The notes under the pieces: generated by a model
Database searches by the model: none
What the model was told of the DNA's origin: nothing
The model's input: the letters and a program-made list of their open reading frames with translations, nothing else
Virus record (IMG/VR): IMGVR_UViG_3300009509_000009
Location: 1 to 64,000 of that record
From: a virus
Direction: 5' to 3' (one strand)
Length of the DNA stretch: 64,000 bases
Made by a program: the position numbers and the translations under genes
Part shown: positions 1 to 64,000 of the stretch, in pieces
How positions within the stretch are numbered: position 1 is the first letter of the stretch
Layout of the letters: every line of letters begins with the position of its first letter

Positions 1-642
1 CACCAGCACGTCGAGAGAGGTGCTCAGGAACTCAGTCACCTTGTCGATCTTGTTGGCGATCTTGGTGTTCTGGTTGATGATCTGGTCGAGCTTGTCTTCG
101 ATGGCGGACTTCCCGAGGTCCTCTTCCTCCTCTTCGCCACCGTCTTCGTCGTCATCCTCTCCGGACTCATCCTCGCTGTCGTCCTCGCCTCCGAGCTCGT
201 CATCCAGGAGCGCGTCGATGTCGTCGTCTTCTCCAGAGTCGTCGGAGTCGTCCGAGCCGTCGTCCTCTCCCTCGTCGTCGTCATCTCCGAGCTCGTCATC
301 GAGGATATCGTCGATGCTGTCGTCGTCTGGGTCTGTGGCCTTGCTCTTGGCCTTGCTCTTGCCGCCCTTGCCGCCCTTGGGAGCGAGGTCGTTGAGCGCG
401 ATCTCACCCTCGTCGAACTTGGTCAAGAGCTCATCGATCAGCTCAGAATCTTCAGCCTGCTTCACCTTCTTGAGAGACATGCCCATCTTCTGGTTCCACT
501 TGGCGCTTCCTTCGAGCTGCTCTCTGAAGGTAGCCCTCTCCGGGCTCTCCTTCTTCTTGCCGGGCTTCTTTGCCGCGTCCTTCTTCTTGTCGGGGTCCGC
601 TTTCTTGCCGGAGCCTTTCTTCTTCGCTGGCTTCATTGCCAT
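1..642 (-). CDS. Hypothetical protein, Lys-rich N-terminus and long Asp/Glu-rich middle (runs off window start)
   Basis: Not in the ORF track because there is no stop in the window. ATG at 642 follows AGGAGG. Reads MAMKPAKKKGSGKKADPDKKK...DDILDDELGDDDDEGEDD...; the listed + strand Ser-rich ORF is its antisense shadow. Confidence 0.8.
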   Translation of the reverse strand, partial: MAMKPAKKKGSGKKADPDKKKDAAKKPGKKKESPERATFREQLEGSAKWNQKMGMSLKKVKQAEDSELIDELLTKFDEGEIALNDLAPKGGKGGKSKAKSKATDPDDDSIDDILDDELGDDDDEGEDDGSDDSDDSGEDDDIDALLDDELGGEDDSEDESGEDDDEDGGEEEEEDLGKSAIEDKLDQIINQNTKIANKIDKVTEFLSTSLDVLV

Positions 643-660
643 GAGTTCCTCCTAGCCCTC

Positions 661-1053
661 CTAGGGCGATTCCTTCAGGTGATCCGCATTCGTCACGAAA
701 CATCCCAGCACGGTGATGTCGTGGCACTGATAGCAATCACCAGTGCAGTCCATTTCCAGTTGGTCTCTGATCTTGTCCCAATGATCTCTGATGAAATACC
801 TGAGACGTGATCTGTATTTGTTGACTTTGTTCTTCGGTGGATTGTCTGGAACGACACCTTGGAGTATCTCCTCCAACATTGACCGTTCCATGCCCATGTG
901 AGCCCCGCCATCTGGATTGAGCAGGCTGCAAAGCTGCACTAGCTCTGTGTGATTGCACTGACCTATATCCGAGAGATCGAATTTCGGCCCAGCATCAATG
1001 ATCTTGACAGCTTGTTGCTGCCAGTCAAAGAATGCTCTCTGCTTCTTCGCCAT
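661..1053 (-). CDS. Hypothetical protein with C-terminal Cys cluster
   Basis: Fits operon packing; C-terminal CTGDCYQC...C motif. Confidence 0.7.
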   Translation of the reverse strand: MAKKQRAFFDWQQQAVKIIDAGPKFDLSDIGQCNHTELVQLCSLLNPDGGAHMGMERSMLEEILQGVVPDNPPKNKVNKYRSRLRYFIRDHWDKIRDQLEMDCTGDCYQCHDITVLGCFVTNADHLKESP

Positions 1054-1543
1054 CTCGGGGCTCCTGTTCTCTGAGGATCATCTCTATTCGTGGGTTCTCT
1101 GGATCGCACTCCTTCTGTACGATGGTAAGGAAGTGATGCTTGTCGTCAACACCAATGATCTCCGCTACCGTATCCGTAGGTAACTTCGTTCTGTTCATGG
1201 TGTCAATCTTCTTATAGCGATACTTCGCCTGCTTGGGCCAACCCTTATTTTCGATCGCCTCGAAGAAGACTTTCACTACCAGGGTGTACCGGATATGCTC
1301 TCGGAAGGAGTACGGGTACTGGGCTGCGAGCTCTCCCACAATATCCTGAACTTCCTTCTTGTACGCCTTGCCCTTAGAGCTCAGGCGCCGGCCACCTACA
1401 ATGATGATCGTCTTGCCATCCTTGCCTGGTCTTGGTCTTCCGGGCATGTTCTCGTAGAGCTGGTTGTCGGACGGCGGCAAAGGCAGAGTGACCCACATGG
1501 TCAGCCTACCCTTGCCGTCGTATCCGATCTTGTTCTTCATCAC
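1025..1543 (-). CDS. rusA: RusA-like Holliday junction resolvase
   Basis: LPLPPSDN N-terminal motif, DTMNRTK (DxDNxxK-like), GVDD, C-terminal NPRIE. Confidence 0.75.
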   Translation of the reverse strand: MMKNKIGYDGKGRLTMWVTLPLPPSDNQLYENMPGRPRPGKDGKTIIIVGGRRLSSKGKAYKKEVQDIVGELAAQYPYSFREHIRYTLVVKVFFEAIENKGWPKQAKYRYKKIDTMNRTKLPTDTVAEIIGVDDKHHFLTIVQKECDPENPRIEMILREQEPRDGEEAESIL

Positions 1544-2121
1544 AGATCTCCGAGCTCTTCTGGTTCGCGCCGTCGCTTACCCTTCATCGAGCCGATGGCG
1601 TTGTCTCGTCGAGCGTCGTCGAGCTGTCTGATGCGGAACTCAACATCACGAGAGCAGGCGCCTCGCCCTCGCTCGAACTTGTCGACCTTGATCATGAGAA
1701 GCTGATAGGTCGCGTTGCATTCGGCTGCTCGCTTCTTGAGATGCTGTACCTTCTTGTGGATCTTGGCCTTGTCTTCACGGACGTTGACTGGACCCTCGAG
1801 AGTGAGCTTCACTTTCGTCTGGACGTTTCCAGCTTCGTGTTCGTACTCCTCTGCGAGGATCTTCTGGATGCGAGCCTGCTCTTCGGCGTAGGCCTTGATC
1901 TCTATGAACTCCCCGTGTAGATTTCTGATCTCCTTGTCCGACAGGGCCGCAATGCCCTGGGGTGGTATGGCAGGGATGTAGGCTCTCTTACCTCGCATCG
2001 GCGGCTCCTCAAGGTCGAAGCCCATCTGCTGCAGACGAGTGACGGCGCGATCCAGCACGCTCCTCTCTGACTGCGCAGCCGATCCGAGTTCCTTCAGGTA
2101 CTCTTTCAGCTTGGCTGGCAT
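1540..2121 (-). CDS. Coiled-coil protein, possibly UvsY-like recombination mediator
   Basis: Helical 193 aa between nuclease and resolvase in a RecA operon; function inferred from context only. Confidence 0.4.
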   Translation of the reverse strand: MPAKLKEYLKELGSAAQSERSVLDRAVTRLQQMGFDLEEPPMRGKRAYIPAIPPQGIAALSDKEIRNLHGEFIEIKAYAEEQARIQKILAEEYEHEAGNVQTKVKLTLEGPVNVREDKAKIHKKVQHLKKRAAECNATYQLLMIKVDKFERGRGACSRDVEFRIRQLDDARRDNAIGSMKGKRRREPEELGDL

Positions 2122-2122
2122 G

Positions 2123-2971
2123 TCACAACTCCGGTGCCCCGACGAGGGGCTCCCCCCGCTCTTTCGGCTGCTTCAGCGGAGGGTTGCAATCCTCGAGGTA
2201 GCCGCATTCCAGACAGTCATATCCGACCGCCTTGATGGGGTCCTCGAGGTTATCCGCCATCTCAGCGATTCGCACGAGGCGTTCCTCCAGCGGGTTCCAC
2301 GTTCTCACGTCGAACAAGTAGGGAAATGCCACCATGTTGCTGTCGTTCTTGTCGATGTAGATCACAACCGTGACAGGGACGTCTAGGCATCGCATGTACA
2401 TGTGGGTCTGCTGTATATGCGAGGCCAGCGGCTTACTGCCGAGCTTCTTGAACCCGCCGTCGGAGATCGTCTTGAACTCGAACACGATCTTCAATCTAAG
2501 CTGCTTGTCGCCCACAGTCACGATGCGAGTAGCTAGACCGTCAGCGCTGCCACATACGCGGAGCCTCTTGGCCTCTGGGCTGTTCTCCGGCTCGAAGGCG
2601 ACCTCGTCGATATACTCCCAGTCATGGTACATGGCATGGCTAGCGAGGTAGTACTGCATCATCTCATGGACGGCTGTGCCGAGGTCGAAGATACATTGTA
2701 GATGAGTGCCCGTCTTCTTCCGGGTGGTTGCGCCTATCAGATCGAGATAGAGCTTGAAGTCGCACTTGTGCGAGATCGAAGACGGGTGAAAGATGCGACT
2801 ACGCCTGGGCTTGTTCCACTGGAGGTCGCACTTCCAGTAGATGCCCTTTCGAGCGAGCTCCACAGCCCACTCTCTGATCTCGTGTATGATGTCCCATCCC
2901 TTGAGAAACTTCACGAGATCAGCTCGCTTGAAGTTCTCGAGGTCAGAAATCGTCAGCAGTTCCTTCGTCAT
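2123..2971 (-). CDS. Cas4/RecB-like PD-(D/E)XK exonuclease with probable Fe-S cluster
   Basis: HPSSISHKC, GTAVHE, GSADG, EFKT, QxxxY, C-terminal CLECGYLEDC. Confidence 0.85.
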   Translation of the reverse strand: MTKELLTISDLENFKRADLVKFLKGWDIIHEIREWAVELARKGIYWKCDLQWNKPRRSRIFHPSSISHKCDFKLYLDLIGATTRKKTGTHLQCIFDLGTAVHEMMQYYLASHAMYHDWEYIDEVAFEPENSPEAKRLRVCGSADGLATRIVTVGDKQLRLKIVFEFKTISDGGFKKLGSKPLASHIQQTHMYMRCLDVPVTVVIYIDKNDSNMVAFPYLFDVRTWNPLEERLVRIAEMADNLEDPIKAVGYDCLECGYLEDCNPPLKQPKERGEPLVGAPEL

Positions 2972-3290
2972 TGATCAACTCCATGAAGTCGTCCCATATC
3001 AGGACCGCTACCTCAACCTTCCGGTAGCCAATCTTGATGACTGGGTTTCGACCAGTTCGATGTGCTTCACCAAGGGCTTTCAGGATCGTGGACTCCTTGA
3101 GGGTGTACTGCTTACCAGAGACCGTGAACTTGTCCTCGCAACACCACTCCTCGTTTCGGAAGTCGCCCTTGACTATGCCACCGCCTGATTGGTAGCAACG
3201 ACGACCACTGACCTCCTCGGCTCCTCTCTCCTCCCTCTTGCGGGCTTTCTTTATGATCGCCCGCTTCTTGCTCCTCTTGCTCAGGCTCAT
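2943..3290 (-). CDS. Small PD-(D/E)XK nuclease, Hjc-like resolvase
   Basis: Start moved to MSLSKRS (ATGA overlap with recA stop); E...SGGG..KGD...EDK signature. Confidence 0.65.
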   Translation of the reverse strand: MSLSKRSKKRAIIKKARKREERGAEEVSGRRCYQSGGGIVKGDFRNEEWCCEDKFTVSGKQYTLKESTILKALGEAHRTGRNPVIKIGYRKVEVAVLIWDDFMELINDEGTADDF

Positions 3291-4501
3291 ATCTTGTGGA
3301 CGCAGGTGACCCCCGCCCTCCGCATAGTGAGCCAGTAGATCGCGTCGAAGATGCTGGAGTCGTTGCCGACCATCTCTACCAGCTCCTCCATTCCGCCATC
3401 GCCCTGGTTGATTACCTCGTCGTCTTGATCGTACATGAAGAACTTTGGATCCTTGATCTTCTTCGTCTTGCTGTCCTTCGTGCCCTTGATCTTGATGACT
3501 CCGTAAGAGCGTGCCGTGATGATGAGGTCGTAGTAGACGTTGAAGCCCCAGGAGAAGTAGTAGGGCACCTCTCCGGATGGGCCCTCGTGGCAGCCGGCTT
3601 TCCCCTTGGCGATCTGCCAACGCATCTGCTTGCCTATCTTGGTGTTCTTGCTGTCGCTCTTGGCTGTCTCGTTGCCGGCGGGCGTCATGTAGATGCCCTG
3701 ACCGTACTTCACCCACACGTCTACGAGCTTGCCGTGCTTGATGGCATAGGCGCCGGCGACCACCCAGTCGCTATCGAAGGGCGAGCGCTTGGCTCGGTTG
3801 GCCTTGACTTGGTTGATCGCCAAGACTGTGGTGAGGTTGATGTCACCGTTCTCTGGGTTGCAGTAGGCACTCCAGAGCTTCTTCTGGAACTCTGTGGCAA
3901 GGCGAGCTTCGGCGCTCTGTTGCGGCTCGTCATCGAGATCTGTCTCATCACGAGCCTTGGATACCAGAGCCGCCAATGAGTCGATGACTACGATCTGGCA
4001 ACGGTTGTCTTGGACGAGCTCGACAGCCGCCTGCAGTCGCTCAGCGGTGCTACCCTCGTCGCCGATGATGAACTCACCAATCTGATGCTGCTTGCGCTTG
4101 ATCTCGGACTTGGTCAGTGGCCTGCGCCCCTGCTTCTTGCGGCTGAGGTTCTCGAGCTTCAGCTCGTACATGCTCATGGCCACCTTCACGTCGTTCAGGT
4201 GCGCGTGGTTCTTGTCCAGACCAGTGAGCTCGAGGGTGAGCCAGGCGATGGCTGCGTCATCACCGTAGATACGCTGGCACCACCTGAGAGTCTGTAGACA
4301 CAGAGCGTTCTTCCCAGCTCCTGGTGGTCCAGCGATCTCTGACACCCCACCAGCGGGCCAGCCTCCTCCCATAGCTATGTCTAGGGATATGATGCCGGTC
4401 GGCCTGCGGAGCAGAAATGGGCTCGAGGAGTCCCCAGCCCTCTTCAGAATTGGCCTCTTGTAGTGCTTCTCCACTCGAGCGAGGACGTCATCAACCCCCA
4501 T
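3287..4501 (-). CDS. recA: RecA/UvsX-like recombinase
   Basis: TGIISLDIAMGGGWPAGGVSEIAGPPGAGKN, VVIDSLAAL, INQ; start moved to MGVDD (GAGGG RBS). Confidence 0.92.
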   Translation of the reverse strand: MGVDDVLARVEKHYKRPILKRAGDSSSPFLLRRPTGIISLDIAMGGGWPAGGVSEIAGPPGAGKNALCLQTLRWCQRIYGDDAAIAWLTLELTGLDKNHAHLNDVKVAMSMYELKLENLSRKKQGRRPLTKSEIKRKQHQIGEFIIGDEGSTAERLQAAVELVQDNRCQIVVIDSLAALVSKARDETDLDDEPQQSAEARLATEFQKKLWSAYCNPENGDINLTTVLAINQVKANRAKRSPFDSDWVVAGAYAIKHGKLVDVWVKYGQGIYMTPAGNETAKSDSKNTKIGKQMRWQIAKGKAGCHEGPSGEVPYYFSWGFNVYYDLIITARSYGVIKIKGTKDSKTKKIKDPKFFMYDQDDEVINQGDGGMEELVEMVGNDSSIFDAIYWLTMRRAGVTCVHKI

Positions 4502-4658
4502 CGGTTTCCCTCTTCTTCTCGAATGGTTCAGATCCACACTTGGGGCAGACCGGGGGCTGGCCCTCGACCTTCGACCCGCATTTTGGACAGACTCCCTTGT
4601 CCGCCGCAGTCTTCACGGTGGGGTCGTCGTCCTTCTTCTCGTAGCCATACTTCTCCAT
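4491..4658 (-). CDS. Small zinc-ribbon protein (55 aa)
   Basis: GGAGG RBS before MEKYGY; CPKCG...CPKCGSEPFE; contains KTAA. Confidence 0.75.
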   Translation of the reverse strand: MEKYGYEKKDDDPTVKTAADKGVCPKCGSKVEGQPPVCPKCGSEPFEKKRETDGG

Positions 4659-4669
4659 CGATCCTCCAT

Positions 4670-4978
4670 TCATTCGCCTCTGATCATCTTCTTTGCTTTG
4701 TCTCTCCACTTCCGTGAGAGGCGCACACGGATGGAGAGGTAGGGTTTGATCTTCCTTCTCTGCTTAGTGTCCTTGTCAACGAGTACCTTCCCTCTCACCA
4801 GCTTTGGATCGAGAGTGAAGTATCCTCGCAATTGAACCGGCTCCCCGATCAGTAGCTGCTCGATGATGATATCCATCAGGAGACCCATCACCATCTTGAG
4901 CACCGACTTGGGCAGCTTGAGCTTGAAGTACGGAGGCAGTCTCCTGAACAACTCCTCCGTCAGCTCTGATCTCGTCAC
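4670..4978 (-). CDS. HU/IHF-like DNA-binding protein
   Basis: MTRSEL start, helix-helix then GEPVQLRGYFTL beta-arm pattern, basic, 102 aa. Confidence 0.8.
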   Translation of the reverse strand: MTRSELTEELFRRLPPYFKLKLPKSVLKMVMGLLMDIIIEQLLIGEPVQLRGYFTLDPKLVRGKVLVDKDTKQRRKIKPYLSIRVRLSRKWRDKAKKMIRGE

Positions 4979-4986
4979 TGTCCACC

Positions 4987-7017
4987 TCAGACCTTTGCCT
5001 CTACCCAGTCATTTCCTGAGCCGGGCGCAGCTTTGAACGGAACCCTGAGCACTATCCCAGGGTTCTCGAGGTTCTCCTGGATGATTGGGAGGGCGTCATT
5101 GACGCAGTCGTTAGGGACCTCCCACATGGCCTCGTCGTGTACCTGGAGCAGCATCTCAGTGGAGAGCTCCTTCAGGCGCGGGTCGAAGTGACTTCTGATC
5201 ATCGCGCACTGCATGACGTCTGCCGCAGTTCCCTGGATGATCGTGTTGACGGACTTCCTCTCTCCGTCTCTCGAGGTCTTACACTTGTCGCACCAGCATA
5301 GATCACGGTGCTGAGCGTGAGCTCTGGCGAGGTGGCGCTCCTTGTCCTCCCAATCCATGATCTCGTGGAGCCAGCGGCGCCTACCAAGGAAGGTCTCAAC
5401 GTACTTGGTGCGTGCCGCCTCGTAGTAGGTACGCTGGATGAACTTGTAGGCGCCGGGGATACGGGCAAAGTACCTATCAATAAGGCTCTGTGCTTCATCC
5501 TTGGCGGCCCACTTCACCTGCTTCTCTGTCATCTCGGGGTGCTCTGCGGCGATGCGGTCGACGATGCCGATCTCACGGGCGATTGAGTTCGCTGCCTTGC
5601 CGTAGTTCATTCCGAAGCCGATCACCTTCACATAGTTCCTAAGCTCCCTGAGGTAATCGGCGCGCTCATCCTGCCAATCCTTGTCCTTCTTCGCTCGAGC
5701 TACATCATCATAAGGCTCGCCCCACACCAGCTCGACGTTTCCCGTATGGATATCCTTACCGTCTCGGATGTTCTTGATGAGGCCCTTGTCCTTCGAGAAG
5801 TGAGCCAGTATGAACATCTCGAGCTGATCATAGTCAGCTACGATCAACTTCTTTCCAGGAGGAGCTATGAACGCCTTGCGGATGTCGAAGTTCTTGCGGG
5901 GCCTGGGCTGGTTCTGGAGGTTTGGGTCTGAGCTGGACAATCGAGCGGTCTCAGCTACGTGCTGGTTGAAGGTGGTGTGAATGCGGCCGTCTGAGTCAGC
6001 GCGCTTCATCAGGCCTCGTACATAGGTACCGAGGATCTTGCCGAGCTCCCTGTACCTAAGAACAAGACCAGCGGCCTCAACTCCATTGGCCTCAAACTGC
6101 TGAAGCACCTTCACATTCACTGATGGCTTCCGCTCTCCGCTTTGACCTCCAGCAGTGTAGAGGAGCGGCTTGAGCCCCATCTTGTCGAAGAGGAGCTTGC
6201 TGACCTGTGGCGTAGAGTTTGGATTGATCACCTCGCCGCACACCTTGTTGAGCTGTTTGTTGATGTCCTCCATCTCTTGCTCGAGCAGCGGTTCCATCTC
6301 CGAGAGATAGGTCATATCGAGCTGGCACCCGCGCCTCTCCATGTCTAAGAGAACGCGCGTGAAGGGCATCTCGTAGGTCAGGAAGAGATACCACAACGAG
6401 TAGCCCCTCCATGTTACGACCTGATCCAGTTCCTTCTTGTGGTGCTCATAGAGGCGATAGACTGACCAGGCGTCAAGACTTGCGTAGTCGATCACATCCT
6501 GCGGTCTCTGGTCCCACGCCTCGAGTAGAATCTGGTGCAGGTCCTTCTTCGGCGGCTTGCGTGGCTTGCCCGCTGAGTTCCTCGGATAGAACGTCTGGGC
6601 AAAGGTGGCCATGCGCTCGTTGAACACCCGCTCATAGGTCTGCTTGAGGCCGTGCTCTTGATCTGGGTTCAGCAGGCGGTCCATCGTCAACGTACAGATG
6701 AACTCGCCGCCCATAGGGAACCCAGAGTTGGCGAGGATGTTCGCGTCGTATTTGATCTGCGAACCAATCCACGTCTTACGCGGATCAGCCAGCACCTTCT
6801 TGAAGGTTGGAAGATGTTTGGCTTCTAGGAAGTACCTGTCGTTACCTGTGGAGAGGGACCAGAAGACCACCACATCTCGAGAGATGTCGAGACCGGTGGT
6901 CTCTGTGTCCAATGCGACCAGGTCCACGTTCAGGAGCTTGTCCCTGAGCTTTCTTGCTTGCGCCTCGGTTTCAATGTGAATCGGATCAGGCCGACTCAGT
7001 CCCCATCTCAGTTTCAT
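4987..7017 (-). CDS. polA: Family A DNA polymerase (3'-5' exonuclease + polymerase, no 5'-3' exo)
   Basis: ExoI DTETTG, RLSSSDPNLQN, motif A ADYDQLE, motif B KVIGFGMNYG, motif C VHDE; start moved to MKLRWG (AGGAGG RBS). Confidence 0.95.
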   Translation of the reverse strand: MKLRWGLSRPDPIHIETEAQARKLRDKLLNVDLVALDTETTGLDISRDVVVFWSLSTGNDRYFLEAKHLPTFKKVLADPRKTWIGSQIKYDANILANSGFPMGGEFICTLTMDRLLNPDQEHGLKQTYERVFNERMATFAQTFYPRNSAGKPRKPPKKDLHQILLEAWDQRPQDVIDYASLDAWSVYRLYEHHKKELDQVVTWRGYSLWYLFLTYEMPFTRVLLDMERRGCQLDMTYLSEMEPLLEQEMEDINKQLNKVCGEVINPNSTPQVSKLLFDKMGLKPLLYTAGGQSGERKPSVNVKVLQQFEANGVEAAGLVLRYRELGKILGTYVRGLMKRADSDGRIHTTFNQHVAETARLSSSDPNLQNQPRPRKNFDIRKAFIAPPGKKLIVADYDQLEMFILAHFSKDKGLIKNIRDGKDIHTGNVELVWGEPYDDVARAKKDKDWQDERADYLRELRNYVKVIGFGMNYGKAANSIAREIGIVDRIAAEHPEMTEKQVKWAAKDEAQSLIDRYFARIPGAYKFIQRTYYEAARTKYVETFLGRRRWLHEIMDWEDKERHLARAHAQHRDLCWCDKCKTSRDGERKSVNTIIQGTAADVMQCAMIRSHFDPRLKELSTEMLLQVHDEAMWEVPNDCVNDALPIIQENLENPGIVLRVPFKAAPGSGNDWVEAKV

Positions 7018-7025
7018 TATCCCTC

Positions 7026-7313
7026 CTAAAACGTGTAGTGGTCCGGTCCCTCCTCGAGAAGCTCTTGGATGAGTGGACTTAGGTCTTTCTGTACGTAGCC
7101 GCTCGTTACTCCGAGCTCTGCCTTGAGCGTTCCGTCCCTGCGCCCGTACGCCAGGGCTGAGCAAAGGGACTCGTGCTCCCGAAGGAGATTGACTGCTCGA
7201 GTGCGCGCCTTCGGCCCGCTGAGCATTCCCACGAGATCCCTGAGCTCAGACCTGACTTCTACGAGCCGGTGGCGGAGCGTTAGGATCGCGCTCGGATCCT
7301 TCGTCCACCCCAC
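7026..7313 (-). CDS. Hypothetical protein
   Basis: Fills the gap between SSB and polA in the operon. Confidence 0.6.
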   Translation of the reverse strand: MGWTKDPSAILTLRHRLVEVRSELRDLVGMLSGPKARTRAVNLLREHESLCSALAYGRRDGTLKAELGVTSGYVQKDLSPLIQELLEEGPDHYTF

Positions 7314-7320
7314 GGCCTAC

Positions 7321-8520
7321 CTACACGTCGATATCGAGCTCGTCGTCGTCGTCATCGTCATCCTCGACTTCATCGACGTCTTCGCGCTCTCCATCCTCGT
7401 CGTCATCGTCGTCGTCTCCCCAGCCTGAGCTGCCGGAGTCGTCGTCCTTGTCGTCGTCGTACGTGCCATATGGATTGTCGATCCCCATGAGCTTGCTCTG
7501 CTCTTCGGGATCCAGCGGCTTGTAGTCCCACACCTTCTCGAGGTTGAACGGGATCATAGCCTCCTTGATCTTGGCCTTCAGCTCAACACTGAGGGGCTCG
7601 TAGTCGGGAACCTGCAGGGAGGACTGAGTCCCCTTGCCGGCCATGTAGACTTCGAGCTTGGTATTGAACAGACCCAGCGGAGTGGGCTTCCTGCAGCTGT
7701 TGCAGTGAGGAACCTCGATGAAGGGGCCCTTGTAACTGCAGTTCTCACAGTTGTGGGGCTCCGCGCGGAACTTGGCGAGCTCCTTCTTCGTGTCGAAGGG
7801 CTCGTCCTCGAGGTCCCTGAGCGTGGCTTCGCAGCTCGGGCACACGAACGCGATGGGTCTGATCTTCCCACCACAGACGCAGTTGCGACCGAGCTGCTTC
7901 TTGGCGATGTCACCGAGCTGACGAGCGTGCATCGGGCCGAGAGGCCAGTACATCCTCTTACCGAAGACTTTCTTCACGCCCTTCTTACAGAGCTTGCAGC
8001 GCTTACCGTCACACTCCTCGTAGTCTTGATAGGGCTTGCCCTCGTTGTCGGTCTTGTCGGAGTCGACCAGGTGGAAGTGGTCGAGCAGGACCAGACTGAA
8101 GACGTGGAGCTTCTTGGTCTGGAGCCACGCCGCCCCGTCGTCGATGTGCTTGCAGGACGGACACTTGTTGTGCCCCGGGACGATGAGGTACTGCGAGCCT
8201 GCGCGGTCTCTCCTGAGGCCGGCGGTGCAGCGACAGTACTTCTTCTTGGTGGCGTTGTAGTGGCGGTGAACGATGCCGTACCGCCGTTTGATCTTGAGCG
8301 TCTTGCCCTTCAGTCCCTTGGGATCCTGAAGAGCCATCTCGTACTCGCCGGGAACGAGGACGATCTGAACGGGGTCTTCGTCCCCGCTGGGAGGAGTGAA
8401 CCGCTGCGTCCAGCTACCTCCACTCCCTTTCCCCTTTCGGGGAGTCGCCGAGGAGGCGCGCAGCTGTGCTGCCTCCTCCATGTTCGCTAGCGCGTCTTCG
8501 TAGAACTCATCCATACCCAT
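7321..8520 (-). CDS. Putative gp32-like single-stranded DNA-binding protein with multiple Zn-binding motifs
   Basis: Lies between primase and polymerase; many Cys pairs; very acidic C-terminal tail ending DELDIDV; strong AGGAGGAGG RBS before MGMDEF. Confidence 0.65.
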   Translation of the reverse strand: MGMDEFYEDALANMEEAAQLRASSATPRKGKGSGGSWTQRFTPPSGDEDPVQIVLVPGEYEMALQDPKGLKGKTLKIKRRYGIVHRHYNATKKKYCRCTAGLRRDRAGSQYLIVPGHNKCPSCKHIDDGAAWLQTKKLHVFSLVLLDHFHLVDSDKTDNEGKPYQDYEECDGKRCKLCKKGVKKVFGKRMYWPLGPMHARQLGDIAKKQLGRNCVCGGKIRPIAFVCPSCEATLRDLEDEPFDTKKELAKFRAEPHNCENCSYKGPFIEVPHCNSCRKPTPLGLFNTKLEVYMAGKGTQSSLQVPDYEPLSVELKAKIKEAMIPFNLEKVWDYKPLDPEEQSKLMGIDNPYGTYDDDKDDDSGSSGWGDDDDDDEDGEREDVDEVEDDDDDDDELDIDV

Positions 8521-9542
8521 TGTTGAAACCTCCTCCTGTTGGCTACTGTCTTTGCGAGCCCTTTGAGGTTTAGATCGTCGGGTTGCCGATGAAAGCTGCC
8601 CAACGTGCACACACTTACATCAAGTGACTTTGCCAGCCACTTCCCAAGTCGTCCAGTCGCTTTTCTCCCGGCTTCATCGTTATCTAAGAACAGCACGATC
8701 TCACTGCTCAATCGGCGCAGAAGATCGGCCTGAGTCTTTGTCATGCTGGACCCCATCACCGCAACCGTGTCACGGAAGCCATGCTGAATCATCCAGATGC
8801 AGGCCTTGTAACCCTCAACGATTATGATCGGCTTCTGCTCTGCGCTCTTGGAGCGTACGAGCGCCGGATACACTCTGTGTGCGTTCCACAGATGTTCACG
8901 GCTGTCTATCTTGTAGCCTGGGAAATTCTCGTCGAAGAGCTCCCCGAAGTCTCCAGGTCTCCACTGTCCCTGGCTATCGTAGGACCCTCCGCTATAGACC
9001 TTATACCGAGGCTCGACCCCCGGCTTCGTGGCCCTACCGGAGACGCCAACGAGGTTCCCGTAGACGTCTCTGATGGGGAACGTGATACGATCCTGTTTTT
9101 GGTCGTATCCTATGTCCATCGACCGAAGAAGACTGGTGTCGAAGCCCTTCTTCACCAGGCCGAGTGGCTTGTAATCGAAGACCCCAAGCAGGGACTCCGG
9201 CAGGATGCGGTCAGCCAGGAATGGGTTGCCAGTCTTGAAGCGATATCGAGCTTCCTGAATGACCCTGGCGCGATGCTTCTCGAGGTCTTCCCTCAGGGGG
9301 TCTACCAGGGCGTCGATCTTGTCTCGCCCCATGCCAACGCCCTTTAGGAAGTCTACCAGTCCGCCACGCAGACCACACGATCCAGAGTGACACACCCACA
9401 CTCCCGTCTCCGAGTTCATAGCAAAGCTGGGAGTGTGATCGTCATGGAATGGGCAGCGAGCCATGATCCACCTTGGTCCGCTGGACTTCAACTTCCTGAG
9501 GTAGGGCGAGACAATCTCGACGATGGGTCCCTGATCAAACAT
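8487..9542 (-). CDS. dnaG: DnaG-type primase
   Basis: CHC2 zinc finger CPFHDDHTPSF...CHSGSC; TOPRIM IIVEGY, FLDNDEAG, PDD. Confidence 0.92.
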   Translation of the reverse strand: MFDQGPIVEIVSPYLRKLKSSGPRWIMARCPFHDDHTPSFAMNSETGVWVCHSGSCGLRGGLVDFLKGVGMGRDKIDALVDPLREDLEKHRARVIQEARYRFKTGNPFLADRILPESLLGVFDYKPLGLVKKGFDTSLLRSMDIGYDQKQDRITFPIRDVYGNLVGVSGRATKPGVEPRYKVYSGGSYDSQGQWRPGDFGELFDENFPGYKIDSREHLWNAHRVYPALVRSKSAEQKPIIIVEGYKACIWMIQHGFRDTVAVMGSSMTKTQADLLRRLSSEIVLFLDNDEAGRKATGRLGKWLAKSLDVSVCTLGSFHRQPDDLNLKGLAKTVANRRRFQQWVWMSSTKTR

Positions 9543-10962
9543 CTATGTCGAGCTCCTCGTCCAGCTCAGTGAGGAGCCTGTCGCTTATGCCAGCTGATTC
9601 TCTCGCCGGCTTCTTCTTGCTCTTCTTCTTGGTGGGCTGCTGAGTTTCTCCGAGAGCGGTTTGATCTCCGACGTTTCCTTCAGAGCCGCTGTCGTCGAAC
9701 TGCTGAATCCACCCATCCCATTCCCACATGATGCTGGGGATCACTCTTAGCCTGAAGCCCTCAGCCTTGATCTCACGAGCACCAGCTATGTAAACTGAGA
9801 GCTTGGTGTACCCACCTGGGTCCTCCCCGTGGTTCACCATACGCAGACCTAGATCTGTTTCTTGTCCGCTGGCATCTGTGTACGAGACGTCGCCCATGTC
9901 CGTCTCATCCTTCTCTCGATTGCGCTGCGTGATTCCGATCAGTGGTATCTTGCATTGCTGTGCGGCGTGCTTGAGGTCCTGGGTGATGGCGGCTTGGTCC
10001 TGCCACTTCATGGACCTCTGTCCGTTGCGATCGTTGCGCATACGATAGTAGGAGTCGACGAATACGATGTGGGGCTTGAACTGTTCTATCTTGGCCAGCA
10101 GATGATTCACACCTCCGCCAGAAGGGTCGTCCTTATCAGACGTGATCATGAATGATCTATGATGAGTGGATTCTCTATCATGCAACTCTTCCTTCTTCAG
10201 GTTGCGCATGCGCTTGACGAAGGGTTGCAGGACTTCCTTGGGTAGCTTAGCTCTACGCAGTAGATCGTAGTCGAGGCTGCACAGGGTCGCTACGACCCTA
10301 CGTCTGACCTGCTCTGGTGGCATCTCACAGCTGTAGAAGAGCACTCTCCGGTTGCCTACCTCATAGGCATGCGTGGCCATCTTGATCGCAAGCCACGACT
10401 TCATGCTCTTCATCCTGGCATAGATGAGGATGAACTCCTCAGGCAGCATGCCTTGTGTGACCGTATTCATCTGATCCCACGGCCATGGAACGCCGAGTAG
10501 TCCTCTGGCTTTCCGAGTTCGCTTGTAGTCCGCCAGGACTTCGTTGGTTGATTCAGCAAGGATGACATCCCTGCTGTGAGCCATGAACGATTGCGACTCT
10601 ATGAGATGCGTCCGCAGGGTATTGAGCGCTTCGTACGGCCCATCACCCTGCAGGACGCGAGAGGTCTCCTCGAGGCCCTCAGCTAGGACGCGCGACATCG
10701 CTTTCTGTCGGAGCGACTCGCAGAGCTCTGGAATAGTCTCCCTGCTCTTGAGGTACTCGAAGCTGGGGAAGTGTTCTCTCATCCACCTGCTGGTGGGAAC
10801 ACGTCCGAAGTGGGCGGGGTTCTTGTAGTACTCCCCGAGCGCTTTGAACATCTGCCTTGCGTCGGCAGACTTGAACATCCGGGGTTCGATTCGCTGGCGG
10901 ATGATCTCTGCGTAGTCACCCGAGCGAATGATCTTAGCTATGAGTCGATGCTCCAGATTCAT
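9535..10962 (-). CDS. dnaB: DnaB-like replicative helicase
   Basis: Variant Walker A YARMKSMKSW, YSCEMP, Walker B VFVDS, TQRNR; adjacent to primase. Confidence 0.85.
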   Translation of the reverse strand: MNLEHRLIAKIIRSGDYAEIIRQRIEPRMFKSADARQMFKALGEYYKNPAHFGRVPTSRWMREHFPSFEYLKSRETIPELCESLRQKAMSRVLAEGLEETSRVLQGDGPYEALNTLRTHLIESQSFMAHSRDVILAESTNEVLADYKRTRKARGLLGVPWPWDQMNTVTQGMLPEEFILIYARMKSMKSWLAIKMATHAYEVGNRRVLFYSCEMPPEQVRRRVVATLCSLDYDLLRRAKLPKEVLQPFVKRMRNLKKEELHDRESTHHRSFMITSDKDDPSGGGVNHLLAKIEQFKPHIVFVDSYYRMRNDRNGQRSMKWQDQAAITQDLKHAAQQCKIPLIGITQRNREKDETDMGDVSYTDASGQETDLGLRMVNHGEDPGGYTKLSVYIAGAREIKAEGFRLRVIPSIMWEWDGWIQQFDDSGSEGNVGDQTALGETQQPTKKKSKKKPARESAGISDRLLTELDEELDIDV

Positions 10963-11276
10963 GACTCACCGCCAACATAGGGACTGACCATGATGATGTT
11001 GCCCTTGTTGACGGAGGAGACTGGACCACCTTCTTTCCACTCGACTCCGTAGCTGTACTTGTCGATCCAACGAAGTGTACCCACATGGGGTTTGTCGTTG
11101 ACGTCGATCAGCTCTATCTTCTTGTCGAGAAGGGAAGTAAGCAGCGTCGTGCTATTGTCTTTGAGCCTGAGCAGTTCTTTGAGCCCGCGTACCTCCTGGC
11201 GGAGCTCCTTGATTTGATTTTCGAGTGGGCGCATCTTGCCCACACGTCGTTCCCCACGACGACCCTCGTCACCCAT
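10959..11276 (-). CDS. Hfq/Sm-like RNA-binding protein with N-terminal coiled coil
   Basis: VNDKPHVGTLRWIDKYSYGV resembles Hfq Sm1 ([20 protein letters not shown]); VNKGNIIMVSP resembles Sm2 (VYKHAISTVVP); GGAGGT RBS. Confidence 0.65.
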   Translation of the reverse strand: MGDEGRRGERRVGKMRPLENQIKELRQEVRGLKELLRLKDNSTTLLTSLLDKKIELIDVNDKPHVGTLRWIDKYSYGVEWKEGGPVSSVNKGNIIMVSPYVGGES

Positions 11277-11297
11277 GCGTCACCTCCAGGACCTTCA

Positions 11298-11326
11298 ACC
11301 ATATCGCACTGTGAAAGATCAATCAA
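11298..11326 (-). promoter_or_regulatory. Possible sigma70-type promoter upstream of the Hfq-like gene
   Basis: TTGATT-N17-TATGGT in an AT-rich intergenic gap. Confidence 0.4.
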
Positions 11327-11373
11327 TCCCAACATATAGGGTGTGCTGAGACTGACCAGCACAAGATATGGTG

Positions 11374-12660
11374 TCAGCCGATCCTCTTGATGACGTGCTG
11401 CATGTAGCGACCAGCGAGCTGCTCGATGTCGAGCTGTTTGTCCATGTCCCTCCTCCACGCCATGGCAGTGCGCGCGATGGCCTGCATCACACCGTAGGCA
11501 GTAGGGATCGGCTCCTCGTTGTAGGCTTTGACCACGGCGAGTCTGAGAGTCTTTGGCTCCCTACGCAGGAAGTTGTTGATCTCCTCCTCGACATCCTCGA
11601 GGGTCTCGTTGTGGAGCTTCTTCGTGTTGTCGATGATGGACTTGGTTCTCTCCGGCAGCGTCTGGTACATACGCCCAACGAGCCTATCGAGCTCTGCATC
11701 GGAGATGCCCCTGTGCTGCCGGTAGAGAAGAGGCTCCTCCTTCACGCCAACGATCACACCGTTGGTGCAGACGAACCTGACGAAGTACGGGTGCGCGCTG
11801 AGGGCGTACGCTCCTACCTCGCTGTTGCGGATACGGATGCCGAAGTAGGCTGCATCTCCGACGTTGCCGCTTCCCATTCCCATGCCGGAAGAGAGCTTGC
11901 CGATCTTGCCTGCGGTGAGAAGGTCCACCGGCTCCCTGTCGACGAGCATGAAGTGGCTACCATTGTCACGGAAGCTGTAGATAGCGATGCCCTGGTCCTC
12001 GAGCTCCTTCGGATCGGCGACCTCCTTGATGCGATCGAAGACGCGGACGTCTTTGATCTCGGAGTATGTCGGGCTGACGAATCCCCTGAGCACGCCGTCG
12101 GTAGCGATATCCTCTCCGAACAGTTGCTTCTGCTTCGGGATCTTCACTCCGTCGAGCTCGGCGATGATGTTCGACTCGCCATGAGTCCTGGAGATGATGC
12201 GACGGTACAGCGGCTTGGGCTGGGCCTTCAAGTGGTAGCTGATGGCCTTGTTGATCTGCTCTGGGTGCATGCCGCCGAAGAACTTGCCCATCTTCACGCC
12301 CATCAGACTTCCGAGCTGTCGGATGGCGTGGTTCGAGGCTCGCAGGTTTCCCTGGCCTCTGACGTTGATGATGAACTGCCCGTTCTCAACAGCCATCACC
12401 TGCATGCCTCGGTTGAGATTGATCGTGTCCCATCCCGGATCGTCATCTCCAGGAAGGATACCTCGGCCTCTGGCAGAGACCTTCTCGATGCCTCCGTTCT
12501 CGATGGTCTTTCGGAGAGCCTCCCTCTCGTGGAGAGACTCGTGAAGATCGTCAAAGTTGTGGAGGCTCATCTGTGGAACGTTCCACTGGAGGTTCGACAA
12601 TGCCCTGCTTTCTGGGCTTTCCCGTTCCTCCGTGGACTGCGCTTGCTCTTGCTCTGTCAT
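11374..12660 (-). CDS. DUF932-family phage/plasmid protein
   Basis: IRNSEVGAYAL...RFVCTNG motif; start uncertain (12660 has a GAGGTG RBS; 12570 is an alternative). Confidence 0.75.
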   Translation of the reverse strand: MTEQEQAQSTEERESPESRALSNLQWNVPQMSLHNFDDLHESLHEREALRKTIENGGIEKVSARGRGILPGDDDPGWDTINLNRGMQVMAVENGQFIINVRGQGNLRASNHAIRQLGSLMGVKMGKFFGGMHPEQINKAISYHLKAQPKPLYRRIISRTHGESNIIAELDGVKIPKQKQLFGEDIATDGVLRGFVSPTYSEIKDVRVFDRIKEVADPKELEDQGIAIYSFRDNGSHFMLVDREPVDLLTAGKIGKLSSGMGMGSGNVGDAAYFGIRIRNSEVGAYALSAHPYFVRFVCTNGVIVGVKEEPLLYRQHRGISDAELDRLVGRMYQTLPERTKSIIDNTKKLHNETLEDVEEEINNFLRREPKTLRLAVVKAYNEEPIPTAYGVMQAIARTAMAWRRDMDKQLDIEQLAGRYMQHVIKRIG

Positions 12661-12907
12661 CACCCACCTCAAAGTAGACCTGCAGGAGATGCTCCTCAAT
12701 CGCTGATCGTAATTGACCAGCGGCTTCGGTGACCTCCTCAGGCCACGGTCCCCTATAGCTACTCTTCCCCAGGGAACCGGGTTGTTTGTCGTTCATCAGG
12801 GCCGATGTTGCCTCTATGGCAAGTTCGCCGGACGACCCTTCCAGCGTCATGTTGATCTTTACGGCTGCGACCGCATTGATGCGGCTGGGGGCTTCTGTCT
12901 TCTTCAT
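12551..12907 (-). CDS. Hypothetical protein
   Basis: ATGA overlap with the upstream gene; 3' end overlaps the DUF932 gene. Confidence 0.55.
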   Translation of the reverse strand: MKKTEAPSRINAVAAVKINMTLEGSSGELAIEATSALMNDKQPGSLGKSSYRGPWPEEVTEAAGQLRSAIEEHLLQVYFEVGDDRARASAVHGGTGKPRKQGIVEPPVERSTDEPPQL

Positions 12908-13272
12908 GACTTCCTCGTCCTGGGCGCCGCCTTCATGAGCTTCTTCATCAGCTTACCCGACTCCTTGAAGTCCTCCAGGAGAAACTCATCCCTGAACTGG
13001 CGGCAGACTTTGTTGGCGAGCCTGATCCTCTTCTGGGTCTGCTCGCATCGAACGCTCACGGTGGCTGTGTCCTGGATGCTGATCTTGTACTCGCCGAACT
13101 CGAGCGATGAGCCTTGTTGGATACTTCGAGAGCGCCCAACCGTAGCTCCGCCTTCGTCGCCGAGCTTGTCGACGTAGACGGTGTAGTCCTTCTCCGTTCG
13201 TTTGGATTTTGGTTCTTTGCTCTTCTGCTCCACCGTAACCTCCTTGACGCGGCGAACTCTGACCTCAGCCAT
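12904..13272 (-). CDS. Hypothetical basic protein
   Basis: Translationally coupled on both sides. Confidence 0.7.
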   Translation of the reverse strand: MAEVRVRRVKEVTVEQKSKEPKSKRTEKDYTVYVDKLGDEGGATVGRSRSIQQGSSLEFGEYKISIQDTATVSVRCEQTQKRIRLANKVCRQFRDEFLLEDFKESGKLMKKLMKAAPRTRKS

Positions 13273-13703
13273 CAGTCCACCACGATCTCATTGGGCGCGT
13301 GCAACACACGGTTGGTCTCCTTGATCTCGAGCACAGCTCTCTGTGCGGTTCCGGCGTCGATCTCTCCAGCCTGAACCAGATGATCGAAGCCCTTGCTGTC
13401 CACCTTGAACTCGAGGGATACCACCGCCTGGCGGAGGTCCTTCCGATTCTTGAACCGCTTGTAGAGGTATTCACCGTCGAAGACCCGCTTCCGGCTGATG
13501 CTGACCTCCATCATGCCGACCTCGATACCAGTTTCACGTACGGCCCTCTTGACCTGATCGAGTGCGACGTTTCGTTCGTTGACGAACTGCACGAATTTCT
13601 CGAACACCTCCTCATGTTCGTTGCGGAACATGTCCAGCTTCTGCTGGGCCTTGTCGTACACCCCGTAGAGACGCTTGACTCTCTTCGCAGAGGGATCGCT
13701 CAT
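13272..13703 (-). CDS. Hypothetical protein (N-terminal coiled coil)
   Basis: Start moved to MSDPSAK, ATGA overlap with the UDG stop. Confidence 0.7.
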   Translation of the reverse strand: MSDPSAKRVKRLYGVYDKAQQKLDMFRNEHEEVFEKFVQFVNERNVALDQVKRAVRETGIEVGMMEVSISRKRVFDGEYLYKRFKNRKDLRQAVVSLEFKVDSKGFDHLVQAGEIDAGTAQRAVLEIKETNRVLHAPNEIVVD

Positions 13704-14407
13704 TTCTTCTTCCTTCCGTAGCACTTCTCCGCCAGCCGCAACACACGTATGGCGAACTTGAAGTCTTCCTTGAACCACCATTTCCTCGAGTACACCGTCT
13801 CGGTTTCGTCCCTGAGAACGTAGGCCGGGTGCTGCATAGCGATCATCGGATACTCGATCATCTTGTAGATTCCTGGGACGCGAATGGTGAACACGTCTCC
13901 ACGGACCTTCACGATGGACAGTTGGTTATCCATCGTGAGCCCCTTCAGGGCAGTCCCACCCAGAGCTACGATCAGCCATGGGTCTACCAGTCGTATGGTC
14001 TCCCAGATGAAGTTTCTACAGTTGGTGACCTCCTTCGATGTTGGAGGCCTGTTGGCTGAGCGACCACCGTCAAGCTCCTTCAGCGGCTGGCACTTGACCA
14101 TGTTGTCTACCCACACCTCACTCCTATTCATTCCGGCCGCCATGATGAAGGCGTTGAGTAGATCGCCAGCGCGACCCACGAACGGAACACCGTCCATGTC
14201 CTCGTTCACTCCAGGTCCCTCACCTATGAACATGAGCTTGGCGTTTGGGTTGCCGGAGCCGAACACTAGGCGGCTCCTGCTATCCACCAAATTCTCGCAT
14301 TTCTCACAATCCTGCCAGAGCTTGGACAACGCGAGCGTCGCCAGCACTAGAGGTTCTGGGAACTGGAGAAACTTGTAGCGGAAGGTGTTGAACTCTACGC
14401 TGCTCAC
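13700..14407 (-). CDS. Family 4 uracil-DNA glycosylase (Fe-S type)
   Basis: CEKCENL, FIGEGPG, PFVGRAG, NMVKCQP, NRPPT, HPAY. Confidence 0.92.
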
Positions 14408-14829
14408 CTCGGCAGCCTCCCTGACTGCGCGAGTTGTTGTAGCTTCTGCATCTCGCCGGGCTTGGGCGCCACGATGCCGGATGACTTCGCTCGAGCTACT
14501 TGGCGACGATCATCGTCCATGAGCTTGAGCATGGTGAAGTAGGCGTCCTTGAACGCCCTCTTCGTGTTCTCTTCCTGTTCGTGTGGCCAATAGAGCCAGT
14601 AGTCCCCGTGGATCTCTAGGCCCATGATCGAGTACATGCAGTAGTCCATAGAAGCAAGCGCTGGAGCCATACCTCCGTTGGGCAGTGGCTTGATCGTCAG
14701 TCCTACTGCGTAGTCGAGGATCAAGCCGGCATCTGTGAGCGTATCTCGCTTGAGTCCGATGACCCTCGTCTTGTGCTGCTCGACGACTACCAGCCGCTCG
14801 AAGTCCTTTTCTGGATCGATGTCTTTCAT
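14404..14829 (-). CDS. Hypothetical protein
   Basis: Coupled overlaps with both neighbours. Confidence 0.7.
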   Translation of the reverse strand: MKDIDPEKDFERLVVVEQHKTRVIGLKRDTLTDAGLILDYAVGLTIKPLPNGGMAPALASMDYCMYSIMGLEIHGDYWLYWPHEQEENTKRAFKDAYFTMLKLMDDDRRQVARAKSSGIVAPKPGEMQKLQQLAQSGRLPR

Positions 14830-16178
14830 TTCACCACCTTGTATCCCATCTCTCGGAAGAGGCGCATCATCTCCTCGCCACGCTTCCGAAGCCTCGGCAC
14901 GTTCACGTGCCAGATCATAATGACTCTGATCTTCTTCTTGCCTTCCAGCAACCTCTGGATTCTACCGACCGCCTGTTCCATCCAGATCTCAGAGGTGAAC
15001 TCCATGAGCAGGAGTAGTGAGTCCAACGACTGCTTGTTGATAGCCTCAGAGAGGATGTGGATCGTTCCAAAGGTCACCTTGTGGTTGTCCAGAACCTCTC
15101 CCCTGAGGTCTGGGTCGACGTCGGCGTCGATGACACCAGAGTCTGGCACGAGTTCGTGTAGCCGTCGAGAGTGTTCCTTCGACGTGCTGACAGCCACAAG
15201 ATCACGTCCCTTCTTCTTGGCCTCGTTCACGTACTTCAGACCTAGCTTCAGCTCTTCTGGTTGCCTGCCTACGTGAATACCCAGCTTGGCTGCGTGTACG
15301 TTGCCTGACTTGTCCAGGCAATCCTCGTGCCTCTCGTCAACCATGGTCTTCGATCTGATCACCTTCACTGTTGGGATCAAATCTTGCGTCTTATTGACGT
15401 GAACCTCTCGGCCCACGTGCCAGTAGTAGACGACTTGGTTACCGTCCGGTCTCTTCGAGGTGGCCGTGGCGCCGTACCTGTTCCCGATGAACAAGTGCGC
15501 CGTCTTTGAATAGTCAGGAGCAGCTAAGTGATGAATCTCATCCCACACCACGACACCGAATCGGTGACTCATGCCGAACGGTAGCCTGTCGTGGTGGGTG
15601 GTGAGCGTCTTGAAACTAGCGAGCACGATCGGGTGTCCTTCCCAGTCCCACTTGCTGGGGTTCCCCTGTATCCAGCCTATGCTGGGTACCTCCAGGAACC
15701 TATCGATCTCCTTCTTCCACTGCTTCAGGATGTGAACCTTGTCGTTTATGACCAGGGTCGGCTTCCCCCACTTAGCCAGGCAGTGGAGCATGATCACCGT
15801 CTTGCCCTTACCACAGCTAAGATTGAGGATGCCGCCGGTGGCGGACACGACATCATCGTAGGCTCGAGTCTGTTCGTCCCTCTCTGGCATGAGGGAATCT
15901 AGCTCGATGCTACTACGGATATCTGCCCGCTCGTATTCTGTCGGTCTAAGGTCCACCACGTCATACGGCAGCTTAGCAGGATCGATCCTGCAGCGTGGTA
16001 TTCCAAGGTGGTGTCTACTTTCTCTCCAGCACTCTATGTACTCCAGCCTGTCCCCCTTCACGTAGGGAATGCGGAGTGAGCGACGGAGCGTCTCGACGGC
16101 AATCCTTTTCTTCGGTAGCCAGAGCCATGTGTCTATGTACCCGAGCTCTGGGTCCCTGTCTGGTATGGTGTAGATCAT
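14826..16178 (-). CDS. Superfamily 2 helicase (UvsW/XPB-like)
   Basis: LSCGKGKT, DEIHH, TAT, QAVGRIQR. Confidence 0.9.
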   Translation of the reverse strand: MIYTIPDRDPELGYIDTWLWLPKKRIAVETLRRSLRIPYVKGDRLEYIECWRESRHHLGIPRCRIDPAKLPYDVVDLRPTEYERADIRSSIELDSLMPERDEQTRAYDDVVSATGGILNLSCGKGKTVIMLHCLAKWGKPTLVINDKVHILKQWKKEIDRFLEVPSIGWIQGNPSKWDWEGHPIVLASFKTLTTHHDRLPFGMSHRFGVVVWDEIHHLAAPDYSKTAHLFIGNRYGATATSKRPDGNQVVYYWHVGREVHVNKTQDLIPTVKVIRSKTMVDERHEDCLDKSGNVHAAKLGIHVGRQPEELKLGLKYVNEAKKKGRDLVAVSTSKEHSRRLHELVPDSGVIDADVDPDLRGEVLDNHKVTFGTIHILSEAINKQSLDSLLLLMEFTSEIWMEQAVGRIQRLLEGKKKIRVIMIWHVNVPRLRKRGEEMMRLFREMGYKVVK

Positions 16179-16193
16179 ACTACTCCAGTAGCA

Positions 16194-16643
16194 TCAATCG
16201 AGATCGACGTCTATCAAGTCGTCGTCATCATCGATCTTCACTTTCTTGGCCACCTTCTTCTTGGGCGGCTCTGTTTTGGGTGGCGGATCGGGGTCCTGAT
16301 CCACTGGGGCTGGCACCCCTCTTGACGAGAACGGGAATCTCCACTCCTGGAAGAACACGCATACCTCGCCGCCCATGGCGCTGATTGCGCCAGAGGCCAT
16401 GTTCTTGGCTATGCGAGCAGCTGGGTGCTCACCGTCAGCCGGTAGGATGTAGTTCTTGTTGGTGCGGTACCCATAGTCCGCCTGGTTGGCGTTGGGGCTG
16501 AACTCTCCCTTCGAGCCGACAGCTGCACCCTTCTGTCGTCTTCGCCTAAGAAAGACGTCCTTGCATGCGTACTCGTCTATGCACTCGTCGCACACAGGAT
16601 CGTCTGTCTCCCACTCCTTCCCAAAGCATGGCTTTCTTCCCAC
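16194..16643 (-). CDS. Hypothetical protein with N-terminal 4-Cys motif; first gene of the replication operon
   Basis: GTG start with GAGGT RBS; CFG...CDEC...C; acidic C-terminus. Confidence 0.7.
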   Translation of the reverse strand: MGRKPCFGKEWETDDPVCDECIDEYACKDVFLRRRRQKGAAVGSKGEFSPNANQADYGYRTNKNYILPADGEHPAARIAKNMASGAISAMGGEVCVFFQEWRFPFSSRGVPAPVDQDPDPPPKTEPPKKKVAKKVKIDDDDDLIDVDLD

Positions 16644-16675
16644 GTTACCTCCTTTGGCTAAGTGTCTAGCCTCTC

Positions 16676-16710
16676 CAGTGTTCTTATGACGAGGTGGCTG
16701 GGTGCTTTGC
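16676..16710 (-). promoter_or_regulatory. Putative phage promoter, copy A
   Basis: GCA-N17-GTCATAAGAACACTG upstream of the 16-kb leftward operon. Confidence 0.75.
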
Positions 16711-16789
16711 CAAGCGGTTTCGGGGTGGTAGACTGGAGCGAGCTATTGTAAAAATCGTCGACGACTGAGTCGATGCCTATGGAGGAACG

Positions 16790-18010
16790 ATGATCAAGGT
16801 AGCCGGGGCTGTAGTGGACCCCTATGATGACGACTTCGCTTCCTTGAAGGACATGGCTGGAGGGCGGGGGCTCCCAGAGTTCATCAAGCAGGCAGGGATC
16901 ATGGAGCCTACGGCACTCAAGAACCTGCCTGATCATGCCTTCGCCGTCGTCATTCTTGGAGACGGTGAGCCCATGAGGAAGTTCGCGTGTGTGGATAAGG
17001 CACACACCGCAGTCAACGTGATGTACTTCACAGAGTACGGCGCTGATCTCCCCGCCCCCGTCAAGGAGAAGGTAGCCACCAATCTCTGCAAAGCCTGCGA
17101 ACATTTTGGGCTTGAGGCCCCTCCTCACATCAGGAAGGAGGCGGCTGGAGCCAAGAGACTCCTCAAGCATGACGGCGCAGAGATGATCGTGCCGGCGCGT
17201 GAGGGAGAGAAGACTTCAGAGCTCACCGGCACGATGACCATGCCGAACACGAAGCCGGTGCGCGTCAAGAAGGCGTCAGTACTCGACGAGCCATACGTGC
17301 ATGTCTCGAGCTTCATTCCCAAGACAGCTTCGACGACTCCCATGGACCCGGGTGTGTACGCTCTGGACAACGGGCAGCTCCCGCTGCTTGGATTCGACCA
17401 GGTCCTCGAGGCTGTGGACTACTTCGACAAGTATGCCATGAAGATGCACCCGAGAAAGCGCCATGATTTCGCAGTGAAGGTGGCCGCTCGGGCGGAGCAG
17501 CTCGGCATTCCCGTGTCTGAAGATCTCGAGAAGTATGGGTCGCGCAAGTACGCGCAGGCCGGCTCGATCAAGGTGGCTGTCGAGACGCGAAAGCGCATGT
17601 GGCATAGCCTTGGAGACGGGGAGCGGCACGGAATCGGTGGAGAGATGCTCGACCGTCTCTTCGAGAAAAGAGCGAGCGTCAATCCCGAGGTGTTTGCCGA
17701 ATCCCTAGCTGAGCTTGACGCGCAGCTCGGCCTGTCCCACTACTGGGATAGCGGCATTCCCGATCCCTGGTACAGCACGTTCGGGATCGAGAAGAAGGCA
17801 GCGTGGTCCTGGAATCAGGGCGGCGAGTACGTCACCGAGGATGAGCTCACGCGGCTGGCACGGGAAGAGACTGATCTCTTGGAGGATAGATTCGGGAACG
17901 ACGTGGCTAAGGGGTTGGCAAACAACCCCACGACCGTGTTCGACTCGCTTCCTCTGGATAAGAAGCGTATCATCGCTCGGATGGCCCAACAGAGGGGCTC
18001 TGGTTTGTGA
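16790..18010 (+). CDS. Putative head-associated protein with two LPDxAFA/RKF-DxAH-type repeats and many KxA motifs
   Basis: GGAGG RBS; KNLPDHAFAV...RKFACVDKAH and a weaker second copy; KQAG, KEAA, KKAS, KTAS, KRAS, KKAA. Confidence 0.6.
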   Translation: MIKVAGAVVDPYDDDFASLKDMAGGRGLPEFIKQAGIMEPTALKNLPDHAFAVVILGDGEPMRKFACVDKAHTAVNVMYFTEYGADLPAPVKEKVATNLCKACEHFGLEAPPHIRKEAAGAKRLLKHDGAEMIVPAREGEKTSELTGTMTMPNTKPVRVKKASVLDEPYVHVSSFIPKTASTTPMDPGVYALDNGQLPLLGFDQVLEAVDYFDKYAMKMHPRKRHDFAVKVAARAEQLGIPVSEDLEKYGSRKYAQAGSIKVAVETRKRMWHSLGDGERHGIGGEMLDRLFEKRASVNPEVFAESLAELDAQLGLSHYWDSGIPDPWYSTFGIEKKAAWSWNQGGEYVTEDELTRLAREETDLLEDRFGNDVAKGLANNPTTVFDSLPLDKKRIIARMAQQRGSGL

Positions 18011-18048
18011 TCACCCCGGTCAGGGAGATCGGGTAGGAGGAAAGCAAA

Positions 18049-18771
18049 ATGGCAAGTAAGGCAATGGCGCAACAGCGTGCAGCGAAGCCCCACCTGACCT
18101 CGGGGAAGGGTGGCGTGGCTGGTGAGGTGGACGATCTTCGAGGGGATGTCGACAGCGCCCTCGAGACCTTCGAGTCCCGCTCGGGCTATCCAGAGCTCGA
18201 CTACATCGACGGGGCAGGTCCGGCAGCAGCCGGCGGTGATATGGTCATGGTCGGCAGGCTTCTCCTGCAAGGTCAGGCCTTCGCCAGCCTGACGCTCGGC
18301 GCATCGCTCGACATCATCGCCAGGGTCCCCGGCAGGGCCGGCAACGACTACAGCGTGGAGGTCATCGACTCCGGCGGCGTGGGTGGACTGGCAGTGTCGT
18401 GGGCAGCAGACAAGCTCACGATCGACCTCGATGGTGCAACCCCCAACGAGGATGCCATCGCCACGGCCATCAACGACGCCGGCGTTGGGTCCCCGCTGCG
18501 AGCGAACTCAGGTGGTGGAGCGGCCTTCGGTACGGTCGCCGAGACCTCGCTGGCCGGCGGAGCTGGCGACGGCTGGAGCTGTACGGTTGGTGGCTTCGAC
18601 GCCCCGATCAAGTTCGACACGGGTGCTGCGACGTCCAACGCCAACCTCACCGAGACTCAGGTCACCGTTACTGTCCCGGCTTTGGCCCCGATCGTCGCCA
18701 CCGACAAGGCGCACGTCTCGGTCACGACGGATGGGATCCGGTCCGACCTCGGTGCGGTGGCAGTCGAGTAG
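18049..18771 (+). CDS. Putative virion structural protein (sheath-like beta-rich domain)
   Basis: AGGAGG RBS; ARVPGRAGNDYSVEV...LAGG pattern typical of sheath-associated domains. Confidence 0.5.
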   Translation: MASKAMAQQRAAKPHLTSGKGGVAGEVDDLRGDVDSALETFESRSGYPELDYIDGAGPAAAGGDMVMVGRLLLQGQAFASLTLGASLDIIARVPGRAGNDYSVEVIDSGGVGGLAVSWAADKLTIDLDGATPNEDAIATAINDAGVGSPLRANSGGGAAFGTVAETSLAGGAGDGWSCTVGGFDAPIKFDTGAATSNANLTETQVTVTVPALAPIVATDKAHVSVTTDGIRSDLGAVAVE

Positions 18772-18776
18772 TAGAG

Positions 18777-19790
18777 GTGGCTGAACGTCAGCATGAGGAT
18801 GATCTGTATCAGTTGCTTCGAGGCGTGAACAAGAATGAAGTCGCGCCTCGGGGCACTGATGCGGTTCAGCCTGCCGTCGCCTCTTATGACACCCTCATCG
18901 AGCCTCCCATAAAGGATGCTACGCCCGAGGAGGATGAGCCGACCAACGAGCCGACGGATAAAGTGCCAGAAGAGGACGGTCAGCCGCAGTCCCCAGAGGG
19001 TGGAGCCGATTACAAGCCGTTCACCCTTCGATCAGTATTCGCTCATCACGACTCTCACCCACTCCTGATGGACATGCTTCTCCTAGAGAAGTATGGACTC
19101 GACTGGTTGACGTGGGAGCCGGAGACGCTCTGGGATGCGATCTCGGAGGACTTCAAGACCACGGTAAGCACCAACAATGCCAGCATGATCCAAGCGGCGA
19201 AGACGTGCCACCTGGTCGAGACGCCTTGGGTAGCGTGGGAGATCTTCGTACCAGTCTGCCAGGCGTTCAACAACAACATTCCAAACTTCAGGACGTTCTT
19301 CAAACCTACGATTCCGCAGACGATGTTTGCGGTCGAGGTGATGAACTCTATCGACGACCGCAAGTTCAGCGAGGAGCTGGAGCGGTTCGTTGCTGCAGTC
19401 TTCCTGGACGCCAGCGTCTTCTACCTGCCGCCTCCAGTCGACTTCGCCCAGAAGATGGCGATGCAGATCGAGTATCGCTGTTCCAGATGTGGTAGAGTTG
19501 ATCTGGATGACGACAACCTCATGTGCGATTCCTGCGGCGCTCCTCAATCGGCGCTCAAGACGATTCCGAAGTGGGACCCCGAGCCTACGAAGAAGCGTTA
19601 TGAGCACATACTGTCGCAAGGAGAGGAGCATGATGTGCTGCAGGAGAAGGGGGTTGACGTCCAGGTTGCCAAGCTGCTGGTCGCCAGGAACTACCTGGAT
19701 TACAGGAAGAAGCAGCTGGCGGATCAACTAAAGGCGGTCGAGGATGAGCGACTACAACTACGATCTGGCTCTCGTAGACGGCCAGCTTGA
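18777..19790 (+). CDS. Hypothetical protein with zinc ribbon
   Basis: Start moved to the GTG after the previous stop; CSRCG...CDSCG. Confidence 0.65.
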   Translation: MAERQHEDDLYQLLRGVNKNEVAPRGTDAVQPAVASYDTLIEPPIKDATPEEDEPTNEPTDKVPEEDGQPQSPEGGADYKPFTLRSVFAHHDSHPLLMDMLLLEKYGLDWLTWEPETLWDAISEDFKTTVSTNNASMIQAAKTCHLVETPWVAWEIFVPVCQAFNNNIPNFRTFFKPTIPQTMFAVEVMNSIDDRKFSEELERFVAAVFLDASVFYLPPPVDFAQKMAMQIEYRCSRCGRVDLDDDNLMCDSCGAPQSALKTIPKWDPEPTKKRYEHILSQGEEHDVLQEKGVDVQVAKLLVARNYLDYRKKQLADQLKAVEDERLQLRSGSRRRPA

Positions 19791-20715
19791 CGAGTTTCAA
19801 AAGATCGCCTTCGTCGGTAGGGTGGCTCGAGCTCTTGGCCGTGGCACGGCTATGAGAGGTGCTGCCATAGGCGGAGGCATCGGTGCGTTGAGTGGCGGCG
19901 CTCTCGGAGCAGCTTCAGCTGACCCTTCACAGGGAACAATGGGCAGGGTTCAGGGAGCTATATCAGGAGCTCTGTCTGGCGGCATCCTTGGTGCTGGCAC
20001 CGGTACCGTAGCGACGAAGGCTGGTAGGCAGTGGATAGGACGTGCTGGTAAGGCGCAGGTGCACGGGCTGACTGGCTGGGTGCCCGGTTCAAGGAAAGCT
20101 GGCAAGGGATTCTTCGGACAGCACATGAATCCAGCAGAGAGGGCCAAGGCCCTCGAGGGCCTTGGCATCACCGCTCCGAAGGGACGACTGTCTCACGGTC
20201 AGGCGCTCGGAAAGATTCAGCAGGGCAGGCTTACTGGGAAGCTCCCATCGGGGATGCAGCAGCAGCTCGCCGATCTCTCCGTGGCACGTCACATGGCTCA
20301 GCAACAGCAGGTGAGCAAAGGACTCACGTCCGTACCAGGATTCGTCAAAGGAATGGTGAAGGACCCGACTGGCACAGCAAAGACTGGCCTCCTCGCCGCC
20401 GGCGGACTTGGTACAGCGATGACTCTTGGCTTCAGTGCTCCTGAGGCTATCCAGGCGGCCAAGGAAAGGGACATCAAGAGGCTCGGAGGATCTCTGGCGG
20501 AGACTGGATTCTACGCAATGGGCGGTGGTATCCCCATGCTTGGGTCCATGGCACTCGGAAGTGGTGTCAGACGTCTGGGGCAGGCTCCTGGCGCTCTGGT
20601 GGAGAAGGTGATGGGCCAAGGACCTCAGCCGGGTCAGCCGCAACGAACGATGGGTAGCGGCGCCCAGAGGGCTGCGGCTCAGAGGGCTGTTCACCACATG
20701 ACTAGGGAGGGCTGA
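19744..20715 (+). CDS. Glycine-zipper protein with DEFQKIA leader (putative internal/ejected virion protein)
   Basis: QLDEFQKIA followed by GAAIGGGIGALSGGALG and further GxxxG arrays. Confidence 0.65.
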   Translation: MSDYNYDLALVDGQLDEFQKIAFVGRVARALGRGTAMRGAAIGGGIGALSGGALGAASADPSQGTMGRVQGAISGALSGGILGAGTGTVATKAGRQWIGRAGKAQVHGLTGWVPGSRKAGKGFFGQHMNPAERAKALEGLGITAPKGRLSHGQALGKIQQGRLTGKLPSGMQQQLADLSVARHMAQQQQVSKGLTSVPGFVKGMVKDPTGTAKTGLLAAGGLGTAMTLGFSAPEAIQAAKERDIKRLGGSLAETGFYAMGGGIPMLGSMALGSGVRRLGQAPGALVEKVMGQGPQPGQPQRTMGSGAQRAAAQRAVHHMTREG

Positions 20716-20720
20716 GTCTG

Positions 20721-22604
20721 ATGTTTGATTTCAACAGAGCACCAGCTACTCGCCCAACCATGGCCCCCGGCCGTATTCAGGGTGGCCAACGGCTCCAAGG
20801 TGTGAACTACCCGAGCCCGTTCTTCGATGTCGCTCATACGTACCTGCCAACAACCATCAAGCAGATGTTTCGGTGGTGCAGGTATTACTACCTCACCAAT
20901 CCGTTGATCGCCGCAACCGTCAACAAGATGGCGGAGTACCCGATCACTGACATCTTGGTGGACGAGGACAACAAGGGGCTGAAGCAGAAGTGGGAGGACT
21001 TCTTCGAGGACACTCTTCAGCTACGCCCATTCCTGATCGAGGCTGGTCTGTTCTACATGACCTACGGCAATGCCATGATCTCGATCAGCCATCCGTTCAT
21101 CAAGTGGCTCACATGCAAGCATTGTGGCCACAAAGTCCAGGCCAGGAAAGCTCGGTTCCAGTTCAGAGAAACGAAGTTCTTCCTGCACTGTGATCACTGC
21201 GGCACGAGCGGTGACGCCGTAGCCTTTGACCAGTACCTCAGGACTCCTCATAAGCTGAAGCTCATCCTGTGGAATCCCGAGGACATCGAGATCAGATACA
21301 ACGAGCTGACTGGGGAGACCACGTACTACTACACAGTCCCCCAGAAAACCAAGAACGAGATCACTCTGGGCAAGCGAGATGTGGTAACCACAGTCCCGCA
21401 GGTGTTCATCGACTCGGTGAAGTCCCGCAAGGCTGTAATCATTTCGCCTGACAACATCTTCCATCTCAGACGCCCGTCCATACTGACTGGCAAGAGAGAT
21501 AGAGGATGGGGTATCCCGATCATCCTTCCTGTTCTGAAGGACGTCTTCTACCTGCAGCTGATGAAGAAGGCCCAGGAGGCTATCCTACTCGAGCGCATCG
21601 TTCCTCTCACAGTGCTGTTCCCACAGCCTGGATCTGGTACATCAGACCCATTCCAGATGGTGAATCTGCAGGACTGGAAGAACCAGGTCGTCAAGGAGAT
21701 CCAGCGTTGGAGGATTGATAGGAACTACATTCCGGTCATGCCGCTGCCACTGGGCAACCAGGTTGTCGGTGGGGACGGTAGAGCTCTGCTACTCAGCCAA
21801 GAGATCAAGATCTGGAGTGATCACATCATCTCTGGAATGGGAGTGCCCAACGAGTTTGTCTTTGGTGGTCTGCAGTGGTCTGGGTCGAACGTGTCTCTCC
21901 GGATGCTCGAGAACCAGTTCATGCGGTACGTGCAGGACCTTGGAAGATTCCTCCGTATCTTCCTGGTGCCCAAGATCGCTGCGTACCTCGACTGGCCCAA
22001 GGTCAACGTCAGGTTCAAGCCGTTCAAGATGGCTGATGATCTACAGCGCAAGGCTCTGTACATGCAGCTCAACCAAGCTGGTAAGCTCAGCGATACGACA
22101 CTGCTCAACGACTGCGACTTCAATCCCGAGGATGAGGACGAGCTCATGGCCACTGAGACGGAGCGTCGTCTCGAGGCTGTCAAGAAGCAACAGCTCGCTG
22201 AGGCTGAGATCCAGGGAGAGATGGGTGTCATCCAAGCCAGGTACCAAGCCAAGGCTCAGCAAGTCATTGCTGAGGAGCAGGAGCAGATGGCCCGAGGCAC
22301 GCAGGGCACAGCTCAGGGTGAGCCTGGTGCGGAGATGGGAGGAGGCCCGGCTACAGCTCCGGAGCAGCAACCCGCTCCTCCTTCAGGAGCTCCACCTCCT
22401 CAGATGATGCCTCAGATCATTCAGAGGATGAGAGCCATGAGCCCGGACGCCCAGGTAGGTCTTCTGAAACAGATCGCTCAGAGGAATCCGGAGATGGCTA
22501 TGCAGATCGCCGAGGCACTCCAGCCAGGCGAAGAGATGACGCGCGGTGAGCCGCTGCCCGAGACTCTTCCTCCGAGGAGAGACGCGGCCAGCGCTCTGAT
22601 ATAG
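20721..22604 (+). CDS. Portal protein with Zn-ribbon insertion
   Basis: RYYYLTNPLIAATVNKMAEYP, IFHLRRP...GWGIP, MGVP..F; Gln/Pro-rich tail; 627 aa. Confidence 0.75.
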   Translation: MFDFNRAPATRPTMAPGRIQGGQRLQGVNYPSPFFDVAHTYLPTTIKQMFRWCRYYYLTNPLIAATVNKMAEYPITDILVDEDNKGLKQKWEDFFEDTLQLRPFLIEAGLFYMTYGNAMISISHPFIKWLTCKHCGHKVQARKARFQFRETKFFLHCDHCGTSGDAVAFDQYLRTPHKLKLILWNPEDIEIRYNELTGETTYYYTVPQKTKNEITLGKRDVVTTVPQVFIDSVKSRKAVIISPDNIFHLRRPSILTGKRDRGWGIPIILPVLKDVFYLQLMKKAQEAILLERIVPLTVLFPQPGSGTSDPFQMVNLQDWKNQVVKEIQRWRIDRNYIPVMPLPLGNQVVGGDGRALLLSQEIKIWSDHIISGMGVPNEFVFGGLQWSGSNVSLRMLENQFMRYVQDLGRFLRIFLVPKIAAYLDWPKVNVRFKPFKMADDLQRKALYMQLNQAGKLSDTTLLNDCDFNPEDEDELMATETERRLEAVKKQQLAEAEIQGEMGVIQARYQAKAQQVIAEEQEQMARGTQGTAQGEPGAEMGGGPATAPEQQPAPPSGAPPPQMMPQIIQRMRAMSPDAQVGLLKQIAQRNPEMAMQIAEALQPGEEMTRGEPLPETLPPRRDAASALI

Positions 22605-22605
22605 G

Positions 22606-22646
22606 ACTAAAAGAAATCGCCGGACCCGTTGGAACGAGCCCGGCGA
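22606..22646 (-). terminator. Leftward intrinsic terminator
   Basis: Long stem with two G-U pairs only on the minus strand, followed by TTTCTTTTAG. Confidence 0.75.
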
Positions 22647-22673
22647 CGTGGGGTTTCCTTGGCTACTCTTTAC

Positions 22674-22769
22674 CTACCGTTGTCGACTGGCCGTCTCTTT
22701 GACGACGAGGTAGTGGGTCACCCGGGCAAGGTAGGTGCCCACTGCAGCCAGGATGAAAAGCTCAACCAT
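22674..22769 (-). CDS. 31-aa hydrophobic peptide (not in ORF track)
   Basis: GAGGAGG RBS; MVELFILAAVGTYLARVTHYLVVKETASRQR. Confidence 0.55.
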   Translation of the reverse strand: MVELFILAAVGTYLARVTHYLVVKETASRQR

Positions 22770-22899
22770 CGTCGTCCTCCTCTTCATCGTCGTCTTGGCG
22801 ATCGTCCTGTTGTTCTTGAGCTGGTTGGCTCTGAGAACTCATGGCTAGAAGATCGTTCTCGAGGGCTGCGAAGAAATCCGGCTTGTTCCACTCTCCCAT
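22762..22899 (-). CDS. 45-aa acidic peptide (not in ORF track)
   Basis: GAAGGGG RBS; MGEWNKPDFFAALENDLLAM...DDDEEEDDDG; directly downstream of promoter copy B. Confidence 0.55.
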   Translation of the reverse strand: MGEWNKPDFFAALENDLLAMSSQSQPAQEQQDDRQDDDEEEDDDG

Positions 22900-22951
22900 A
22901 TCCAATCCCCTTCTTTTCCCTGCGAGAGTTGGAATCTAAGCTGGTGCTCTT

Positions 22952-22986
22952 CAAAGCTCTTATAACCACTAGATTGACCACCCTGC
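22952..22986 (-). promoter_or_regulatory. Putative phage promoter, copy B
   Basis: GCA-N17-GTTATAAGAGCTTTG. Confidence 0.75.
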
Positions 22987-23003
22987 GGCGAGGCTGCTAA
23001 GGT
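22974..23003 (+). promoter_or_regulatory. Possible sigma70-type promoter of the RNAP gene
   Basis: TTGACC-N18-TAAGGT with TGn extended -10; overlaps copy B on the other strand. Confidence 0.4.
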
Positions 23004-23030
23004 GAGTAGGCTGGAAACATAGGAGAAAAT

Positions 23031-26000
23031 ATGGCCCGGCTAGACCCTAGAGAGGGGTTCGAGCTCCTCAAAGACAGGGTGACTACCGAGGTGAAGGCTG
23101 CGTTCCCCCAGGAGGGGAACGATCACATTCTCGACATCGAGAATGTGGAGATCCAGGACGAGCTGGACCCCGAGGATATTGAGGGTCAGAAGAAAGCGAA
23201 GCTCGGTGGATCAACCTGGGGAGTCCCCGTGAAAGCAGAGTTCGTCTTGAAGGACAAGGCGAGCGGCAAGGTCATCAACCGAAGTAAGATCAAGGTGGCG
23301 ACGATCCCGAAGCATACTCGTCGTCATTCCTTCATAGTCGGTGGATCTGAGTACCAGGTGGACAACCAGTGGCGGTTGAAGCCCGGTATCTACACACGTG
23401 TCGCGCAGAACGGTCAGCTCGAGTCACGGTTCAACTTCCAGGGCAAGATGAACCTCGATATGATCTTCGACCCCAAGAGCAGGAAGTTTCAGCTCAAGCA
23501 CGGTGGGTCGAAGCCGCCGCTCTATCCAATACTCAAGGCGGTTGGCGTTGACGACGACGCGCTACAGCAGGCGTGGGGCAAAGAGATCCTCAACGCCAAC
23601 AAGACAACGCCGAATGGAAAGGCGCTGAACGTAGAGAAGCTAGCGATCGGTTTCGCCAAGAGACTCGATCCAAACAAAGACGTCAAGAACTTCGACGACG
23701 CTGGAGATGTCATTCGTGAATACATGGGTACGGCGGAGCTCAGACCCGACGTGACCAAGCTCACGCTAGGCAAGGAGTTCAATACCATCACGCCTGAAGC
23801 ACTCACGAGGACGTCGGGTAGACTTCTTGGTGTAGCTAGAGGCGACAAGCCAGACGTGCGGGATGCTCTGCAGTTCAAAGATCTTCTCAGCACGGAGGAC
23901 TTCATCGCTGAGCGTCTTCAGCAAAGCGCCAAGATCATCAAGCGCAGGATACAGAACAACATAGATCGAAGGACCACCGTTCGTGAGATCGTGGGGCCAG
24001 ACATTTTCGATCGACCCGTCAAAGAGTTCTTCTCGAAGACGTCGCTGGCGAATACACCTCAGCAGGTCAATCCACTCGAGATGTTGTCCGGCCAGCAGCG
24101 TACCACTATCACTGGAGAGGGTGGAGTCAAGAGCGCACACAAGATCCAAGAGGACGCAAAGCTAGTAGATCCGTCACACTTCGGTGTGCTCGACCCACTA
24201 CACACTCCGGAGTCCGACAAGACAGGAGTGACACTACACCTTGCCATGAGCGCCGTGAAGAAGGGCAACAAGGCCTTCGTCCCACTGCACAATGTCAAGA
24301 CTGGAAAGGTAGAGTATCTCGATCCAGAGACGGTCAATGAGAAGATCGTGGCAATGCCGGATGAGGGTAGGTGGGACAAGGGTAAGTGGGTGCCCAACGC
24401 GAAGAAGGTCAAGGCGAGTACGCTGGGCAATGAGATTCGAGACGTCGACTCCTCCAAGGTCCAGTACGTCATGAAGAATCCTGGTCAGATGTTCTCTCTC
24501 GCCACCAACATGGTTCCGTTCCTCTCCTGCGACTCCCCGAATAGATCATCCATGGCTGGGAAGCAGATGGAGCAGGCGATCTCGCTGAAGTATAGAGAGC
24601 CGCCTCTAGTTCAGGTAGCGCGAGGAGACGGGACCAAGAAGACCTTCGACGAGTTCGTCGGGCGATATGCCTCTCATGAATCCCCAGTTGATGGGAAGGT
24701 GACCAACATCACTGACACGTTCATGGAGGTCAAGTCGGGGCGCAAGACACACAAGGTCCAGCTGTACAAGGACTATCCCCTCAATGACAAGAAGGGTCTT
24801 CTCCAGAGTACCCCTACGGTGAAGGTAGGGGACAAGGTGATGAAAGGGCAGACTGTAGCCGATACCAACTTCACAAAGGGCGGAGTCTACGCGCCTGGAG
24901 TGAACCTCAACATCGGGTACACGCCGTGGAAGGGCTACAACTTCGAGGACGGTGTGGTGATCTCTGAGTCTGCTGCGAAGAAGCTGACTTCAGAGCACAT
25001 GCACAAGAAGACCCTGTCCACAAAGGAGGCGAAAGCTCCCGGCAAGGAAGTCTTCATGTCCCACTTTGCCAGCAGTCTGGACAAGGAGCAGGCAGAGAAG
25101 CTGGACAGAGACGGCATCATCAAGCCGGGCATGAGGATCAGAAAGGGCGACACTCTCATCGCTGCAGTGGCCGACGCCCCGCCCACTACTGAGAATCAGA
25201 TGTTCAAGAATCTCCACCGATCATTGGTGCAGCCATTCGACAACCGATCTATCACCTGGGAAGAAGACCAGGAGGGTGAAGTCGTCAATGTCACCAAGAA
25301 GGGGAAGAAGATCCAGGTTCACGTCAAGACTGAAGAGCCGATGACTGTTGGCGACAAGATGGTTGGGCGCCACGGCAATAAGGGAATCGTCACCAAGATC
25401 TTGCCAGACAACGAGATGCCGTCGACCAAAGATGGCAAGCCCCTCGAGGTGCTGATGAATCCAATCGGTATTGCTGGTCGGATGAACATCGGTCAGGTGC
25501 TTGAGACAGCAGCCTCTAAGGTAGCTGAGAAGCGCGGACGCCCGCTCAAGATCACAAACTTTGGAGTCAGTGATAGCCGCACGGAGATCGAGAATCTGCT
25601 GAAGCGGCATGGAGTATCAGATCGAGAGACCATTGTAGATCCAAAAGACGGGACGGAGATAGAGGGCATCCAGGTTGGAAAGCAGTACATCCTCAAGCTC
25701 CAACACCAAGTAGATAAGAAGATGTCTGCTCGAGACAGAGCTGGCTACGATCGTAACTTGATCCCAAAGGGCGGCGGGAAGCACGGTGCTCAGGCGCTAG
25801 GAGCTCTCGGCATGTACGCCATGTTAGCTCACGGGGCTAAGCACAACATCCGTGAGATGCAGACCTACAAGTCTGATAAGGCGCAGAACGACGATCTTTG
25901 GAGCGCCATTCAGACTGGTGAGCCACTGCCTCCTCCGAAGACTACCTTCGGGTATCAGAAGTTCGAGTCCTACCTCAAGGGAATGGGCGTCGACACGCAG

Positions 26001-29000
26001 AAGGATGGGAACTCCCTGAATCTCATACCACTGACTGACAAGCAGGTGGAGGAGATGTCTTCTGGGGAACTCAAGGATGCGGGGCGGGCTGTTCGAGGGT
26101 ACAAGATTGGATCGAAGCGCAGAGGCTCAATAGATCCTGAGAAGTCTGGTCTATTCGATCCGCAGATCACCGGGGGCTTGGATGGCACCAGGTGGTCTCA
26201 CATCAACCTAGCAGAGCCAGTGCCAAATCCACTCTTCGAGAAAGCAGTCCGTAGTCTCACCGGGATTCGTGGACCTCAGTTCAATCGTCTGATCGAAGGC
26301 AAGGACGGCGTCGATAAAGACGGAAAGATAGTTCCTCCGGGTACTCAGGGAGCTCTCTACGGTCCTCAGTCCATTGGTCTCATGCTGGATAAGGTAGACA
26401 TCAACAAGGACCTGCAGGCCGCGCAAGCGAAGCTCCCAACCATCAAGAATCGTCAGCCACTGAATGAGACACGCCGAAAGATCAAGTACCTGCAGGCCCT
26501 GCAGAAGGTTGGCCTGTCCCCTCGTGAAGCGTACATGACCTCGAAGGTTCCAGTTCTTCCTCCAGCGATGAGGCCTCTATCAATGCTCGAGGACGGAGCT
26601 CTGCAGTTCGATGATCTCAACCAGCTCTACAAGGACGTGGCCCTACTTGATCAGCAGATCAAGGAGATGCCCAGCTTCGCGCCAGACAGCGCGAAGGCAG
26701 AGGCTAGGGCTGACGTATACGATCGGATGAAGGCCCTAACTGGTCTTGGTGGCTCCCTCAAGGGAAGGTACAAGGGGATAGCCGACATCATAGCCGGAGA
26801 CAATCCGAAAAGTGGTTACGCCCAGGACAAGCTGATCAAGAGGAAGATGGACCTGTCCATGAGGTCCACTATCGTGCCCGAGCCTTCATTGTCCTTGGAC
26901 GAAGTAGCCATTCCTCGCAAGGCAGCTATGGAGATCTACAAGCCCTTCATCGTCAGGGAGCTCCGTATGTCCACGGGTTCCGGACCTCTCACTGCCAAGG
27001 AGATGGTGGAGGCCAATCACCCGGCTGCTCGGGAGGCCCTGAACCGAGTGGTTGAGGAGCGACCCCTCCTCATGAAGCGCGACCCAGTACTCCACAAGTA
27101 CGGCATTCAGGCCTTCAAGCCTAAGATCGTAGAGGGCAAGGCCATCAAGATACACCCCCTTGTGTGCTCCGGATTCAACGCAGACTTCGACGGGGACACC
27201 ATGAGCGCCACAGTACCCATCACCGAGGAGGCTGTGGATGAAGCCCGAAAGATGTTTCCGTCGAAGATGCTGTTCAATCCAGCCACCAAGGGAGTCATGT
27301 ACACGCCGGCCCATGAAGCTCAGGTTGGTCTCTACATGATGACGGACGTAAAGAAGAAAACGAACTACCAGTTCAAAGATCAAGCCGCCCTCGAGCGCGC
27401 AGTGAAAGAGAAGAAGCTGGGTCCTAATGATGCTGCCAAAGTAGGCGGGAACTTCACAACACTAGATCGGTTGAGGCTCAACGCCACCCTGCCAACACAA
27501 CTGCAGGGAGGAAAGCTGCTCACTGATCTAGACTACCGCTTTACCAAGAAGGACCAGGGTCAGTTCTTCAAGCAGATGGCAGAGACGGACGAGAAGGGTT
27601 TCCCGATCAACATAGATAAGATGAAGGACGTGGGAAACCTGAAGGTCACTCATGGAGGGTTCAGCTTCGGGCTCAGTGACTTCAAAGTACACAAGGACAT
27701 TCGAGATCCGATCATGCGTGAGGCGGATAGGAGAGCGTCAGCTCTGGATTTGTCCAAGAAGAACGACATGAACAAGTTCGTCGACATCTATGAAGGTGCG
27801 ATGACCAAGATGAAGGATCGGCTGGATGTCAGAGTCAAGGAGCTCAGCACAAAGAACTCTTTGGCAATGCTCGAGACGGCAGCTGGGATCAAGGGTAAAG
27901 GGTACGCCCAGCTCACCACAGCTCCAGGTCTGTTCGTTGACGCAAAGGGAGAGGTAGTCGCCAGTCCAGTGAGGAAGTCGTACTCTGAGGGTCTCTCCGC
28001 TTCTGACTACTGGGCGTCAGTGAGCGGTGGACGCAAAGGAATCATCCAGCGAACGCAGTCTACAGCCAAGCCAGGCTATCTCACCAAGCTCATGATGAAC
28101 TCGGTGATGGACACCTTGGTGCAGGAGGACGACTGCGGTACCGATCGTGGGGTCAGTCTCAACATAGATGAACCAGACCTTATCGGTAGGTACACTACGG
28201 CCCCAATAAAGATCGGAAGCACGACGTTCAAGCCAGGAACTCTGGTCACTGCTGACATCGTCAACAAGGCCAAGAATGCTAAGGTCACCAGGATCGTTAG
28301 CCGATCTCCGATGCGTTGCAATCACGCACACGGCGTATGCGCGAAGTGCATGGGGCTCAACGAGAGAGGAGAGCACCACGGGCTCGGAACCAACATCGGC
28401 GTGCTGGCTGCCCAGGCTATCGGAGAGCGCGGAACCCAGCTCGCTATGAAGGCGTTCCACTCAGGCGGGGTGTACGAGGGTAAAGCCGCGCAGGAGAGGT
28501 CGATCACTGGTGGTGGGTTCGAGCGCGCCGTCACTCTGCTCTCCATGCCGAAGCAAGTGAAGGGATCTGCCAAGCTGGCTATCGCTTCTGGTAAGGTAGA
28601 GGCGGTGAAGAAAGATCCAGCGGGTGGGTTCGATGTGAAGATAGGCGGCGTCAAGCACTACATTCCTGCTGATCGTACACCGCTACCCGATCTGAAGAAG
28701 GGTAAGGCTTTCCGAAAAGGTGATCCTCTGACTAAGGGTCCTATCAATCCGAGGGAGCTGCTTCCTCTTACCAACATGAACAAGGTCCAGGGATACCTGG
28801 CTTCGGAGCTACACAGTCTCTATGCCCCAGAAGGAATCAGACGTAGAAACTCCGAGGTCCTCGTCAGGTCACTATCCAACGTCACCAAGGTCGAGGACTC
28901 TGGAGATAGCTCGTCGTGGATCAGGGGAGACTTTGCTCCGACTGCTGTAGTCAACGAGTGGAATCGTAAGAACGCCAAGCGCGGGCTGAAACCTGTACAG

Positions 29001-29213
29001 CACACGCCAGTTCTTCGTGGGGTCAAGACTATCCCCGAAGATGTGCAGACAGATTGGCTAGCCCGATTGAATCATGAGAACATCAGGTCTACCCTAGTAG
29101 AAGCGGCACAACAGGGTTGGGCGAGTAATCTTCACGGTGATCACCCAATCCCGCCGATGATCGTGGGTAAGGAGTTCGGCAAGGGAACAAAGGATAAGCC
29201 CTGGTCGTACTAA
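23031..29213 (+). CDS. rpoBC: Single-chain DNA-directed RNA polymerase, fused bacterial-type beta and beta' subunits
   Basis: Beta motifs GYNFEDG, GDKMVGRHGNKG, NPIGIAGRMNIGQ, KLQHQV; beta' motifs RSTIVP, RDPVLH, GFNADFDGD, GGRKG...AKPGYLT, DCGT/CNHAHGVCAKC, AAQAIGERGTQLAMKAFHSGG. Confidence 0.97.
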   Translation: MARLDPREGFELLKDRVTTEVKAAFPQEGNDHILDIENVEIQDELDPEDIEGQKKAKLGGSTWGVPVKAEFVLKDKASGKVINRSKIKVATIPKHTRRHSFIVGGSEYQVDNQWRLKPGIYTRVAQNGQLESRFNFQGKMNLDMIFDPKSRKFQLKHGGSKPPLYPILKAVGVDDDALQQAWGKEILNANKTTPNGKALNVEKLAIGFAKRLDPNKDVKNFDDAGDVIREYMGTAELRPDVTKLTLGKEFNTITPEALTRTSGRLLGVARGDKPDVRDALQFKDLLSTEDFIAERLQQSAKIIKRRIQNNIDRRTTVREIVGPDIFDRPVKEFFSKTSLANTPQQVNPLEMLSGQQRTTITGEGGVKSAHKIQEDAKLVDPSHFGVLDPLHTPESDKTGVTLHLAMSAVKKGNKAFVPLHNVKTGKVEYLDPETVNEKIVAMPDEGRWDKGKWVPNAKKVKASTLGNEIRDVDSSKVQYVMKNPGQMFSLATNMVPFLSCDSPNRSSMAGKQMEQAISLKYREPPLVQVARGDGTKKTFDEFVGRYASHESPVDGKVTNITDTFMEVKSGRKTHKVQLYKDYPLNDKKGLLQSTPTVKVGDKVMKGQTVADTNFTKGGVYAPGVNLNIGYTPWKGYNFEDGVVISESAAKKLTSEHMHKKTLSTKEAKAPGKEVFMSHFASSLDKEQAEKLDRDGIIKPGMRIRKGDTLIAAVADAPPTTENQMFKNLHRSLVQPFDNRSITWEEDQEGEVVNVTKKGKKIQVHVKTEEPMTVGDKMVGRHGNKGIVTKILPDNEMPSTKDGKPLEVLMNPIGIAGRMNIGQVLETAASKVAEKRGRPLKITNFGVSDSRTEIENLLKRHGVSDRETIVDPKDGTEIEGIQVGKQYILKLQHQVDKKMSARDRAGYDRNLIPKGGGKHGAQALGALGMYAMLAHGAKHNIREMQTYKSDKAQNDDLWSAIQTGEPLPPPKTTFGYQKFESYLKGMGVDTQKDGNSLNLIPLTDKQVEEMSSGELKDAGRAVRGYKIGSKRRGSIDPEKSGLFDPQITGGLDGTRWSHINLAEPVPNPLFEKAVRSLTGIRGPQFNRLIEGKDGVDKDGKIVPPGTQGALYGPQSIGLMLDKVDINKDLQAAQAKLPTIKNRQPLNETRRKIKYLQALQKVGLSPREAYMTSKVPVLPPAMRPLSMLEDGALQFDDLNQLYKDVALLDQQIKEMPSFAPDSAKAEARADVYDRMKALTGLGGSLKGRYKGIADIIAGDNPKSGYAQDKLIKRKMDLSMRSTIVPEPSLSLDEVAIPRKAAMEIYKPFIVRELRMSTGSGPLTAKEMVEANHPAAREALNRVVEERPLLMKRDPVLHKYGIQAFKPKIVEGKAIKIHPLVCSGFNADFDGDTMSATVPITEEAVDEARKMFPSKMLFNPATKGVMYTPAHEAQVGLYMMTDVKKKTNYQFKDQAALERAVKEKKLGPNDAAKVGGNFTTLDRLRLNATLPTQLQGGKLLTDLDYRFTKKDQGQFFKQMAETDEKGFPINIDKMKDVGNLKVTHGGFSFGLSDFKVHKDIRDPIMREADRRASALDLSKKNDMNKFVDIYEGAMTKMKDRLDVRVKELSTKNSLAMLETAAGIKGKGYAQLTTAPGLFVDAKGEVVASPVRKSYSEGLSASDYWASVSGGRKGIIQRTQSTAKPGYLTKLMMNSVMDTLVQEDDCGTDRGVSLNIDEPDLIGRYTTAPIKIGSTTFKPGTLVTADIVNKAKNAKVTRIVSRSPMRCNHAHGVCAKCMGLNERGEHHGLGTNIGVLAAQAIGERGTQLAMKAFHSGGVYEGKAAQERSITGGGFERAVTLLSMPKQVKGSAKLAIASGKVEAVKKDPAGGFDVKIGGVKHYIPADRTPLPDLKKGKAFRKGDPLTKGPINPRELLPLTNMNKVQGYLASELHSLYAPEGIRRRNSEVLVRSLSNVTKVEDSGDSSSWIRGDFAPTAVVNEWNRKNAKRGLKPVQHTPVLRGVKTIPEDVQTDWLARLNHENIRSTLVEAAQQGWASNLHGDHPIPPMIVGKEFGKGTKDKPWSY

Positions 29214-29223
29214 GGAGACTGTC

Positions 29224-29616
29224 ATGGATGATCAACTGTACAAGGAAGCCATGTACTCTGGATTCTTCGACGAGCTCGGACTGCTCGAGAAGCAACAGAT
29301 GTTCGAGAAGCAGGCTGCGGGTCTTGGTACCTTAGTCAAGGGCTTCCGTCAGCTGGGCAAGGATCCGACGAAGGCCCTCGGTGGTGTTCGTAGAGCCTGG
29401 GAGGTCGGTGTTCGTAGAGGAGCTGGTCTGGGTAGAGGACAGGCTGGGCCTCTCCAGGGAGGCGTGGCGAACAGACTCCGCCAGGCGTGGGGTGGCGTGA
29501 AGAACGTCGCCAAGACACCGGCGGGCCAAGCTATTGGAGCTACGGCGCTGGGCGCCGGAGCGCTGGGCGCCGGGGCCGTGGGAACTGGGTACGCTGCTGG
29601 CCGTGCTCAGGGTTAG
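29224..29616 (+). CDS. Small Gly-rich protein with FFDEL...EKQAA leader
   Basis: AAGGAG RBS; amphipathic basic segment, C-terminal GAGALGAGAVG zipper. Confidence 0.65.
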   Translation: MDDQLYKEAMYSGFFDELGLLEKQQMFEKQAAGLGTLVKGFRQLGKDPTKALGGVRRAWEVGVRRGAGLGRGQAGPLQGGVANRLRQAWGGVKNVAKTPAGQAIGATALGAGALGAGAVGTGYAAGRAQG

Positions 29617-29626
29617 TGAGTCCTGA

Positions 29627-30799
29627 GTGCCACGAGCTCAAGCAAACTCGATCGCTCAGAGCGGTCTGAATACTCCCAGCATTGAGGAGGGCCGTATCGT
29701 CAACGTCGACATGGCCAACTTTACTGCTGACGTGAAAACAAAGACCAGCCAGAGACAGTTGATCGACGTACAGTGGTCCAGCCCTTACATGCACTTCGCC
29801 AAGGGTGAGGGGATCAACTTCATGCCAGAGGTGGGGGCGATCTGTAAGGTCTGTATGCCGAGTGACGGTACCCCGTTCATCATGTGCTTTGTCACTACCT
29901 TCGAGCGCGAGCGACCAGCCGATGGTCAGGACTCTGAAACGACTCTGCATCCTGACAGCACCGAGAGTCAGGAGTCTCCTGCTGAGGTTACGTTCCGATC
30001 TGGCAGAGCCAAGATGGAACAGGGTGACATACACCTCAGTACCAGAGACGGCAACGCTCTGTGGCTGCACAGGGGAGGTGTAGTCGAGCTCGGAGCGAAC
30101 GGTATAACGAAACGGTTCTACATCCCACTACTCAACACGATCCGTGATGTCTGCGAGAACTATGATATGGTCTCGCTGGCAGGAGAGATGAGCTGGACAG
30201 TCTCCAGGGATGACAGGAACGCTTCTGGTGATGCTGAGGCCGCGTTCACGCTTGCTTCGAGGAACTTTGCTCAGGATGAATTCGCCACGGTCTTCCTCCG
30301 AGTTGGGCACGTTGACGATACCAAGAGGTTCCAGCTCCTCATCGCTCCGAACCGCATCAACCCCAGGACTGGAGAGGTCGACGGGGATGTAGTCTACTCA
30401 GTGGAGATCGATGAAGAGGGAAACCTCGACGTCACCGTCAAGAAGAAGGCTACGATCAATATTCAAGACGAGCTGGCTCTCACTGTGAGCGGGGACGCCA
30501 ACCTCACGTTCAGCTCAAATCTCAACGAGACGATCAGCGGTGACAGGGATACCCAGATCTCAGGGAACCACTCTATGCAGGCTACCGGCAGCACAGAGAG
30601 GCTGTCAGCGGACAAGACAATCGACGCTCCAAGGATCAAGCTCGGTGGTAGCGCCATGTATCCGGTGTTGATCATGAGCCCAGCTACCGTCTCATTCCTG
30701 ATGGGGCATACCCATCCGGTCACTGGTGCTGCTACTGGCCCGCCTGTTGCGACGACCAGCCCCAACATGATGACCGCTAGAAAGACGGTGGCTGAGTAA
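29627..30799 (+). CDS. Baseplate central spike (gpV/gp5/VgrG-like)
   Basis: OB-fold motif GINFMPEVGA, beta-helix-like repeats, C-terminal HTHP iron-binding tip motif. Confidence 0.75.
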   Translation: MPRAQANSIAQSGLNTPSIEEGRIVNVDMANFTADVKTKTSQRQLIDVQWSSPYMHFAKGEGINFMPEVGAICKVCMPSDGTPFIMCFVTTFERERPADGQDSETTLHPDSTESQESPAEVTFRSGRAKMEQGDIHLSTRDGNALWLHRGGVVELGANGITKRFYIPLLNTIRDVCENYDMVSLAGEMSWTVSRDDRNASGDAEAAFTLASRNFAQDEFATVFLRVGHVDDTKRFQLLIAPNRINPRTGEVDGDVVYSVEIDEEGNLDVTVKKKATINIQDELALTVSGDANLTFSSNLNETISGDRDTQISGNHSMQATGSTERLSADKTIDAPRIKLGGSAMYPVLIMSPATVSFLMGHTHPVTGAATGPPVATTSPNMMTARKTVAE

Positions 30800-31089
30800 T
30801 GGCCATGGACATCGACAGTCTGACCGAGGCGATCGTCACCAACTACAGTGCGGAAATGAAAGCCTCCTTCCCAGAGGTGGTGAAGAGCGTTACTGTAGAA
30901 CAGATACCGAAGGAAGATGGTAGCTTTGAGTACGAAACCACGCCTCAGATGGGCCCAGTAGAGGTGGACGAGGCGAAGTTCAGGCCGATGGCGAAGGCAA
31001 TAGCCAAGGCTGTGATAGAGCACATACAGTCGAGCGCCTACGCCGACGATAACGACGGCACTGCGGGCGGTGATTGGAGGATCAAATGA
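30799..31089 (+). CDS. Small baseplate-associated hypothetical protein
   Basis: Coupled to the spike gene; AIAKAVIEHI helix. Confidence 0.55.
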   Translation: MAMDIDSLTEAIVTNYSAEMKASFPEVVKSVTVEQIPKEDGSFEYETTPQMGPVEVDEAKFRPMAKAIAKAVIEHIQSSAYADDNDGTAGGDWRIK

Positions 31090-33089
31090 ACCCGGGACTT
31101 TTCCTAGAAACTGATCTGGATTTCACGAAGGTGGCGGTGTCGGAGGTGCGAATCTCTGACAACGCCGACACCTGGCCACAGGAGCTTCTGCAGGAGCTGC
31201 TCAAGCAGCATCCGTACCTCGGCCAGTACGACACCAGCCCAGTGATGAGCGAGGTTGATGGAGAGCGCGGGTTCGGTCTCGGCTACTTCACGGTCTCGAG
31301 CAGGTCAGCCAGGATGGCGGTTGGGCCTGGTGGTCAGGCGATGCAGCAGATGGAGGGGGTGAAGTCCATCCGCATTCCGATCATCGTGGCGGAGAACTCA
31401 GCGAAGCCATTCGACGTGTTCATCGGATCTGACGGCACGGCCCAGCCGCTAACCGATGAGCGCACGCGCGAGGCTCTGTATCGCCCAAACATGTTCGACA
31501 CGACCGGGAAGTCACCCTCCACCGACTGGATCTCAGACAGCCTCTATCCTCCGAGCTCGAGCGGACGAACTCTTCATGGCGGTCAGGTCATGGAGATGCC
31601 CAAGACGAGTGCGGCCAGGTTTGTCATGCCGACTATCGTCCCCACGATCCTCAAGGACGATCTTCTGGCTGTGGAGGACGAGATCAATAAGACGGCAAAC
31701 CTCGGACCAGCACTTGTCCAGAACGATGCTGTCTTCCCCTTCATCGATCTCCTCTCCAAGGTGCAGCCAACCACCGCTCACGATGTGGCCAAGGTAGCCT
31801 CAAGGCACATCCCCTATGACCTCGTCCAGGTGGTGCGCGAAGGAGAGCGGTACGTCCTCAAGGTGGCGAACAGTCAGATGTTCGCACCAGAGGAGCTCGA
31901 GGCGGATAGACCTACCATGGTGCAAGAGGCTGGTGAGGATCTCGTTCAAGAGGCTGATGAGAGCGGAGCTGTGGTGCTCAGCACCAATCCGGTCGTCCAC
32001 AACAACGTTGAGGACGACGAGGTCGGGGTAGCCACCAAGTTTGGTGAGTACCGCGTGAAGGATGCTACCACTGGGAAGGAGTACCTGGGGTGGGTCTTCC
32101 CCAAGGTACTGGACTACGATGGGACAGAGCTCCCCATGAGCGTCTTCTCCAATGGAGCTGTGTCAGCTATCCAATCAGAGATCGCTGGTAGCTTCGTAGG
32201 AAAGAGCGCGAACATCATCAGGGGTAACCCTGAGGGGCATGGATTCTTCTACCGAGTCACCGCCAGTGGGAGCGTCGTCGCGTTCATTCCATCTGAGTGC
32301 AAAGGATCGTTTGCCGATCCGAAGGGGCAGGGGTACATGATCGAGAGCCTCGGCGGAGCTCAGGTTGTGGTGCGTCCGACTCAAGGATTCACAGGACTGC
32401 AGGCACTCGGTCCCAACGAGTATGCCATTCCAGGCGATGTGAAGTGGGCCCCTCTCGGCGAAGAGGCCATCGCTCTTCTTGAGAGCCCCGAAGACTTCGC
32501 CAAGACGGCTTCGCTCAAGCACCACGCCACTACTGTGCGGATCATCTCCGATGGGTCCTGCTGGTCATTCAAGGATGGTCCTGGACTCGGTAAGCTGGCC
32601 AGTCATCAGCGTGAAGGACTCGATGGAGCAGACGCTCACTTCTTGGCCTGTGCCTTTGGTATGGAGCCCAACTTCGCTGTAGGTCAGCTCATCAAGGCTG
32701 CGAAGTACGGTGAGGTCAACGTCCGAGGATGTAGGCCAATCGGCGTTCCGTCCGATAGGATCGAGGAGATGAGGAAGATCGCTCGTAAGGAGTGGGAGCA
32801 GCTTCCTCCCCGCTACCTTCTGTTGAAGGAGGCCGCCTCGCTCACTGACGTGAGCACTGTGGACAAGGTCCTGTCGATCGGATTCATCAACCCTGAAAAC
32901 GTTGGCGTGTTCATCGACTACCTCCCAGACTTCCAGCACTGTGTCAGCAAGCTGGCGGAGATGCTCATCGCTATCCGCATGGGGATGAAGGATGTTCCGG
33001 AGTCTGCGGTGAAGAACGCTATGGAGAGAATGGATGAGGTAGTCAGCGGTCTGCGTAAGCTGGTGTACAGACAGAGCACTCTCGATTAG
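31086..33089 (+). CDS. Putative head-associated protein with KxA motifs
   Basis: GGAGG RBS before MNPGLF; KVA, KTSAA, KTAN, KVAS, KTAS, KLAS, KEAAS. Confidence 0.65.
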   Translation: MNPGLFLETDLDFTKVAVSEVRISDNADTWPQELLQELLKQHPYLGQYDTSPVMSEVDGERGFGLGYFTVSSRSARMAVGPGGQAMQQMEGVKSIRIPIIVAENSAKPFDVFIGSDGTAQPLTDERTREALYRPNMFDTTGKSPSTDWISDSLYPPSSSGRTLHGGQVMEMPKTSAARFVMPTIVPTILKDDLLAVEDEINKTANLGPALVQNDAVFPFIDLLSKVQPTTAHDVAKVASRHIPYDLVQVVREGERYVLKVANSQMFAPEELEADRPTMVQEAGEDLVQEADESGAVVLSTNPVVHNNVEDDEVGVATKFGEYRVKDATTGKEYLGWVFPKVLDYDGTELPMSVFSNGAVSAIQSEIAGSFVGKSANIIRGNPEGHGFFYRVTASGSVVAFIPSECKGSFADPKGQGYMIESLGGAQVVVRPTQGFTGLQALGPNEYAIPGDVKWAPLGEEAIALLESPEDFAKTASLKHHATTVRIISDGSCWSFKDGPGLGKLASHQREGLDGADAHFLACAFGMEPNFAVGQLIKAAKYGEVNVRGCRPIGVPSDRIEEMRKIARKEWEQLPPRYLLLKEAASLTDVSTVDKVLSIGFINPENVGVFIDYLPDFQHCVSKLAEMLIAIRMGMKDVPESAVKNAMERMDEVVSGLRKLVYRQSTLD

Positions 33090-33958
33090 TGATGGATCAT
33101 CCCTCCCGATACTGGATCAAGTTTCTCTGCTCGAGGGGGAAGCATACCCACGAGGCAATCGAGGCTATGCTGACTGCTATCGAGCTCGGAGGAGCTGATG
33201 CAGACTTCATCAAGAGTGTGGATGATGATCTAGACCTTCCAGAACCGTTCATGCCAAGGGATCTTCGGCACAGACCGAGCCAAGCGTTTCTGAGGCGTGA
33301 GGGAATCTACGAAGCCTGGCACGACACCAAGGCCTTCAACGAAGCGTTCGACATTCTATCCACGACAGAGCTTCGTCACATGGTGGAGACCTTCGCGCTG
33401 TCTCCACTACGTTCAGATCAAGCAGTCAAGAAGATCAAGCAGAAGACAGGCATCTCGCTCTCCGTGCAGGCCTATGAGCTGTACCAGCACTACTTCTGGA
33501 ATAGGTCACTGCTCAGTGGCGCGGCGTGGGGAGAATTCATCCTCCAGCGTGACCAGGCCCACATGGAGTGGCTGCAGCTTGCAGTTCACGCCAAGGGAGC
33601 TCAGGGCGCGCAGATGCTGATGTGGAAGATGGGCGCGGCCGGTAGACTTCACGTTGAGTCTGGCCGGATGTTCCGTGATATCCGTGACATCAACTACATG
33701 TGCATCAAACAGATCGAGCATAGGTTCCCTACAGTTGAGCACTCGAAGATGATGCTCAACTACGCTCGAGTCTGTGACATCTCTCAGCGTCAGGTTGACG
33801 CCAGTGAGAGCGCAACTGAAGATATCGTCAAGACCTTCAACTCGTTCAGGATGAAGCGGGAGGAGGTCCAACGTACGCCGATCCAGCAGCTGACGGGGGG
33901 CAACTTCTCAGAAGCTGAGGATGTGGCGGCTGGCAAGGAAGGCATAGGTGACTACTGA
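33089..33958 (+). CDS. Hypothetical protein
   Basis: Long coupled ORF with phage-like codon usage. Confidence 0.7.
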   Translation: MMDHPSRYWIKFLCSRGKHTHEAIEAMLTAIELGGADADFIKSVDDDLDLPEPFMPRDLRHRPSQAFLRREGIYEAWHDTKAFNEAFDILSTTELRHMVETFALSPLRSDQAVKKIKQKTGISLSVQAYELYQHYFWNRSLLSGAAWGEFILQRDQAHMEWLQLAVHAKGAQGAQMLMWKMGAAGRLHVESGRMFRDIRDINYMCIKQIEHRFPTVEHSKMMLNYARVCDISQRQVDASESATEDIVKTFNSFRMKREEVQRTPIQQLTGGNFSEAEDVAAGKEGIGDY

Positions 33959-34395
33959 TGGCATACCTCAGTCAGGAGCAAGGGGAGAGGATCAAGGAGC
34001 TCGATATCCCACACGGTGGCGTTCAGGTTGTTCCTCGGAAAGAAGTCAAGAGTGGCGACCTCCGGATGGAGTATCTGGCGAAGGACGGTGATCTGATCAT
34101 TCATTTCTTCTGGGAGAGGCCGCACCCCACCCAGACGGGTACGAGGTCGCTGGGTGACGGATTCCCGGAACAACCCATCTTCGCTCCTTGGCCCGACAAG
34201 TTCAGGGAGACGGCCTGGAGAAAGCTCGTTGAGCACTTCAGGATGGAGGGCAGGGAGACCAATGTCGACGTGGTGTGGGTTCCGGAGCTGTTCAGCTTCG
34301 ACGCCACCATCAAGGGCATCGCAATGATCACCAACCCACCCAACTCCTCCATGATCCGGTTCATCAACGATCTCGTTGAGCATCTCCATAGCTAG
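33958..34395 (+). CDS. Hypothetical protein
   Basis: TGATG coupling to the upstream gene. Confidence 0.65.
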   Translation: MAYLSQEQGERIKELDIPHGGVQVVPRKEVKSGDLRMEYLAKDGDLIIHFFWERPHPTQTGTRSLGDGFPEQPIFAPWPDKFRETAWRKLVEHFRMEGRETNVDVVWVPELFSFDATIKGIAMITNPPNSSMIRFINDLVEHLHS

Positions 34396-34421
34396 CTAAA
34401 AGGAGGGGCCGCTGCCCCTCC
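34393..34421 (-). terminator. Leftward intrinsic terminator
   Basis: GGAGGGGC-AGCG-GCCCCTCC followed by TTTTAGCT. Confidence 0.75.
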
Positions 34422-34444
34422 CGAGTCAACCACTACGGGTGACT

Positions 34445-34852
34445 CTATTTATCTGACCCCTGGTCAGCTGGCTTCTTCCGCTTCCACTTCTTCCGCTTCT
34501 TGTACGGAGCGAGTGATAGTAGGAATCCGTCTCGATCCATCATCATGTGTACTACTCGCTGCTGGCCGGAGCTTCGAGCTTCCGCCACGATGACGTTGTA
34601 GATGAGTTTGGCTGACTCTTTGTCTGATCCCAGAGGGAGGGGCATGCTCACCCTGACGAGGTCAAGTTCCACCGGTCCGAACTCGATTTCGTGTGCAAGG
34701 CAGCAATACCCTCGATCGGTATCGGCCACACCGATCTCTCCCTCCATAACGAAGCTGAGCCGTTTGAGCGCTACCTTGAGCCACTCAGGGCTGGCTGGTT
34801 TGCTCTGCTGGTTCAACGGCTTCCTGGTCTGCTTCCTTCTCGATGGAGCCAC
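34445..34852 (-). CDS. Hypothetical protein, basic C-terminus
   Basis: Second gene of a leftward island; start uncertain. Confidence 0.5.
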   Translation of the reverse strand: MAPSRRKQTRKPLNQQSKPASPEWLKVALKRLSFVMEGEIGVADTDRGYCCLAHEIEFGPVELDLVRVSMPLPLGSDKESAKLIYNVIVAEARSSGQQRVVHMMMDRDGFLLSLAPYKKRKKWKRKKPADQGSDK

Positions 34853-35504
34853 ACTCGTGAAGGATCATGCGGTCTCGGGTAGCCTTGTCGAGATGATTGA
34901 CGATCGGGATATCATCCTCGTTCTTCCTCACCTCTATCCACCCGAGAGAGGGCGCCAGAACGCTCTTGACCGCGCTGTCTACTGCAGCGCGTAGATCGTT
35001 GATGGTAACGCTGACTGCCGTGGCGACACCCTTGATGGGGGTGTGACCCTCGAACTTGCCGTCGTCGCCCTCGAACCTGATGAAGCGACTGCCGAAGTCA
35101 CCGGGGTTCTCGGTGAGGTCGAAGTCTGCCTCTTTCTTGTTCGGGCCAATGATCAGGCCGTTGCGATTGTCACCGTCCAACCACACAGTGATGTCTACCA
35201 GCTCGCCAGCCTTCTTGCGAGCTGACTTCAGGATGGTAAGTTTTGGCAGCACACCGGTGAACTCCTGCGCCGCGCCCAACCTCGCCTGCAGCATGGTGCT
35301 CTCCATGCTGTTCAGACGCCTCTTACGTCCGACCACTCCTCCCTTCGCGCGCTTCTCCGGCGGTACCCCCGCCATCAAGCTGTCTCCAAGCACATCCCGT
35401 GGGAGGTACTTGTCCATTTCCCTCAGCTCATCCTTGGTGTATCCCATGGATGTTGCGAGGGGCTCCAATTGAGCCAATGTGTACTTGACCTTCTTCTTGC
35501 CCAT
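34785..35504 (-). CDS. Hypothetical protein
   Basis: AGGAGG RBS, downstream of promoter copy C. Confidence 0.75.
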   Translation of the reverse strand: MGKKKVKYTLAQLEPLATSMGYTKDELREMDKYLPRDVLGDSLMAGVPPEKRAKGGVVGRKRRLNSMESTMLQARLGAAQEFTGVLPKLTILKSARKKAGELVDITVWLDGDNRNGLIIGPNKKEADFDLTENPGDFGSRFIRFEGDDGKFEGHTPIKGVATAVSVTINDLRAAVDSAVKSVLAPSLGWIEVRKNEDDIPIVNHLDKATRDRMILHECGSIEKEADQEAVEPAEQTSQP

Positions 35505-35542
35505 CTGGTCCTCCTGGCTATTGGCTAAAGGCTCTTCGTCTA

Positions 35543-35577
35543 CAAAGAGCTTATAACCAGGAAGTGTGGTAAGATCA
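35543..35577 (-). promoter_or_regulatory. Putative phage promoter, copy C
   Basis: GTTATAAGCTCTTTG; the upstream GCA is replaced by TGA. Confidence 0.65.
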
Positions 35578-35582
35578 GTTCG

Positions 35583-37376
35583 ATGTCAGCCATTCTAGAA
35601 GATGTTAGGACTCCCAGGATCGAGCCACGGTTCGACTTGGACCTTGAAGACGAGCTCATTGATAGCTTCATTGATCCTGATGAAGAAGCTGAGATGGCCG
35701 AGCTTGACGCTATCATAGATGGCGTTGCTTACAAGCCTCCTGAGAGTCAGCTACCAGAGATCACTCCCTCTGAATTTACAGAGTTCGCCATCAGGATACC
35801 GGTGAAGGGTGACCTCGAGAGGTTCAGCTTCGAGGGCCGTGAGTACCTGCGTGAGATCTATGACACACCAGCTCGCCGCATACTCATGAAGTGTGGGCGT
35901 CAGACAGAGAAGTCTACCACTCTGGGGAACAAGTGCCTGGCGTACTGTGGGATCAACGGCAACTTCAATGTGCTGTACGTCAGCGCAACTGCCCAGCAAG
36001 CTCAGGTCTTTTCGGTAGACCGGATCAAGAACGTGATCGAGACCTCACCAGAGTTCGCTCATCTGGTCGACAGGAAGCTCCAGCAGAACGTTCTCTTCAA
36101 GCAGTTCAAAAACAGATCCAACATCAGAATCAGGTACGCCTTCCTGTCTGCAGACCGCGTTCGTGGTATTCCAGCAGACAAGATCTTGATCGATGAGATC
36201 CAGGACATCATCACCGATAACATACCAGTCATTGAGGCATGCGCCTTCCACTCTGACTGGAAGATCTTCTGCTACTCAGGCACTCCAAAGAGTCTGGATA
36301 ATACGATCGAGGTATACTGGGCGGACTTCAGCACGCAGAACGAGTGGGTAGTTCCGTGCGAGGCCTGTGGCGGTACCAGCCGTCGTAAGGACACCTGGCA
36401 CTGGAACATTCTCGGATCAAGGAACATCGGTAAGAAAGGTCTGGTGTGCGCCAAGTGCAAGAGATCGATCAACCCGAGACACCCAGACGCGCAGTGGTCA
36501 TCCAGGCAGCCAATAACGAAGGAAAATAGGAACCGAGTATCATTCGAGGGCTATCGAATTCCTCAGCTGATGGTACCGTGGGTAGACTGGGAAGAGGTAC
36601 TGTCTGCTCGTGAGCGATTCTCCACAGCTCAGTTCAACAACGAGGTCCTCGGACTGTCATACGATTCTGGCGTACGACCGCTCACAAGGGCACAGATCAA
36701 GTCGTGTTGCAAGGAAGAGATACACTTCACTGACCTAGAAGAGAATGCCCGCAAGTGCCACGGTGGAGTGTTCGCTGGTATCGACTGGGGTACTGGGGAG
36801 AATACCTACACAGTCATCTCACTTGGCGGTTACATGGGAGGATCGTTCCAGATATTCTTCTGCCACCGCTTCACTGGTGACGATCTTGAACCCAGAATGC
36901 AGCTGGATAAGATCGCCAAGCTGCTTCACGCAGTGAGGTTCAGGTGCTGTGGTGCTGACTACGGCGGAGGCTTCGACAAGAACGATTGGCTGATGAGAAA
37001 CTTCGGCCCAACAAAGTTCGTCAAGTTTCAGTACGCTCCGAACCCGAGTAAGAAGATCTACTGGCAGCCGAAGCTCGGCCGCTACATCGCCCACCGCACC
37101 GAGATCATGAGCGACATTTTCAACGCTCTCAAGCGTAAGCAGATCTGGCTGCCCAACTGGGAGGAGTTTGTCACTCCGCATGGAGAGGACATCCTCAACA
37201 TCTTCAGTGAGTGGAACGCCCAGCTCAGAATGCTGCAGTACAAGGTTAGCCCAGGGAAGACAGACGACACCTTCCACTCGATTCTATACTGCATGCTTGC
37301 CTCTATGATCGGCGGGAAGATGAGACCAGATATTCTGGTTCCAGTTCGTGAGGGCGACGTCCTGTTTCATGGTTAG
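35583..37376 (+). CDS. terL: Terminase large subunit (lambda gpA-like features)
   Basis: Walker A CGRQTEKST, Walker B ILIDE, SGTP, CEAC/CAKC, FNNEVLG, nuclease GIDWG and DD.FH. Confidence 0.9.
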   Translation: MSAILEDVRTPRIEPRFDLDLEDELIDSFIDPDEEAEMAELDAIIDGVAYKPPESQLPEITPSEFTEFAIRIPVKGDLERFSFEGREYLREIYDTPARRILMKCGRQTEKSTTLGNKCLAYCGINGNFNVLYVSATAQQAQVFSVDRIKNVIETSPEFAHLVDRKLQQNVLFKQFKNRSNIRIRYAFLSADRVRGIPADKILIDEIQDIITDNIPVIEACAFHSDWKIFCYSGTPKSLDNTIEVYWADFSTQNEWVVPCEACGGTSRRKDTWHWNILGSRNIGKKGLVCAKCKRSINPRHPDAQWSSRQPITKENRNRVSFEGYRIPQLMVPWVDWEEVLSARERFSTAQFNNEVLGLSYDSGVRPLTRAQIKSCCKEEIHFTDLEENARKCHGGVFAGIDWGTGENTYTVISLGGYMGGSFQIFFCHRFTGDDLEPRMQLDKIAKLLHAVRFRCCGADYGGGFDKNDWLMRNFGPTKFVKFQYAPNPSKKIYWQPKLGRYIAHRTEIMSDIFNALKRKQIWLPNWEEFVTPHGEDILNIFSEWNAQLRMLQYKVSPGKTDDTFHSILYCMLASMIGGKMRPDILVPVREGDVLFHG

Positions 37377-37520
37377 CTAAGAGGAACGGACGGGTGTAGA
37401 ACTGGGACGCTGTAAAGCCATCCCTGTTCTACGATCCCGTCCCTTCAACCAGGTCCGTCGACGATCCCTCTCGGTTTCCTCTTTTCAGATCGCTGCCGAT
37501 CCTAGCCGTAGAACCTGGTT
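37376..37520 (-). ncRNA. Structured RNA or 3' UTR (two long stems) between convergent genes
   Basis: Stem 37447-37520 and stem 37384-37446; both gain G-U pairs on the minus strand; ends CTCTTAGCT. Confidence 0.45.
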
Positions 37521-37540
37521 GGTACTGCTCGGTGCCGAAC

Positions 37541-38116
37541 TCAAGCGGCTTTGCGTCCGCGCTTCTTTGCGGCCGGCTGCTTGGTCGTGGACTGCTTGGT
37601 TTTTCTGGCTGCACGCTTCTTGGGGGTGGGGGTGGGGACGTCGGTGATCTGGGTGCCGAGCGCTTCGACGTCTTCCTTCACGGACTCGAGCTCTGCGTTC
37701 AGCTCCTTCTTGAGCGCCTCCTTCAGGCCGCTTCGGAGAGTGTTGATCTCTCCTTGGAGCTGGGTCTCCTGCGCCTTCATCACCTTCTCGGCCTCGAGGG
37801 CGAAGCTGTTGATGGCGCTCACGGTGTTCTTGTCGAGCTGTCGGGTAACGCCGGCTGCGGCGCCAAAGCCCATGACGGCGCCCGACGTCGAACCGATCGT
37901 GATTCCGAGCCAGTCAGCCAACTCCAAGAGGCGCCCGGTGCTCCAGCCCAACAGCGCGCCGAGTCCCGCACCGCCGATCGTTCCCAGCAGATACACGAAC
38001 CAGTATCTGCCCAACGAACTCCCAAAGGTCAGCTCCTTGGCCGTCTTCTCGGCGATCTTGCTGATCTCCTTCTCGGTCTTCTCCTCTTTCTTCTCTGTCT
38101 TCGTCTCGTCTGACAT
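37541..38116 (-). CDS. Membrane protein (Gly-rich TM hairpin, coiled coil, basic tail)
   Basis: YWFVYLLGTIGGAGLGALLGW...; AGGAGG RBS; downstream of promoter copy D. Confidence 0.75.
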   Translation of the reverse strand: MSDETKTEKKEEKTEKEISKIAEKTAKELTFGSSLGRYWFVYLLGTIGGAGLGALLGWSTGRLLELADWLGITIGSTSGAVMGFGAAAGVTRQLDKNTVSAINSFALEAEKVMKAQETQLQGEINTLRSGLKEALKKELNAELESVKEDVEALGTQITDVPTPTPKKRAARKTKQSTTKQPAAKKRGRKAA

Positions 38117-38158
38117 TGTCTTCCTCCTGACCTAATAGGTTAGGTCGCAATCTGGGTT

Positions 38159-38193
38159 CAATGATCTTATGACTGGAGGAAGGTCGGTTTTGC
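38159..38193 (-). promoter_or_regulatory. Putative phage promoter, copy D
   Basis: GCA-N17-GTCATAAGATCATTG. Confidence 0.75.
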
Positions 38194-38196
38194 AGG

Positions 38197-38940
38197 TTAG
38201 AGGGCTGCCAGACGGCCCCTACTGCCTGTCTTCTTCATCTGGCGGGCCAGGTCATCGAAGGCGTCGATATCATTCGAGGCGAGGTGCTGAAGGAGCTTCT
38301 GGCTTGGCCCGAGCTCTGCGGCTCGCTCTACGAACAGTACTGCGATAGTGGACAGGTTCTTTCTGGCGACGACCAGGAGGTCACGAATGCGTTGAAGCTC
38401 GAGATTTGTTTTTAGGTCTTGGTGGGTAGCCACGAACTTGGTGGCCCTCATGCACAGCTGGTAGAAAGTCTGCCAAGAGTGATCTACTTTTAGCATATCA
38501 TTCAGCCGATCGATCTCTAGCTCTGTGATCTTGATAAAGATCTCGCAGAAACTGAGAAGCCTGTCTGTAGGCCAGGAATCTTCCCCGAGCTCCATCTCTA
38601 CCACCTGGTAAAGTTGGATGAGCTGGTCGTCCTCCATCTTAGTGAACCTCGATGCCACGAGACCGTTGACCTCGAAGAGCATGTTCAGGGCCTCTTTGAG
38701 GCGTTCGACTTCTCGCTCGAGGAATAGTAGGCGACGTATCATATCGCCAGGAGCAATCTCTCCTGCTATGTTCAGTCGATGGATCTCTGCGACGTCAGCA
38801 GTGCGTACATAGCAGCTGTCGCCCTCGTACTTCCTGCGAATGAGGCCTTGGTCGCATAGGTCATGGACCTTCTTCTGGGGGCAGTTGAGGATCCCCGCTG
38901 CCTTTGAAACTGGAATGAACTCTTTAGGGTTGCTTCCCAT
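38197..38940 (-). CDS. DNA-binding protein with N-terminal MerR/excisionase-like HTH
   Basis: FIPVSKAAGILNCPQKKVHDLCDQGLI followed by a coiled coil. Confidence 0.7.
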   Translation of the reverse strand: MGSNPKEFIPVSKAAGILNCPQKKVHDLCDQGLIRRKYEGDSCYVRTADVAEIHRLNIAGEIAPGDMIRRLLFLEREVERLKEALNMLFEVNGLVASRFTKMEDDQLIQLYQVVEMELGEDSWPTDRLLSFCEIFIKITELEIDRLNDMLKVDHSWQTFYQLCMRATKFVATHQDLKTNLELQRIRDLLVVARKNLSTIAVLFVERAAELGPSQKLLQHLASNDIDAFDDLARQMKKTGSRGRLAAL

Positions 38941-38985
38941 GCGATCCTCTATATGCTAGTTTTTATAGTAGCAGTAGTGGGAGTA

Positions 38986-39005
38986 GACACCAAGTACTCG
39001 GTGTC
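38986..39005. promoter_or_regulatory. Imperfect palindrome (possible operator) between the HTH gene and the head operon
   Basis: GACACC-A-AGTACT-C-GGTGTC. Confidence 0.4.
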
Positions 39006-39027
39006 ACGCCCGTAAGGGGCGCCAGCT

Positions 39028-39939
39028 ATGAGGAACAGGCGCATGATCGGAACTGAGACAGCACCCTTCACGATGGGTGACCATTCTCATCGTGAGGTGG
39101 CACCTGATCGGCTGCGTCTTCTTGGAAAGCAAGCTAGCGCTTTGTATTCCCAGAGGAACATGCCGTTGACTGAGGCGGTGGTCCAGGTTCTGGGTTCGGA
39201 ACAGAATCTGGGTCCGGAGCACGTGCGGAGGGTCGTTGAGTTCGCCAACACCTACGCCTTCGACAGCGACTTCGACAAGCAGGCTGGAGATCACAGGGTC
39301 GTGAACTTCAACGACGGCCCGGCGGATCCATCAAGTGTCATGAAGGAGCTGCGTGATGGCTCGACCCCCTCGGTCTATGGTGCCCCTGCTCCTGTGAGCG
39401 AGCCTTCGGGTTACGTTCCAGGGGCTGAAGGCGCTCTGGCTGAGGCGTTCGGTCAAAACGTGAAGACGGCTGCGGCGAACGGAGGCTATCCGTTTGAGAA
39501 CCCACACGGAGACATGTTCGCTCTCTACGATACGGTGAGGGCTGCTCGAGATCAGATCCACGCGGAACTGTCTGAGCTGGAAGTGGCGTATGACAGCGCC
39601 GCTGACTCCCTCTTCAAGGAGGCTCGCCAGGTGATCCTGGATGGGAACTCCCCGGCCGACGTGTCTTCTGTCGTCGCTTCCGCTGCTCCCAGTGTGGACT
39701 TCGTGAAGCTGGCGCTGAAGCTCATCTCGAACCGGATGGAGTACGAGCGCATCCCTGTGAGGGAGGGTCTGAACAAGACGGCTTCTGTGCGCCTGGCCAA
39801 TCCACAGCACCCGCTGTACAGGGCCACGGTCGAGTTCGTCAAGGTGGCTGGTGCTCGCTTCCATCGTGTTGCTGCGCTCGAGCACCTCAACGAGCAGATC
39901 GCTGAGGTCAGGCGAGAGATGAAGAAGGTGATGCAATGA
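39028..39939 (+). CDS. Putative head-associated protein with KxA motifs
   Basis: LGPEHVRRVVEFAN; KQAS, KQAG, KTAA, KTAS; start may be 39043 or 39073. Confidence 0.65.
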   Translation: MRNRRMIGTETAPFTMGDHSHREVAPDRLRLLGKQASALYSQRNMPLTEAVVQVLGSEQNLGPEHVRRVVEFANTYAFDSDFDKQAGDHRVVNFNDGPADPSSVMKELRDGSTPSVYGAPAPVSEPSGYVPGAEGALAEAFGQNVKTAAANGGYPFENPHGDMFALYDTVRAARDQIHAELSELEVAYDSAADSLFKEARQVILDGNSPADVSSVVASAAPSVDFVKLALKLISNRMEYERIPVREGLNKTASVRLANPQHPLYRATVEFVKVAGARFHRVAALEHLNEQIAEVRREMKKVMQ

Positions 39940-40292
39940 GTCTGATCGCTGCTGACCACCTGGTTCGTCAGGAACTCCAGAAGGCTGCCACGGCCGCTGA
40001 TGTCGGCCGTGGCATCATTGGTGCCGTCAAAGGTACTGGTCGTGTGATCCAGAAGGGATTCTCAGAGGCTGGTCGTCAGGCCGCCCAAGAGCTTGGTGGT
40101 GGAGCGGGCGGCAAGCTGGTTGGTGGAGCTATCACTGCAGCTCCGGCTCTCGCCGCTGGTGGAGCGGCTGCTTACGGAATCAATGAGATGGCCGGCGATC
40201 CGCTTGGTCGTTACGTGGCTCGGAAGCGTCAGCAGCTCGCCAACAGAATCCAGGGCTCTCAGGTCTACCAGCAGGGAGGAGTGTACTACTGA
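39936..40292 (+). CDS. Small Gly-rich protein with QELQKAA leader
   Basis: Amphipathic helix then hydrophobic ALAAGGAAAYG. Confidence 0.65.
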   Translation: MSLIAADHLVRQELQKAATAADVGRGIIGAVKGTGRVIQKGFSEAGRQAAQELGGGAGGKLVGGAITAAPALAAGGAAAYGINEMAGDPLGRYVARKRQQLANRIQGSQVYQQGGVYY

Positions 40293-40744
40293 TGGGCGCA
40301 ATCAGAGACTTCCTCGAGCACGAGGGTATGATCGAAAAAACAGCTGCGGCTCCTCTGTCCTGGAGAGAAGCCGCACACAAAGCTGGGGTCATGGCTGCTG
40401 GTACAGCTCTCACCTACGGAGTCATGGAGGCTATCAGCGCCGCCAAGAATGCTGTCAACAGGACTCGTGGCTACCGAGCCATGATCGACACCAACCCAGA
40501 GCTCAAGGAGATGGATGCCGAGGGCGTCAAGGCCATGTACAACATGATGCACAAGACCGCCCCGACTCTTGCTCAGAACCCCTACATAGCTGGGGGCTTC
40601 GTCAAGCGAATCGAGCACGGCAAGAAGTGGATGGATCCGCGCATTGTGTCCGACTTGGCTGAGACCGAGGCGAAGATGCAGCGCACTGGCTACGGACCAC
40701 TGACCGGCTTCCCATTCGAGGTCGGCAAGGCCATGGCTGGCTGA
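40292..40744 (+). CDS. Small protein with EKTAAA leader and hydrophobic segment
   Basis: Coupled start; AGVMAAGTALTYGV. Confidence 0.65.
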   Translation: MGAIRDFLEHEGMIEKTAAAPLSWREAAHKAGVMAAGTALTYGVMEAISAAKNAVNRTRGYRAMIDTNPELKEMDAEGVKAMYNMMHKTAPTLAQNPYIAGGFVKRIEHGKKWMDPRIVSDLAETEAKMQRTGYGPLTGFPFEVGKAMAG

Positions 40745-40754
40745 TTCCTCTATC

Positions 40755-42764
40755 ATGATCATAAAGCAGTGCCAGTTTAGTGGGCGGGATGATAGTGGAG
40801 TGCACGTGCACCTCCTCCATCCTGGCTACGACAACGAGCACCTGGTCAAGGTAGCTGCGGCGTCGCCTCCCCAGCTTGAGCGAGTCCTCAAGCTGGTGCG
40901 GTCAATGCCCAAGACAAACAGTTCTCTTCCAGTTCTGGTAAGCGCCATGGGGGCTGGAGAGTACTGGGGGTCGAACTCCAACGGAGACTACTTCCCAGAG
41001 TCCTCATTGATCCACACTCCACCAAACTGGTTGGGTCTGTCTCTGGACCTGCAACGGCAATTGGGAGCTAGGTGGGAGTGGGGATACCCGACGTTCTACA
41101 ACGCCCACGCCTTCCAGCACCACGTGAACAAGGATCCAGCTCGAGCATTCGGCGATGTCGTCTACGCGATGTGGGATCCACAGATGAAGCGAGTGCTTCT
41201 GGTCATCAACATCGACCGGGAGAAGGCGCGAGTCATGGGTGCCATCAGCGTGGTGGACAAGATCGAGAACGGGGAGTTCCCTGATGTCTCGATGGGCTGC
41301 AAGGTGCCCTACGATGTCTGCACCATTTGCGCCGACTGGTCGCGCATCACACAGAACCCAAAGAAGGACCTCGCTGAGCACAGGAAGCGTCCCATTCGTG
41401 GGCTCTCCACCACGCGCCACGAGTACTGTCAGCATCTGCAGGCAGAGCTGAACAAGATCTATCCTGACGGCCGTAAGGTCGCCATGATCAATCTGCACCC
41501 CAAGTTCTTTGATCTTAGCTTCGTATTCATCGGAGCCGACAAGACCTCGAAGGTGATGGCGAAGCTGGCTGGCGCTCAGATGTGTCCCATCCGCTCTAAC
41601 GCCAGGATGTGCAAGAAGGGATGTTTCGACTGTGCTATTCCCTCGAGCCATGTGTACGAGGTATGGTCAAGAGAGAAGACAGCCGAAAGGGCTGAGAGAT
41701 CTGGTGCTGTGGCAGTCTCTATGAGTAAAGAGGAACCAACTGCATATGATCGTATGCGCGCTGAAGCTACCTCCAGAGGTCTAACTCCTCATCAGCACGC
41801 TATGAAGATGGGCCGTAAGGAGTGGCTGACGCGCATAAATAAGGCGCGGAAAGAGGATGCAGCTTCGGGGAGACCCTGGCTCGGTGATAAAAAGATCGAG
41901 AAGAAGGCGGTCACCTTTCCAGGTATGGAAAGGGAGCTCCGAGACGAGAGGGATGAGATGGGCCCACTCGAGGAGCTGTTTGGGATCGATAAGCAATCTG
42001 CTGCAGAGATCGCTAAGAAAGCGGAGATCATCAAGCAGATAAGATCTAACTTCTCGAAGAGCCTGCCAGGAATGACAGCTGAAGAACCCAACATTCCTAA
42101 CGACGTTCTCAACGCCATGTCTCAATGTCCCAGAGAAGCTCTCGGTACGGCTGGCAGTATGGGAATCGTTCTCAAGCCCAGAGAGTTTCAGAGGACCATA
42201 ATCATAGCTCGAGGCAGGCCTGACTTGGCTGACCAGCTCGACGATGCTGGAGCTTGCTTCAGTCCAGGAGCTCCTCCATCGAGGGACTTCAGCATCTCAG
42301 ATAAGATCATTCCGCGCCTACTACAGGCGCTGGCACCATTGATAGGAGAACGGAGCTGTTTCGGCCCGCCCGTTCACCGAAGAGTCATACGGATGACGAT
42401 CATCAAGAGGCCGGAGTCACCGCTTGAGCTTGAGGGTAATCCGCTTCTAGACAAGCTGAGCGCAGATTATTCTGCGTACCGACAGCAGCTTCTGTACAAG
42501 CAGGCAGCTCTAGTTGACCAGCTCATCCACGAGCACCCTTGGGTAACGTCCGCTATCCTCGGACCCCAAATTGAAGGATCGTTTGGAGGGGGTCTTGTCA
42601 AGGCGGGGGGTAGTGTGGTGGAATCAATGCTTGGAATGCTCTCGATCGACTATCTAAACCAGGCACACCTTCCGAAACCGATCTCGGAGTTCGTTTCGGA
42701 TCATTGTGACCTGGCCGGATTGAAGTCGGCAGGGGAGCTCGCTTCGTGCGGTAGGGTAGCGTAG
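40755..42764 (+). CDS. Prohead (capsid maturation) serine protease, HK97/assemblin-like fold, with C-terminal extension
   Basis: NSNGDYF, candidate catalytic His (QHHVNK), candidate catalytic Ser (VSMGC), FFDLSFVFIGAD resembling the (E)xSxVxxPA motif; upstream of the capsid gene. Confidence 0.75.
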   Translation: MIIKQCQFSGRDDSGVHVHLLHPGYDNEHLVKVAAASPPQLERVLKLVRSMPKTNSSLPVLVSAMGAGEYWGSNSNGDYFPESSLIHTPPNWLGLSLDLQRQLGARWEWGYPTFYNAHAFQHHVNKDPARAFGDVVYAMWDPQMKRVLLVINIDREKARVMGAISVVDKIENGEFPDVSMGCKVPYDVCTICADWSRITQNPKKDLAEHRKRPIRGLSTTRHEYCQHLQAELNKIYPDGRKVAMINLHPKFFDLSFVFIGADKTSKVMAKLAGAQMCPIRSNARMCKKGCFDCAIPSSHVYEVWSREKTAERAERSGAVAVSMSKEEPTAYDRMRAEATSRGLTPHQHAMKMGRKEWLTRINKARKEDAASGRPWLGDKKIEKKAVTFPGMERELRDERDEMGPLEELFGIDKQSAAEIAKKAEIIKQIRSNFSKSLPGMTAEEPNIPNDVLNAMSQCPREALGTAGSMGIVLKPREFQRTIIIARGRPDLADQLDDAGACFSPGAPPSRDFSISDKIIPRLLQALAPLIGERSCFGPPVHRRVIRMTIIKRPESPLELEGNPLLDKLSADYSAYRQQLLYKQAALVDQLIHEHPWVTSAILGPQIEGSFGGGLVKAGGSVVESMLGMLSIDYLNQAHLPKPISEFVSDHCDLAGLKSAGELASCGRVA

Positions 42765-42845
42765 GGGCGTCATGGACTCTCGAAGATCGCTTCTCACCGT
42801 CAATAGGCCTTTTGAAGGGTAAATGACAACGAGGAGAAAAGAACA

Positions 42846-43730
42846 ATGGATCCTAACAACATGCCCGATCCTTTCCTGAGCCAGTACTACGGTACCAACG
42901 TGCCCGAGCCGATCGAAGGCGACAGCCTCGAGAAGATGGCCCAGCTTCATCTCCTGGAGAAGCTGGCAGAGGACGAGCAGATCGACCTCACCCAGTACTC
43001 CGACGAGGAGATTCTCGCCATGACCGATCAGGTCTTTGGTGAAGGCAATGGGGGCTACGAGCCCCAGTACGGTGACGGCGACTACGAGAAGATCGCCGCC
43101 GCCCGATTCGAGGAGGCCGACTATCTCGGTCGCGTGATGGCCCACTCCATGTGGAACGAGCTCGAAGCCATCCAGAAGGCAGCCGCTCGAGGCGGTCAGA
43201 TGTGGGAGGGTGGAGAAGCAGCAGGCGAGAAGGCTTGGCAGGAGCAAACGAAGAAGGTCAAGGATCTGAAGAGCGAGGCCGTCAGCGCCGCCAAGGAGCG
43301 ACACTGGGCCAACAAGCCCTCCGCCGCTGGCAAGGGCTACAGCGGTGCCCGTTCCGTCGGCAAAGCTGAGGGAGCAGCTCGAGGCGCTCTCCACAAGCTG
43401 AAGAGGCCAGGCGCCAAGGGCAAGGCCGCTCTCGTCGCCGGCGGAGCCGCTGCTCTCACCGGCGGAGCTATCCTCGGAGCCCGCGCGCTGAAGAAGAGGC
43501 AGGAGCAGCAGAAGACGGCCTCGGCTCTCGACACTCTCGCCGACTCCCGCGCCTTCGACATCCTGGCCGAGTATGGCTACGTCACCGAGCGGGGAGATGT
43601 CATCCCTCCCGACGGCGAGCCCGGAACTCCCTGGGATGTGCCGTTCCAGAAGACGGCCTCGGTGGAGCTGGACAACGCGGTCGAGGACCTGGCGTGGGGC
43701 AAGCTCTACGACCTGGGATACCTCGGGTAG
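42846..43730 (+). CDS. Putative internal head protein, KxA-segmented
   Basis: EKMA, EKLA, EKIAA, QKAAA, QKTAS twice; FEEADYLGRVMAHS motif; Gly/Ala hydrophobic stretch. Confidence 0.7.
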   Translation: MDPNNMPDPFLSQYYGTNVPEPIEGDSLEKMAQLHLLEKLAEDEQIDLTQYSDEEILAMTDQVFGEGNGGYEPQYGDGDYEKIAAARFEEADYLGRVMAHSMWNELEAIQKAAARGGQMWEGGEAAGEKAWQEQTKKVKDLKSEAVSAAKERHWANKPSAAGKGYSGARSVGKAEGAARGALHKLKRPGAKGKAALVAGGAAALTGGAILGARALKKRQEQQKTASALDTLADSRAFDILAEYGYVTERGDVIPPDGEPGTPWDVPFQKTASVELDNAVEDLAWGKLYDLGYLG

Positions 43731-43739
43731 CATGAGCTC

Positions 43740-44036
43740 ATGTCGGGCCTGGGTGTGAGAACGGTGGAAGCTATGATGGACGAGCTACAGAAGATCGCTA
43801 AGTTTTCTGTTTCAGCTCCGTCCATCAAGGCTCCACCTGCACCTGGAGGAGATGGATCGGTGCTGAAGGCAACTCCAGCGTCGCCTGTCTCCCCGAAAGC
43901 GATCTCTGCCAAGGCTCTGAAGTCCACGAACCTAACGAAGACGAACTACACCAACGTCTCCACTGAGGTGCCAGCACCACAGATCGGTCAGACGATGGAA
44001 CAGAAGGCTTTGCAGCCTCCTGTAGTTCGGTCATAG
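43740..44036 (+). CDS. Small protein with MMDELQKIA leader
   Basis: Leader followed by Pro/Ser/Lys-rich low-complexity body. Confidence 0.6.
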   Translation: MSGLGVRTVEAMMDELQKIAKFSVSAPSIKAPPAPGGDGSVLKATPASPVSPKAISAKALKSTNLTKTNYTNVSTEVPAPQIGQTMEQKALQPPVVRS

Positions 44037-44046
44037 GAGGTAGCCG

Positions 44047-45198
44047 ATGAGGTTTACGCTACAGCAGATGGTAAAGGCTGCAATGCGTGGGTCTCAGGCC
44101 GATGCCATGCAGAAGATCGCCGAGGAGGCAAACGACTCGGGAGCATGTGAGGCCTGTGGAGAATCCGCGCCCCCCGGCAGCAAGCTGTGCCGGGAGTGTG
44201 CCGCCAAAGCTGCCAAAGCGGAGGCCGTGCGCGGCGGCGACAGCGAAGAGGAGGGGGAGGAGAAAACTTCGGCCCTCCGAGTTGAGAAGCTGGCGTCTGC
44301 AGTCGAAGAGGTCCTGTACAACTTCGACAACATGGACTGGAGTCTGTGGCACCAGTTCAAGCTCGCCGCAAGCGTGCCGACCGCTTCGCCTGGCACCGGC
44401 CCCGGGGCCGGACCTACGGCGACACCAACAACGGACAAGACTCCGACTCCTGGAGTTCAGGCGACGGAGTTTGGGGAGGCCAAGAAGGACAAGCCTCCCA
44501 TGAATCCGCCGATGGAGACACCTGTGGGTGGGGGCAAAGGCGCCCCGAATGCCATGGCGGACAACGTCGACGATCTTCGGGCGGCCTACCCGGAGCAAGG
44601 TGTGATGAAGCAGGGCGGCATGCGCTCCCTGTATCAGAACATCATGCTCCGAAAGGTTGGAGCTGACTCGGAGAGCCCGGCGTCCGTTTCAGGACCCAAG
44701 TTCACCACGCTTCCTGAGGATCAGCCTTCTCAGATGAAGCGCCCACCGGAGGTCACCTCTCAGGAGGCGATGGTCGCAAGCAACCAAGCTGCGATCGACG
44801 CCACCAAGCGGCAAGCGGCAGAGGTACCGAAGAGGCGGATGGGTGAGGTGATCGAGGAGCCAGCCCAGAGTGCGGCGTCCGACAAGGCGCTTGATGCGAA
44901 TCTGGGTTCGGCTACGGTGGACCAAGCAGGGGCGAAGATCGCTGCTGCTCGTGTCCTCCTGCAGAAGGTAGCGTCCCAGGGATGCTCCTGCGGAGCAGAT
45001 CATCCCAGCAACGGAAGCTGCAACTTCTGCAAGCTCGCCGCACGCATCGAACAACGAAAGGGAGCTCGTATGGGCAAGGCCTCGCAGATGGCAGGAGCGG
45101 CACCGATGCCGACCCCGCCGACTGCACCTGGCTCATCGGCTGGCGCAGCTCCTCCGCCACCGGTACCAGGCAGTCCAATGCCTGGGACGGGGATGTAG
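44047..45198 (+). CDS. Low-complexity putative scaffold/internal protein with two Cys clusters and KxA motifs
   Basis: AGGAGG RBS; CEAC...CREC, CSC...CNFC; KIA, KTSA, KLAS, KLAA, KVAS. Confidence 0.65.
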   Translation: MRFTLQQMVKAAMRGSQADAMQKIAEEANDSGACEACGESAPPGSKLCRECAAKAAKAEAVRGGDSEEEGEEKTSALRVEKLASAVEEVLYNFDNMDWSLWHQFKLAASVPTASPGTGPGAGPTATPTTDKTPTPGVQATEFGEAKKDKPPMNPPMETPVGGGKGAPNAMADNVDDLRAAYPEQGVMKQGGMRSLYQNIMLRKVGADSESPASVSGPKFTTLPEDQPSQMKRPPEVTSQEAMVASNQAAIDATKRQAAEVPKRRMGEVIEEPAQSAASDKALDANLGSATVDQAGAKIAAARVLLQKVASQGCSCGADHPSNGSCNFCKLAARIEQRKGARMGKASQMAGAAPMPTPPTAPGSSAGAAPPPPVPGSPMPGTGM

Positions 45199-45208
45199 AA
45201 AGGAGAGC

Positions 45209-45577
45209 ATGATGGATAAGATCGCAGCACACGATGCGTTCGCCGCGCTCTCCGAAGTGCCTGGCACTCTCAGGGCACAGCAGACCCGCATCCGGGAGCT
45301 CACGAGTGAGAACCATGAGCTTCGGGAGAAGGTCGCCAGCTACGAGGTTCGTGACCGAGTCGAGAAGATCGCCTCTGAGATGGAGGAGAAGGGAATCGAC
45401 GCTGGTCTGAGCCACGAGGAGAAGCTGGAGATGCTCCAGAAGAAGGCGTCCGAGGGAACCCTCGACGTCGTGGAGCACGCGGTGAAGCTGGCGGCTTCGG
45501 GAAGCCCCTTCGGAGAGTTGGGCGACCGTCCCAGCGCAGGAGGTAGTTTGGTGGGCTACCTTCTCGAGGATGAGTAG
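45209..45577 (+). CDS. Putative scaffolding protein (coiled coil)
   Basis: Upstream of decoration and capsid genes; five KxA sites in 122 aa. Confidence 0.6.
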   Translation: MMDKIAAHDAFAALSEVPGTLRAQQTRIRELTSENHELREKVASYEVRDRVEKIASEMEEKGIDAGLSHEEKLEMLQKKASEGTLDVVEHAVKLAASGSPFGELGDRPSAGGSLVGYLLEDE

Positions 45578-45610
45578 GACTGCCACCATCAACCAAGAGG
45601 AGACTGAAAG

Positions 45611-46069
45611 ATGGCTGAGAGGATTCAGACCTTCAAGCTGGTGACGGCAGTTCAAGGCCTCATCACCAGGGATTTCGAGGTGAACGATCCCAACTATGTC
45701 GTGCCGGGTCACGCCGACGCGATCGTGATGGGTGAGTTCGTCGAGCTGAACGCAGCGTACAAGATCATCCCGAGCTCGGGCGCTGGGCTTCAGTTCGCAG
45801 TGTGGGTCGAGGAAGGGCGATCCGACGTTCAGGCGATTCGTCAGATGACGACGCTGTTCGGCGGCACCTACGAGGCCGACACCCTCATCTTCGACTCGGG
45901 CGCCGCTCCCGCACTGGGCGCGAAGCTCGAGGTCAACAACGCGCTGACCTACAACGGACGGACGGTCTCTGGCCTCCGGACCCTCGTCGGCGCCGAGCAG
46001 GTCGGGTGGGTCACCCGTACCGAAGACGTCAACAACGGCTACCTGAGGTTCCTCCAGACCCTCGTGTAG
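45611..46069 (+). CDS. Putative capsid decoration/cement protein
   Basis: 152-aa beta-rich protein immediately upstream of the major capsid gene; strongly biased codons. Confidence 0.6.
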   Translation: MAERIQTFKLVTAVQGLITRDFEVNDPNYVVPGHADAIVMGEFVELNAAYKIIPSSGAGLQFAVWVEEGRSDVQAIRQMTTLFGGTYEADTLIFDSGAAPALGAKLEVNNALTYNGRTVSGLRTLVGAEQVGWVTRTEDVNNGYLRFLQTLV

Positions 46070-46093
46070 TGGAGACAAAGGAAGGAGAGATCA

Positions 46094-47218
46094 ATGAGTG
46101 TTCCCGCAAGAGTGTTGAACGAGCTCTTCTCCCAGAAACTCTCCACAGGAGAGGGCAAGGAGAAGATCGCTGAGTACGGTGGCGCTTACATCCGAGACAG
46201 GCTGCGTGAGGTTTCGTACGCTCGCCAGATCCTGCCGCCGGAGAACGTCACCAGAACCGACTGCCAACGGTCAGTCAACCACGACACCCTCGTGAAGGTC
46301 ATCGACGTGGAGCCGGAGAGCCGGGCCATGGCGATCACCTTCCGTGGTCAGCCCACCGCGCGGTTCATCCGTGCGCCCCGTGCCGAGGTTCCCTTCTTCA
46401 CGATCTCCTCGGAGAAATTCGAGAAGACCGAGCAGGAGCTCCTCGCGTACGAGATGCCCATCACCAAGGTCATCGAGGACAACACGGTGAAGGACATCCA
46501 AGAGGTGGAGGACCGTGAGTTCACGATCCACATCGAGGCTGCCGTCCAGGCCCTTCAGGCCGAGGCGAACAGCGCCGCCACCTCTCCCGAGCTGTCCTCG
46601 AACACCATCGGGACCACCGTCGAGTTCTCGGTCACGAAGGGTGAGATCGCTCGCAACTTCACCGGGACCCCCGACGCCACGGTCCATCCGCTTCAGAGGC
46701 CGGACATCGTTCGTCTCTGCAAGCTCCTCGATGGGAATCGGCTCCGCTCGGAGCGGATCCTCATGACCGAGGTGGAGTTCGACGACATCAACCAGTGGAC
46801 CGTCGAAGACTTCGGCGACAAGATGCAGTCCGAGACCACCGTCGACGGGTACAAGTACTCGACGCTGTTGGGCAAGGCGTTCGTCCGCACGATCAAGACG
46901 GACATCCTCCGCCCCGGCAACGTGTACGTGTTCACTCGTCCCGAGTTCTTCGGGAAGTTCTACATCCTCAACCAGGTGAAGTTCTACATCGACAAGATTG
47001 CGAACCTGATCACCTGGCAGTCCTGGGAAGACATCGCCATGTCGGTGATCAACATCGCTTCGGTGCGGAAGCTCGAGCTCTACTCGGCCGACGCCTCGAA
47101 TGCCGACGCCCAGGGCCTCAGGGATGCGAACTTCATCCCGGTGATCGAGGAGGACCTCGGCGCGATCAACAACCGCGTCGATAAGGGATGGGTGTTCCCG
47201 CAGGTGCAGAGCTTCTAG
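46094..47218 (+). CDS. Major capsid protein (HK97 fold inferred)
   Basis: 374 aa; IRDRLREVSYARQILPP, KDIQEVEDREF; extreme G/C3 codon bias; follows protease/scaffold/decoration; followed by a terminator. Confidence 0.8.
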   Translation: MSVPARVLNELFSQKLSTGEGKEKIAEYGGAYIRDRLREVSYARQILPPENVTRTDCQRSVNHDTLVKVIDVEPESRAMAITFRGQPTARFIRAPRAEVPFFTISSEKFEKTEQELLAYEMPITKVIEDNTVKDIQEVEDREFTIHIEAAVQALQAEANSAATSPELSSNTIGTTVEFSVTKGEIARNFTGTPDATVHPLQRPDIVRLCKLLDGNRLRSERILMTEVEFDDINQWTVEDFGDKMQSETTVDGYKYSTLLGKAFVRTIKTDILRPGNVYVFTRPEFFGKFYILNQVKFYIDKIANLITWQSWEDIAMSVINIASVRKLELYSADASNADAQGLRDANFIPVIEEDLGAINNRVDKGWVFPQVQSF

Positions 47219-47254
47219 CCTACATCTGCTACGAGATGCCGATCACGAAGTGAC

Positions 47255-47295
47255 GGGGCGGCGGTGCTTGGCGGCGCCGTCGCCCCTTTTAGTTT
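47255..47295 (+). terminator. Intrinsic terminator after the capsid gene
   Basis: GGGGCGGCGGTGC-TTGGCG-GCGCCGTCGCCCC followed by TTTTAGTTT. Confidence 0.85.
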
Positions 47296-47305
47296 GGAGG
47301 TCGCC

Positions 47306-47797
47306 ATGAGTCTTTTCATCTGCAATACCGTCCGCCGGCAGCATACGCGCCAGAAGCGGATGGCGACCGGCTTCCGTCACCGGTTCAAGCAGATCATCTG
47401 CAACGGGAAGCTCCGACTCGTCCGCAATCGGCCTGTGCCGCTCAGCGAGGAGCTCCTGGAGAAGCACTACGAAGAGTTGCGCGGCCTCCAGGAAGCTGGC
47501 GTGCTCGAGATTCGTGTCGACGGGCACAACGGTCCCGTCTACGACTTTGGTTCACCCCCTCCCAAGGAGACGAAGGATGATGAGCCCAAAGACGCGGAAG
47601 AAGCTCCGGATGCTCCAGAGGAGGAGATGGACGCAGAACCCGAGCTCGAAGCCGAAGACGAGTCAGAAGAGGAAGAAGTAGACATCGATCGGCTCCGCAA
47701 GGCTGAGCTCGTTGAGTATGCGGCCGAGCGGCTTGACGAAGATCCCGCAGAGCTCGAGAAGCTCACCATGGCGGAGATCAAGGAGATGCTGCGATGA
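47306..47797 (+). CDS. Hypothetical protein with C-terminal Rho-N/HeH-like motif
   Basis: GGAGG RBS before MSLFIC; IDRLRKAELVEYAAERL...LTMAEIKEML. Confidence 0.65.
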   Translation: MSLFICNTVRRQHTRQKRMATGFRHRFKQIICNGKLRLVRNRPVPLSEELLEKHYEELRGLQEAGVLEIRVDGHNGPVYDFGSPPPKETKDDEPKDAEEAPDAPEEEMDAEPELEAEDESEEEEVDIDRLRKAELVEYAAERLDEDPAELEKLTMAEIKEMLR

Positions 47798-48156
47798 GGG
47801 TCTTCAACCTTTCAGATGCGACTCCTCCGTACAAGCCTGAGCGGAGAGCGCGCAATCTGAAGATCAAAGGCGTCGTGATCAAGCCAGGAGAATCCGGCGA
47901 CGTTCCCGACACCGTTCCCACTTCGGAATTCTCTGGGCTGATCGTGTCCAACATGGTCAGCGTGGATGTGGTTCCGGATTGGTACGCATTCGCCAAGAAG
48001 CAGGTCGAGCTCAAGAAGGTTGATGTCGAGGAAGAGCTGGTTGTCGAACTCCCTGACTCTGATGAAGAGGAAGCTATGGCTGAGGAAGACGACGAGCTCG
48101 AGCCCGAGCAACTGGAAGGACCGAAGAGGCCGAAGAAGCGGCGTAAGAGGAGCTGA
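47794..48156 (+). CDS. Hypothetical protein, acidic region and basic tail
   Basis: ATGA coupling. Confidence 0.65.
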   Translation: MRVFNLSDATPPYKPERRARNLKIKGVVIKPGESGDVPDTVPTSEFSGLIVSNMVSVDVVPDWYAFAKKQVELKKVDVEEELVVELPDSDEEEAMAEEDDELEPEQLEGPKRPKKRRKRS

Positions 48157-48677
48157 TGACACTGCAGGGCGTAGAGGATATCTCCAGGATCGCTGGTGCC
48201 AGCGACGAGTTCAACCAGTTCGTCGCTGACACTAGGCTATTCCTACGAGACTTTCCTGAGCTCAATCGCTTGGTGGCGGGAGTGGAGTCGTCCGACAGGA
48301 TGATCGCATTCTGTGCCATCGAAGCGATCTCGGACTTCAACTCCACTCCCCCTCACCTCGGCATGTACGGATTCTCCAGTTTCGTGAGCAACGGGTGGAT
48401 CCACATGTTGAGGCTCGGTACTCTTTGCAACCTGCTCACTTCGGTGGGCCTGTTACAGACCCGCAACCACCTTCCGTTCTCAGACGGAGGCCTCAATGTC
48501 TCCGTGTCTGACAAGACCCCTTTGCTGCAGAGCTGGATTCAGCTTATCTGCAACAAGTGGGAACGTCAGGTACAATTGGTAAAGGTGGCCAAGAACATCT
48601 CACAGCTCCTGGATGGTAGCGGCGGCATCGCCAGCGAGCTCTTCGATATCCACGGCTACTACGCCGAGGTTTACTAG
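48156..48677 (+). CDS. Putative head-tail adaptor/neck protein
   Basis: 173-aa helical protein; FSDGGLNVS motif; position after the capsid gene. Confidence 0.55.
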   Translation: MTLQGVEDISRIAGASDEFNQFVADTRLFLRDFPELNRLVAGVESSDRMIAFCAIEAISDFNSTPPHLGMYGFSSFVSNGWIHMLRLGTLCNLLTSVGLLQTRNHLPFSDGGLNVSVSDKTPLLQSWIQLICNKWERQVQLVKVAKNISQLLDGSGGIASELFDIHGYYAEVY

Positions 48678-48685
48678 GAGGGCAT

Positions 48686-49147
48686 ATGGCCTCTTGGGAA
48701 AAGCGTAAGTTCGGATCCTCGCAGGAGCTCGAGGAGTATCTCAATGGCGCCCTCATCAGCAGCCTCAATCTGCACGATGGCGCGTTCATGGACGGTCAGA
48801 CGTTCGTGTTTGAGGTAGACGGTGGTGGCGACACCACGGTCAACTTCCCTGCCAAGAGCAGGAAGTGGACTCTCCAGGAGATCATCGACCAGATCAACGC
48901 CTCTGAAGCCGGTCTTGCTCATATCAGGACTGAAGTAAGACCGGGCTCCAACAAACCGATCCGGAAGCTCAAGCTGCAGAAGGACCTGACTTCGTTCGTG
49001 GTCAAGAACACAGGTACTGCCAACGATGAACTTGGATTCCCCACCGGCTCCAACACACCAGCAGTGTATGTCGCTCCGGCTGATCTCGAGTTCATCAAGC
49101 AGGTCCCCGGAGAACAGGACAGCTGGATCGTCTGGAGGTACGCATAA
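48686..49147 (+). CDS. Putative structural protein
   Basis: GGAGG RBS; beta-rich with IIDQINA motif like sheath-associated domains. Confidence 0.55.
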   Translation: MASWEKRKFGSSQELEEYLNGALISSLNLHDGAFMDGQTFVFEVDGGGDTTVNFPAKSRKWTLQEIIDQINASEAGLAHIRTEVRPGSNKPIRKLKLQKDLTSFVVKNTGTANDELGFPTGSNTPAVYVAPADLEFIKQVPGEQDSWIVWRYA

Positions 49148-51636
49148 TGTCAGTCTTCGACAAGCTCGTTGAGGAGCGGTATGAGATTCCGTTCAGCACG
49201 CGAGCGGCATACTTCAATGCGATCATGCAGCCCTTCGGAGTTCCTCCAGAACCCGTGTTCACCAAAGAGGCTCAAGCGGGCATGTTGAAGATCGCTCTGG
49301 TCCTCAACAAAGCCAAGGACGAAGCCGAAGCTATCCAGGCCATGCAGAGAGAGGCCCTGAAGGACCCCAACGTTCAGCAGGCTATGGACTATCAGCAGGC
49401 TTTGGCCGAGCGCGAAGATGCCATGGCTCAGCTCGAGCAGATGAACCAACAGGTCATCGAGGCTGAGACGAGAGCTCAAGAGGCAGAGCAGCGAGCCATG
49501 CAGGCTGAGCAGGGGGCAGAAGAGACCGGCATGCAGGCTCAAGAACTTCAAGCTCAGCTCGAGCAGGAGCAGCAGGGCAGGCAAGAGGCCACTGCGATGG
49601 CCGTGCAGGCTCGTGATCAGAGTCTGCAGGAGCAGATCTCACTTCAGGAGCAGAAACAGACCATCGCGCAGCAGGCTGAAGCATTCCAGCAGCAAGCCAA
49701 TATGCTCAGCCAACAGCTTCGTCAAACAGCGGCTATGCCGACAGCACCGGCAGCTCCTCCCCCTGGTGGGGCTCCTGGTGCGGAGGAGATGCCTCCACCA
49801 GCCACTGCGGATGCTGCTCAAGAACAGCAGGAAGCTGCAAATGCGGAGCAGGAAGCCGCCGTCCAAGGTGAGCAAGCTCAGCAGGCTACTGCTGAAGATC
49901 AGGCGAAGCAAGAGCAGATGGCTGCCCAGGGTGGCGGTCCAAGCCCCGAAGAGGAGGCAGCGGCCCAAGAGGAGCAGGCTGCTGCTCAAGAGCAGGCCAT
50001 GGCGCAGGAACAGCAGATGGCCGAACAACAGGCCATGGCTGAACAGGCCATGCAGTCGGCAGCAATGCCTAAGCAAGGGATGGCTCTCTTCTTCCAGAAA
50101 GCGGCGATGTTGAAGAGGGCCCAAGGAGAAGATGTGGTTCCGCCGGCTCCGCCGGTTGCTTCAGCCCCCGCTCAAGAGAGTCCTCTAGAAGACGAGGACG
50201 ATGAGGAGGAATACGACGAGGTAGGAGAACTCCTGGATGAGATCGTCGACATCAGAGAAAGACTCATCCAGCTTGGTCTCACTCCAGAGGAGATCTCTGA
50301 GTACATAGACCTTGTTGATCAAGGGGATGAAGAAGCTGCCGATGAAGGACTCCAAGAGGCTATGCAGTCTGAGGGTCCTGTGAAAGCAGCGGCAGCCAGG
50401 ATCAGTCTCACGAGACTATTCCATCTCAACAAGACTGCGTCAGCTGCTATGTCCCCCCAAACTCGAGGAGCTATCATCGGCGCGGCCATCGGCGCCCTCG
50501 GTGGCGTAGCCTCTGGTCTCGTCCCTGGTGCTCTGGCTGGAAAGAGCGACTCTCCTGGAGCTCCTACAGGCGGTGCTCTTCGTGGAGGAGCCTCCGGAGC
50601 CATGGCTGGCGCCGTGAGCGGAGCCACGGGTGGAGCTCTCCTTGGACATGCTCTCGGGAGCGGGGAAGTTGGGAAGCAGATGGGCAAGGCCATTGGCGGT
50701 GGCGCTCTGGTTCTTGGTGCTCCGATCGCCGGGGCTCTCAGTGGTCTTCGCAGCGCAAGATCACAGGACTACCGAGTCAAGCAGGCCGCCATGGAGAAGG
50801 CCGCCGCCAATTTCGGGCTCGGCCCGAAGTCACTCAACCTGGCCAAGCCCGGCACCAGAGTGCAAGCCCGCATGACCAACGCTCGCAATGTTGGTAAGCC
50901 CACCGGCAAGCCGGGGAACATCGGCCAGCTCACTGAGTCGGCCTTCATGCCGAAGACCGGATCGGAGAAGTGCTCCGAGATGGGGAAGTGCTCTGGCTGT
51001 GGCAAGATGGCCAAGCTCTCTGAGATGGGGAAGTGTGGCATGTGCGGCGCCAAGCACGCAGCGATGAGCAAGAGCGCTGCGGGGGTCATGGTTTCCCCAA
51101 AAGGATCACGCCGCCTCACTGAACAAGAGGAGGCGGCACTCCTTATGAATGCAGAGCGACTCCCCAAAGAGATCATCGCTGATGTGAACCGTGGGCTCGC
51201 TGGGACCATGCAGGACATGATGCCAAAGACCGCCGGTGAGGTCACCAACAGGCTGCTTCGGTTGGCCAAGCGCAAGGCTGTTGGTGCGGGAGTTGGTGCA
51301 GTAGCTGGCGGCGGTGTTGGTGCTGCCGAGGTTGCGGGCCACGAGATCAAACATAAAGGCAAGGGCAAGGACGTTCCGTCTGATAAGGAGCTCAAGGTTG
51401 AGGGAAAGCTCCACGCAGCGAAGCTCAAGGCTCAGAGTGATCCGTCCTACGCCAATAAGATCAACGTCGCTCGGCTTCGGCTGAAGCGAGACATAGAGCA
51501 GACCTCGAGGGAGAATCCCAAGGGTCATATTGCTCGACGAGCTGCGGAAGGTGCAATCGTTGGTGCGATTGCCGAAGGACACGCACGCGGCCTTGGAAGA
51601 AAAGGACTTGAGGCTCTGAAAGGGGCTGGGCGTTAG
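49147..51636 (+). CDS. Large KxA-segmented protein (Gln-rich coiled coil, acidic block, glycine zipper, Cys peptide, basic block)
   Basis: Compositionally distinct blocks separated by KEA, KIA, KAA, KRA, KTAS, KQAA, KHAA, KSAA, KTAG. Confidence 0.7.
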   Translation: MSVFDKLVEERYEIPFSTRAAYFNAIMQPFGVPPEPVFTKEAQAGMLKIALVLNKAKDEAEAIQAMQREALKDPNVQQAMDYQQALAEREDAMAQLEQMNQQVIEAETRAQEAEQRAMQAEQGAEETGMQAQELQAQLEQEQQGRQEATAMAVQARDQSLQEQISLQEQKQTIAQQAEAFQQQANMLSQQLRQTAAMPTAPAAPPPGGAPGAEEMPPPATADAAQEQQEAANAEQEAAVQGEQAQQATAEDQAKQEQMAAQGGGPSPEEEAAAQEEQAAAQEQAMAQEQQMAEQQAMAEQAMQSAAMPKQGMALFFQKAAMLKRAQGEDVVPPAPPVASAPAQESPLEDEDDEEEYDEVGELLDEIVDIRERLIQLGLTPEEISEYIDLVDQGDEEAADEGLQEAMQSEGPVKAAAARISLTRLFHLNKTASAAMSPQTRGAIIGAAIGALGGVASGLVPGALAGKSDSPGAPTGGALRGGASGAMAGAVSGATGGALLGHALGSGEVGKQMGKAIGGGALVLGAPIAGALSGLRSARSQDYRVKQAAMEKAAANFGLGPKSLNLAKPGTRVQARMTNARNVGKPTGKPGNIGQLTESAFMPKTGSEKCSEMGKCSGCGKMAKLSEMGKCGMCGAKHAAMSKSAAGVMVSPKGSRRLTEQEEAALLMNAERLPKEIIADVNRGLAGTMQDMMPKTAGEVTNRLLRLAKRKAVGAGVGAVAGGGVGAAEVAGHEIKHKGKGKDVPSDKELKVEGKLHAAKLKAQSDPSYANKINVARLRLKRDIEQTSRENPKGHIARRAAEGAIVGAIAEGHARGLGRKGLEALKGAGR

Positions 51637-51658
51637 GCCAGGAAGATAGGAGATCAAG

Positions 51659-52969
51659 ATGCTCAACCAGTGGCTGAATGATCTGGCGCAGGAGGAACAC
51701 GAGAAGACGGCCTCCGCCCAGTTCGAGGAAGTTCTCAAGGACATGGACATCCCTGAGCTCAGGGCGTTCTTGGACATCGGCAAGGAGAAGACGGCGTTTG
51801 ATCCCCGCCTGGCGCTTGCCTCTGGAGCTCGAGGAGCTCTTGGCGGAGCCGTTGGTGGCGGCCTTCTCGGCGCTGCTGGGGGAGCTCTCGGTGCCGAACA
51901 GGGTCAGCGTGGAGAGGGCGCCATTGCTGGTCTCCGACGCGGGGCGGCCATTGGAGCCATTGGTGGTGGCCTCGCATCTGGCATAGCGGGCGGCGTAGCT
52001 GGTAAGGGTTCCGCCTACGATCCTGCCGCACAGCGTCAGATGCAGGAAGACTTGATCGACGAGCAGCTGAGCCGCATAAACGCGGGAAAGGAACCCATGG
52101 GCATTGGCGAGACCATGCGGAAGATGAGGAGTAGGATCAGCCCTCGAGACATGAAGATCCAACAAGCTGACATGGCCGCTCAACTCGCTTCTCGAGCTGG
52201 TGCTGCTGGCGCTGGATATCACGCTGGTGCTACCCTACCAGATCAAGAGGTAGCCAAAGAAGCATCGGCCATGTTCGCTGCCGCTGATGCCGCCGGACGG
52301 TCACTGGCCCACTCTATCGCCAAAGAGGCCAAGGTGGATCCAGAGGTGCAGGCAGCTGCGATCAGAGGCGGAGCTATCGGGGGTGGGCTCGAGGGCGCTG
52401 CCCGAGGAATCCTGCACGGCGGGGGTATTCCAGGGGCTGCCATTGGCGGTGGTTTTGGCGCTGGATTCGGAGCGCTTGGTGGCCGTATACATGAGTCTGA
52501 CTTTGCTGAGCGTCACCCGATTGCTGGTCGGTGGGTGGCTCCCGTTCTGGTAGGCGGCCTTGGTGGAACCGCTGGGGCTTACCTCGGAGCAGAGGGAGCC
52601 AGGGCCAAGCAACGAGGAGACCTTGAGGCCGTCGAGCAGGAGGCTGCGGCTGCAGCTCCTGGCGGAGGTATGGCCGGCACCCTCGGAGCAGGCGCTGGAT
52701 CTCTTGCCAGGAAGGCCAGAGAGGCTAAGAGAGAAGCAGAGGCAGCCTACGGCTCGGCCAAGACCGCCTCGTTCCGTGGTGCCATCCAGAAGCTGGCTGC
52801 AGAGGGCAGGCTCCGCACCTTCACTGAGAAGACGGCAGCCATGACTCCGAATGACGTCGCCAAGGTACAGGCTGTCAGCGACGCCATGAAGAAGACAAAG
52901 GGCATGTCCCTTCAGCAGCGCAAGCAGGTCATGAAGGGCGTCGGCAAGGCCATTCCTGGCGGCAAGTAG
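51659..52969 (+). CDS. Glycine-zipper protein, KxA-segmented
   Basis: EKTAS, EKTAF, KEAS, KTAS, KTAA; several GxxxG arrays; FAAADAAGRSLAHS. Confidence 0.7.
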   Translation: MLNQWLNDLAQEEHEKTASAQFEEVLKDMDIPELRAFLDIGKEKTAFDPRLALASGARGALGGAVGGGLLGAAGGALGAEQGQRGEGAIAGLRRGAAIGAIGGGLASGIAGGVAGKGSAYDPAAQRQMQEDLIDEQLSRINAGKEPMGIGETMRKMRSRISPRDMKIQQADMAAQLASRAGAAGAGYHAGATLPDQEVAKEASAMFAAADAAGRSLAHSIAKEAKVDPEVQAAAIRGGAIGGGLEGAARGILHGGGIPGAAIGGGFGAGFGALGGRIHESDFAERHPIAGRWVAPVLVGGLGGTAGAYLGAEGARAKQRGDLEAVEQEAAAAAPGGGMAGTLGAGAGSLARKAREAKREAEAAYGSAKTASFRGAIQKLAAEGRLRTFTEKTAAMTPNDVAKVQAVSDAMKKTKGMSLQQRKQVMKGVGKAIPGGK

Positions 52970-52972
52970 GGA

Positions 52973-53857
52973 TTGATGATCGAAGTCACCAACCTGAAAG
53001 TGTACTCCTTGAGTAAGGATCATCTGGACCTTACTTGGGAGATCGCTGATACCAACCTCGATCCCCACGATTTCACGTTCACGGTCGAGAGGAGTGAGGC
53101 TCAGTATGGCCCGTTTGATCAGATCAGTGAGCCGTTCAGCGACAAGTACAATTTTAGGGACGTGATCGTCAATCTCATGAGTCGGTGGAGGACATACTTC
53201 TACCGCATTCGTGTCACTCGCAAGCTCGACAGCAAAGAAGCGGTGTCGAGCTCGGCTAGCCTTGGAGCTAAGCCGGACTTGATCGCCTGGGAGGTTCGTC
53301 GACAAGAAACCATTCTGTTCCGTGAGCACATCGGGAGGAGATGTTGGACCTTCCCGGCGAAGACTTTTGGCCAGCGCTGTAGATGCTTCGATAAGGTTAC
53401 TGGACAGCGGTTGGTGTCTCAGTGTGAGACCTGTTACGACACCAGCTATGTCGGCGGCTACCTTGATCCTGTTGAGATGTACATCCAATTCGATCCAAGT
53501 CCAAAGCATATCGAGCCTGAGCAGCTTCAGGAAACTGAGCAGCAGAACACTACGGCTCGTACGCTGTACTTTCCAGTGCTGAAACCAAGGGATATAATCG
53601 TTGAGAGTGAGAACCGGAGGTGGAGAATTGAGCGCGTTTCTACCACCCGTAGGATGCAAGCAGTCCTCCACCAAGAGCTAGTTCTCCATGAGATTCCAGG
53701 GACTGACATTGAGTTCAAGATCCCGATCAACATCGACGATCTAAAGAACTTCGAGGCCAGTCCAGAACGCGAGTTCACCAATCCGCAGGACCTCGAGGTC
53801 CACGACGACGCGAACTGGTTGACCCGCACTTTGAGGTCGCACGGGTACGAGGGCTGA
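52973..53857 (+). CDS. Putative neck/head-closure protein with N-terminal FN3-like domain and Cys motif
   Basis: LDLTWEI...FTVERS...YFYRIRV; GQRCRC...CETCYDT; LKPRDIIVE. Confidence 0.6.
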   Translation: MMIEVTNLKVYSLSKDHLDLTWEIADTNLDPHDFTFTVERSEAQYGPFDQISEPFSDKYNFRDVIVNLMSRWRTYFYRIRVTRKLDSKEAVSSSASLGAKPDLIAWEVRRQETILFREHIGRRCWTFPAKTFGQRCRCFDKVTGQRLVSQCETCYDTSYVGGYLDPVEMYIQFDPSPKHIEPEQLQETEQQNTTARTLYFPVLKPRDIIVESENRRWRIERVSTTRRMQAVLHQELVLHEIPGTDIEFKIPINIDDLKNFEASPEREFTNPQDLEVHDDANWLTRTLRSHGYEG

Positions 53858-54330
53858 TGTACTACCTGTTCTCATCGTTCAGCGACGAGCTGATCAAGAT
53901 AGCCCAACAGGAGCCTGGGTTTCCTGATCCTCGTATGGTGGAGATCGCTCAGCGCCAGCAGAGTACCCCAAAGCAGAAGTACCTCAACAAAGAGGTTCTG
54001 AAACAGTTCGGAAAGAACACTCTGGCTATTGGAGCTGGTACTGCCGCTGGTGAGGGCCTGGCCACACTCACGAATATGGGTTTGGAGGCCGGGGCGAAGC
54101 GTCTCGGTCATAAGCTCCACCCCGCAGTACCTCACGTGGTTCGAGGAGTAACCATCCCAGTCATGGGTGCTGGTTCCCTGATGGCCTACAGGGCAATGAG
54201 GCAGAGAGCTGATGAGAAGCTGGAGGAGGCACGTCAGCGCTCCGCAGCTGAGAAGGGTGAGAAGCCCACAGACGTGAGCCTCGAAGACTGGGAGAAGATC
54301 AATCCTGGTTATGGTGGAGGTGCTTTGTGA
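53857..54330 (+). CDS. Small membrane-type protein with FSDELIKIA leader
   Basis: Leader then two Gly/Ala hydrophobic segments. Confidence 0.65.
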   Translation: MYYLFSSFSDELIKIAQQEPGFPDPRMVEIAQRQQSTPKQKYLNKEVLKQFGKNTLAIGAGTAAGEGLATLTNMGLEAGAKRLGHKLHPAVPHVVRGVTIPVMGAGSLMAYRAMRQRADEKLEEARQRSAAEKGEKPTDVSLEDWEKINPGYGGGAL

Positions 54331-55166
54331 CGACTGGTTCCGTCCAGACCTCGAGGTTCAGCTTCGAGAATATGATCAGTTGGGACGAGAATCCACTGTT
54401 TGTGGCGACACGCACCTGCATTGTGTTCCTGCAGTCCCTGTTCTCCTACGCTCCGAAAGGACAATTTCACTGGAGCGAGGATGACGAGCTCTCCGACATC
54501 ATCATCACCGACGATGCTCCCATCAAGCAGGAGGTCGTCGAGAAAAGACCTACGATTGTTACTGTCAGATCGGCAACGGCTTTCGCAGGCATCGGACTGG
54601 ATCAGCTTGCGTACCTCGATCTCAAGACGGGGGCTGAGGCACACACTGATCTGATCTCAGGAAATCTAACCTTCAACTGCATGTCTCGGGTAAAGGTTCA
54701 GGCCGAGTACCTTGGGTGGCAGGTAGCCAGGCACATCTGGTTGTTCAAGCACTACCTAATGAAGCAAGGCTTTCATAAGATCGGTGAACAGATTCAGATG
54801 CTGTCCCCATCTCCACCAAAGGCTCTCATTCAAGGAGATACGGAATCCGAGATTGTCAACGTAGCCATCATTGTTCCATTCCACTTTCAGTGGCAGGACA
54901 TCATCGCTGAAGAGGATCTCACAGTGATGCAGGCTGTGGAGACGAACATGCAGGTGTTCATGAAGGACGTTATCAGGCCCGATACTACCACCCGTCTTCC
55001 CTTACGGGGCACGGCCCCGTATGCTGTAAGAGACGTGTACAAGAGCGGTAAGATACAACCGCCCTCAATCAGGGGGCGTCGCATGGTCCCGGTTCAGTAT
55101 CCGGGCTCCCAGCCATCTGATCCGCCACTGTCGTTCACCGTGAAGACCGGTGAGGTTGGGGAATAG
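54327..55166 (+). CDS. Putative tail terminator/completion protein
   Basis: Immediately upstream of sheath; KRPTIVTVR motif. Confidence 0.5.
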   Translation: MTTGSVQTSRFSFENMISWDENPLFVATRTCIVFLQSLFSYAPKGQFHWSEDDELSDIIITDDAPIKQEVVEKRPTIVTVRSATAFAGIGLDQLAYLDLKTGAEAHTDLISGNLTFNCMSRVKVQAEYLGWQVARHIWLFKHYLMKQGFHKIGEQIQMLSPSPPKALIQGDTESEIVNVAIIVPFHFQWQDIIAEEDLTVMQAVETNMQVFMKDVIRPDTTTRLPLRGTAPYAVRDVYKSGKIQPPSIRGRRMVPVQYPGSQPSDPPLSFTVKTGEVGE

Positions 55167-55176
55167 GAGAGGACCA

Positions 55177-58100
55177 ATGTCGCAGATACCCGAACTTCCG
55201 CAGCCAGGCGTAGAGGTCATCCAGGAATTCCAGGCTGTGTCGCCGTCCGTCGTGGTGCCGACACTGGTGCCTTGCGTTGTCGGCGTGTGCAACGAGATCA
55301 GAGAGCTGTACGATTCAGACGGCAATCTGAACTCCGACATCCTGGTGAGCGGTGCTGCCGTTGCCACGGCTCCCAATGCGGAGCCGTACAACCTGGCCAA
55401 CAAGAGCATCGAGCTCCGGATCAATGGAGGGGTCATCCAGACCTTCAGCTTCGATGGCACTGCCACGGCGCTGTCGGCACAGGACCTCGCGTCTTTGATC
55501 ATTGCCGCTGTTCCAGCGCCTGTGAACTTCTCTGCCTACGTGTCCGAGGACAGCGTCGGAGACAAGTACATCCAGTTCAGGACCACAGGCAGTGGGGCCG
55601 ACAAGACGATCCAGATCATCGATGACGATGGCTCTGCCGTCCTTGGCTTCGGTCTCAACTACACCTACTACGGTCTGGGGAGCTACAAGCAGGATGGTGT
55701 CTTCCTGGCTCAGTCGAGCTTTCCAGATCCTCGTGGCAACCTCGAGGAGCTGAACATCGACGAGGACTCCATTCGGATCTTCGTGGACCTCAGCACCACG
55801 GTGGTTGAGCTGCTCAAGACCGAGAGCTTCCTCCGTAGAGGTTCCACCATCGCTCCTGTCGATGACAGCGATGGGGACCAGCTCACTCCGTACGTGGCGA
55901 TGAGCGGAGAAGACTTCAAGGCGCTTCCGAGCTCGGCCATCGTGACCGGCACGAGAGATCTCAATAGTCTTCGGCAAGAGATCAACCAGCAGGTGCTGGC
56001 GATTCAGCTCGATGGCGGAGACAAGCAGTTCATCAAGTTCTATGGCGCTGGGATCATCTCCGATGCCGCAGCCGGTTGGGTCTGGGGCAACATCACTGGC
56101 AACGACCTCGTCTTCACTGTCAACGGAGTTGCGGTGAGTGTGACGACAATCGTTGCCGGTACTCTCCAAGCCCTCGTCACCGAGATCAACGTTGCCTCTC
56201 AGGCTGCGGTAGGCGCCAACATCGCCTACGAGTCGGACGCTGCTGGAACCGAGCAGACTGCGGGCACGGGCACTCATCTCGGGATCATCTACGGCGCAGT
56301 TCCGACGTACAACATCGACAAGGACGCGGCGGTAGTGGTGCAGGACACCAGCACTGCAGCTCTGCTCGATGAGATCTTCGGCAGTCTGCGGCCCACTGGT
56401 ACTGGTGACAGCATCGCAGCTGACACGCCGGTGGCAGGAACGGCCACGCTCACAGACGCTGGAGCAACCTTCACCGCAGACATGATCGGAAAGAACGTCA
56501 TCCTAGCTGGAGCTCCGACGGGCGCCAACGATGGTACGTTCCCGATCACCGGGGTTCCCAGCCCAACCACACTCGAGTACACGAACGCCGCAGCTGTGTC
56601 TGAGGCTGCACCTGCAGTCACCTGGCAAATCTCAGGGGACATCGAGCAGCCTCTGTGGGGAGACCACACAACTGTCGCTGGTGGCGCTCTGGCTGGTGGT
56701 CCATACGAGAACATCGACATCGAGGCTCAGATCGATGCCATGTTCGGCACGAGCTTCGCTTCGATGGGCGTCTCAAACGTCCTGACTCTCACCAGCCCCA
56801 AGAGCGGGAGTGAATCGAAGATCGAGATCCTTGCAACGCCTGACAGCACGACAACGTGTCTCACGCAGCTTGGTATCTCGGCGGGCGTGACCGATGGCAA
56901 TCCATTTGCTGCTAGGGTAGGCGACTACGTCTACGCAGATGGAACCCTCATCGGTATGATCATCGAGGTCCACCCAGCAGCTACCAGCGGTCGGCTCAAG
57001 CTCGACAGAGAGGTGAGCACGAGCGCCAGCTGGGCGAGCTGGTACATCGTGGCCAAGAACCTCGATACCGTTCTCTCGAGCCAGTGGGGCGTGACAGTCC
57101 CGAATCCTGACTTCAGGCTCGACAACAACGGAGACGTGATCATCAAGCACGACTTCCTCAGGGACACGACCGGGGCTCCCATCGTCACAGCGTCTGTTCC
57201 CCTCTACGCGATGTACAGTGCTCTGAGGCTGGACGTCACCGCTGAGGCAGAGAGTCCGTCGCTTCTGGCCTTCGACACGACCACCGAGCTCGACGCTGCT
57301 CTCGATCCTGTCAGCCCCGATAACCCGCTGAGCTACGGTCTCTTCTGCGCCATCGGCAATGCCGGCTCTGTCCAGGTCACTGGACTTGGTGTCAGCGAGA
57401 CAACGGCCGACAAGCCCTACGGCACGGTGCTCGGCTACACGAAGGCCTTCGAGTTCCTCGAGAGTGAAGAGATCTACGCGCTGGCGTGCATGACGTCGGA
57501 CGCAGACATCGCCTCTCTCGGTCAGGTCCACGTCAACGCCATGAGTGAGCCTGAGATGAAGGGTGAGCGGGTGCTCATCATGCACCTCGGGAACCCAACT
57601 CGGAAGGTCGACGACATCGCCGTTTCGGGCAACGACGGTGACTCAGTCGCCGGAGGACCTCCGTACAAGTTCGACACCAAGATCGCCACTCTGTCCCAGG
57701 CTCTTCTGGCTCTGGGAATCGATCCGACGAGCGCGTTCACCGCAGACGAGGGAGTGTTCCTCGATCTGGCGAACGACGACAAGATGTACAACATCATCGG
57801 TCCGGTCGAGAGTGGTACGATCGTGAAGCTCAACTTCGCGTTCAATCCGACTCAGAACACAGACTCCTTCTACTCCGAGGATACGGGAGACTGGACCACC
57901 AACCTGCCGTTGGTGAGTGCGAGCTTCTCCGTCAAGCGGCGTGGTGCTTTGGTCGCCAGCAAGAATGAGGAGATCGAAGCTATCTACTACACCGGCAAGG
58001 CCTTCCAGGACAGGCGGGTGTGGATGATGCAGCTCGACAAGCTCAAGGCCACGATCAACGGCATCGAGCAGCTCATCGAGGGCTTCTTCCTGTGCGCTGC

Positions 58101-58602
58101 GAAGGCTGGACAGGTCGGAGGACTGAGTCCTTCCCAGCCCCTCACCAACTTCCCCATCGCCGTGTTCACCGGAGTCACAGGGACCAAGGACAGGTACAAC
58201 ACGGTGCAGCTCAATCAGGGCGCTGCAGGTGGAGCTGACTGGATCATCCAGCAGGCTGCCAACGCGCCGCTCGTCTCGAGGCACCAGGTCACAACCGACC
58301 TGACCAGCATCGAGAAGAGGGAGCAGTCGATCGTCAAGGCGGTCGACTACTGTGCCAAGTTCTACCGCGTCACCCTGACCCCATATGTGGGCCGGTACAA
58401 CATCACCCCGGTCTACCTCGACACGCTGTCGACGGTGGTGCAGGGCATCGGGCGCTGGCTGGTGGAGGAGGGCGCTGTCGTCGCTGACGCGGACCTCAAC
58501 AACCTGATTCAGAGCGAGGATAGCCCAGACACGGTGCTGATCGACGTCAGCCTCGAGGTCTGGTACCCGGGGAACTACCTCCGGCTCACTCTGATCGTGT
58601 AG
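55177..58602 (+). CDS. Contractile tail sheath protein with large insertions
   Basis: N-terminal QPGVEVIQE; C-terminal REQSIVKAVDY...YVGRYNIT...DTVLIDVSLEVWYPGNY; 1141 aa; start moved to MSQIP. Confidence 0.85.
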   Translation: MSQIPELPQPGVEVIQEFQAVSPSVVVPTLVPCVVGVCNEIRELYDSDGNLNSDILVSGAAVATAPNAEPYNLANKSIELRINGGVIQTFSFDGTATALSAQDLASLIIAAVPAPVNFSAYVSEDSVGDKYIQFRTTGSGADKTIQIIDDDGSAVLGFGLNYTYYGLGSYKQDGVFLAQSSFPDPRGNLEELNIDEDSIRIFVDLSTTVVELLKTESFLRRGSTIAPVDDSDGDQLTPYVAMSGEDFKALPSSAIVTGTRDLNSLRQEINQQVLAIQLDGGDKQFIKFYGAGIISDAAAGWVWGNITGNDLVFTVNGVAVSVTTIVAGTLQALVTEINVASQAAVGANIAYESDAAGTEQTAGTGTHLGIIYGAVPTYNIDKDAAVVVQDTSTAALLDEIFGSLRPTGTGDSIAADTPVAGTATLTDAGATFTADMIGKNVILAGAPTGANDGTFPITGVPSPTTLEYTNAAAVSEAAPAVTWQISGDIEQPLWGDHTTVAGGALAGGPYENIDIEAQIDAMFGTSFASMGVSNVLTLTSPKSGSESKIEILATPDSTTTCLTQLGISAGVTDGNPFAARVGDYVYADGTLIGMIIEVHPAATSGRLKLDREVSTSASWASWYIVAKNLDTVLSSQWGVTVPNPDFRLDNNGDVIIKHDFLRDTTGAPIVTASVPLYAMYSALRLDVTAEAESPSLLAFDTTTELDAALDPVSPDNPLSYGLFCAIGNAGSVQVTGLGVSETTADKPYGTVLGYTKAFEFLESEEIYALACMTSDADIASLGQVHVNAMSEPEMKGERVLIMHLGNPTRKVDDIAVSGNDGDSVAGGPPYKFDTKIATLSQALLALGIDPTSAFTADEGVFLDLANDDKMYNIIGPVESGTIVKLNFAFNPTQNTDSFYSEDTGDWTTNLPLVSASFSVKRRGALVASKNEEIEAIYYTGKAFQDRRVWMMQLDKLKATINGIEQLIEGFFLCAAKAGQVGGLSPSQPLTNFPIAVFTGVTGTKDRYNTVQLNQGAAGGADWIIQQAANAPLVSRHQVTTDLTSIEKREQSIVKAVDYCAKFYRVTLTPYVGRYNITPVYLDTLSTVVQGIGRWLVEEGAVVADADLNNLIQSEDSPDTVLIDVSLEVWYPGNYLRLTLIV

Positions 58603-58611
58603 GAGGGGCCC

Positions 58612-59760
58612 TTGGCGCGCAAGTATTCAGATTGGGCGATCAAGAAGCTAGCTGCTAGGCGTGAGCGCACTGGTGGCTACTTCACCAATCCCGTAGTGGA
58701 AGGCGACCCCGAGGCCATCTACAGCCCCGGCGTCGTCGGCCACGAAGCGGGTCACGCTAAGCTACACACCATTCCTGTGTTGGGGGACATGCTCACGTAC
58801 GCGCCGATCGTTGCTCCTATGATCGCTGGTGGTATTGCCGCCAGGGGAGCTGGTCCTAACGAAGCGGCTCAGCAAGCAGCAGCCCAGAAGGCGGTAGAAA
58901 AGCTATCCCCATATCTCACTGGAACTCGCCTCGCTGATGAAGCTGGATCATCTCTTATCAGCCTCAGCAACCTCAAGAAGGATGTTGAGGCCGGGAAGAT
59001 GTCCAAGGAAGACTATGCCGCTGCTCAACGCGGTCTTCTGTCAGCCTTTGGCACCTATGGCGTTGGGGCCGCCACGCAACACAAACTTATTGATCCGGGA
59101 GCCGCTGGTGCGTTAGGCATGGCTGCTACCGCAGGCACTCTCCTCTCTGAGAGAGGAGGCATGACCGCCGAACAGGCTGCGAAAAAGGTACACGAGATCG
59201 CTCCTGGAACTGACGTGTACGCGATCAACGCGCCAATCGGTGGCGGATCTATGTATATCCCTAAGGCAAGAACACCGCTGGGTGGCTTGGCACACAGGGC
59301 TCTGTTTGCTGCGGTACTCCCTCAGAAGGAGATCACCAGGCTGAGCGAGCGTGGTGGTATTGTCACGGCCCCTGTTCACCTTGGTACTGCTGGTGTAGGC
59401 ATTGCGCAGAGCATGGCCAACCAGATCAGTCCTCTCGGTCCACTAACTCCGATGCTCACCTATCCTGGTGAGATCAGAAAAGGCCGCAGAGTCATTGTTC
59501 CAGAGCTTGAAGAACAGAAGGGCGACGTTCTTGATCCAGAAAAGGCGTATCGTCTTGCAGAGGGAGGGGCTGGAGACAAGCTACGGGCGGCGGCGTACTC
59601 GTTCCGACATCCGCTGGCTATGGCTGGCCAGGTCCTCAAAGGCGGGCCGAAAGACAAGGGTAGGAAAGAGGCACCTCCGAAGGAGGAGCTTCCGAAAGAG
59701 AAAGCAGCTTCAGCCTCCCCGCACGTTCAGTATCTTCGCATGATGCTGACGGAGGCGTAG
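58612..59760 (+). CDS. YugP/Zn_peptidase_2-like membrane metallopeptidase flanked by KxA motifs
   Basis: GHEAGHA, hydrophobic segment, LADEAGSS (third ligand E), AQRGLLSAFGTY; KKLAA near the N-terminus and EKAASA near the C-terminus. Confidence 0.65.
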   Translation: MARKYSDWAIKKLAARRERTGGYFTNPVVEGDPEAIYSPGVVGHEAGHAKLHTIPVLGDMLTYAPIVAPMIAGGIAARGAGPNEAAQQAAAQKAVEKLSPYLTGTRLADEAGSSLISLSNLKKDVEAGKMSKEDYAAAQRGLLSAFGTYGVGAATQHKLIDPGAAGALGMAATAGTLLSERGGMTAEQAAKKVHEIAPGTDVYAINAPIGGGSMYIPKARTPLGGLAHRALFAAVLPQKEITRLSERGGIVTAPVHLGTAGVGIAQSMANQISPLGPLTPMLTYPGEIRKGRRVIVPELEEQKGDVLDPEKAYRLAEGGAGDKLRAAAYSFRHPLAMAGQVLKGGPKDKGRKEAPPKEELPKEKAASASPHVQYLRMMLTEA

Positions 59761-59791
59761 GCTACGTGATACAACAAGTGAGGAGGCTCTG

Positions 59792-60544
59792 ATGGCCGGT
59801 TTCGCACAATGGAATCCCCTGAACCACTTCGTTCAGGGTGGGATGCCCGACGGGCGCTTCGTCTCCGGAGCCTTGACTCTGGTCGCCGCTGGTCCACCTC
59901 GTCTGGCCCAGATGGGAGGTAGCGTTCAGAGCGCTGCCAATGCGATCAACGACGAGGCGGCGGATATCGTCTTCCCGATCGGGATCACCCAGAACATCAA
60001 CATGTCCCAGAACAAGACCTTCATGAGGATCTGGGAGCTGGGATCCGAACGCAGCTACTTCATCGGTGGCCGCACAGTCGGGCAGTTGGCTCTCTCGAGA
60101 GTCTACTACCACGGCCCATCACTTCTGCGAGTGCTCTACGCCTACTACAGGGACGAGCGCGGCAGGGTCCAGGTCCCGTGGGTCTTCCCGAATCTGGGCG
60201 CCACTCAGATGTTCAACGAGCACGATGTGATCGTGCCTCCTGGCTACGAGAACCTGTTCCTGAACCTGGCATCAGACCTGTTCAACCAGCCCATCGGGCT
60301 CTTGGTCTACGTCAGGGACTCGAACCTCAAGACCATGGGGGCCATCTACCTCGAGGCCTGCTACATCCCGAACCACACGTGGGCGACGGATGCACAGGGC
60401 ACCATCGTGCAAGAGACCGTGGCAGTTCAGTACGAGCGTGTCATGCCGGTCAACGTCTCGGCAGTCACTCTCGTTACGGGGCTAGCCAAGTCCACGGGTG
60501 GCGCTGAGTCGGGCGGCGGCTTCCACCTCACCCTCGGCTTCTAG
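59792..60544 (+). CDS. Putative tail tube protein
   Basis: IGITQNINMSQNK...IWELGSERSYFIGGRTVG; near sheath; GAGGAGG RBS. Confidence 0.7.
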   Translation: MAGFAQWNPLNHFVQGGMPDGRFVSGALTLVAAGPPRLAQMGGSVQSAANAINDEAADIVFPIGITQNINMSQNKTFMRIWELGSERSYFIGGRTVGQLALSRVYYHGPSLLRVLYAYYRDERGRVQVPWVFPNLGATQMFNEHDVIVPPGYENLFLNLASDLFNQPIGLLVYVRDSNLKTMGAIYLEACYIPNHTWATDAQGTIVQETVAVQYERVMPVNVSAVTLVTGLAKSTGGAESGGGFHLTLGF

Positions 60545-60556
60545 ACCCGGAGGTGG

Positions 60557-61444
60557 GTGATGCTGCAAGACCAGAGGTTGATGGCTGACGTCCTTGTGGA
60601 GATGTCCAATGGGCACTTTCGCAAGCTGGCGTCCCTGTCTGCCAGGACGAGGGGAGCCGTCGAGCTCGGCAAGGTCGCTGCAGCGCGCTTCTCTCCTCCT
60701 ACAGAGGATGAGTACCTCCAGAAGATGGCGGCTTCTCAGCTGGGAGAAGCGTACCTTGAGAAGTTGGCTCGAGCTGTCATCAACGAGGAGGTCTCCTGGG
60801 ACGACCTTTCTGACCTGGAGAAGACTGCCCTCGGCATTGGTGGTATCGGCAGAGCCCTCAAGGGCGTTGGCCAGTTCTTCACCAAGGGCAAGACTGTCAG
60901 GATGGCTGGTGGCCCAGGAAGCGCCTCGGGGGGCATAGGGGCTCGTCTCCGGAGCGCTTGGAACAGGGGCACAGGCCAGCAGTGGAAGAACCTGGCCGGC
61001 AGCAAGGGCGGAGGCCCTGGTATCTCAGGGCCAAGGACGCAGACCTTCAAGGGCGGCACGAGGCCCGCAGGGGCTGGAGCAGGCCCGTACAGAGGGGCTG
61101 CAGCTCAGGGACCAGCCACGGCGGTACGACCTCCTCCCCAGCAGGCCGGCGCTCAGATGCGCCAGAGGTTCCAGCAGCTCAACCAGGGAGCTCAGCCACT
61201 GCAGGGTAACAGAGCGGTCCAGAGGGCCTCTGCAGCGGCCGGAGGAACTCCAGGTGCCAGGAAGCCTCTTCTCTCCTGGAGGACGAAGGCGGGCCTGGGA
61301 GCCGCAGCTGTGGGCGCCGGAGGCCTCTACCTCGGAGGCAAGGCTCTGGACACGGCCAACACCTTCCTCCATCAGCAACAGCCGGGAGCCTACCAGTACG
61401 GTATGGGGGCTCCAACCCCCTTCATGCAGCCCCAAGGCATGTAG
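60557..61444 (+). CDS. Gly-rich basic protein with N-terminal tandem KxA helices
   Basis: RKLAS, GKVAA, QKMAA, EKLA, EKTAL, then GIGGIGRALKGVGQFF and a C-terminal hydrophobic helix. Confidence 0.7.
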   Translation: MMLQDQRLMADVLVEMSNGHFRKLASLSARTRGAVELGKVAAARFSPPTEDEYLQKMAASQLGEAYLEKLARAVINEEVSWDDLSDLEKTALGIGGIGRALKGVGQFFTKGKTVRMAGGPGSASGGIGARLRSAWNRGTGQQWKNLAGSKGGGPGISGPRTQTFKGGTRPAGAGAGPYRGAAAQGPATAVRPPPQQAGAQMRQRFQQLNQGAQPLQGNRAVQRASAAAGGTPGARKPLLSWRTKAGLGAAAVGAGGLYLGGKALDTANTFLHQQQPGAYQYGMGAPTPFMQPQGM

Positions 61445-61456
61445 CTCGGCGATTTA

Positions 61457-61549
61457 GTCATAGTGAACAGTTGTTCACGTATGACGCCGGCGTTTGACAT
61501 ACTGCGTCAAATACCCCTAACGCATCGAACTGACCCAAACGGGGTATTT
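61457..61549. repeat. Cluster of inverted repeats between convergent genes
   Basis: GTCATA-GTGAACA-GT-TGTTCAC-G-TATGAC; TTTGAC-N7-GTCAAA; AAATACCCC...GGGGTATTT. Confidence 0.7.
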
Positions 61550-61566
61550 CGTTCGTTGACATGACC

Positions 61567-61592
61567 AGCTAAGGTTGGAGCCCGAAGGCTCC
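61567..61592 (-). terminator. UUCG hairpin at the end of a leftward unit
   Basis: GGAGCC-TTCG-GGCTCC followed by AACCTTAGCT (no U tract). Confidence 0.55.
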
Positions 61593-61601
61593 TCGAGGGC
61601 C

Positions 61602-62018
61602 TCAGCCCTCCCGGTGGATGCGGTCGACGAACTCCTCGGCGGCGTTGACGTCGTCTCTGAGCCTCTTCCAGGTGATGGACAGCTCGTCCTTCCACGCCAT
61701 GTGAGCTCGGACAATGGCTGCGTGGAGCATCCGCTCGATGAACTTCCGCTCGGCCGGCGTAGTCATCTGCATGAGGTTGGGCGCCTCGTCGTCCTCGTAG
61801 AAGCGGAAGCACGGGCGCTTGTAGTGGGGGAGGGTGGAGCAGAGGAGCCAATCCATAATGGATCTGTATTGCTCCTCGGGGCTAGGCCTCTTGATCATCC
61901 GCAAGGCCTTCTGGTAGTCGCGCTCCTTCTCGAGGAGACGCTCGAGCTCGGGGAAACATTCGTTGCTGGCCGGCTCTTGTATCTGTAGTGGTTGACACGA
62001 CTGGCGGAACATCGACAT
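61602..62018 (-). CDS. Hypothetical protein
   Basis: GGAGGAGG RBS, downstream of promoter copy E. Confidence 0.75.
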   Translation of the reverse strand: MSMFRQSCQPLQIQEPASNECFPELERLLEKERDYQKALRMIKRPSPEEQYRSIMDWLLCSTLPHYKRPCFRFYEDDEAPNLMQMTTPAERKFIERMLHAAIVRAHMAWKDELSITWKRLRDDVNAAEEFVDRIHREG

Positions 62019-62072
62019 TGATACCTCCTCCCTCTACGGGATCAGTAGGAAAAAGAGTCCGTACTGCGACCT

Positions 62073-62107
62073 CAAAGATCTTATTACTAGGGACGATCTA
62101 CTTTTTC
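62073..62107 (-). promoter_or_regulatory. Putative phage promoter, copy E
   Basis: GAA-N17-GTAATAAGATCTTTG. Confidence 0.7.
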
Positions 62108-62649
62108 TTCCACCACTCGTCGACCTTAGAAAGATCCAGCGGCTCATCTACGAGCTTGAATCCATCGTCAGTGGCGAGCATGGCTACTGGGATAGCTTCG
62201 ACGTCTTCGTCGAACTCATCAACATGATCGTCGAATCCTTCTCCAGGGCCACCAAGGTCCTCTTCCTCGGGTGGTATGGCTGGTAGGGCGCCGGCAGCCA
62301 GGCGAGCTCTTTCCTCAGCTCTGCCACTGAGCCAATCTTCTGCGAGTCGTTCGAGGTCCTCGTTGATTTCAGCTCCCTCGAGAACATCTTGCAGATATTG
62401 ATGATCGAGACGATCCCACATCTCTGGATTCTCTAGAGCCTGTCTTGCGAATTCCTCTGGCTCGAGCTGATGCTCTCTTAGCAGACTGAATGGTCTCTCC
62501 TTGGGAGTCTTTGGAGTGGGACCCGCTGGCTTGAGTGAGTCGAACACTTCCTGGGCAAACTCTCCTGGCTCGAGCGGCCTCAGATAGGCGCGCGATTCAC
62601 TTAGATCAGCTTCAGGGTCTATTTGACCCTCCCAGAAATGACGTGCCAC
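62098..62649 (-). CDS. Hypothetical acidic protein
   Basis: GTG start directly after the upstream stop. Confidence 0.6.
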   Translation of the reverse strand: MARHFWEGQIDPEADLSESRAYLRPLEPGEFAQEVFDSLKPAGPTPKTPKERPFSLLREHQLEPEEFARQALENPEMWDRLDHQYLQDVLEGAEINEDLERLAEDWLSGRAEERARLAAGALPAIPPEEEDLGGPGEGFDDHVDEFDEDVEAIPVAMLATDDGFKLVDEPLDLSKVDEWWKKK

Positions 62650-62651
62650 AG

Positions 62652-62888
62652 TTAGAGCTTATCAGACGGGTGATCTGCTAGCCAGCGGTGCATCCAGCAG
62701 ATATTCTCCGGATCAGCTTCAGAGACCATCTGCATCTTCACCCGGTGCTGTTCAATGAGTACCTGAATCAGCTCTCCTACGGTGAAGCGCTTGCCTATCT
62801 TGTCCTCGAGGCGCTTGCACTCCTGCTCGAGGAACGAGGCTTGGTCTCTGGTGATGTTGAGAGCTACGCGGCGCACTCTGCCTCCCAT
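62652..62888 (-). CDS. Possible ribbon-helix-helix DNA-binding protein
   Basis: RRVALNIT strand, helix, then TVGELIQVLIE helix. Confidence 0.5.
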   Translation of the reverse strand: MGGRVRRVALNITRDQASFLEQECKRLEDKIGKRFTVGELIQVLIEQHRVKMQMVSEADPENICWMHRWLADHPSDKL

Positions 62889-63409
62889 GTGGTGAGGGCT
62901 GCCTTGACTCTGGCTGGTCTGTCTTGAGGTCGGCCCTCTTCAACCTCCTTCATGCGCGCATTGATCTGAGCCCTCACGATGTGCTCTGGGATTCCGTAAC
63001 CCCCGAACTGGACAACGCGACCCATCATCCACTCCTCGTCCCTCTTCCTGCCCGGGAAGCAGAGTATCTCGGCCTGGACACTCTCACTCTCGTAGTACAT
63101 CCGGAAGTTCTTGGAGAGCAGATACCAGATCGGCATATGCCACACTAAGAACTGAAGCCTGTGCGTGAGCTCGTGGCAAGACAGTGATGATGGCTCATCG
63201 TCTTCTGTCATGTGCCCGCTGTAGATTATTCCCCACAGCGTAGTGGTGTAGTCCTTCATGAACTTCTCCTTAGGGAAGTCCACGATCTTGAGCTTGGTGA
63301 GGAAGGCCAGGAGAGAGCCGATAGCTTGCATGAGCCACGACTCCTCCTTTGGCACCACCTTCACCTTGGCTACTGATCTGCTGAAGTACTTGATGAATGA
63401 CTCTGGCAT
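62864..63409 (-). CDS. HExxH zincin-like protein
   Basis: HELTHRLQ with downstream YESE; GAGGTG RBS. Confidence 0.6.
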   Translation of the reverse strand: MPESFIKYFSRSVAKVKVVPKEESWLMQAIGSLLAFLTKLKIVDFPKEKFMKDYTTTLWGIIYSGHMTEDDEPSSLSCHELTHRLQFLVWHMPIWYLLSKNFRMYYESESVQAEILCFPGRKRDEEWMMGRVVQFGGYGIPEHIVRAQINARMKEVEEGRPQDRPARVKAALTTWEAECAA

Positions 63410-63487
63410 GGTTCACCTCTAAAGAAGCGTCGGTGTCCTCTCACTCGTGGAGCGCCCCACTCGATTCCACCTGACTTCAGGTCCCTG

Positions 63488-63522
63488 CATAGTTCTTATG
63501 CCGTCTTGCGTCTCTTCTTTGC
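63488..63522 (-). promoter_or_regulatory. Putative phage promoter, copy F
   Basis: GCA-N17-GGCATAAGAACTATG, overlapping the stop codon of the upstream gene. Confidence 0.7.
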
Positions 63523-63732
63523 TGGCTCTTTCTTGGGCTTCTCATCTGCGGCAAGGATACGATCTATGCGTTTCTTTGTTCGCTTGTTGTCGATGAGCTG
63601 CCTGTAGGCAGAGATGGCCTCCTCGCAGAACTCCTGCATAGCCGTCTCCCCATGAAGCACTAGGCCCACCTTCTGCCCGCTCAGTAACGTGACAAAGCAT
63701 GTCTCCCCCTCCACGATGAATCTGTTTCCCAT
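63496..63732 (-). CDS. Hypothetical protein, basic C-terminus
   Basis: GAGGAGG RBS before MGNRF. Confidence 0.65.
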   Translation of the reverse strand: MGNRFIVEGETCFVTLLSGQKVGLVLHGETAMQEFCEEAISAYRQLIDNKRTKKRIDRILAADEKPKKEPAKKRRKTA

Positions 63733-63764
63733 CAGACCTCCTCTCAATGTGAGGAGAAGTCCGA

Positions 63765-64000
63765 TCATGCGTGCTCTTCGCCACCATCATCCTCCTCGTC
63801 TTCTTCGTCCTCCGTATCAAGGTCCGGATCTCCTCTGAATAGGTTTCCGTCCTTGACTTCTTGTATCAACATCTGCGAGATCGTCTGCTTGAACTTGTTG
63901 ATTCGATCGATGTCGAGCTTCTCTATGGCTGGTAGCTTCTCGACCTCGTCTGCAAATCGTTCAGCGAACGCAGCTCGCACGTCTTCGTCAGCGAAGTACC
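63765..64000 (-). CDS. Hypothetical protein, 3' part only (acidic tail)
   Basis: Frame is open to the window edge. Confidence 0.55.
   Translation of the reverse strand, partial: YFADEDVRAAFAERFADEVEKLPAIEKLDIDRINKFKQTISQMLIQEVKDGNLFRGDPDLDTEDEEDEEDDGGEEHA

Follow-up and report, generated by a model that had tools for sequence, protein, structure and literature searches.

Phage N4 carries a polymerase in its virion, encoded among the late genes, that reads special early promoters, and its late genes are transcribed from host-type promoters. Phages phiKZ and AR9 carry a multisubunit RNA polymerase (RNAP) in their particles and use it to transcribe early genes (PMC7598289; PMC7824862), and the use of an own polymerase or of an own sigma factor has been described as a pair of converse phage strategies (PMC7824862). 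Purified particles of Salmonella phage Arash, a cultured relative of the phage studied here, were found by LC-MS/MS to contain beta (the most-detected protein), beta' and the sigma factor gp10, within a proteome of 116 proteins that includes metabolic enzymes and for which the authors regard carry-over as possible (PMC10585845). Promoters are mentioned neither in that paper (PMC10585845) nor in the description of RNAP-encoding Caudovirales (PMC7481178), and we found no account in the literature of the ATAAG motif or of a fused RNAP together with a sigma factor.

The window, that is, the whole 64,000-nt stretch of viral DNA analysed here, belongs to a contig of 79,665 bp. Six sites in it are real two-part promoters that stand before replication and accessory genes of a large, uncultured phage. 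We favor the reading, with a probability of about 0.6, that they are early or middle promoters and that the holoenzyme using them is encoded by the phage and probably delivered by its virion. The features concerned are as follows.

661..16643, minus strand: replication operon behind promoter 1 (~16 kb, from 16643 down to about 661)
16676..16710, minus strand: promoter 1 (GCAA 16707-16710, G at -14 16690, ATAAG 16683-16687, predicted +1 G 16676)
22616..22899, minus strand: short unit driven by promoter 2, two small ORFs and an intrinsic terminator
22952..22986, minus strand: promoter 2, divergent from the RNAP gene (GCAG 22983-22986, ATAAG 22959-22963, predicted +1 22952)
23031..29213, plus strand: single-chain beta-beta' RNA polymerase, 2060 aa (Pfam)
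35543..35557, minus strand: promoter 3, the weakest copy, without upstream box (ATAAG 35550-35554, predicted +1 35543)
38159..38193, minus strand: promoter 4, preceding 37541-38116 (GCAA 38190-38193, ATAAG 38166-38170, predicted +1 38159)
62073..62107, minus strand: promoter 5, preceding 61602-62018 (GAAA 62104-62107, ATAAG 62080-62084, predicted +1 62073)
63488..63522, minus strand: promoter 6 (GCAA 63519-63522, ATAAG 63495-63499, predicted +1 63488)

Six motif copies and the genes behind them

The initial annotation had reported six minus-strand copies of a conserved word, a consensus holding in all of them, an RBS and start codon after every copy and GCA exactly 20 nt upstream of ATAAG in four, and on each of these points it proved correct. 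Exact matches to the 15-mer GKHATAAGNNCWHTG lie at 16676, 22952, 35543, 38159, 62073 and 63488, all on the minus strand, where 0.03 would be expected by chance and none of 100 shuffles reached six; no further exact match exists across the entire 79,665-bp contig. The RBS and start codon follow 32-78 nt downstream of each copy, and GCA is found at the stated distance at 16676, 22952, 38159 and 63488, its position being taken by GAA at 62073 and by nothing at 35543. All six exact matches fall between called genes.

As GKHATAAGNNCWHTG came from the same data, a position matrix was trained solely on 68 sites from three relatives. With this matrix, five of the six sites are the top five matches of the 79.7-kb contig (17-25 bits, against a mean maximum of 12.6 bits in the simulated null), and seven matches on the contig reach at least 12 bits, with 0.83 expected. 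Site 35543 scores only 5.0 bits, because its upstream box is missing. De novo counting of k-mers in upstream regions ranks TATAA and TAAGAT(C) right behind Shine-Dalgarno words. The claim that the motif occurs only before leftward units is true of the six copies inside the window and fails beyond its end: just past it lie an additional minus-strand copy (64163-64177) and a plus-strand copy (64205-64219, 15.4 bits), the latter facing a rightward operon that starts at 64510. Since a rightward copy sits so near, the strand restriction is an effect of gene layout and not a property of the signal.

The relative G001 (178 kb, syntenic) has a counterpart in the corresponding position for each of the six sites; the downstream genes are not conserved, and Pfam, PHROG and NCBIfam assigned no function to any gene immediately following one of the six promoters. 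Promoter 1 (19.8 bits; counterpart at G001 114292) precedes an operon that is syntenic with G001 98-114 kb and encodes an SF2 helicase (14826-16178) and a family A DNA polymerase with 3'-5' exonuclease (4987-7164). The unit behind promoter 2 (18.0 bits) comprises a 45-aa acidic ORF (22762-22899), an overlapping 31-aa hydrophobic ORF (22674-22769) and a terminator at 22616-22647 with a 14-bp stem, 9 G-C pairs and then a T tract; an ATAAG-type box has the place and orientation of promoter 2 in 51 of 67 related loci. Promoter 3 (counterpart at G001 135641) stands back to back with the terminase gene start and precedes 34785-35504 and 34445-34729. The counterpart of promoter 4 (22.0 bits), at G001 138592, comes immediately after the ortholog of 38197-38940, while promoter 5 reaches 17.1 bits and promoter 6, at 24.8 bits the best match of the contig, precedes 62864-63409 and the genes after it. 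At promoter 6, the TAA of ATAAG is also the stop codon of the upstream ORF.

Architecture of the signal

The layout observed has two parts: G[C/A]AA, 15-16 nt, G-n-n-ATAAG, 5 nt and T-G. Among 75 sites counted over four genomes, [GT][CA]AA begins at -23 from the A of ATAAG in 32, with almost none elsewhere, and an upstream box at fixed spacing is present in four to five of the six window sites. Alignment of 39 distinct RNAP-divergent sites gave A at alignment positions -21 (35 sites) and -20 (36 sites), G at -3 (36 sites) and T-G at +10/+11 (32 and 33 sites). The A at -11 in the -10-like hexamer is invariant, and its last base is G, or G/C in G005. The final G of the motif lies 7 nt past the hexamer nATAAG, and the Shine-Dalgarno run begins at this G or at the next base (+11 or +12) in 22 of the 75 sites and essentially never earlier. 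In a coarse test for a DNA hairpin of the N4 kind, the 36 nt upstream showed no stronger folding than segments elsewhere. Of the GnnATAA[GC] matches, 7/18, 19/23, 20/29 and 29/42 lie between genes, although intergenic DNA makes up only 10-15% of these genomes; the bare 5-mer ATAAG, over 67 short loci, is weakly enriched between genes (20.5% vs 10-18% for permuted words), a count limited by a gene caller that misses ORFs of <50 aa. The signal requires the flanking G and the boxes beyond ATAAG.

For sigma70, T at -7 is among the two bases of the -10 element that matter most. The -7 base of the phage signal is G, almost never T, in G000, G001 and G004, intergenic GnnATAAG and GnnATAAT occur 7 vs 1, 18 vs 1 and 20 vs 0 times, and a sigma70 consensus scan called none of the six sites, in keeping with the initial statement that the motif is not a sigma70 consensus. 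The G at -7 also speaks against host polymerase, with its primary sigma or sigma-28, using the sites as early promoters of the extended -10 type and leaving the late genes to the phage polymerase. This reading draws on the A-T-A-A core, which equals -11 to -8 of TATAAT, on a G at -14 that fits the extended -10 position, on the early-looking small genes that follow the sites and on an architecture similar to TAAA-N15-GCCGATAA. It is opposed by several further observations: (i) the upstream box lacks TTG, none being present in the aligned RNAP-divergent sites; (ii) phages that infect Salmonella, Vibrio or unknown hosts, and whose own genomes range over 45-62% GC, retain the same noncanonical word; (iii) its clade-specific variants, ATAAC and ACAAG, follow phage lineages; and (iv) the host enzyme is better matched by the canonical TTGCxx-N17-TAnnCT boxes behind which the RNAP gene, among virion genes, lies. 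Transcription of these units by the host enzyme with a host sigma is in our judgement quite unlikely.

The +1 position is inferred, as neither transcript 5' ends nor expression data are available for the phage or its relatives; the conserved T-G and the Shine-Dalgarno boundary lend it indirect support. The lack of transcript data leaves room for the motif to be no promoter at all and to serve instead as a regulator binding site, an RNA processing site or another element, e.g., for methylation, given that several copies contain GATC and that ATAAGATC is frequent in G000 and G001. Such a function is hard to reconcile with an upstream box at fixed distance, a T before a purine start and a sharp Shine-Dalgarno boundary, or with copies that, on both strands, always point in the direction of their downstream gene; GATC, moreover, is missing from the consensus in G004, G005, D69 and Arash. 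We hold this explanation to be highly improbable.

Conservation, gene classes and the reading enzyme

The signal is the top non-RBS upstream k-mer found de novo in G000, G004, G005 and Vibrio phage D69. In D69, GTTATAAG occurs 15 times in upstream regions, with 0.64 expected, and Arash contains 21 motif matches, 19 of them on one strand, against 5 in the control. Relatives with the signal come from metagenomes of marine sediment and soil and also include cultured phages of Vibrio and Salmonella. ATAAG sites in G001, G004, G005 and D69 stand, on either strand, before genes for replication and small accessory genes; none precedes a virion gene or the RNAP gene in any of the five genomes that were mapped at the level of single genes. 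Canonical sigma70-type sites are not commoner than in shuffles, and TGnTAnnnT is only 1.5-2x enriched between genes. D69 carries an AT-rich late word, TAAAATAT(A), which is not recognisably conserved in the GC-rich genomes. A second, host-like promoter class is a lead and not a result.

The RNAP gene (Rpb2_6, 9e-61; Rpb1_2, 2e-27; Rpb1_5, 5e-21) is flanked by portal and baseplate-hub genes, and its upstream region contains no ATAAG promoter. It is related to 67 loci at 39-62% identity, and a nucleotide search of a phage collection with it returned no match. The single-chain beta-beta' polymerase is the probable catalytic reader of the promoters, the enzyme being inferred. Homologs of a conserved phage sigma (regions 2-4, about 250 aa) were detected in all seven complete or cultured relatives checked (G001-G005, D69 and Arash), together with the beta-beta' polymerase in every one. 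A profile of three phage proteins matches PDB sigma factors at 2e-8; FliA structures are matched at 2.5e-5, SigA-type structures score better, and one relative carries an extra FliA/WhiG-like sigma. An ATAAG-type promoter precedes the sigma gene itself in G004, and probably in G005, and de novo synthesis of sigma can thus not be the sole route to first recognition. No sigma gene was found on the studied contig, which is 43% complete. The 183-aa protein 62098-62649 resembles a FliA-like phage sigma only marginally (3e-5 in a pairwise comparison, 0.008-0.017 with phmmer, without a family match), and the 247-aa protein 38197-38940, which has only a weak N-terminal HTH, was not accepted as a sigma. 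The suggestion that the fused RNAP or a phage sigma uses the motif as its promoter, with +1 at the final G, gains support from the two-part box, the Shine-Dalgarno boundary at that G, the conservation across a lineage whose cultured members infect Salmonella and Vibrio, and the fact that relatives encode both sigma and polymerase.

The phage sigma could also read the sites when bound to host core, as SPO1 gp28 and T4 gp55 do, with the phage beta-beta' serving another gene class. The two-part geometry needs only a sigma with regions 2 and 4, and many phages encode sigmas that redirect host core, as described for jumbo phages without an own RNAP (PMC7824862). The constant co-occurrence of sigma and beta-beta' in the relatives checked is an argument against this, as is the detection of both in Arash particles; elsewhere, phages are known with an RNAP or a sigma, not with both (PMC7824862), and the pairing therefore suggests joint action. 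We regard use of the host core as unlikely.

Under the reading that we prefer, a phage holoenzyme, the promoter would comprise G[C/A]AA at about -34 to -31, G at -14 and n-A-T-A-A-G at -12 to -7, with initiation predicted at the conserved G, 7 nt beyond the hexamer, and the transcripts would begin with a short leader, often with a hairpin, followed by the Shine-Dalgarno sequence. The phage sigma and the single-chain beta-beta' polymerase would most likely recognise the signal jointly. Because beta/beta' and sigma were detected in virions of a cultured relative, the holoenzyme may be presumed to be injected with the DNA, switching on the nonstructural genes without host polymerase; delivery in the virion remains an inference for the studied phage. 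Virion genes and the polymerase gene would use a different signal, host-like or late. The fullest version of this proposal is a self-contained initiation machine, i.e., a single-chain beta-beta' core without alpha and a dedicated sigma, packed in the capsid and injected, with the -7 G rendering ATAAG promoters invisible to host sigma70 and with late genes, including the polymerase gene, on host-type promoters; we put it forward tentatively, at somewhat less than even odds.

Implications and comparison with known systems

The studied lineage possesses both a polymerase and a sigma, and with them a conserved cis-signal. The promoter predicts (i) which genes are under phage control, namely replication and fast-evolving accessory genes, (ii) where transcripts start and (iii) a single base, the G at -7, that should separate phage from host recognition. 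The system can be tested in Arash and D69, both of which grow on laboratory hosts, and a minimal beta-beta' plus sigma holoenzyme without alpha would bear on the assembly of bacterial RNAP and on -10 recognition. If true, the self-contained machine would amount to an N4-like programme built from cellular-type parts.

The likeness to N4 would lie in a virion polymerase and an early promoter programme, whereas N4 packages a T7-like RNAP with a single subunit, which recognises a DNA hairpin, and the studied phage has a beta-beta' enzyme with sigma and a linear two-box signal. The enzymes of phiKZ and AR9 are highly divergent, with four or five subunits and no sigma (PMC7824862), and their promoters are single AT-rich boxes, unlike the two-part signal. 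T4-type late promoters (TATAAATA, gp55) consist of a -10 box only and precede late (virion) genes; this class is ruled out by the upstream box at fixed spacing and by the avoidance of virion genes.

The geometry of the signal is that of the sigma70 family, closest to the sigma-28 type, with G, never T, at -7. Extended -10 sigma70 promoters (TGnTATAAT) share the G at -14, the A-T-A-A of positions -11 to -8 and, if the predicted +1 is right, a start 7 nt past the hexamer; the window copies depart from them in that G replaces T at -7, the base at -12 varies and T is missing at -15. The A-T-A-A core is identical to -11 to -8 of the host sigma70 consensus, and some host recognition is not excluded. 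With sigma-28 promoters (FliA/WhiG, group 3; TAAA-N15-GCCGATAA), the signal has in common a short A-rich upstream box, a spacer of 15-16 nt and an 8-nt -10 box ending in ATAA, and the family consensus GCAA(A)-N15-nGGGATAA can be aligned to theirs; the differences are GCAA in place of TAAA upstream, a window -10 box (G-T-[C/T/A]-ATAAG) without CCG and a G that is conserved behind ATAA. The consensus of G004 and of G005 contains GATAA, which the window copies lack. Calling the resemblance to sigma-28 loose, as was first done, understated it, as the family consensus GCAA-N15-nGGGATAA comes closer to TAAA-N15-GCCGATAA than that word implies.

More broadly, the phage resembles the RNAP-encoding Caudovirales of Weinheimer and Aylward 2020 (PMC7481178), a placement that is not based on phylogeny. 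Arash and the Vibrio phages D69, D148 and D181 share with it a bacterial-type beta/beta' (32-33% identity), the conserved sigma and the same GnTATAAG-N5-TG word, which strongly favors the nonstructural strand; in these relatives, the RNAP is split or interrupted, in contrast to the single 2060-aa chain of the studied phage. In having GnnATAAG, the CAA box, an intergenic position and a place before nonstructural genes, the ATAAG sites fit the promoter class of an RNAP-plus-sigma phage lineage.

ATAAG sites in the contig

Six copies of an ATAAG-containing motif, which the initial annotation had proposed as a promoter with its start probably at the final G, were confirmed by exact match at 16676, 22952, 35543, 38159, 62073 and 63488, all on the minus strand (0.03 expected by chance), and GCA does lie 20 nt upstream in four of them. 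By a simple gene call all six are intergenic; each precedes a same-strand ribosome-binding site (RBS) and start codon, as had been proposed, at a distance of 32 to 78 nt. The window covers the first 64 kb of one viral contig of 79,665 bp (CheckV completeness, 43%), the remainder of which gave no additional exact match. Since the consensus had been drawn from these same six sites, evidence independent of them was sought. In a k-mer count over all upstream regions of the contig, TATAA and TAAGAT(C) ranked directly after Shine-Dalgarno words. A position matrix trained only on 68 intergenic sites from three related complete genomes and then run on the contig returned, as its top five matches, five of the six window sites (17 to 25 bits, with a mean maximum of 12.6 bits in the null), and matches of at least 12 bits numbered 7 against 0.83 expected; the site at 35543 was weak (5 bits). 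Three boxes lie past the window end, the first two taken from the matrix scan:

64163-64177, minus strand, ATAAG copy with an RBS and an ATG (64142) downstream
64205-64219, plus strand, ATAAG copy facing a rightward operon that starts at 64510
64419-64433, minus strand, weaker third ATAAG box

The divergent pair and the weaker box share a gap of about 370 nt (64143-64509 of the contig) at the boundary of the leftward block and a rightward block of small genes, and the uncultured relative G001 has a matching rightward site at 165402. The leftward orientation noted earlier holds for the six window copies but not beyond them, since the plus-strand copy just past the window end means that the signal is not strand-restricted; the genes served in the window all happen to run leftward. 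The sites stand in the following gene setting:

1-16643, leftward, block with helicase and family A DNA polymerase genes
22616-22899, minus strand, tiny unit between the portal and RNA polymerase (RNAP) genes, with a very acidic ORF of 45 aa, a hydrophobic ORF of 31 aa that overlaps it, and a strong intrinsic terminator
23031-29213, single-chain bacterial-type beta-beta' RNAP of 2060 aa, between the portal and baseplate-hub genes
35583-37376, large terminase
46094-47218, major head protein

Conservation of the motif and predicted transcript start

IMG/VR holds 67 relatives of the RNAP at 39 to 62% identity, many on contigs of 170 to 195 kb, some with terminal repeats; the window (and the contig to about 64.5 kb) is colinear with the 98- to 166-kb stretch of G001 (178.5 kb). 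Metagenome runs belonging to eight studies (marine sediment, soil and mangrove) contain near-identical DNA, so the remainder of the roughly 180-kb genome, of which the contig is about 43%, should be recoverable. Intergenic copies of GnnATAA[GC] number 7 of 18 in our contig, 19 of 23 in G001, and 20 of 29 and 29 of 42 in the uncultured relatives G004 and G005, while intergenic DNA makes up only 10 to 15% of these genomes. Once RBS words are set aside, the top-ranking upstream k-mers are of the ATAAG type in G004 and G005 (RNAPs 40 to 42% identical to that of the window) and also in the cultured Vibrio phage D69 (45% GC), whose upstream regions contain GTTATAAG 15 times (0.64 expected). In Salmonella phage Arash, GNNATAAGNNNNNTG is matched 21 times, 19 times on the same strand, compared with 5 matches for the reversed control. 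With gene classes assigned by homology to the replication and virion genes of the window, the sites in G001, G004, G005 and D69 stand ahead of replication operons and of numerous small unknown genes, on either strand, and never ahead of the RNAP gene or virion genes. Each of the six window sites is matched by a site at the corresponding position in G001, although most of the directly downstream genes are not conserved between the two. At 51 of the 67 RNAP loci an ATAAG-type box lies 40 to 140 nt upstream of the RNAP gene, facing away; in other clades this position is taken by ATAAC or ACAAG. Most of the 67 relatives have a small acidic ORF here behind an ATAAG box and divergent from the RNAP gene, often containing the stretch F/Y-E-x-x-I-D-x-L/M-F/Y, and its product could be a modulator of host or phage polymerase.

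In an alignment of 39 distinct RNAP-divergent sites from relatives, selected for ATAAG, and counting from the A of ATAAG, G is found at -3 in 36, T and G at +10 and +11 in 32 and 33, and, in an upstream box, G at -23 in 25, A at -21 in 35 and A at -20 in 36. The intergenic sites of four genomes give the same consensus: G[C/A]AA, 15 to 16 nt, G-n-n-ATAA[G/C], 5 nt, T-G. In 32 of 75 sites an upstream box begins at -23, and hardly any begins elsewhere. Taking n-ATAAG as the -10 hexamer (-12 to -7) puts the conserved G at -14, the upstream box at roughly -34 to -31 and the final G at +1. An RBS is necessarily part of its own transcript, and the sharp edge of the Shine-Dalgarno runs, which start on the predicted +1 or one base after it (+11 or +12 from the A) in 22 of the 75 sites and essentially never earlier, is therefore taken to mark the transcript start; in the absence of RNA data, it indirectly supports a start at the final G. 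The predicted leaders often open with a hairpin, the region after +1 folding better than shuffled sequence (P = 2.5e-4, 39 RNAP-divergent sites of relatives), an effect that is not universal and is missing from G004, whose leaders measure only about 15 nt. At the six window sites, stem-loops were seen within 40 nt of the start of the predicted leaders, e.g., 38132-38149 and 16651-16669. CTTAG or TTAGCC is over-represented near promoters (upstream regions of G004, G005 and G001, and window leaders; in G004, TTAGCC was counted 9 times with 0.7 expected); it sits either immediately 5' of the GCAA box or directly in front of the Shine-Dalgarno sequence. We consider the ATAAG sites to be promoters with a probability of about 0.9; no publication describing such a promoter was found in the literature.

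A possible host-like promoter class

Three divergent gaps of the window have host-like boxes for rightward genes, back to back with ATAAG promoters. The host-like boxes of the window are:

16707-16734, plus strand, TTGCCA-16-TAGACT with TG
22974-23003, plus strand, TTGACC-18-TAAGGT before the RNAP gene
35567-35575, plus strand, TGGTAAGAT, 7 nt ahead of the terminase start codon (ATG)
38954-38973, both strands, host-like or extended -10 boxes

Transcribed from its box, the terminase gene would yield an mRNA with almost no leader. Most relatives have TTGC[A/G]N-N17-TAnnCT before the RNAP gene, its -35 box being the reverse complement of the GCAAG box of the divergent ATAAG promoter. The rightward -35 box likewise overlaps the reverse complement of the leftward GCAA box in the divergent gaps of the window, where two polymerases may compete. 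This class is only weakly enriched statistically and remains a lead. In D69 (OZ195729.1, loci L100-L109) 21 of the 32 copies of an AT-rich word, TAAAATAT(A), are intergenic. The word stands mostly ahead of virion genes on the plus strand and has no upstream box; it is not conserved in the GC-rich genomes, is reminiscent of the T4 late promoter TATAAATA and is a candidate late promoter.

Which enzyme reads the sites

Judged from sequence, the geometry of the ATAAG promoters is that of the sigma70 family. Three features argue against the host primary sigma as their reader: (i) the base at -7 is G, almost never T; (ii) the upstream box lacks TTG; and (iii) a sigma70 consensus scan passes none of the six window sites, in agreement with the initial annotation. 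The closest named class is sigma-28 (TAAA-N15-GCCGATAA), with which the G004 and G005 consensus, GCAA(A)-N15-nGGGATAA, can be aligned, the window copies retaining only the ATAA end. A sigma factor of about 250 aa with regions 2 and 4 is encoded in G001 to G005, D69 and Arash, and a profile built from three phage members alone matches PDB sigma factors at 2e-8; two relatives have extra sigmas, one of them FliA/WhiG-like. Since the contig ends before the region that holds the sigma gene in G001, such a gene cannot be shown for the window phage. One window protein bears a marginal likeness to a FliA/WhiG-like sigma of a relative (pairwise BLAST, 3e-5; phmmer, 0.008 to 0.017):

62098-62649, minus strand, 183-aa protein, function open

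It has no Pfam or NCBIfam match, and its syntenic homolog in G001 lies at 163556-164101. On balance we lean toward the phage's own sigma and its beta-beta' enzyme jointly reading the sites, with considerable room for doubt.

The sigma gene lies among virion genes in Arash and D69, and behind an ATAAG-type promoter in G004 and probably also G005. The latter arrangement counts against a simple cascade; it fits a pre-made, injected sigma or autoregulation, not de novo sigma as the sole trigger. In purified Arash particles analyzed by LC-MS/MS, beta (gp206) was the most-detected protein, and beta' (gp216) and sigma (gp10) were also present, although the authors themselves allow for carry-over (PMC10585845). 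As a further inference, the holoenzyme would be made late, packaged and injected, and would read the ATAAG promoters when the next cell is infected. An own RNAP and an own sigma are presented as alternative strategies in a comparative review covering large phages (PMC7824862), whereas the lineage of the window has both. The particle proteome and the location of the RNAP gene within the virion cluster jointly point to a logic like that of N4.

Follow-up and report, generated by a model that had tools for sequence, protein, structure and literature searches.

A short lysine- and alanine-containing motif, K-x-A (also written K.A), marks a set of head- and scaffold-type proteins encoded in the window, the 64,000-nucleotide stretch of viral DNA analysed here (positions 1 to 64,000 of IMG/VR record IMGVR_UViG_3300009509_000009). 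On the combined grounds of sequence, structure prediction and analogy with other phages, we consider this motif to be quite probably the cleavage code of a prohead protease, of the P3-x-P1 type and read as K-x-A↓, with the product of the ORF starting at 40755 as the candidate enzyme. The source is an uncultured phage of approximately 190 kb; a megablast search of the GenBank phages with a 20-kb part of the window gave no match.

The motif counts cover 67 curated ORFs, named below by their start positions. K-T-A-[S/A] occurs 12 times, as a preliminary description of the sequence had estimated, compared with 0.92 expected from within-protein shuffles (z 11.3), and K.A[SA] occurs 56 times compared with 19.2 expected (z 8.6). 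When residues are shuffled only inside blocks of 10, 20 or 40 residues, z stays at 8.6-13.4 for the two motifs; local richness in Ala and Lys is therefore not the cause of the excess, and an artefact of composition or low complexity is ruled out by these block shuffles together with the control patterns given below. An unbiased scan of all 4-mers places KTAS (8 observed, 0.32 expected, P 2e-9) second after DDDD, making it the top non-homopolymer 4-mer. The best non-homopolymer 3-mer is KTA, with KIA and KVA also near the top. The codons that encode the 12 KTA[SA] sites show synonymous variation; the signal is therefore one of the protein, and a DNA-level motif is ruled out. Internal repeats or paralogy are unlikely to account for the KTAS copies, the flanks of the 12 sites having no evident likeness when compared by eye only. 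The extended motif is [L/I/M/F]-x-K-[T/I/V/L]-A-[S/A], with a hydrophobic residue favoured at -2 and T, I, V or L at +1.

Eleven of the 12 KTA[SA] sites belong to rightward ORFs, in agreement with the preliminary description: 16790 (1), 31074 (1; the ORF given there as 31086, an alternative start), 39028 (2), 40292 (1), 42846 (2), 49147 (1) and 51659 (3). The twelfth is in the small leftward ORF 4491-4709. Variants had been described as dense in about 15 ORFs; 15 rightward ORFs do carry at least one K.A[SA], but only about 10 are densely marked. Taken one by one, ten rightward ORFs show enrichment (p<0.01 for one or more of three motif counts), namely those starting at 16790, 31074, 39028, 40755, 42846, 44047, 45209, 49147, 51659 and 60557. 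The RNA polymerase (RNAP), terminase, sheath, body of the major capsid protein (MCP) and all leftward genes have the motif at expectation. KTA is absent from RNAP (2060 aa), from the sheath (1150 aa with the start used here, previously 1141) and from the 725-aa leftward ORF 4987-7164, which we take to be the PolA of the preliminary description; the absence claimed for these three proteins was thus verified. RNAP, used as a negative control, has no K.A[SA] (1.95 expected) and one hydrophobic-x-K-x-A (3.98 expected), a depletion that is not significant. The enrichment is limited to particular head- and scaffold-type proteins whose genes lie around the head module, as in prohead-protease cleavage codes. 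The proteins concerned and the control are the following.

16790..18010, + strand: 406-aa protein, 14 K.A compared with 3.4 expected
19744..20715, + strand: protein whose N-terminal sequence has an acidic leader with K-I-A or K-T-A at its end
23031..29213, + strand: fused beta-beta' RNA polymerase, 2060 aa (Pfam Rpb2_6, Rpb1_2, Rpb1_5), negative control
31074..33089, + strand: 671-aa protein, 14 K.A, 11 of them with a hydrophobic residue at -2
39028..39939, + strand: head-module protein, 303 aa, with KTAA, KTAS, KQAS, KLA and KVA sites
42846..43730, + strand: head-module protein, 294 aa, two KTAS and two further K.A[SA]
44047..45198, + strand: Ala-rich CxxC-containing head-module protein, 383 aa, 10 K.A sites
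45209..45577, + strand: helical scaffold-like protein, 122 aa, 5 K.A[SA] compared with 0.17 expected (p<0.0002)
46094..47218, + strand: major capsid protein (phrog_2522 major head protein)
49147..52969, + strand: pair of rapidly evolving Ala-rich proteins (829 aa, 436 aa) lying between connector and tail genes
60557..61444, + strand: 295-aa protein, three sites in the first 60 residues

Searches of PHROGs and Pfam returned no match for nearly all motif-bearing proteins. Several of them contain 15-21% Ala, and many sites of the scaffold-like proteins lie in probable Ala/Lys-rich helices; other sites have a Pro/Thr-containing context that is not Ala-rich, e.g. F-I-P-K-T-A-S-T-T-P. The 45209 protein has the five sites attributed to it in the preliminary description, and its K53-I-A55 is conserved among 60 orthologues of 35% mean identity (K53 0.90, A55 0.98), which have on average 4.5 K.A compared with 1.3 expected. 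In 20 orthologues of the 44047 protein (37% identity), sites 81, 297 and 307 are conserved with K at 1.00 and A at 0.85-1.00. In orthologues of the 42846 protein, site 111 has I at 1.00, K at 0.96 and A at 0.96. The 39028 protein contains 7 K.A (1.4 expected, p 0.0002), two of which (sites 34 and 250) have K and A at 0.91-0.93 between flanks at 0.02-0.5; its orthologues contain 10.0 on average (2.5 expected). In five complete relatives, the orthologues of the 16790 protein (33-39% identity) have 10-14 K.A compared with about 3 expected, with several positions conserved, and orthologues of the 31074 protein (32-33% identity) have 13-17 compared with 3-4, sites 19, 263, 477, 507 and 585 being positionally conserved. 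The 829- and 436-aa proteins (49147 and 51659) carry one and three KTA[SA], plus five and two further K.A[SA], respectively. In relatives, the ORFs syntenic to them, most of which have no BLAST match, contain 184 K.A[SA] where 69.6 are expected. Finally, the 60557 protein has 5 hydrophobic-x-K-x-A compared with 0.42 expected (p<0.0002).

Several proteins carry the motif at the end of a short N-terminal leader. Acidic leaders of 14-24 residues ending in K-I-A or K-T-A are found in the ORFs starting at 19744, 39936, 40292, 43740 and 53857, with ends such as DEFQ-KIA, DELQ-KIA, DELI-KIA and MIE-KTA. The MCP has a possible short leader ending in K24-I-A26, the rest of the protein being without enrichment. 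K-[I/V/L/M]-A is present at this leader end in nearly all N-termini of 51 distinct relatives, with one K-I-S exception among the 40 N-termini listed, and gp226 of the cultured Salmonella phage Arash has K-E-A at the matching place.

Across the orthologue families, K.A is found at 2-4x and K[TIVL]A at 4-10x expectation, whereas the control patterns A.K, KA, K..A and R.A for the most part stay around 1x. The motif persists in orthologues at 30-40% identity, where K and A are kept at 0.85-1.0 within flanks at 0.05-0.5. In these alignments, K and A are conserved while their flanks diverge, in the manner of prohead-protease cleavage codes. Some sites of the window are without conservation in orthologues, for example site 269 of the 42846 protein and sites 41 and 93 of the 45209 protein. 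Arash gp220, gp223 and gp225 keep the motif, and K.A ranks first among the gapped pairs of gp218-225 of this phage (44 compared with 19.7 expected), followed by L.K; Bacillus phage G keeps the motif more weakly. The MCP is 28% identical to that of Arash, and no phiKZ-like match was found. The two checks proposed in the preliminary description, excess over composition-matched shuffles and conservation in homologous phage contigs, were thus both positive, the former also within local blocks.

The candidate enzyme and its features are as follows.

40755..42764, + strand: candidate prohead protease precursor, 669 aa, from predicted fold and invariant residues
40848..40856, + strand: K32-V-A34, candidate N-terminal autoprocessing site (family-wide K.A before GAGE)
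41121-41123, + strand: His123 codon, candidate catalytic residue, invariant in 55 homologues
41289..41291, + strand: Ser179 codon (VSMGC), candidate catalytic nucleophile, invariant in 55 homologues
41379-41381, + strand: His209 codon, candidate catalytic residue, invariant in 55 homologues
41676..41684, + strand: K308-T-A310, candidate C-terminal release site (family-wide K.A after FIGAD)

The 40755 protein comprises a catalytic domain (approximately residues 35-307) followed by a C-terminal extension of about 360 aa. In a first structure model, built on 15 aligned sequences and of low quality (pLDDT 61.5, without a meaningful Foldseek result), K32-V-A34 falls in a low-confidence linker. With 55 aligned sequences, an AlphaFold model of residues 28-282 reached a pLDDT of 92.3. 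The closest structure is T4 gp21 (5jbl_A; VIA-align Z 9.4, rmsd 2.7, 132 of 165 aligned; Foldseek probability 0.92, E 0.055). Herpesvirus proteases also match, with VIA-align Z of 7.7 for VZV (1vzv), 6.1 for HCMV (8j3s) and 4.1 for KSHV, against a background in which unrelated MCE-domain rows reach Z of about 5. The modelled domain has the assemblin/gp21 fold, that of the clan SH prohead/assemblin-fold serine proteases. His123, Ser179 and His209 are all invariant in 55 diverse homologues, in the order His-Ser-His. No Pfam family was matched at E<=0.01 by the 40755 protein or by any of the 55 homologues, and profile searches against PDB sequences gave chance hits only; the protease assignment rests, for this reason, on fold and conserved residues. 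Since no S77, S78 or S21 match was found, 40755 represents a separate sequence family; clustered at 50% identity, this family has 2,868 clusters or more.

The predicted catalytic domain is bordered by the motif on both sides, as would be expected of autoprocessing sites. Upstream, 39 of 40 family representatives have a K.A that precedes the GAGE motif by a nearly constant distance, where chance would give about 38%; the consensus is [L/F/M]-E-K-T-A-[A/S/G]. Downstream, a K.A follows FIGAD at a distance of 15-100 residues in 98 of 100 representatives, and the first such site typically reads E-K-[T/A]-A-S. Lys columns are nearly invariant at the candidate C-terminal release region in the A2 consensus. 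The gene order of the head module is TerL (35583), protease (40755), scaffold-like genes (42846-45577) and MCP (46094), and the same order is found in Arash, from gp222 to gp226. The position of 40755, between terminase and MCP and beside scaffold-like genes, fits that of a prohead-protease gene. Its phage G homologue, gp19, carries the annotation "head maturation protease" (PMC12484599). Fold, the invariant VSMGC serine and two histidines, and the family-wide flanking motif all favour the earlier assignment of 40755 as the protease, and its individual enrichment bears out the claim that it carries the motif itself. A complex prediction for the protease domain with the 45209 protein scored 0.00, which speaks neither for nor against binding.

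We infer that the motif is cut, by the 40755 enzyme and at a defined bond. Scission after Ala, with K as P3, A as P1 and S/A as P1', is likely, because every characterised relative follows a P3-x-P1 rule; cutting after Lys is the alternative. The recognition signal would be [L/I/M/F]-x-K-[T/I/V/L/x]-A-[S/A/G] and the enzyme the N-terminal domain of the 40755 product. The protease would enter the procapsid as a precursor, and its catalytic domain would be released by its own cuts at K32-V-A34 and K308-T-A310. Short N-terminal leaders would then be trimmed from several small proteins and perhaps from the MCP. Multiple cuts would fall in the proteins of scaffold-like or internal-head type (39028, 42846, 44047, 45209, 49147 and 51659) and probably in the 16790, 31074 and 60557 products. 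Gene position and the virion proteomics of syntenic Arash genes suggest that the substrates are head-internal.

It is unlikely that the motif is an uncleaved short linear signal for binding or targeting, serving, for instance, recruitment to the core of the procapsid or attachment to the portal, the shell or the non-catalytic part of the protease. Such a signal would also be conserved, limited to head-module proteins and placed at the end of leaders resembling targeting peptides. Cleavage is moreover not required by the detection of Arash gp220-225 in purified virions with a peptide coverage of 80-100% (published proteomics); this coverage means that fragments, if made, remain in the particle, or that cleavage is partial. 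In the proteomics of Arash and of phage G, both based on tryptic searches, no processing was reported (phage G: PMC12484599). However, up to 14 copies along the chain of one protein suit a degradation code better, the protease domain itself is bracketed by the motif across its family, an enzyme of gp21/assemblin fold with invariant Ser and His is encoded in the same module, and a repeated motif is a cut site in all characterised systems of this kind (PMC10052503). A structural by-product of Ala/Lys-rich helical proteins, coiled-coil or scaffold-like and recognised by nothing, is very improbable. It would agree with the Ala content of several carriers and with the clearly helical character of the 45209 family, but not with the z retained under block shuffles, the controls mostly lacking enrichment in the same proteins, the sites in Pro/Thr contexts, the islands of conserved K and A in diverged flanks, or preferences at -2 and +1 that are not heptad-like. 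Cleavage or modification by another enzyme, such as a host protease or a Lys-modifying enzyme, is the least probable of all: the enzyme-motif link is a predicted one and the capsid proteins of staphylococcal phage 80alpha are processed by a host protease, but motif and protease family co-occur across unrelated hosts (uncultured soil and water phages, Salmonella phage Arash, Bacillus phage G) and the motif flanks the protease domain.

No prohead-protease motif of Lys/Ala type came up in literature searches, and K-x-A is most likely a new specificity within a large, uncharacterised protease family. If true, a Lys-x-Ala code would widen the known specificity range of the ancient gp21/assemblin-fold enzyme class, of which this sequence-orphan branch is very common in metagenomes, and would make mature proteins, propeptides and packaged cargo predictable for thousands of uncultured large phages. 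More tentatively, K-x-A↓ may be the common specificity of a whole prohead protease superfamily, spanning environmental myophages of about 190 kb, Arash and, at 0.5 Mb, Bacillus phage G, with the acidic K-I-A/K-T-A leaders as transferable capsid-targeting peptides; mature head contents would then be predictable proteome-wide across this large phage group. Should the cut fall after Lys, it would escape standard tryptic proteomics, a practical warning for virion mass spectrometry of the group. The cultured phages Arash and G belong to the motif-bearing group and make the code directly testable.

To our knowledge, phage prohead protease codes are known only for T4, for phiKZ/SPN3US and, as single sites, for HK97-like phages, and the multi-substrate codes described so far all end in Glu. 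T4 gp21 (MEROPS S77), the best structural match to 40755, is likewise encoded in the head module and recognises a short P3-x-P1 motif with many copies in scaffold and internal proteins, at leader ends and in its own precursor. T4 internal-protein targeting peptides end in a gp21 site, and the leaders described here resemble them. In contrast, the gp21 code is L/I-x-E, with Glu at P1 and Leu/Ile at P3, where Ala (or Lys) and Lys are proposed here, and the 669-aa 40755 protein has a long C-terminal extension and no sequence-level similarity to gp21. In phiKZ (gp175) and SPN3US (gp245), large-genome myophages, one protease cleaves itself and many head and ejection proteins, with motif islands conserved within otherwise diverged proteins (PMC10052503, PMC5694885). 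The motif there is A/S/G-x-E, and the self-release sites of gp245 are matched by the motif bracketing the 40755 domain (PMC10052503). These phages belong to another lineage and their motif ends in Glu, whereas the proposed K-x-A code has none. The same clan includes HK97 gp4 (MEROPS S78, Pfam PF04586), a prohead serine protease whose serine motif is x-S-x-G-like; it differs in that none of the 55 members of the 40755 family matches Pfam S78, and in that a single delta domain is removed rather than a repeated code being cut. Herpesvirus assemblin (MEROPS S21) cleaves (V/L/I)-x-A↓S at its R and M sites and has self-release sites. It shares the fold class with 40755 and apparently the His-Ser-His order of invariant residues. 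Ala at P1 with Ser at P1', and release at a site that separates the protease domain from a C-terminal, scaffold-like part, are proposed here for 40755 as well, but the P3 of assemblin is aliphatic instead of Lys and it has one scaffold substrate instead of the many proteins marked in this phage. If true, the K-x-A↓ code would bring the phage enzymes closer to assemblin and its Ala↓Ser rule.

The excess of Lys-x-Ala motifs in the head-module ORFs is confirmed. Of a viral contig of 79,665 bp, the window takes up the initial 64 kb; its genes point leftward as far as about 16.6 kb, and between 16,790 and 61,444 most of them point rightward. Among the contigs of close relatives, several represent complete genomes (185-195 kb, ending in direct terminal repeats), and the 79.7-kb contig is thus a fragment that holds less than half of the phage genome. 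Among cultured phages, Salmonella phage Arash comes closest, with 28% identity in the major capsid protein (MCP), and only the portal, the RNA polymerase (RNAP), the protease, the MCP and two tail-side proteins can still be aligned between Arash and the window. Matches to the candidate protease were also found in Vibrio phages D69, D148 and D181 and in gp19 of Bacillus phage G. For the MCP, at least 200 related contigs were found in IMG/VR, of which 80, at 70-79% identity, were kept. The main landmarks are as follows; ORFs are named by their start coordinates.

20721, rightward: portal-like protein, 31% identical to Arash portal gp204, with a weak match to Pfam SPP1_portal
23031-29213, + strand: fused beta-beta' RNAP of 2060 aa, in a single ORF
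35583, rightward: large terminase
40755-42764, + strand: candidate prohead protease of 669 aa; candidate sites bracketing its protease domain are K32-V-A34 and K308-T-A310
46094, rightward: MCP
55150, rightward: tail sheath

The fused RNAP ORF lies directly downstream of the portal gene, and its Arash counterpart consists of two split proteins, gp206 and gp216. As gp206 is the most abundant protein in Arash virion mass spectrometry (MS), a packaged virion RNAP is suggested.

The preliminary description had taken K-x-A(S/A) for the cut sites of the 40755 protease. Its count of K-T-A-[S/A] was reproduced exactly in a curated set of 67 ORFs. Of the 12 sites, 11 fall in the seven rightward ORFs it had listed; the RNAP, the sheath and a leftward ORF of 725 aa that we took to be its PolA contain no such site. 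Shuffling within proteins gave an expectation of 0.92 for K-T-A-[S/A] (z 11.3) and of 19.2 for the 56 observed K.A[SA] sites (a dot stands for any residue), so both forms are enriched over composition-matched sequences, as had been proposed. The excess was unchanged when shuffling was confined to blocks of 10, 20 or 40 residues, and local richness in Ala and Lys is therefore not the explanation. Nor was the motif cherry-picked, since it ranks at or near the top of unbiased scans: among all 4-mers KTAS (8 versus 0.32 expected, P 2e-9) is outranked only by poly-Asp, no 3-mer other than homopolymers scores better than KTA, and K.A leads all gapped residue pairs of the head module (42 versus 17.4). 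Synonymous codons differ in the DNA under the 12 sites, which argues that selection acts on the peptide. Per-ORF shuffles singled out ten ORFs (16790, 31074, 39028, 40755, 42846, 44047, 45209, 49147, 51659 and 60557); counts were at expectation in the RNAP, the terminase, the body of the MCP, the sheath, the other tail genes and every leftward gene. A chance origin of the excess is excluded.

The remaining 15.6 kb of the contig past the window yielded no further motif carrier except a low-complexity protein of 251 aa (contig 64510-65265, + strand, just past the window end), rich in Lys (20%) and Ala (17.5%). With its A-K-K-A-A-A and P-A-K-K-A-A repeats it resembles histone H1 or a DNA-condensing protein, and its K.A count reflects composition rather than the motif. 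The rightward proteins also show a strong excess of C..C pairs (17 versus 1.7). Several such pairs, with weak zinc-ribbon matches, occur in the 383-aa head-module protein at 44047-45198 (+ strand), where they are unusual for a scaffold-like protein.

Across the orthologue families of 39028, 40755, 42846, 44047 and 45209, drawn from related contigs at a mean identity of 25-45%, expectation is exceeded 2-4-fold by K.A and 4-10-fold by K[TIVL]A; as controls, A.K, KA, K..A and R.A mostly stay close to 1, and the K.A ratio is about 1 in the terminase, MCP, connector and tail families. Many aligned sites retain K and A in 85-100% of sequences, against 5-50% for the neighbouring residues, so that the motif is indeed conserved in homologous phage contigs, amid diverged surroundings. 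A pool of 1,120 distinct instances, drawn from five protein families of the window and its relatives, gave the order L/I/M/F (-2), E/V (-1), K, T/L/V/I, A, S/A/G and then often a further A; these preferences define the core as hydrophobic-x-K-x-A-(S/A). The 16790 and 31074 orthologues from five complete genomes (32-39% identity) carry 10-17 K.A where about 3 would be expected, and the positions are often shared. In the fast-evolving Ala-rich ORFs of relatives, mostly without a BLAST match to the window, K.A[SA] occurs 184 times versus 69.6. For the Ala-rich pair at 49147-52969, between connector and tail genes, most syntenic ORFs in relatives L005-L085 have no BLAST match; they retain size, Ala content (14-23%) and motif, and internal or ejection proteins typically evolve in this way. 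In the syntenic Arash head-module proteins gp218-225, K.A shows the largest excess of any gapped pair (44 versus 19.7, P 1.6e-6), followed by L.K, with sites such as I-E-K-T-A-S-A, L-V-K-E-A-S-V and L-E-K-A-A-A-V. Phage G has a weaker K.A excess, which peaks in gp19, its homologue of the protease (8 versus 2.5).

Searches of Pfam, PHROG functions and PDB sequences gave no match to the N-terminal domain encoded by 40755, whose family is very large, with at least 2,868 clusters at 50% identity (E<=0.001). The AlphaFold model of the protease domain is confident (pLDDT 92.3, 55-sequence alignment). A structural search against representatives gave T4 gp21 as best match (Z 9.4, rmsd 2.7 Å over 132 residues), followed by the varicella-zoster (Z 7.7) and cytomegalovirus (Z 6.1) proteases; unrelated MCE domains score lower, at Z about 5, and Foldseek weakly agrees with a gp21/assemblin-type fold. 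The Ser of VSMGC, singled out earlier for mutation, is S179 and is invariant among homologues, as are H123 and H209, and as candidate catalytic residues these three would follow the His-Ser-His order of the gp21/assemblin clan. The model thus supports the 40755 product as a putative sequence-orphan, very abundant branch of this fold. Inteins, which are typically located at functionally essential sites, interrupt the protease gene of some relatives next to the GAGEYW and VSMGC motifs, and their insertion points are conserved, probably catalytic sites. Intein-split homologues include L081:3661-6651, L041:435-3560 and L006:8249-11278; the intein lies right after GA.EYWS in L081, with a LAGLIDADG-like block, and at the Cys of VSMGC in L041. 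The intein-interrupted homologues also take in many family matches of 900-1690 aa with 2-4 matched stretches. The phage G homologue gp19 was annotated as a head maturation protease in 2025 (PMC12484599).

Among the 40 family representatives whose N-terminal sequence is long enough, 39 have a K.A ahead of the GAGE motif (about 38% would be expected by chance), at a near-fixed spacing of 31-37 residues in most and up to 39. The consensus of this upstream site, [L/F/M]-E-K-T-A-[A/S/G], matches the motif described earlier, and in the 40755 product K32-V-A34 falls in a low-confidence linker of the model. A second site, typically E-K-[T/A]-A-S, follows the catalytic domain in 98 of 100 representatives. 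Acidic leaders of 14-24 residues ending in K-I-A or K-T-A begin several small proteins, the products of 19744, 39936, 40292, 43740, 53857 and 51659, and MCP residues 24-26 are K-I-A in nearly all relatives, with K-E-A at the matching position in Arash.

A docking motif that is not cleaved appears unlikely, as both the bracketing of the protease domain itself and the presence of up to 14 copies per protein argue against it. A by-product of helical composition is still less probable, being contradicted by block shuffles, control patterns and conserved islands, and the action of a different, host enzyme is very improbable given that the motif accompanies the protease family in phages whose hosts are unrelated. 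Sequence and structure prediction together support the proposed reading of K-x-A as a predicted prohead-protease cleavage code, which would have a new specificity; we found no report of a Lys-x-Ala prohead-protease code in the searchable literature.

If the motif is a cleavage site, a cut after Ala, as first proposed, is favoured by analogy, since K-x-A↓ suits a P3-x-P1 architecture and a small residue (A, S or G), found after Ala in 33 of 39 protease N-terminal sites, fits P1'. A cut after Lys is the less likely option, though a substantial one, and would leave tryptic proteomics blind to the cleavage. The Arash virion proteome contains gp220-225 at 80-100% coverage, as tryptic identifications given without termini, among 116 proteins that include evident non-structural enzymes.

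The leaders ending in K-I-A or K-T-A recall the T4 internal-protein targeting peptide, which terminates in a gp21 site. The predicted bracketing of the 40755 protease domain resembles that in T4 gp21 and herpesvirus assemblin (R site), where the protease domain is bordered by its own substrate motif. To our knowledge, P3 and P1 are the two dominant positions in all characterised relatives, and the codes are L/I-x-E↓ in T4 and V/L/I-x-A↓S in assemblin. The phiKZ-type protease of SPN3US, gp245, likewise has its protease domain bracketed by its own motif, and the code is A/S/G-x-E↓ in phiKZ and SPN3US (PMC10052503). K-x-A↓(S/A) would thus fit the P3-x-P1 architecture of the T4, phiKZ/SPN3US and assemblin codes.

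Follow-up and report, generated by a model that had tools for sequence, protein, structure and literature searches.

Glycine-zipper and cationic amphipathic proteins with K-x-A leaders as probable processed head cargo of an uncultured contractile-tailed phage

In phage T4, the prohead protease cuts at L/I-x-E. The unrelated proteins IPI-III and Alt carry a short N-terminal capsid-targeting tag that ends at this consensus, which also directs the trimming of capsid and core proteins, and the T4 internal proteins are a precedent for basic proteins processed inside the head. In adenovirus (protein VI) and the nodaviruses (gamma peptide), a maturation protease exposes a capsid-internal amphipathic helix that is released at entry. 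Herpesvirus assemblins cut after alanine (YLQA-T, VQA-S; PMC4498786). The large myoviruses phiKZ, 201phi2-1 and SPN3US have a virion RNA polymerase; many of their head proteins lose propeptides, and proteins are ejected in large mass (PMC5694885, PMC7411985, PMC10052503). In the podovirus ejectosome (T7 gp14/gp15/gp16; P22 gp7/gp20/gp16; N4 gp51/gp52 with vRNAP), soluble proteins stored in the capsid have marginally hydrophobic helices that insert after ejection. The ejection proteins of T7 and N4 insert into membranes, and those of N4 travel with the virion RNA polymerase, the gp52 pore being formed from an amphipathic helix (PMC8954989, PMC13434306).

The window analyzed here (the whole stretch of 64,000 nt) comes from an uncultured, contractile-tailed phage of approximately 180 kb that encodes its own RNA polymerase. 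A sequence-only reading had listed six glycine-zipper or cationic segments. All six strings were found in + strand ORFs, the strand of every ORF given below with both ends: cargo 1 (19744..20715, 323 aa), cargo 2 (29224..29616, 130 aa), cargo 3 (39936..40292, 118 aa), cargo 4 (49147..51636, 829 aa), cargo 5 (51659..52969, 436 aa) and cargo 6 (60557..61444, 295 aa). The coordinates originally attached to the segments are the starts of these real ORFs; the quoted sequences span 19810-20016, 29317-29379, 39999-40061, 50467-50748, 51833-52003 and 60830-60889. The head-module set to which they belong comprises approximately 8-10 proteins in this phage clade. The six have syntenic orthologues in five complete genomes, and orthologues at 25-35% identity retain the leader, K-x-A and GxxxGxxxG. 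DNA of 57% G+C yields many long alternative-frame ORFs, in which Gly/Ala-rich proteins and K-x-A could occur by chance, and cross-BLAST matches between the cargo proteins were purely compositional. The probability of such an artefact is nevertheless negligible: it is refuted by the conserved orthologues, among them 364 distinct cargo 1 representatives with conserved non-glycine motifs, and the motif statistics had flat controls.

The six proteins had been called a family. Composition and leader logic are common to all six, but homology among them was not detectable, so that on sequence grounds they share composition, not ancestry. Pfam and PHROG searches assigned no family to any of them and found no homology to the T4 internal proteins, T7 gp14-16 or N4 gp51/52. 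There were no matches to Pfam holin or ejection-protein families, nor to the Pfam glycine-zipper HMMs PF13488, PF13441 and PF05433 at E ≤ 10.

The sequence-only reading had predicted that the segments are released by cleavage, which is supported indirectly by a candidate protease, conserved site positions and avoidance of the motif in mature parts. ORF 40755 (40755..42764) is the probable prohead protease gene. The protease domain, which has the gp21/assemblin fold, spans approximately aa 49-260 and is continued by a helical C-terminal half. The best PDB match of its AF2 model was T4 gp21 (5jbl; Z 9.0, rmsd 3.1, 133 aa), followed by six herpesvirus proteases (Z 4.9-6.7); the Pfam S77 HMM gave no match. 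At least 1200 relatives exist (1212 found), in which H122, H123 and S179 are invariant. The assemblins (V/L/Q-x-A followed by S/T) have the same P1 alanine, and serine or alanine is often found at P1′ here; assemblin, too, is a protease fused to a scaffold part, and here K-x-A sites separate the protease from its helical C-terminal extension. The P3 lysine, in contrast, is specific to this clade of bacterial viruses.

In 17 head-module proteins, K.A was enriched 2.1-times (z 8.5) and K.A[SA] 4.65-times (z 11.6), and controls were flat. K-x-A has a fixed place near the N-terminus in capsid protein, protease and cargo alike, in relatives as well as here. In the major capsid protein (46094..47218, phrog_2522), the conserved EGKEK-x-A places the site at aa 24-26 (46163-46171); the protease has its own conserved site, K32-V-A34 (40848-40856). 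Both are kept in five relatives and in the distant, cultured Salmonella phage Arash, whose gp226 reads K-E-A at the capsid-protein position. K-x-A was absent from the retained glycine-rich parts of the cargo (0 observed, 6.75 expected, P = 0.0004). The mature part of the cargo 1 alignment had 27 sites against 109 expected, and that of 141 independent cargo 1 representatives had 116 against 370. This strong avoidance argues that the glycine-rich parts survive processing. Together with the gp21/assemblin-fold protease and the conserved positions of the motif, it makes release of the leader by cleavage at K-x-A well supported, if indirectly; the cut could fall after the lysine instead of after the alanine.

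The segments had also been placed directly after K-x-A. This is exact for three of the six (KIA/FVGR, KQA/AGLGT and KTA/LGIGG, the slash marking the end of the site), whereas the other three begin later, the gap being 3 residues in ORF 39936, 9-11 in ORF 49147 and 12 in ORF 51659.

The cargo-1-type leader is conserved and amphipathic and reads A-F-x-D-E-L-x-K-x-A, and the leaders of cargo 2, 3, 5 and 6 all terminate in K-x-A. None of the six N-termini resembles a signal peptide, as had been noted before. A matrix built from cargo 1 orthologue leaders gave three hits (0.4 in shuffled sequences) and found the N-termini of two further proteins: a 98-aa protein (43740..44036) with the MMDELQKIA leader of cargo 1, which its orthologues retain, and a 157-aa protein (53857..54330) with the leader FSDELIKIA and Gly/Ala-rich hydrophobic segments. 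The proposal that acidic leaders keep the proteins soluble found no support. N-termini are acidic in four of the six cargo proteins, and the charge in the cargo 1 family is approximately −2 for the leader and +14 to +17 for the mature part. Because the same amphipathic leader stands on unrelated proteins, it looks more like a capsid-targeting and cleavage signal than a solubility device. This recalls the T4 tag, likewise short, N-terminal and ending at a protease consensus that also trims capsid and core proteins, and the protease fold is shared. The tag and site differ from those of T4 (K-x-A instead of L/I-x-E), and the site differs also from that of the phiKZ group, in which the protease gp175/gp245 cuts at S/A/G-x-E.

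Cargo 1, encoded directly upstream of the portal gene, has a leader of 22 residues (19744-19809) that ends in K20-I-A22, followed by a glycine-zipper helical hairpin (aa 39-91, 19858-20016) and additional glycine-rich stretches at 20383-20442 and 20503-20568. Of 80 related loci, 76 have an orthologue ahead of the portal gene. In alignment A2, G43, G47 and G79 are invariant, and K20, G51 and G75 are present in at least 90% of sequences. A profile search recovered the 364 cluster representatives at E ≤ 1e-30; the leader is present in 141 of 146 representatives, with the site ending at approximately residue 20, and GxxxGxxxG in 140 of 141. In the AF2 model (pLDDT 76) the protein is helical throughout, with the zipper formed by helices 36-58 and 61-90; the model had no PDB fold match. 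A structure search of the Atlas aligned residues 16-96 to Gly-zipper_YMGG/Omp clusters, which we take as a lead only. The i, i+4, i+8 glycine ladder in predicted helices is shared with bacterial glycine-zipper domains; the cargo, in contrast, is viral, has no lipoprotein signal and stands in a capsid context.

Cargo 3 has a leader of 18 residues (39936-39989) ending in KAA, followed by a cationic, glycine-rich amphipathic helix (39999-40061; muH 0.64, P < 0.001); the windows of highest moment begin at residues 22-30. Its orthologues in relatives G001-G003 retain EK-x-A and then a glycine-rich amphipathic segment. A weak match to Moricin was not significant (E 0.094).

Cargo 2 lies between a virion-type RNA polymerase and a gp5-like spike. 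Its leader (aa 1-31, 29224-29316) ends in KQA and is followed by a cationic amphipathic segment (29317-29379) and an uncharged glycine-rich stretch (29515-29601); orthologues in G001-G003 retain the FFDELG leader, a (K/R)-x-A site and a glycine-rich amphipathic start. The polymerase is a single beta-beta′ chain of 2060 residues (23031..29213; Pfam Rpb2_6, Rpb1_2 and Rpb1_5) in the virion module and is probably co-packaged as cargo. A single-chain polymerase, a smaller genome and the absence of PF12699-type inner-body paralogues set this phage apart from the phiKZ group, for which glycine zippers have not been described. Cargo 6 is encoded after the sheath gene (phrog_279) and a tube-like gene. 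It has five K-x-A sites within aa 1-91 (60557-60829) and none beyond, an amphipathic cationic segment (60830-60889) and a C-terminal uncharged glycine-rich stretch (61289-61339). The orthologues in G001-G003 (564-970 aa) are Pro/Ala-rich and retain the HF-x-KLA start and K-x-A with a glycine-rich amphipathic segment; the C-terminal glycine-rich hydrophobic stretch is retained in them and in a possible 212-aa counterpart in G004. With one gene beside the spike and the other after sheath and tube, cargo 2 and 6 might be tail-lumen or baseplate proteins, tape-measure- or pilot-like, that reach the membrane from the tail, and hydrophobic glycine-rich segments are common in tape measures. We consider this quite improbable: both proteins have the K-x-A leader logic of the capsid protein and protease, and the cargo 6 orthologues, Pro/Ala-rich and between 212 and 970 aa long, are unlike a length-determining helix.

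Cargo 4 is acidic and Q/A/E-rich in its N-terminal half and has 13 K-x-A sites in the whole protein, one of them K429-T-A431 (50431-50439); three glycine-zipper stretches follow in 50467-50748 and a fourth at 51277-51327. Orthologues are present in five complete relatives. Cargo 5 begins with an acidic leader (aa 1-46, 51659-51796) in which KTA occurs twice, and has glycine-zipper stretches in 51833-52003 and 52406-52708; G002-G005 encode glycine-zipper proteins at the syntenic position. The internal sites of cargo 4 and 5 would suit another reading, in which the proteins are scaffold or core material, cut up and expelled in maturation, with nothing functional kept or ejected. Neighboring ORFs 42846, 44047, 45209, 16790 and 31074 have 5-14 K-x-A sites each, as a degraded scaffold would; the first (42846..43730) is an acidic protein, encoded ahead of the capsid gene where a scaffold gene might lie, with seven sites and one glycine-zipper stretch (43425-43481). 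For the cargo itself this is very unlikely, given that K-x-A is avoided in the glycine-rich parts and that in cargo 1, 2 and 3 it is restricted to the leader. That the six are processed, capsid-internal cargo is, judged from their sequences, likely.

The zippers and the cationic helices that the sequence-only reading described are real and conserved. Among 35 + strand proteins, 16 of 17 uncharged glycine-rich stretches of at least 17 residues were concentrated in six; the seventeenth, not a zipper, is in the sheath. GxxxGxxxG helices are conserved in cargo 1, 4 and 5, whereas in cargo 2, 3 and 6 the predicted new N-terminus is formed by a cationic amphipathic helix rich in glycine (helical hydrophobic moments 0.51-0.65, P ≤ 0.002 against shuffles). 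The suggestion of membrane insertion fared less evenly. Kyte-Doolittle values of the cargo stretches (1.0-1.9, KD19) were comparable with those of uncharged stretches in T7 gp14/gp16 (0.05-1.44), and exceeded 1.6 in only 3 of the 16 glycine-rich stretches. Wimley-White octanol sums, in contrast, were all positive, which is unfavorable for bilayer insertion and less favorable than in the T7 gp14/gp16 membrane segments. In sequence properties, the cargo helices resemble the marginally hydrophobic stretches of ejection proteins for which membrane insertion is established. Unlike the podoviruses with an ejectosome, this phage is contractile-tailed, judged by its sheath gene; its cargo has a far higher glycine content, and its propeptide logic is not known from T7 or N4.

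The mature parts have a net charge of +6 to +24 (+14 to +17 on average in the cargo 1 family), which fits DNA binding equally well. Processed internal head proteins might therefore work in the capsid or on DNA, in charge neutralization, DNA condensation or protection, or an inner-body-like assembly, with the zippers serving tight helix-helix packing. The marginal hydrophobicity, the confident helical core of cargo 1 in AF2 and the precedents of T4 internal and phiKZ inner-body proteins agree with such a role, which we regard as rather unlikely. Against it, the most conserved feature, long uncharged GxxxGxxxG stretches, is not one that DNA binding requires, and cationic amphipathic helices exactly at the predicted new N-terminus resemble membrane-active peptides. 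In T4, too, the proteins kept in the head are basic and would enter the host along with the DNA, but they are globular, whereas the cargo here, known from sequence, is glycine-zipper or amphipathic.

The best overall explanation, which we favor modestly, is head cargo processed at K-x-A, ejected and possibly membrane-inserting. Each precursor would begin with a short leader, in most cases acidic and amphipathic, that probably steers the protein into the assembling prohead. The ORF 40755 protease would probably cut the leader off after the alanine of K-x-A, and the same code would trim the capsid protein, the protease itself and scaffold-like proteins. The parts predicted to be retained, strongly basic and Gly/Ala-rich, with GxxxGxxxG hairpins or a new N-terminal cationic amphipathic helix, would remain in the capsid with DNA and polymerase and probably be ejected at infection. 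Their marginally hydrophobic helices could then, more speculatively, insert and oligomerize in the host envelope in the manner of the podovirus ejectosome. Membrane activity after ejection is possible, at rather less than an even chance. That the cargo builds a defined channel or compartment, as first proposed, is speculation and unlikely, and a phage with a contractile tail may not need a channel derived from the head. For cargo 2, 3 and 6 the nearest match to the proposed action is adenovirus protein VI and the nodavirus gamma peptide; those, however, belong to eukaryotic non-enveloped viruses and are not homologous, and a lytic function here would be by analogy. It is very improbable, though conceivable, that the leaderless zipper and amphipathic peptides are maturation-primed membrane remodelers, with a mode of action like that of adenovirus protein VI or of a fusion peptide, that wrap incoming DNA and the co-ejected polymerase in host-derived membrane as a phiKZ-like early-infection vesicle.

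The evidence suggests that the kind of system is that of protease-processed internal or ejection proteins and that this variant is new. The protease relatives and the cargo 1 representatives all come from undescribed phages of approximately 180 kb, and a readable protease code would make mature virion proteins predictable from sequence throughout the clade. If the freed helices are membrane-active, they would be a phage counterpart to the maturation-primed lytic peptides of animal viruses and, if the explanation holds, a handle on how the polymerase and DNA cross the inner membrane in a contractile-tailed phage.

Phage Arash has the same motif and similar proteins, and ORF 40755 is 36% identical to its gp222. 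Its glycine-rich proteins resemble the cargo in composition, but BLAST detects no homology between them and cargo 1-6; only w40292 and gp221 match. In Arash virions, the subunits homologous to the single-chain RNA polymerase are the most abundant proteins by mass spectrometry (PMC10585845). Besides the polymerase, the protease homologue and three glycine-rich proteins with K-x-A (gp213, gp221 and gp224) were detected there, in a permissive list of 116 proteins termed structural that has no peptide-level data. With this motif and these proteins in a cultured phage, the idea is directly testable.

The best reading of these data is that the phage carries a protease-processed, capsid-internal set of cargo proteins, the retained parts of which are glycine-zipper or cationic amphipathic helices. 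Protein sets of this general kind are already known from T4, phiKZ/SPN3US, T7, and N4. The new elements here are the glycine-zipper cargo, the leader, and the K-x-A code; literature searches found them described nowhere (the glycine-zipper search covered open-access literature and returned nothing relevant).

The virion module spanned 16.8-61.4 kb on the + strand; the source record is 79.7 kb long, with an estimated completeness of 43%, and the window covers its first 64 kb. The module includes genes for the portal (20721-22604, phrog_64), a single-chain beta-beta' RNA polymerase of 2060 aa (23031-29213, Pfam), a gp5-like spike, the large terminase, the major capsid protein (46094-47218), and a tail sheath (55150-58602, phrog_279), all on the + strand; the sheath marks a contractile-tailed phage. 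Portal relatives in IMG/VR numbered 182, many of them on contigs of 170-195 kb. Because ORF 52973 as anchor gave two loci only, structural blocks were assembled instead from five relatives with complete or near-complete genomes (G001-G005), which were syntenic across the entire virion module. One of them carried a second, partial capsid-protein-like ORF (G003:C1:102998-103399; 50% identical over residues 3-136). The only cultured relatives found were remote ones: Salmonella phage Arash, with 28% identity in the capsid protein, and Vibrio phages D69, D148, and D181, with 32% in the polymerase. In the 187-kb Vibrio phages D181 and D148, the polymerase relatives were interrupted by homing endonuclease genes; the Arash counterpart of the single-chain polymerase consisted of two separate genes.

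The K-x-A motif was enriched 2.1-times in 17 head-module proteins (z = 8.5), and K-x-A followed by S or A was enriched 4.65-times (z = 11.6). The K-x-A enrichment was absent from other structural proteins and from minus-strand genes, and the control motifs R-x-A, A-x-K, and E-x-A were flat. In the five relatives and in Arash, both the capsid protein (EGKEK-x-A) and ORF 40755, the predicted prohead protease, carried a K-x-A at a constant N-terminal position. Downstream of the leaders the motif was avoided: none occurred in mature cargo 1, 2, 3, and 6 (+ strand ORFs 19744, 29224, 39936, and 60557) or across the zipper regions in cargo 4 and 5 (ORFs 49147 and 51659), vs. 6.75 expected (P = 0.0004). 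The cargo 1 family showed the same, with 27 vs. 109 expected in an alignment of 44 sequences and 116 vs. 370 expected (SD 17.5) in 141 independent representatives at 50% identity. Enrichment at the leader boundary with depletion downstream is expected from selection on a real cleavage site, and we regard site avoidance as the strongest new evidence that K-x-A would act as a protease code. The depletion also argues that the Gly-rich parts would survive processing. Two proteins without assigned function (16790-18010 and 31074-33089) contained 14 K-x-A sites each, far over expectation, and are candidate core or scaffold proteins subject to heavy processing.

ORF 40755 (40755-42764) had 1212 relatives, in which H122, H123, and S179 were invariant. 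The closest match to its AF2 model was gp21, the prohead protease of T4 (Z = 9.0; rmsd 3.1 across 133 residues), followed by the VZV, HSV-1, HCMV, KSHV, and EBV proteases (Z = 4.9-6.7); gp21 was also the top Foldseek match (E = 0.06), and Peptidase_S77/S78 were the nearest named clusters in the Atlas. As in the herpesvirus protease-scaffold fusion, the protease is fused to a helical C-terminal half of approximately 400 aa, with K-x-A sites between the two. The cut could fall after the Lys of K-x-A rather than after the Ala. Herpesvirus assemblins cleave after Ala (pseudorabies virus sites YLQA-T and VQA-S; PMC4498786), and there is therefore precedent within this fold for a cut after the Ala. 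Many ORF 40755 homologues of 950-1150 aa bear intein/LAGLIDADG domains (PF14528, PF05203, PF14890).

The cargo 1 orthologue was located directly upstream of the portal gene in 76 of 80 loci. A word-indexed search for cargo 1 homologues returned eight matches and was swamped by low-complexity words, so a full HMM search was used instead, giving 364 cluster representatives at E ≤ 1e-30. The leader was present in 141 of 146 cargo 1 representatives, with the site ending at residue 20 (IQR 19-20) and the consensus l-A-F-x-D-E-L-x-K-x-A. Mean charge in the family was −1.5 to −2.3 in the leader and +14 to +17 in the mature part. A matrix built from distant cargo 1 orthologues alone also detected two unrelated proteins, ORFs 43740 and 53857, by their N-termini. 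Cargo 2, 3, 5, and 6 had leaders of differing sequence, all of which ended in K-x-A and were kept in orthologues. We read the leader as a probable targeting signal plus cut site, because a conserved amphipathic tag of ten residues exceeds the needs of a protease; the T4 capsid-targeting sequence likewise joins a targeting tag to a cleavage site. The sequence-only reading had assigned the acidic leaders the task of keeping the proteins soluble; nothing was found in favor of this.

All six quoted segments were present in ORFs of the window, and none of the six N-termini resembled a signal peptide, as that reading had held. The positions it gave were ORF starts, the segments themselves lying at 19810-20016, 29317-29379, 39999-40061, 50467-50748, 51833-52003, and 60830-60889. 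Those of cargo 1, 2, and 6 did follow K-x-A immediately, and the others began 3, 9-11, and 12 residues on. Uncharged stretches ≥17 residues long and ≥25% Gly were concentrated in six of 35 + strand proteins (16 of 17 stretches; ORFs 19744, 29224, 42846, 49147, 51659, and 60557), and the 17th was a non-zipper stretch in the sheath. The cargo 2, 3, and 6 segments were cationic, with helical hydrophobic moments of 0.51-0.65 (P ≤ 0.002 vs. shuffles), and in cargo 2, 3, 4, and 6 amphipathicity over the whole protein peaked in windows that started 2-12 residues past a K-x-A site. The six proteins do not form a homologous family: matches among them were compositional and appeared only with filters off, so common ancestry was rejected. 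No cargo protein could be assigned to a family in PHROGs or, at E ≤ 10, in Pfam, and a Moricin match to cargo 3 in Pfam was not significant (E = 0.094). Cargo 6 was considered as a tape-measure protein and judged unlikely to be one. Residues ~606-632 of cargo 4 (49147-51636) form a Cys-rich motif resembling a zinc ribbon, kept in the G001 orthologue. On the − strand, ORF 37541-38116 (191 aa) combines a coiled coil and a basic tail with two TM-like stretches rich in Gly; weak Pfam matches to Phage_holin_7_1 (E = 0.11) and Gly-zipper_YMGG (E = 0.087) point to a possible membrane or holin-like protein.

In mature cargo 1, G43, G47, and G79 were invariant and G51 and G75 occurred in at least 90% of sequences; RFGQRQxHGLTG and GLTSxPG were conserved non-Gly motifs. 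The AF2 model was all-helical (pLDDT 76), with the zippers forming helices 36-58 and 61-90; Foldseek gave no fold match in the PDB (best E = 3). Residues 16-96 aligned in the Atlas to bacterial Gly-zipper_YMGG/Omp clusters, a lead only, and the Pfam Gly-zipper HMMs did not match the cargo proteins. One member of the cargo 1 family, P0199 (1114 aa), had eight matched stretches and is a multi-module or fused version of the glycine-zipper protein.

The Gly-rich stretches were marginally hydrophobic (KD19 1.0-1.9; Wimley-White octanol sums positive). By the identical measure, uncharged stretches of T7 gp14 and gp16, which insert into membranes (PMC8954989), scored 0.05-1.44. N4 gp51 and gp52 are ejected alongside the virion RNA polymerase and make channels in bilayers, and in the model of the gp52 pore, amphipathic helices are arranged in a ring (PMC13434306). 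We consider membrane action of the cargo following ejection reasonable as a hypothesis and less likely than not; the main rival is a DNA-associated role of these proteins. It is speculative that the cargo builds a channel or a compartment for early infection; an early vesicle does occur in phiKZ-type phages, but one published account of it names no membrane-active injected protein.

Indirect evidence on virion content comes from Arash, where mass spectrometry of virions found the polymerase subunits to be the most abundant proteins and also detected gp222, which is homologous to the protease, along with three Gly-rich proteins bearing K-x-A: gp213, gp221, and gp224 (PMC10585845). That study lists 116 proteins, and its supplement consists of annotations rather than peptide-level data, so it has no bearing on cleavage. 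BLAST-detectable Arash homologues were limited to gp221 (matching window ORF w40292), the protease, the capsid protein, the portal, the sheath, a tube-like protein, and two others. Arash gp212 (51 aa, annotated as hypothetical; 6959-7114 of record L093) has a short acidic leader ending in K-x-A, then a Gly-rich cationic peptide, and resembles a miniature of cargo 2.
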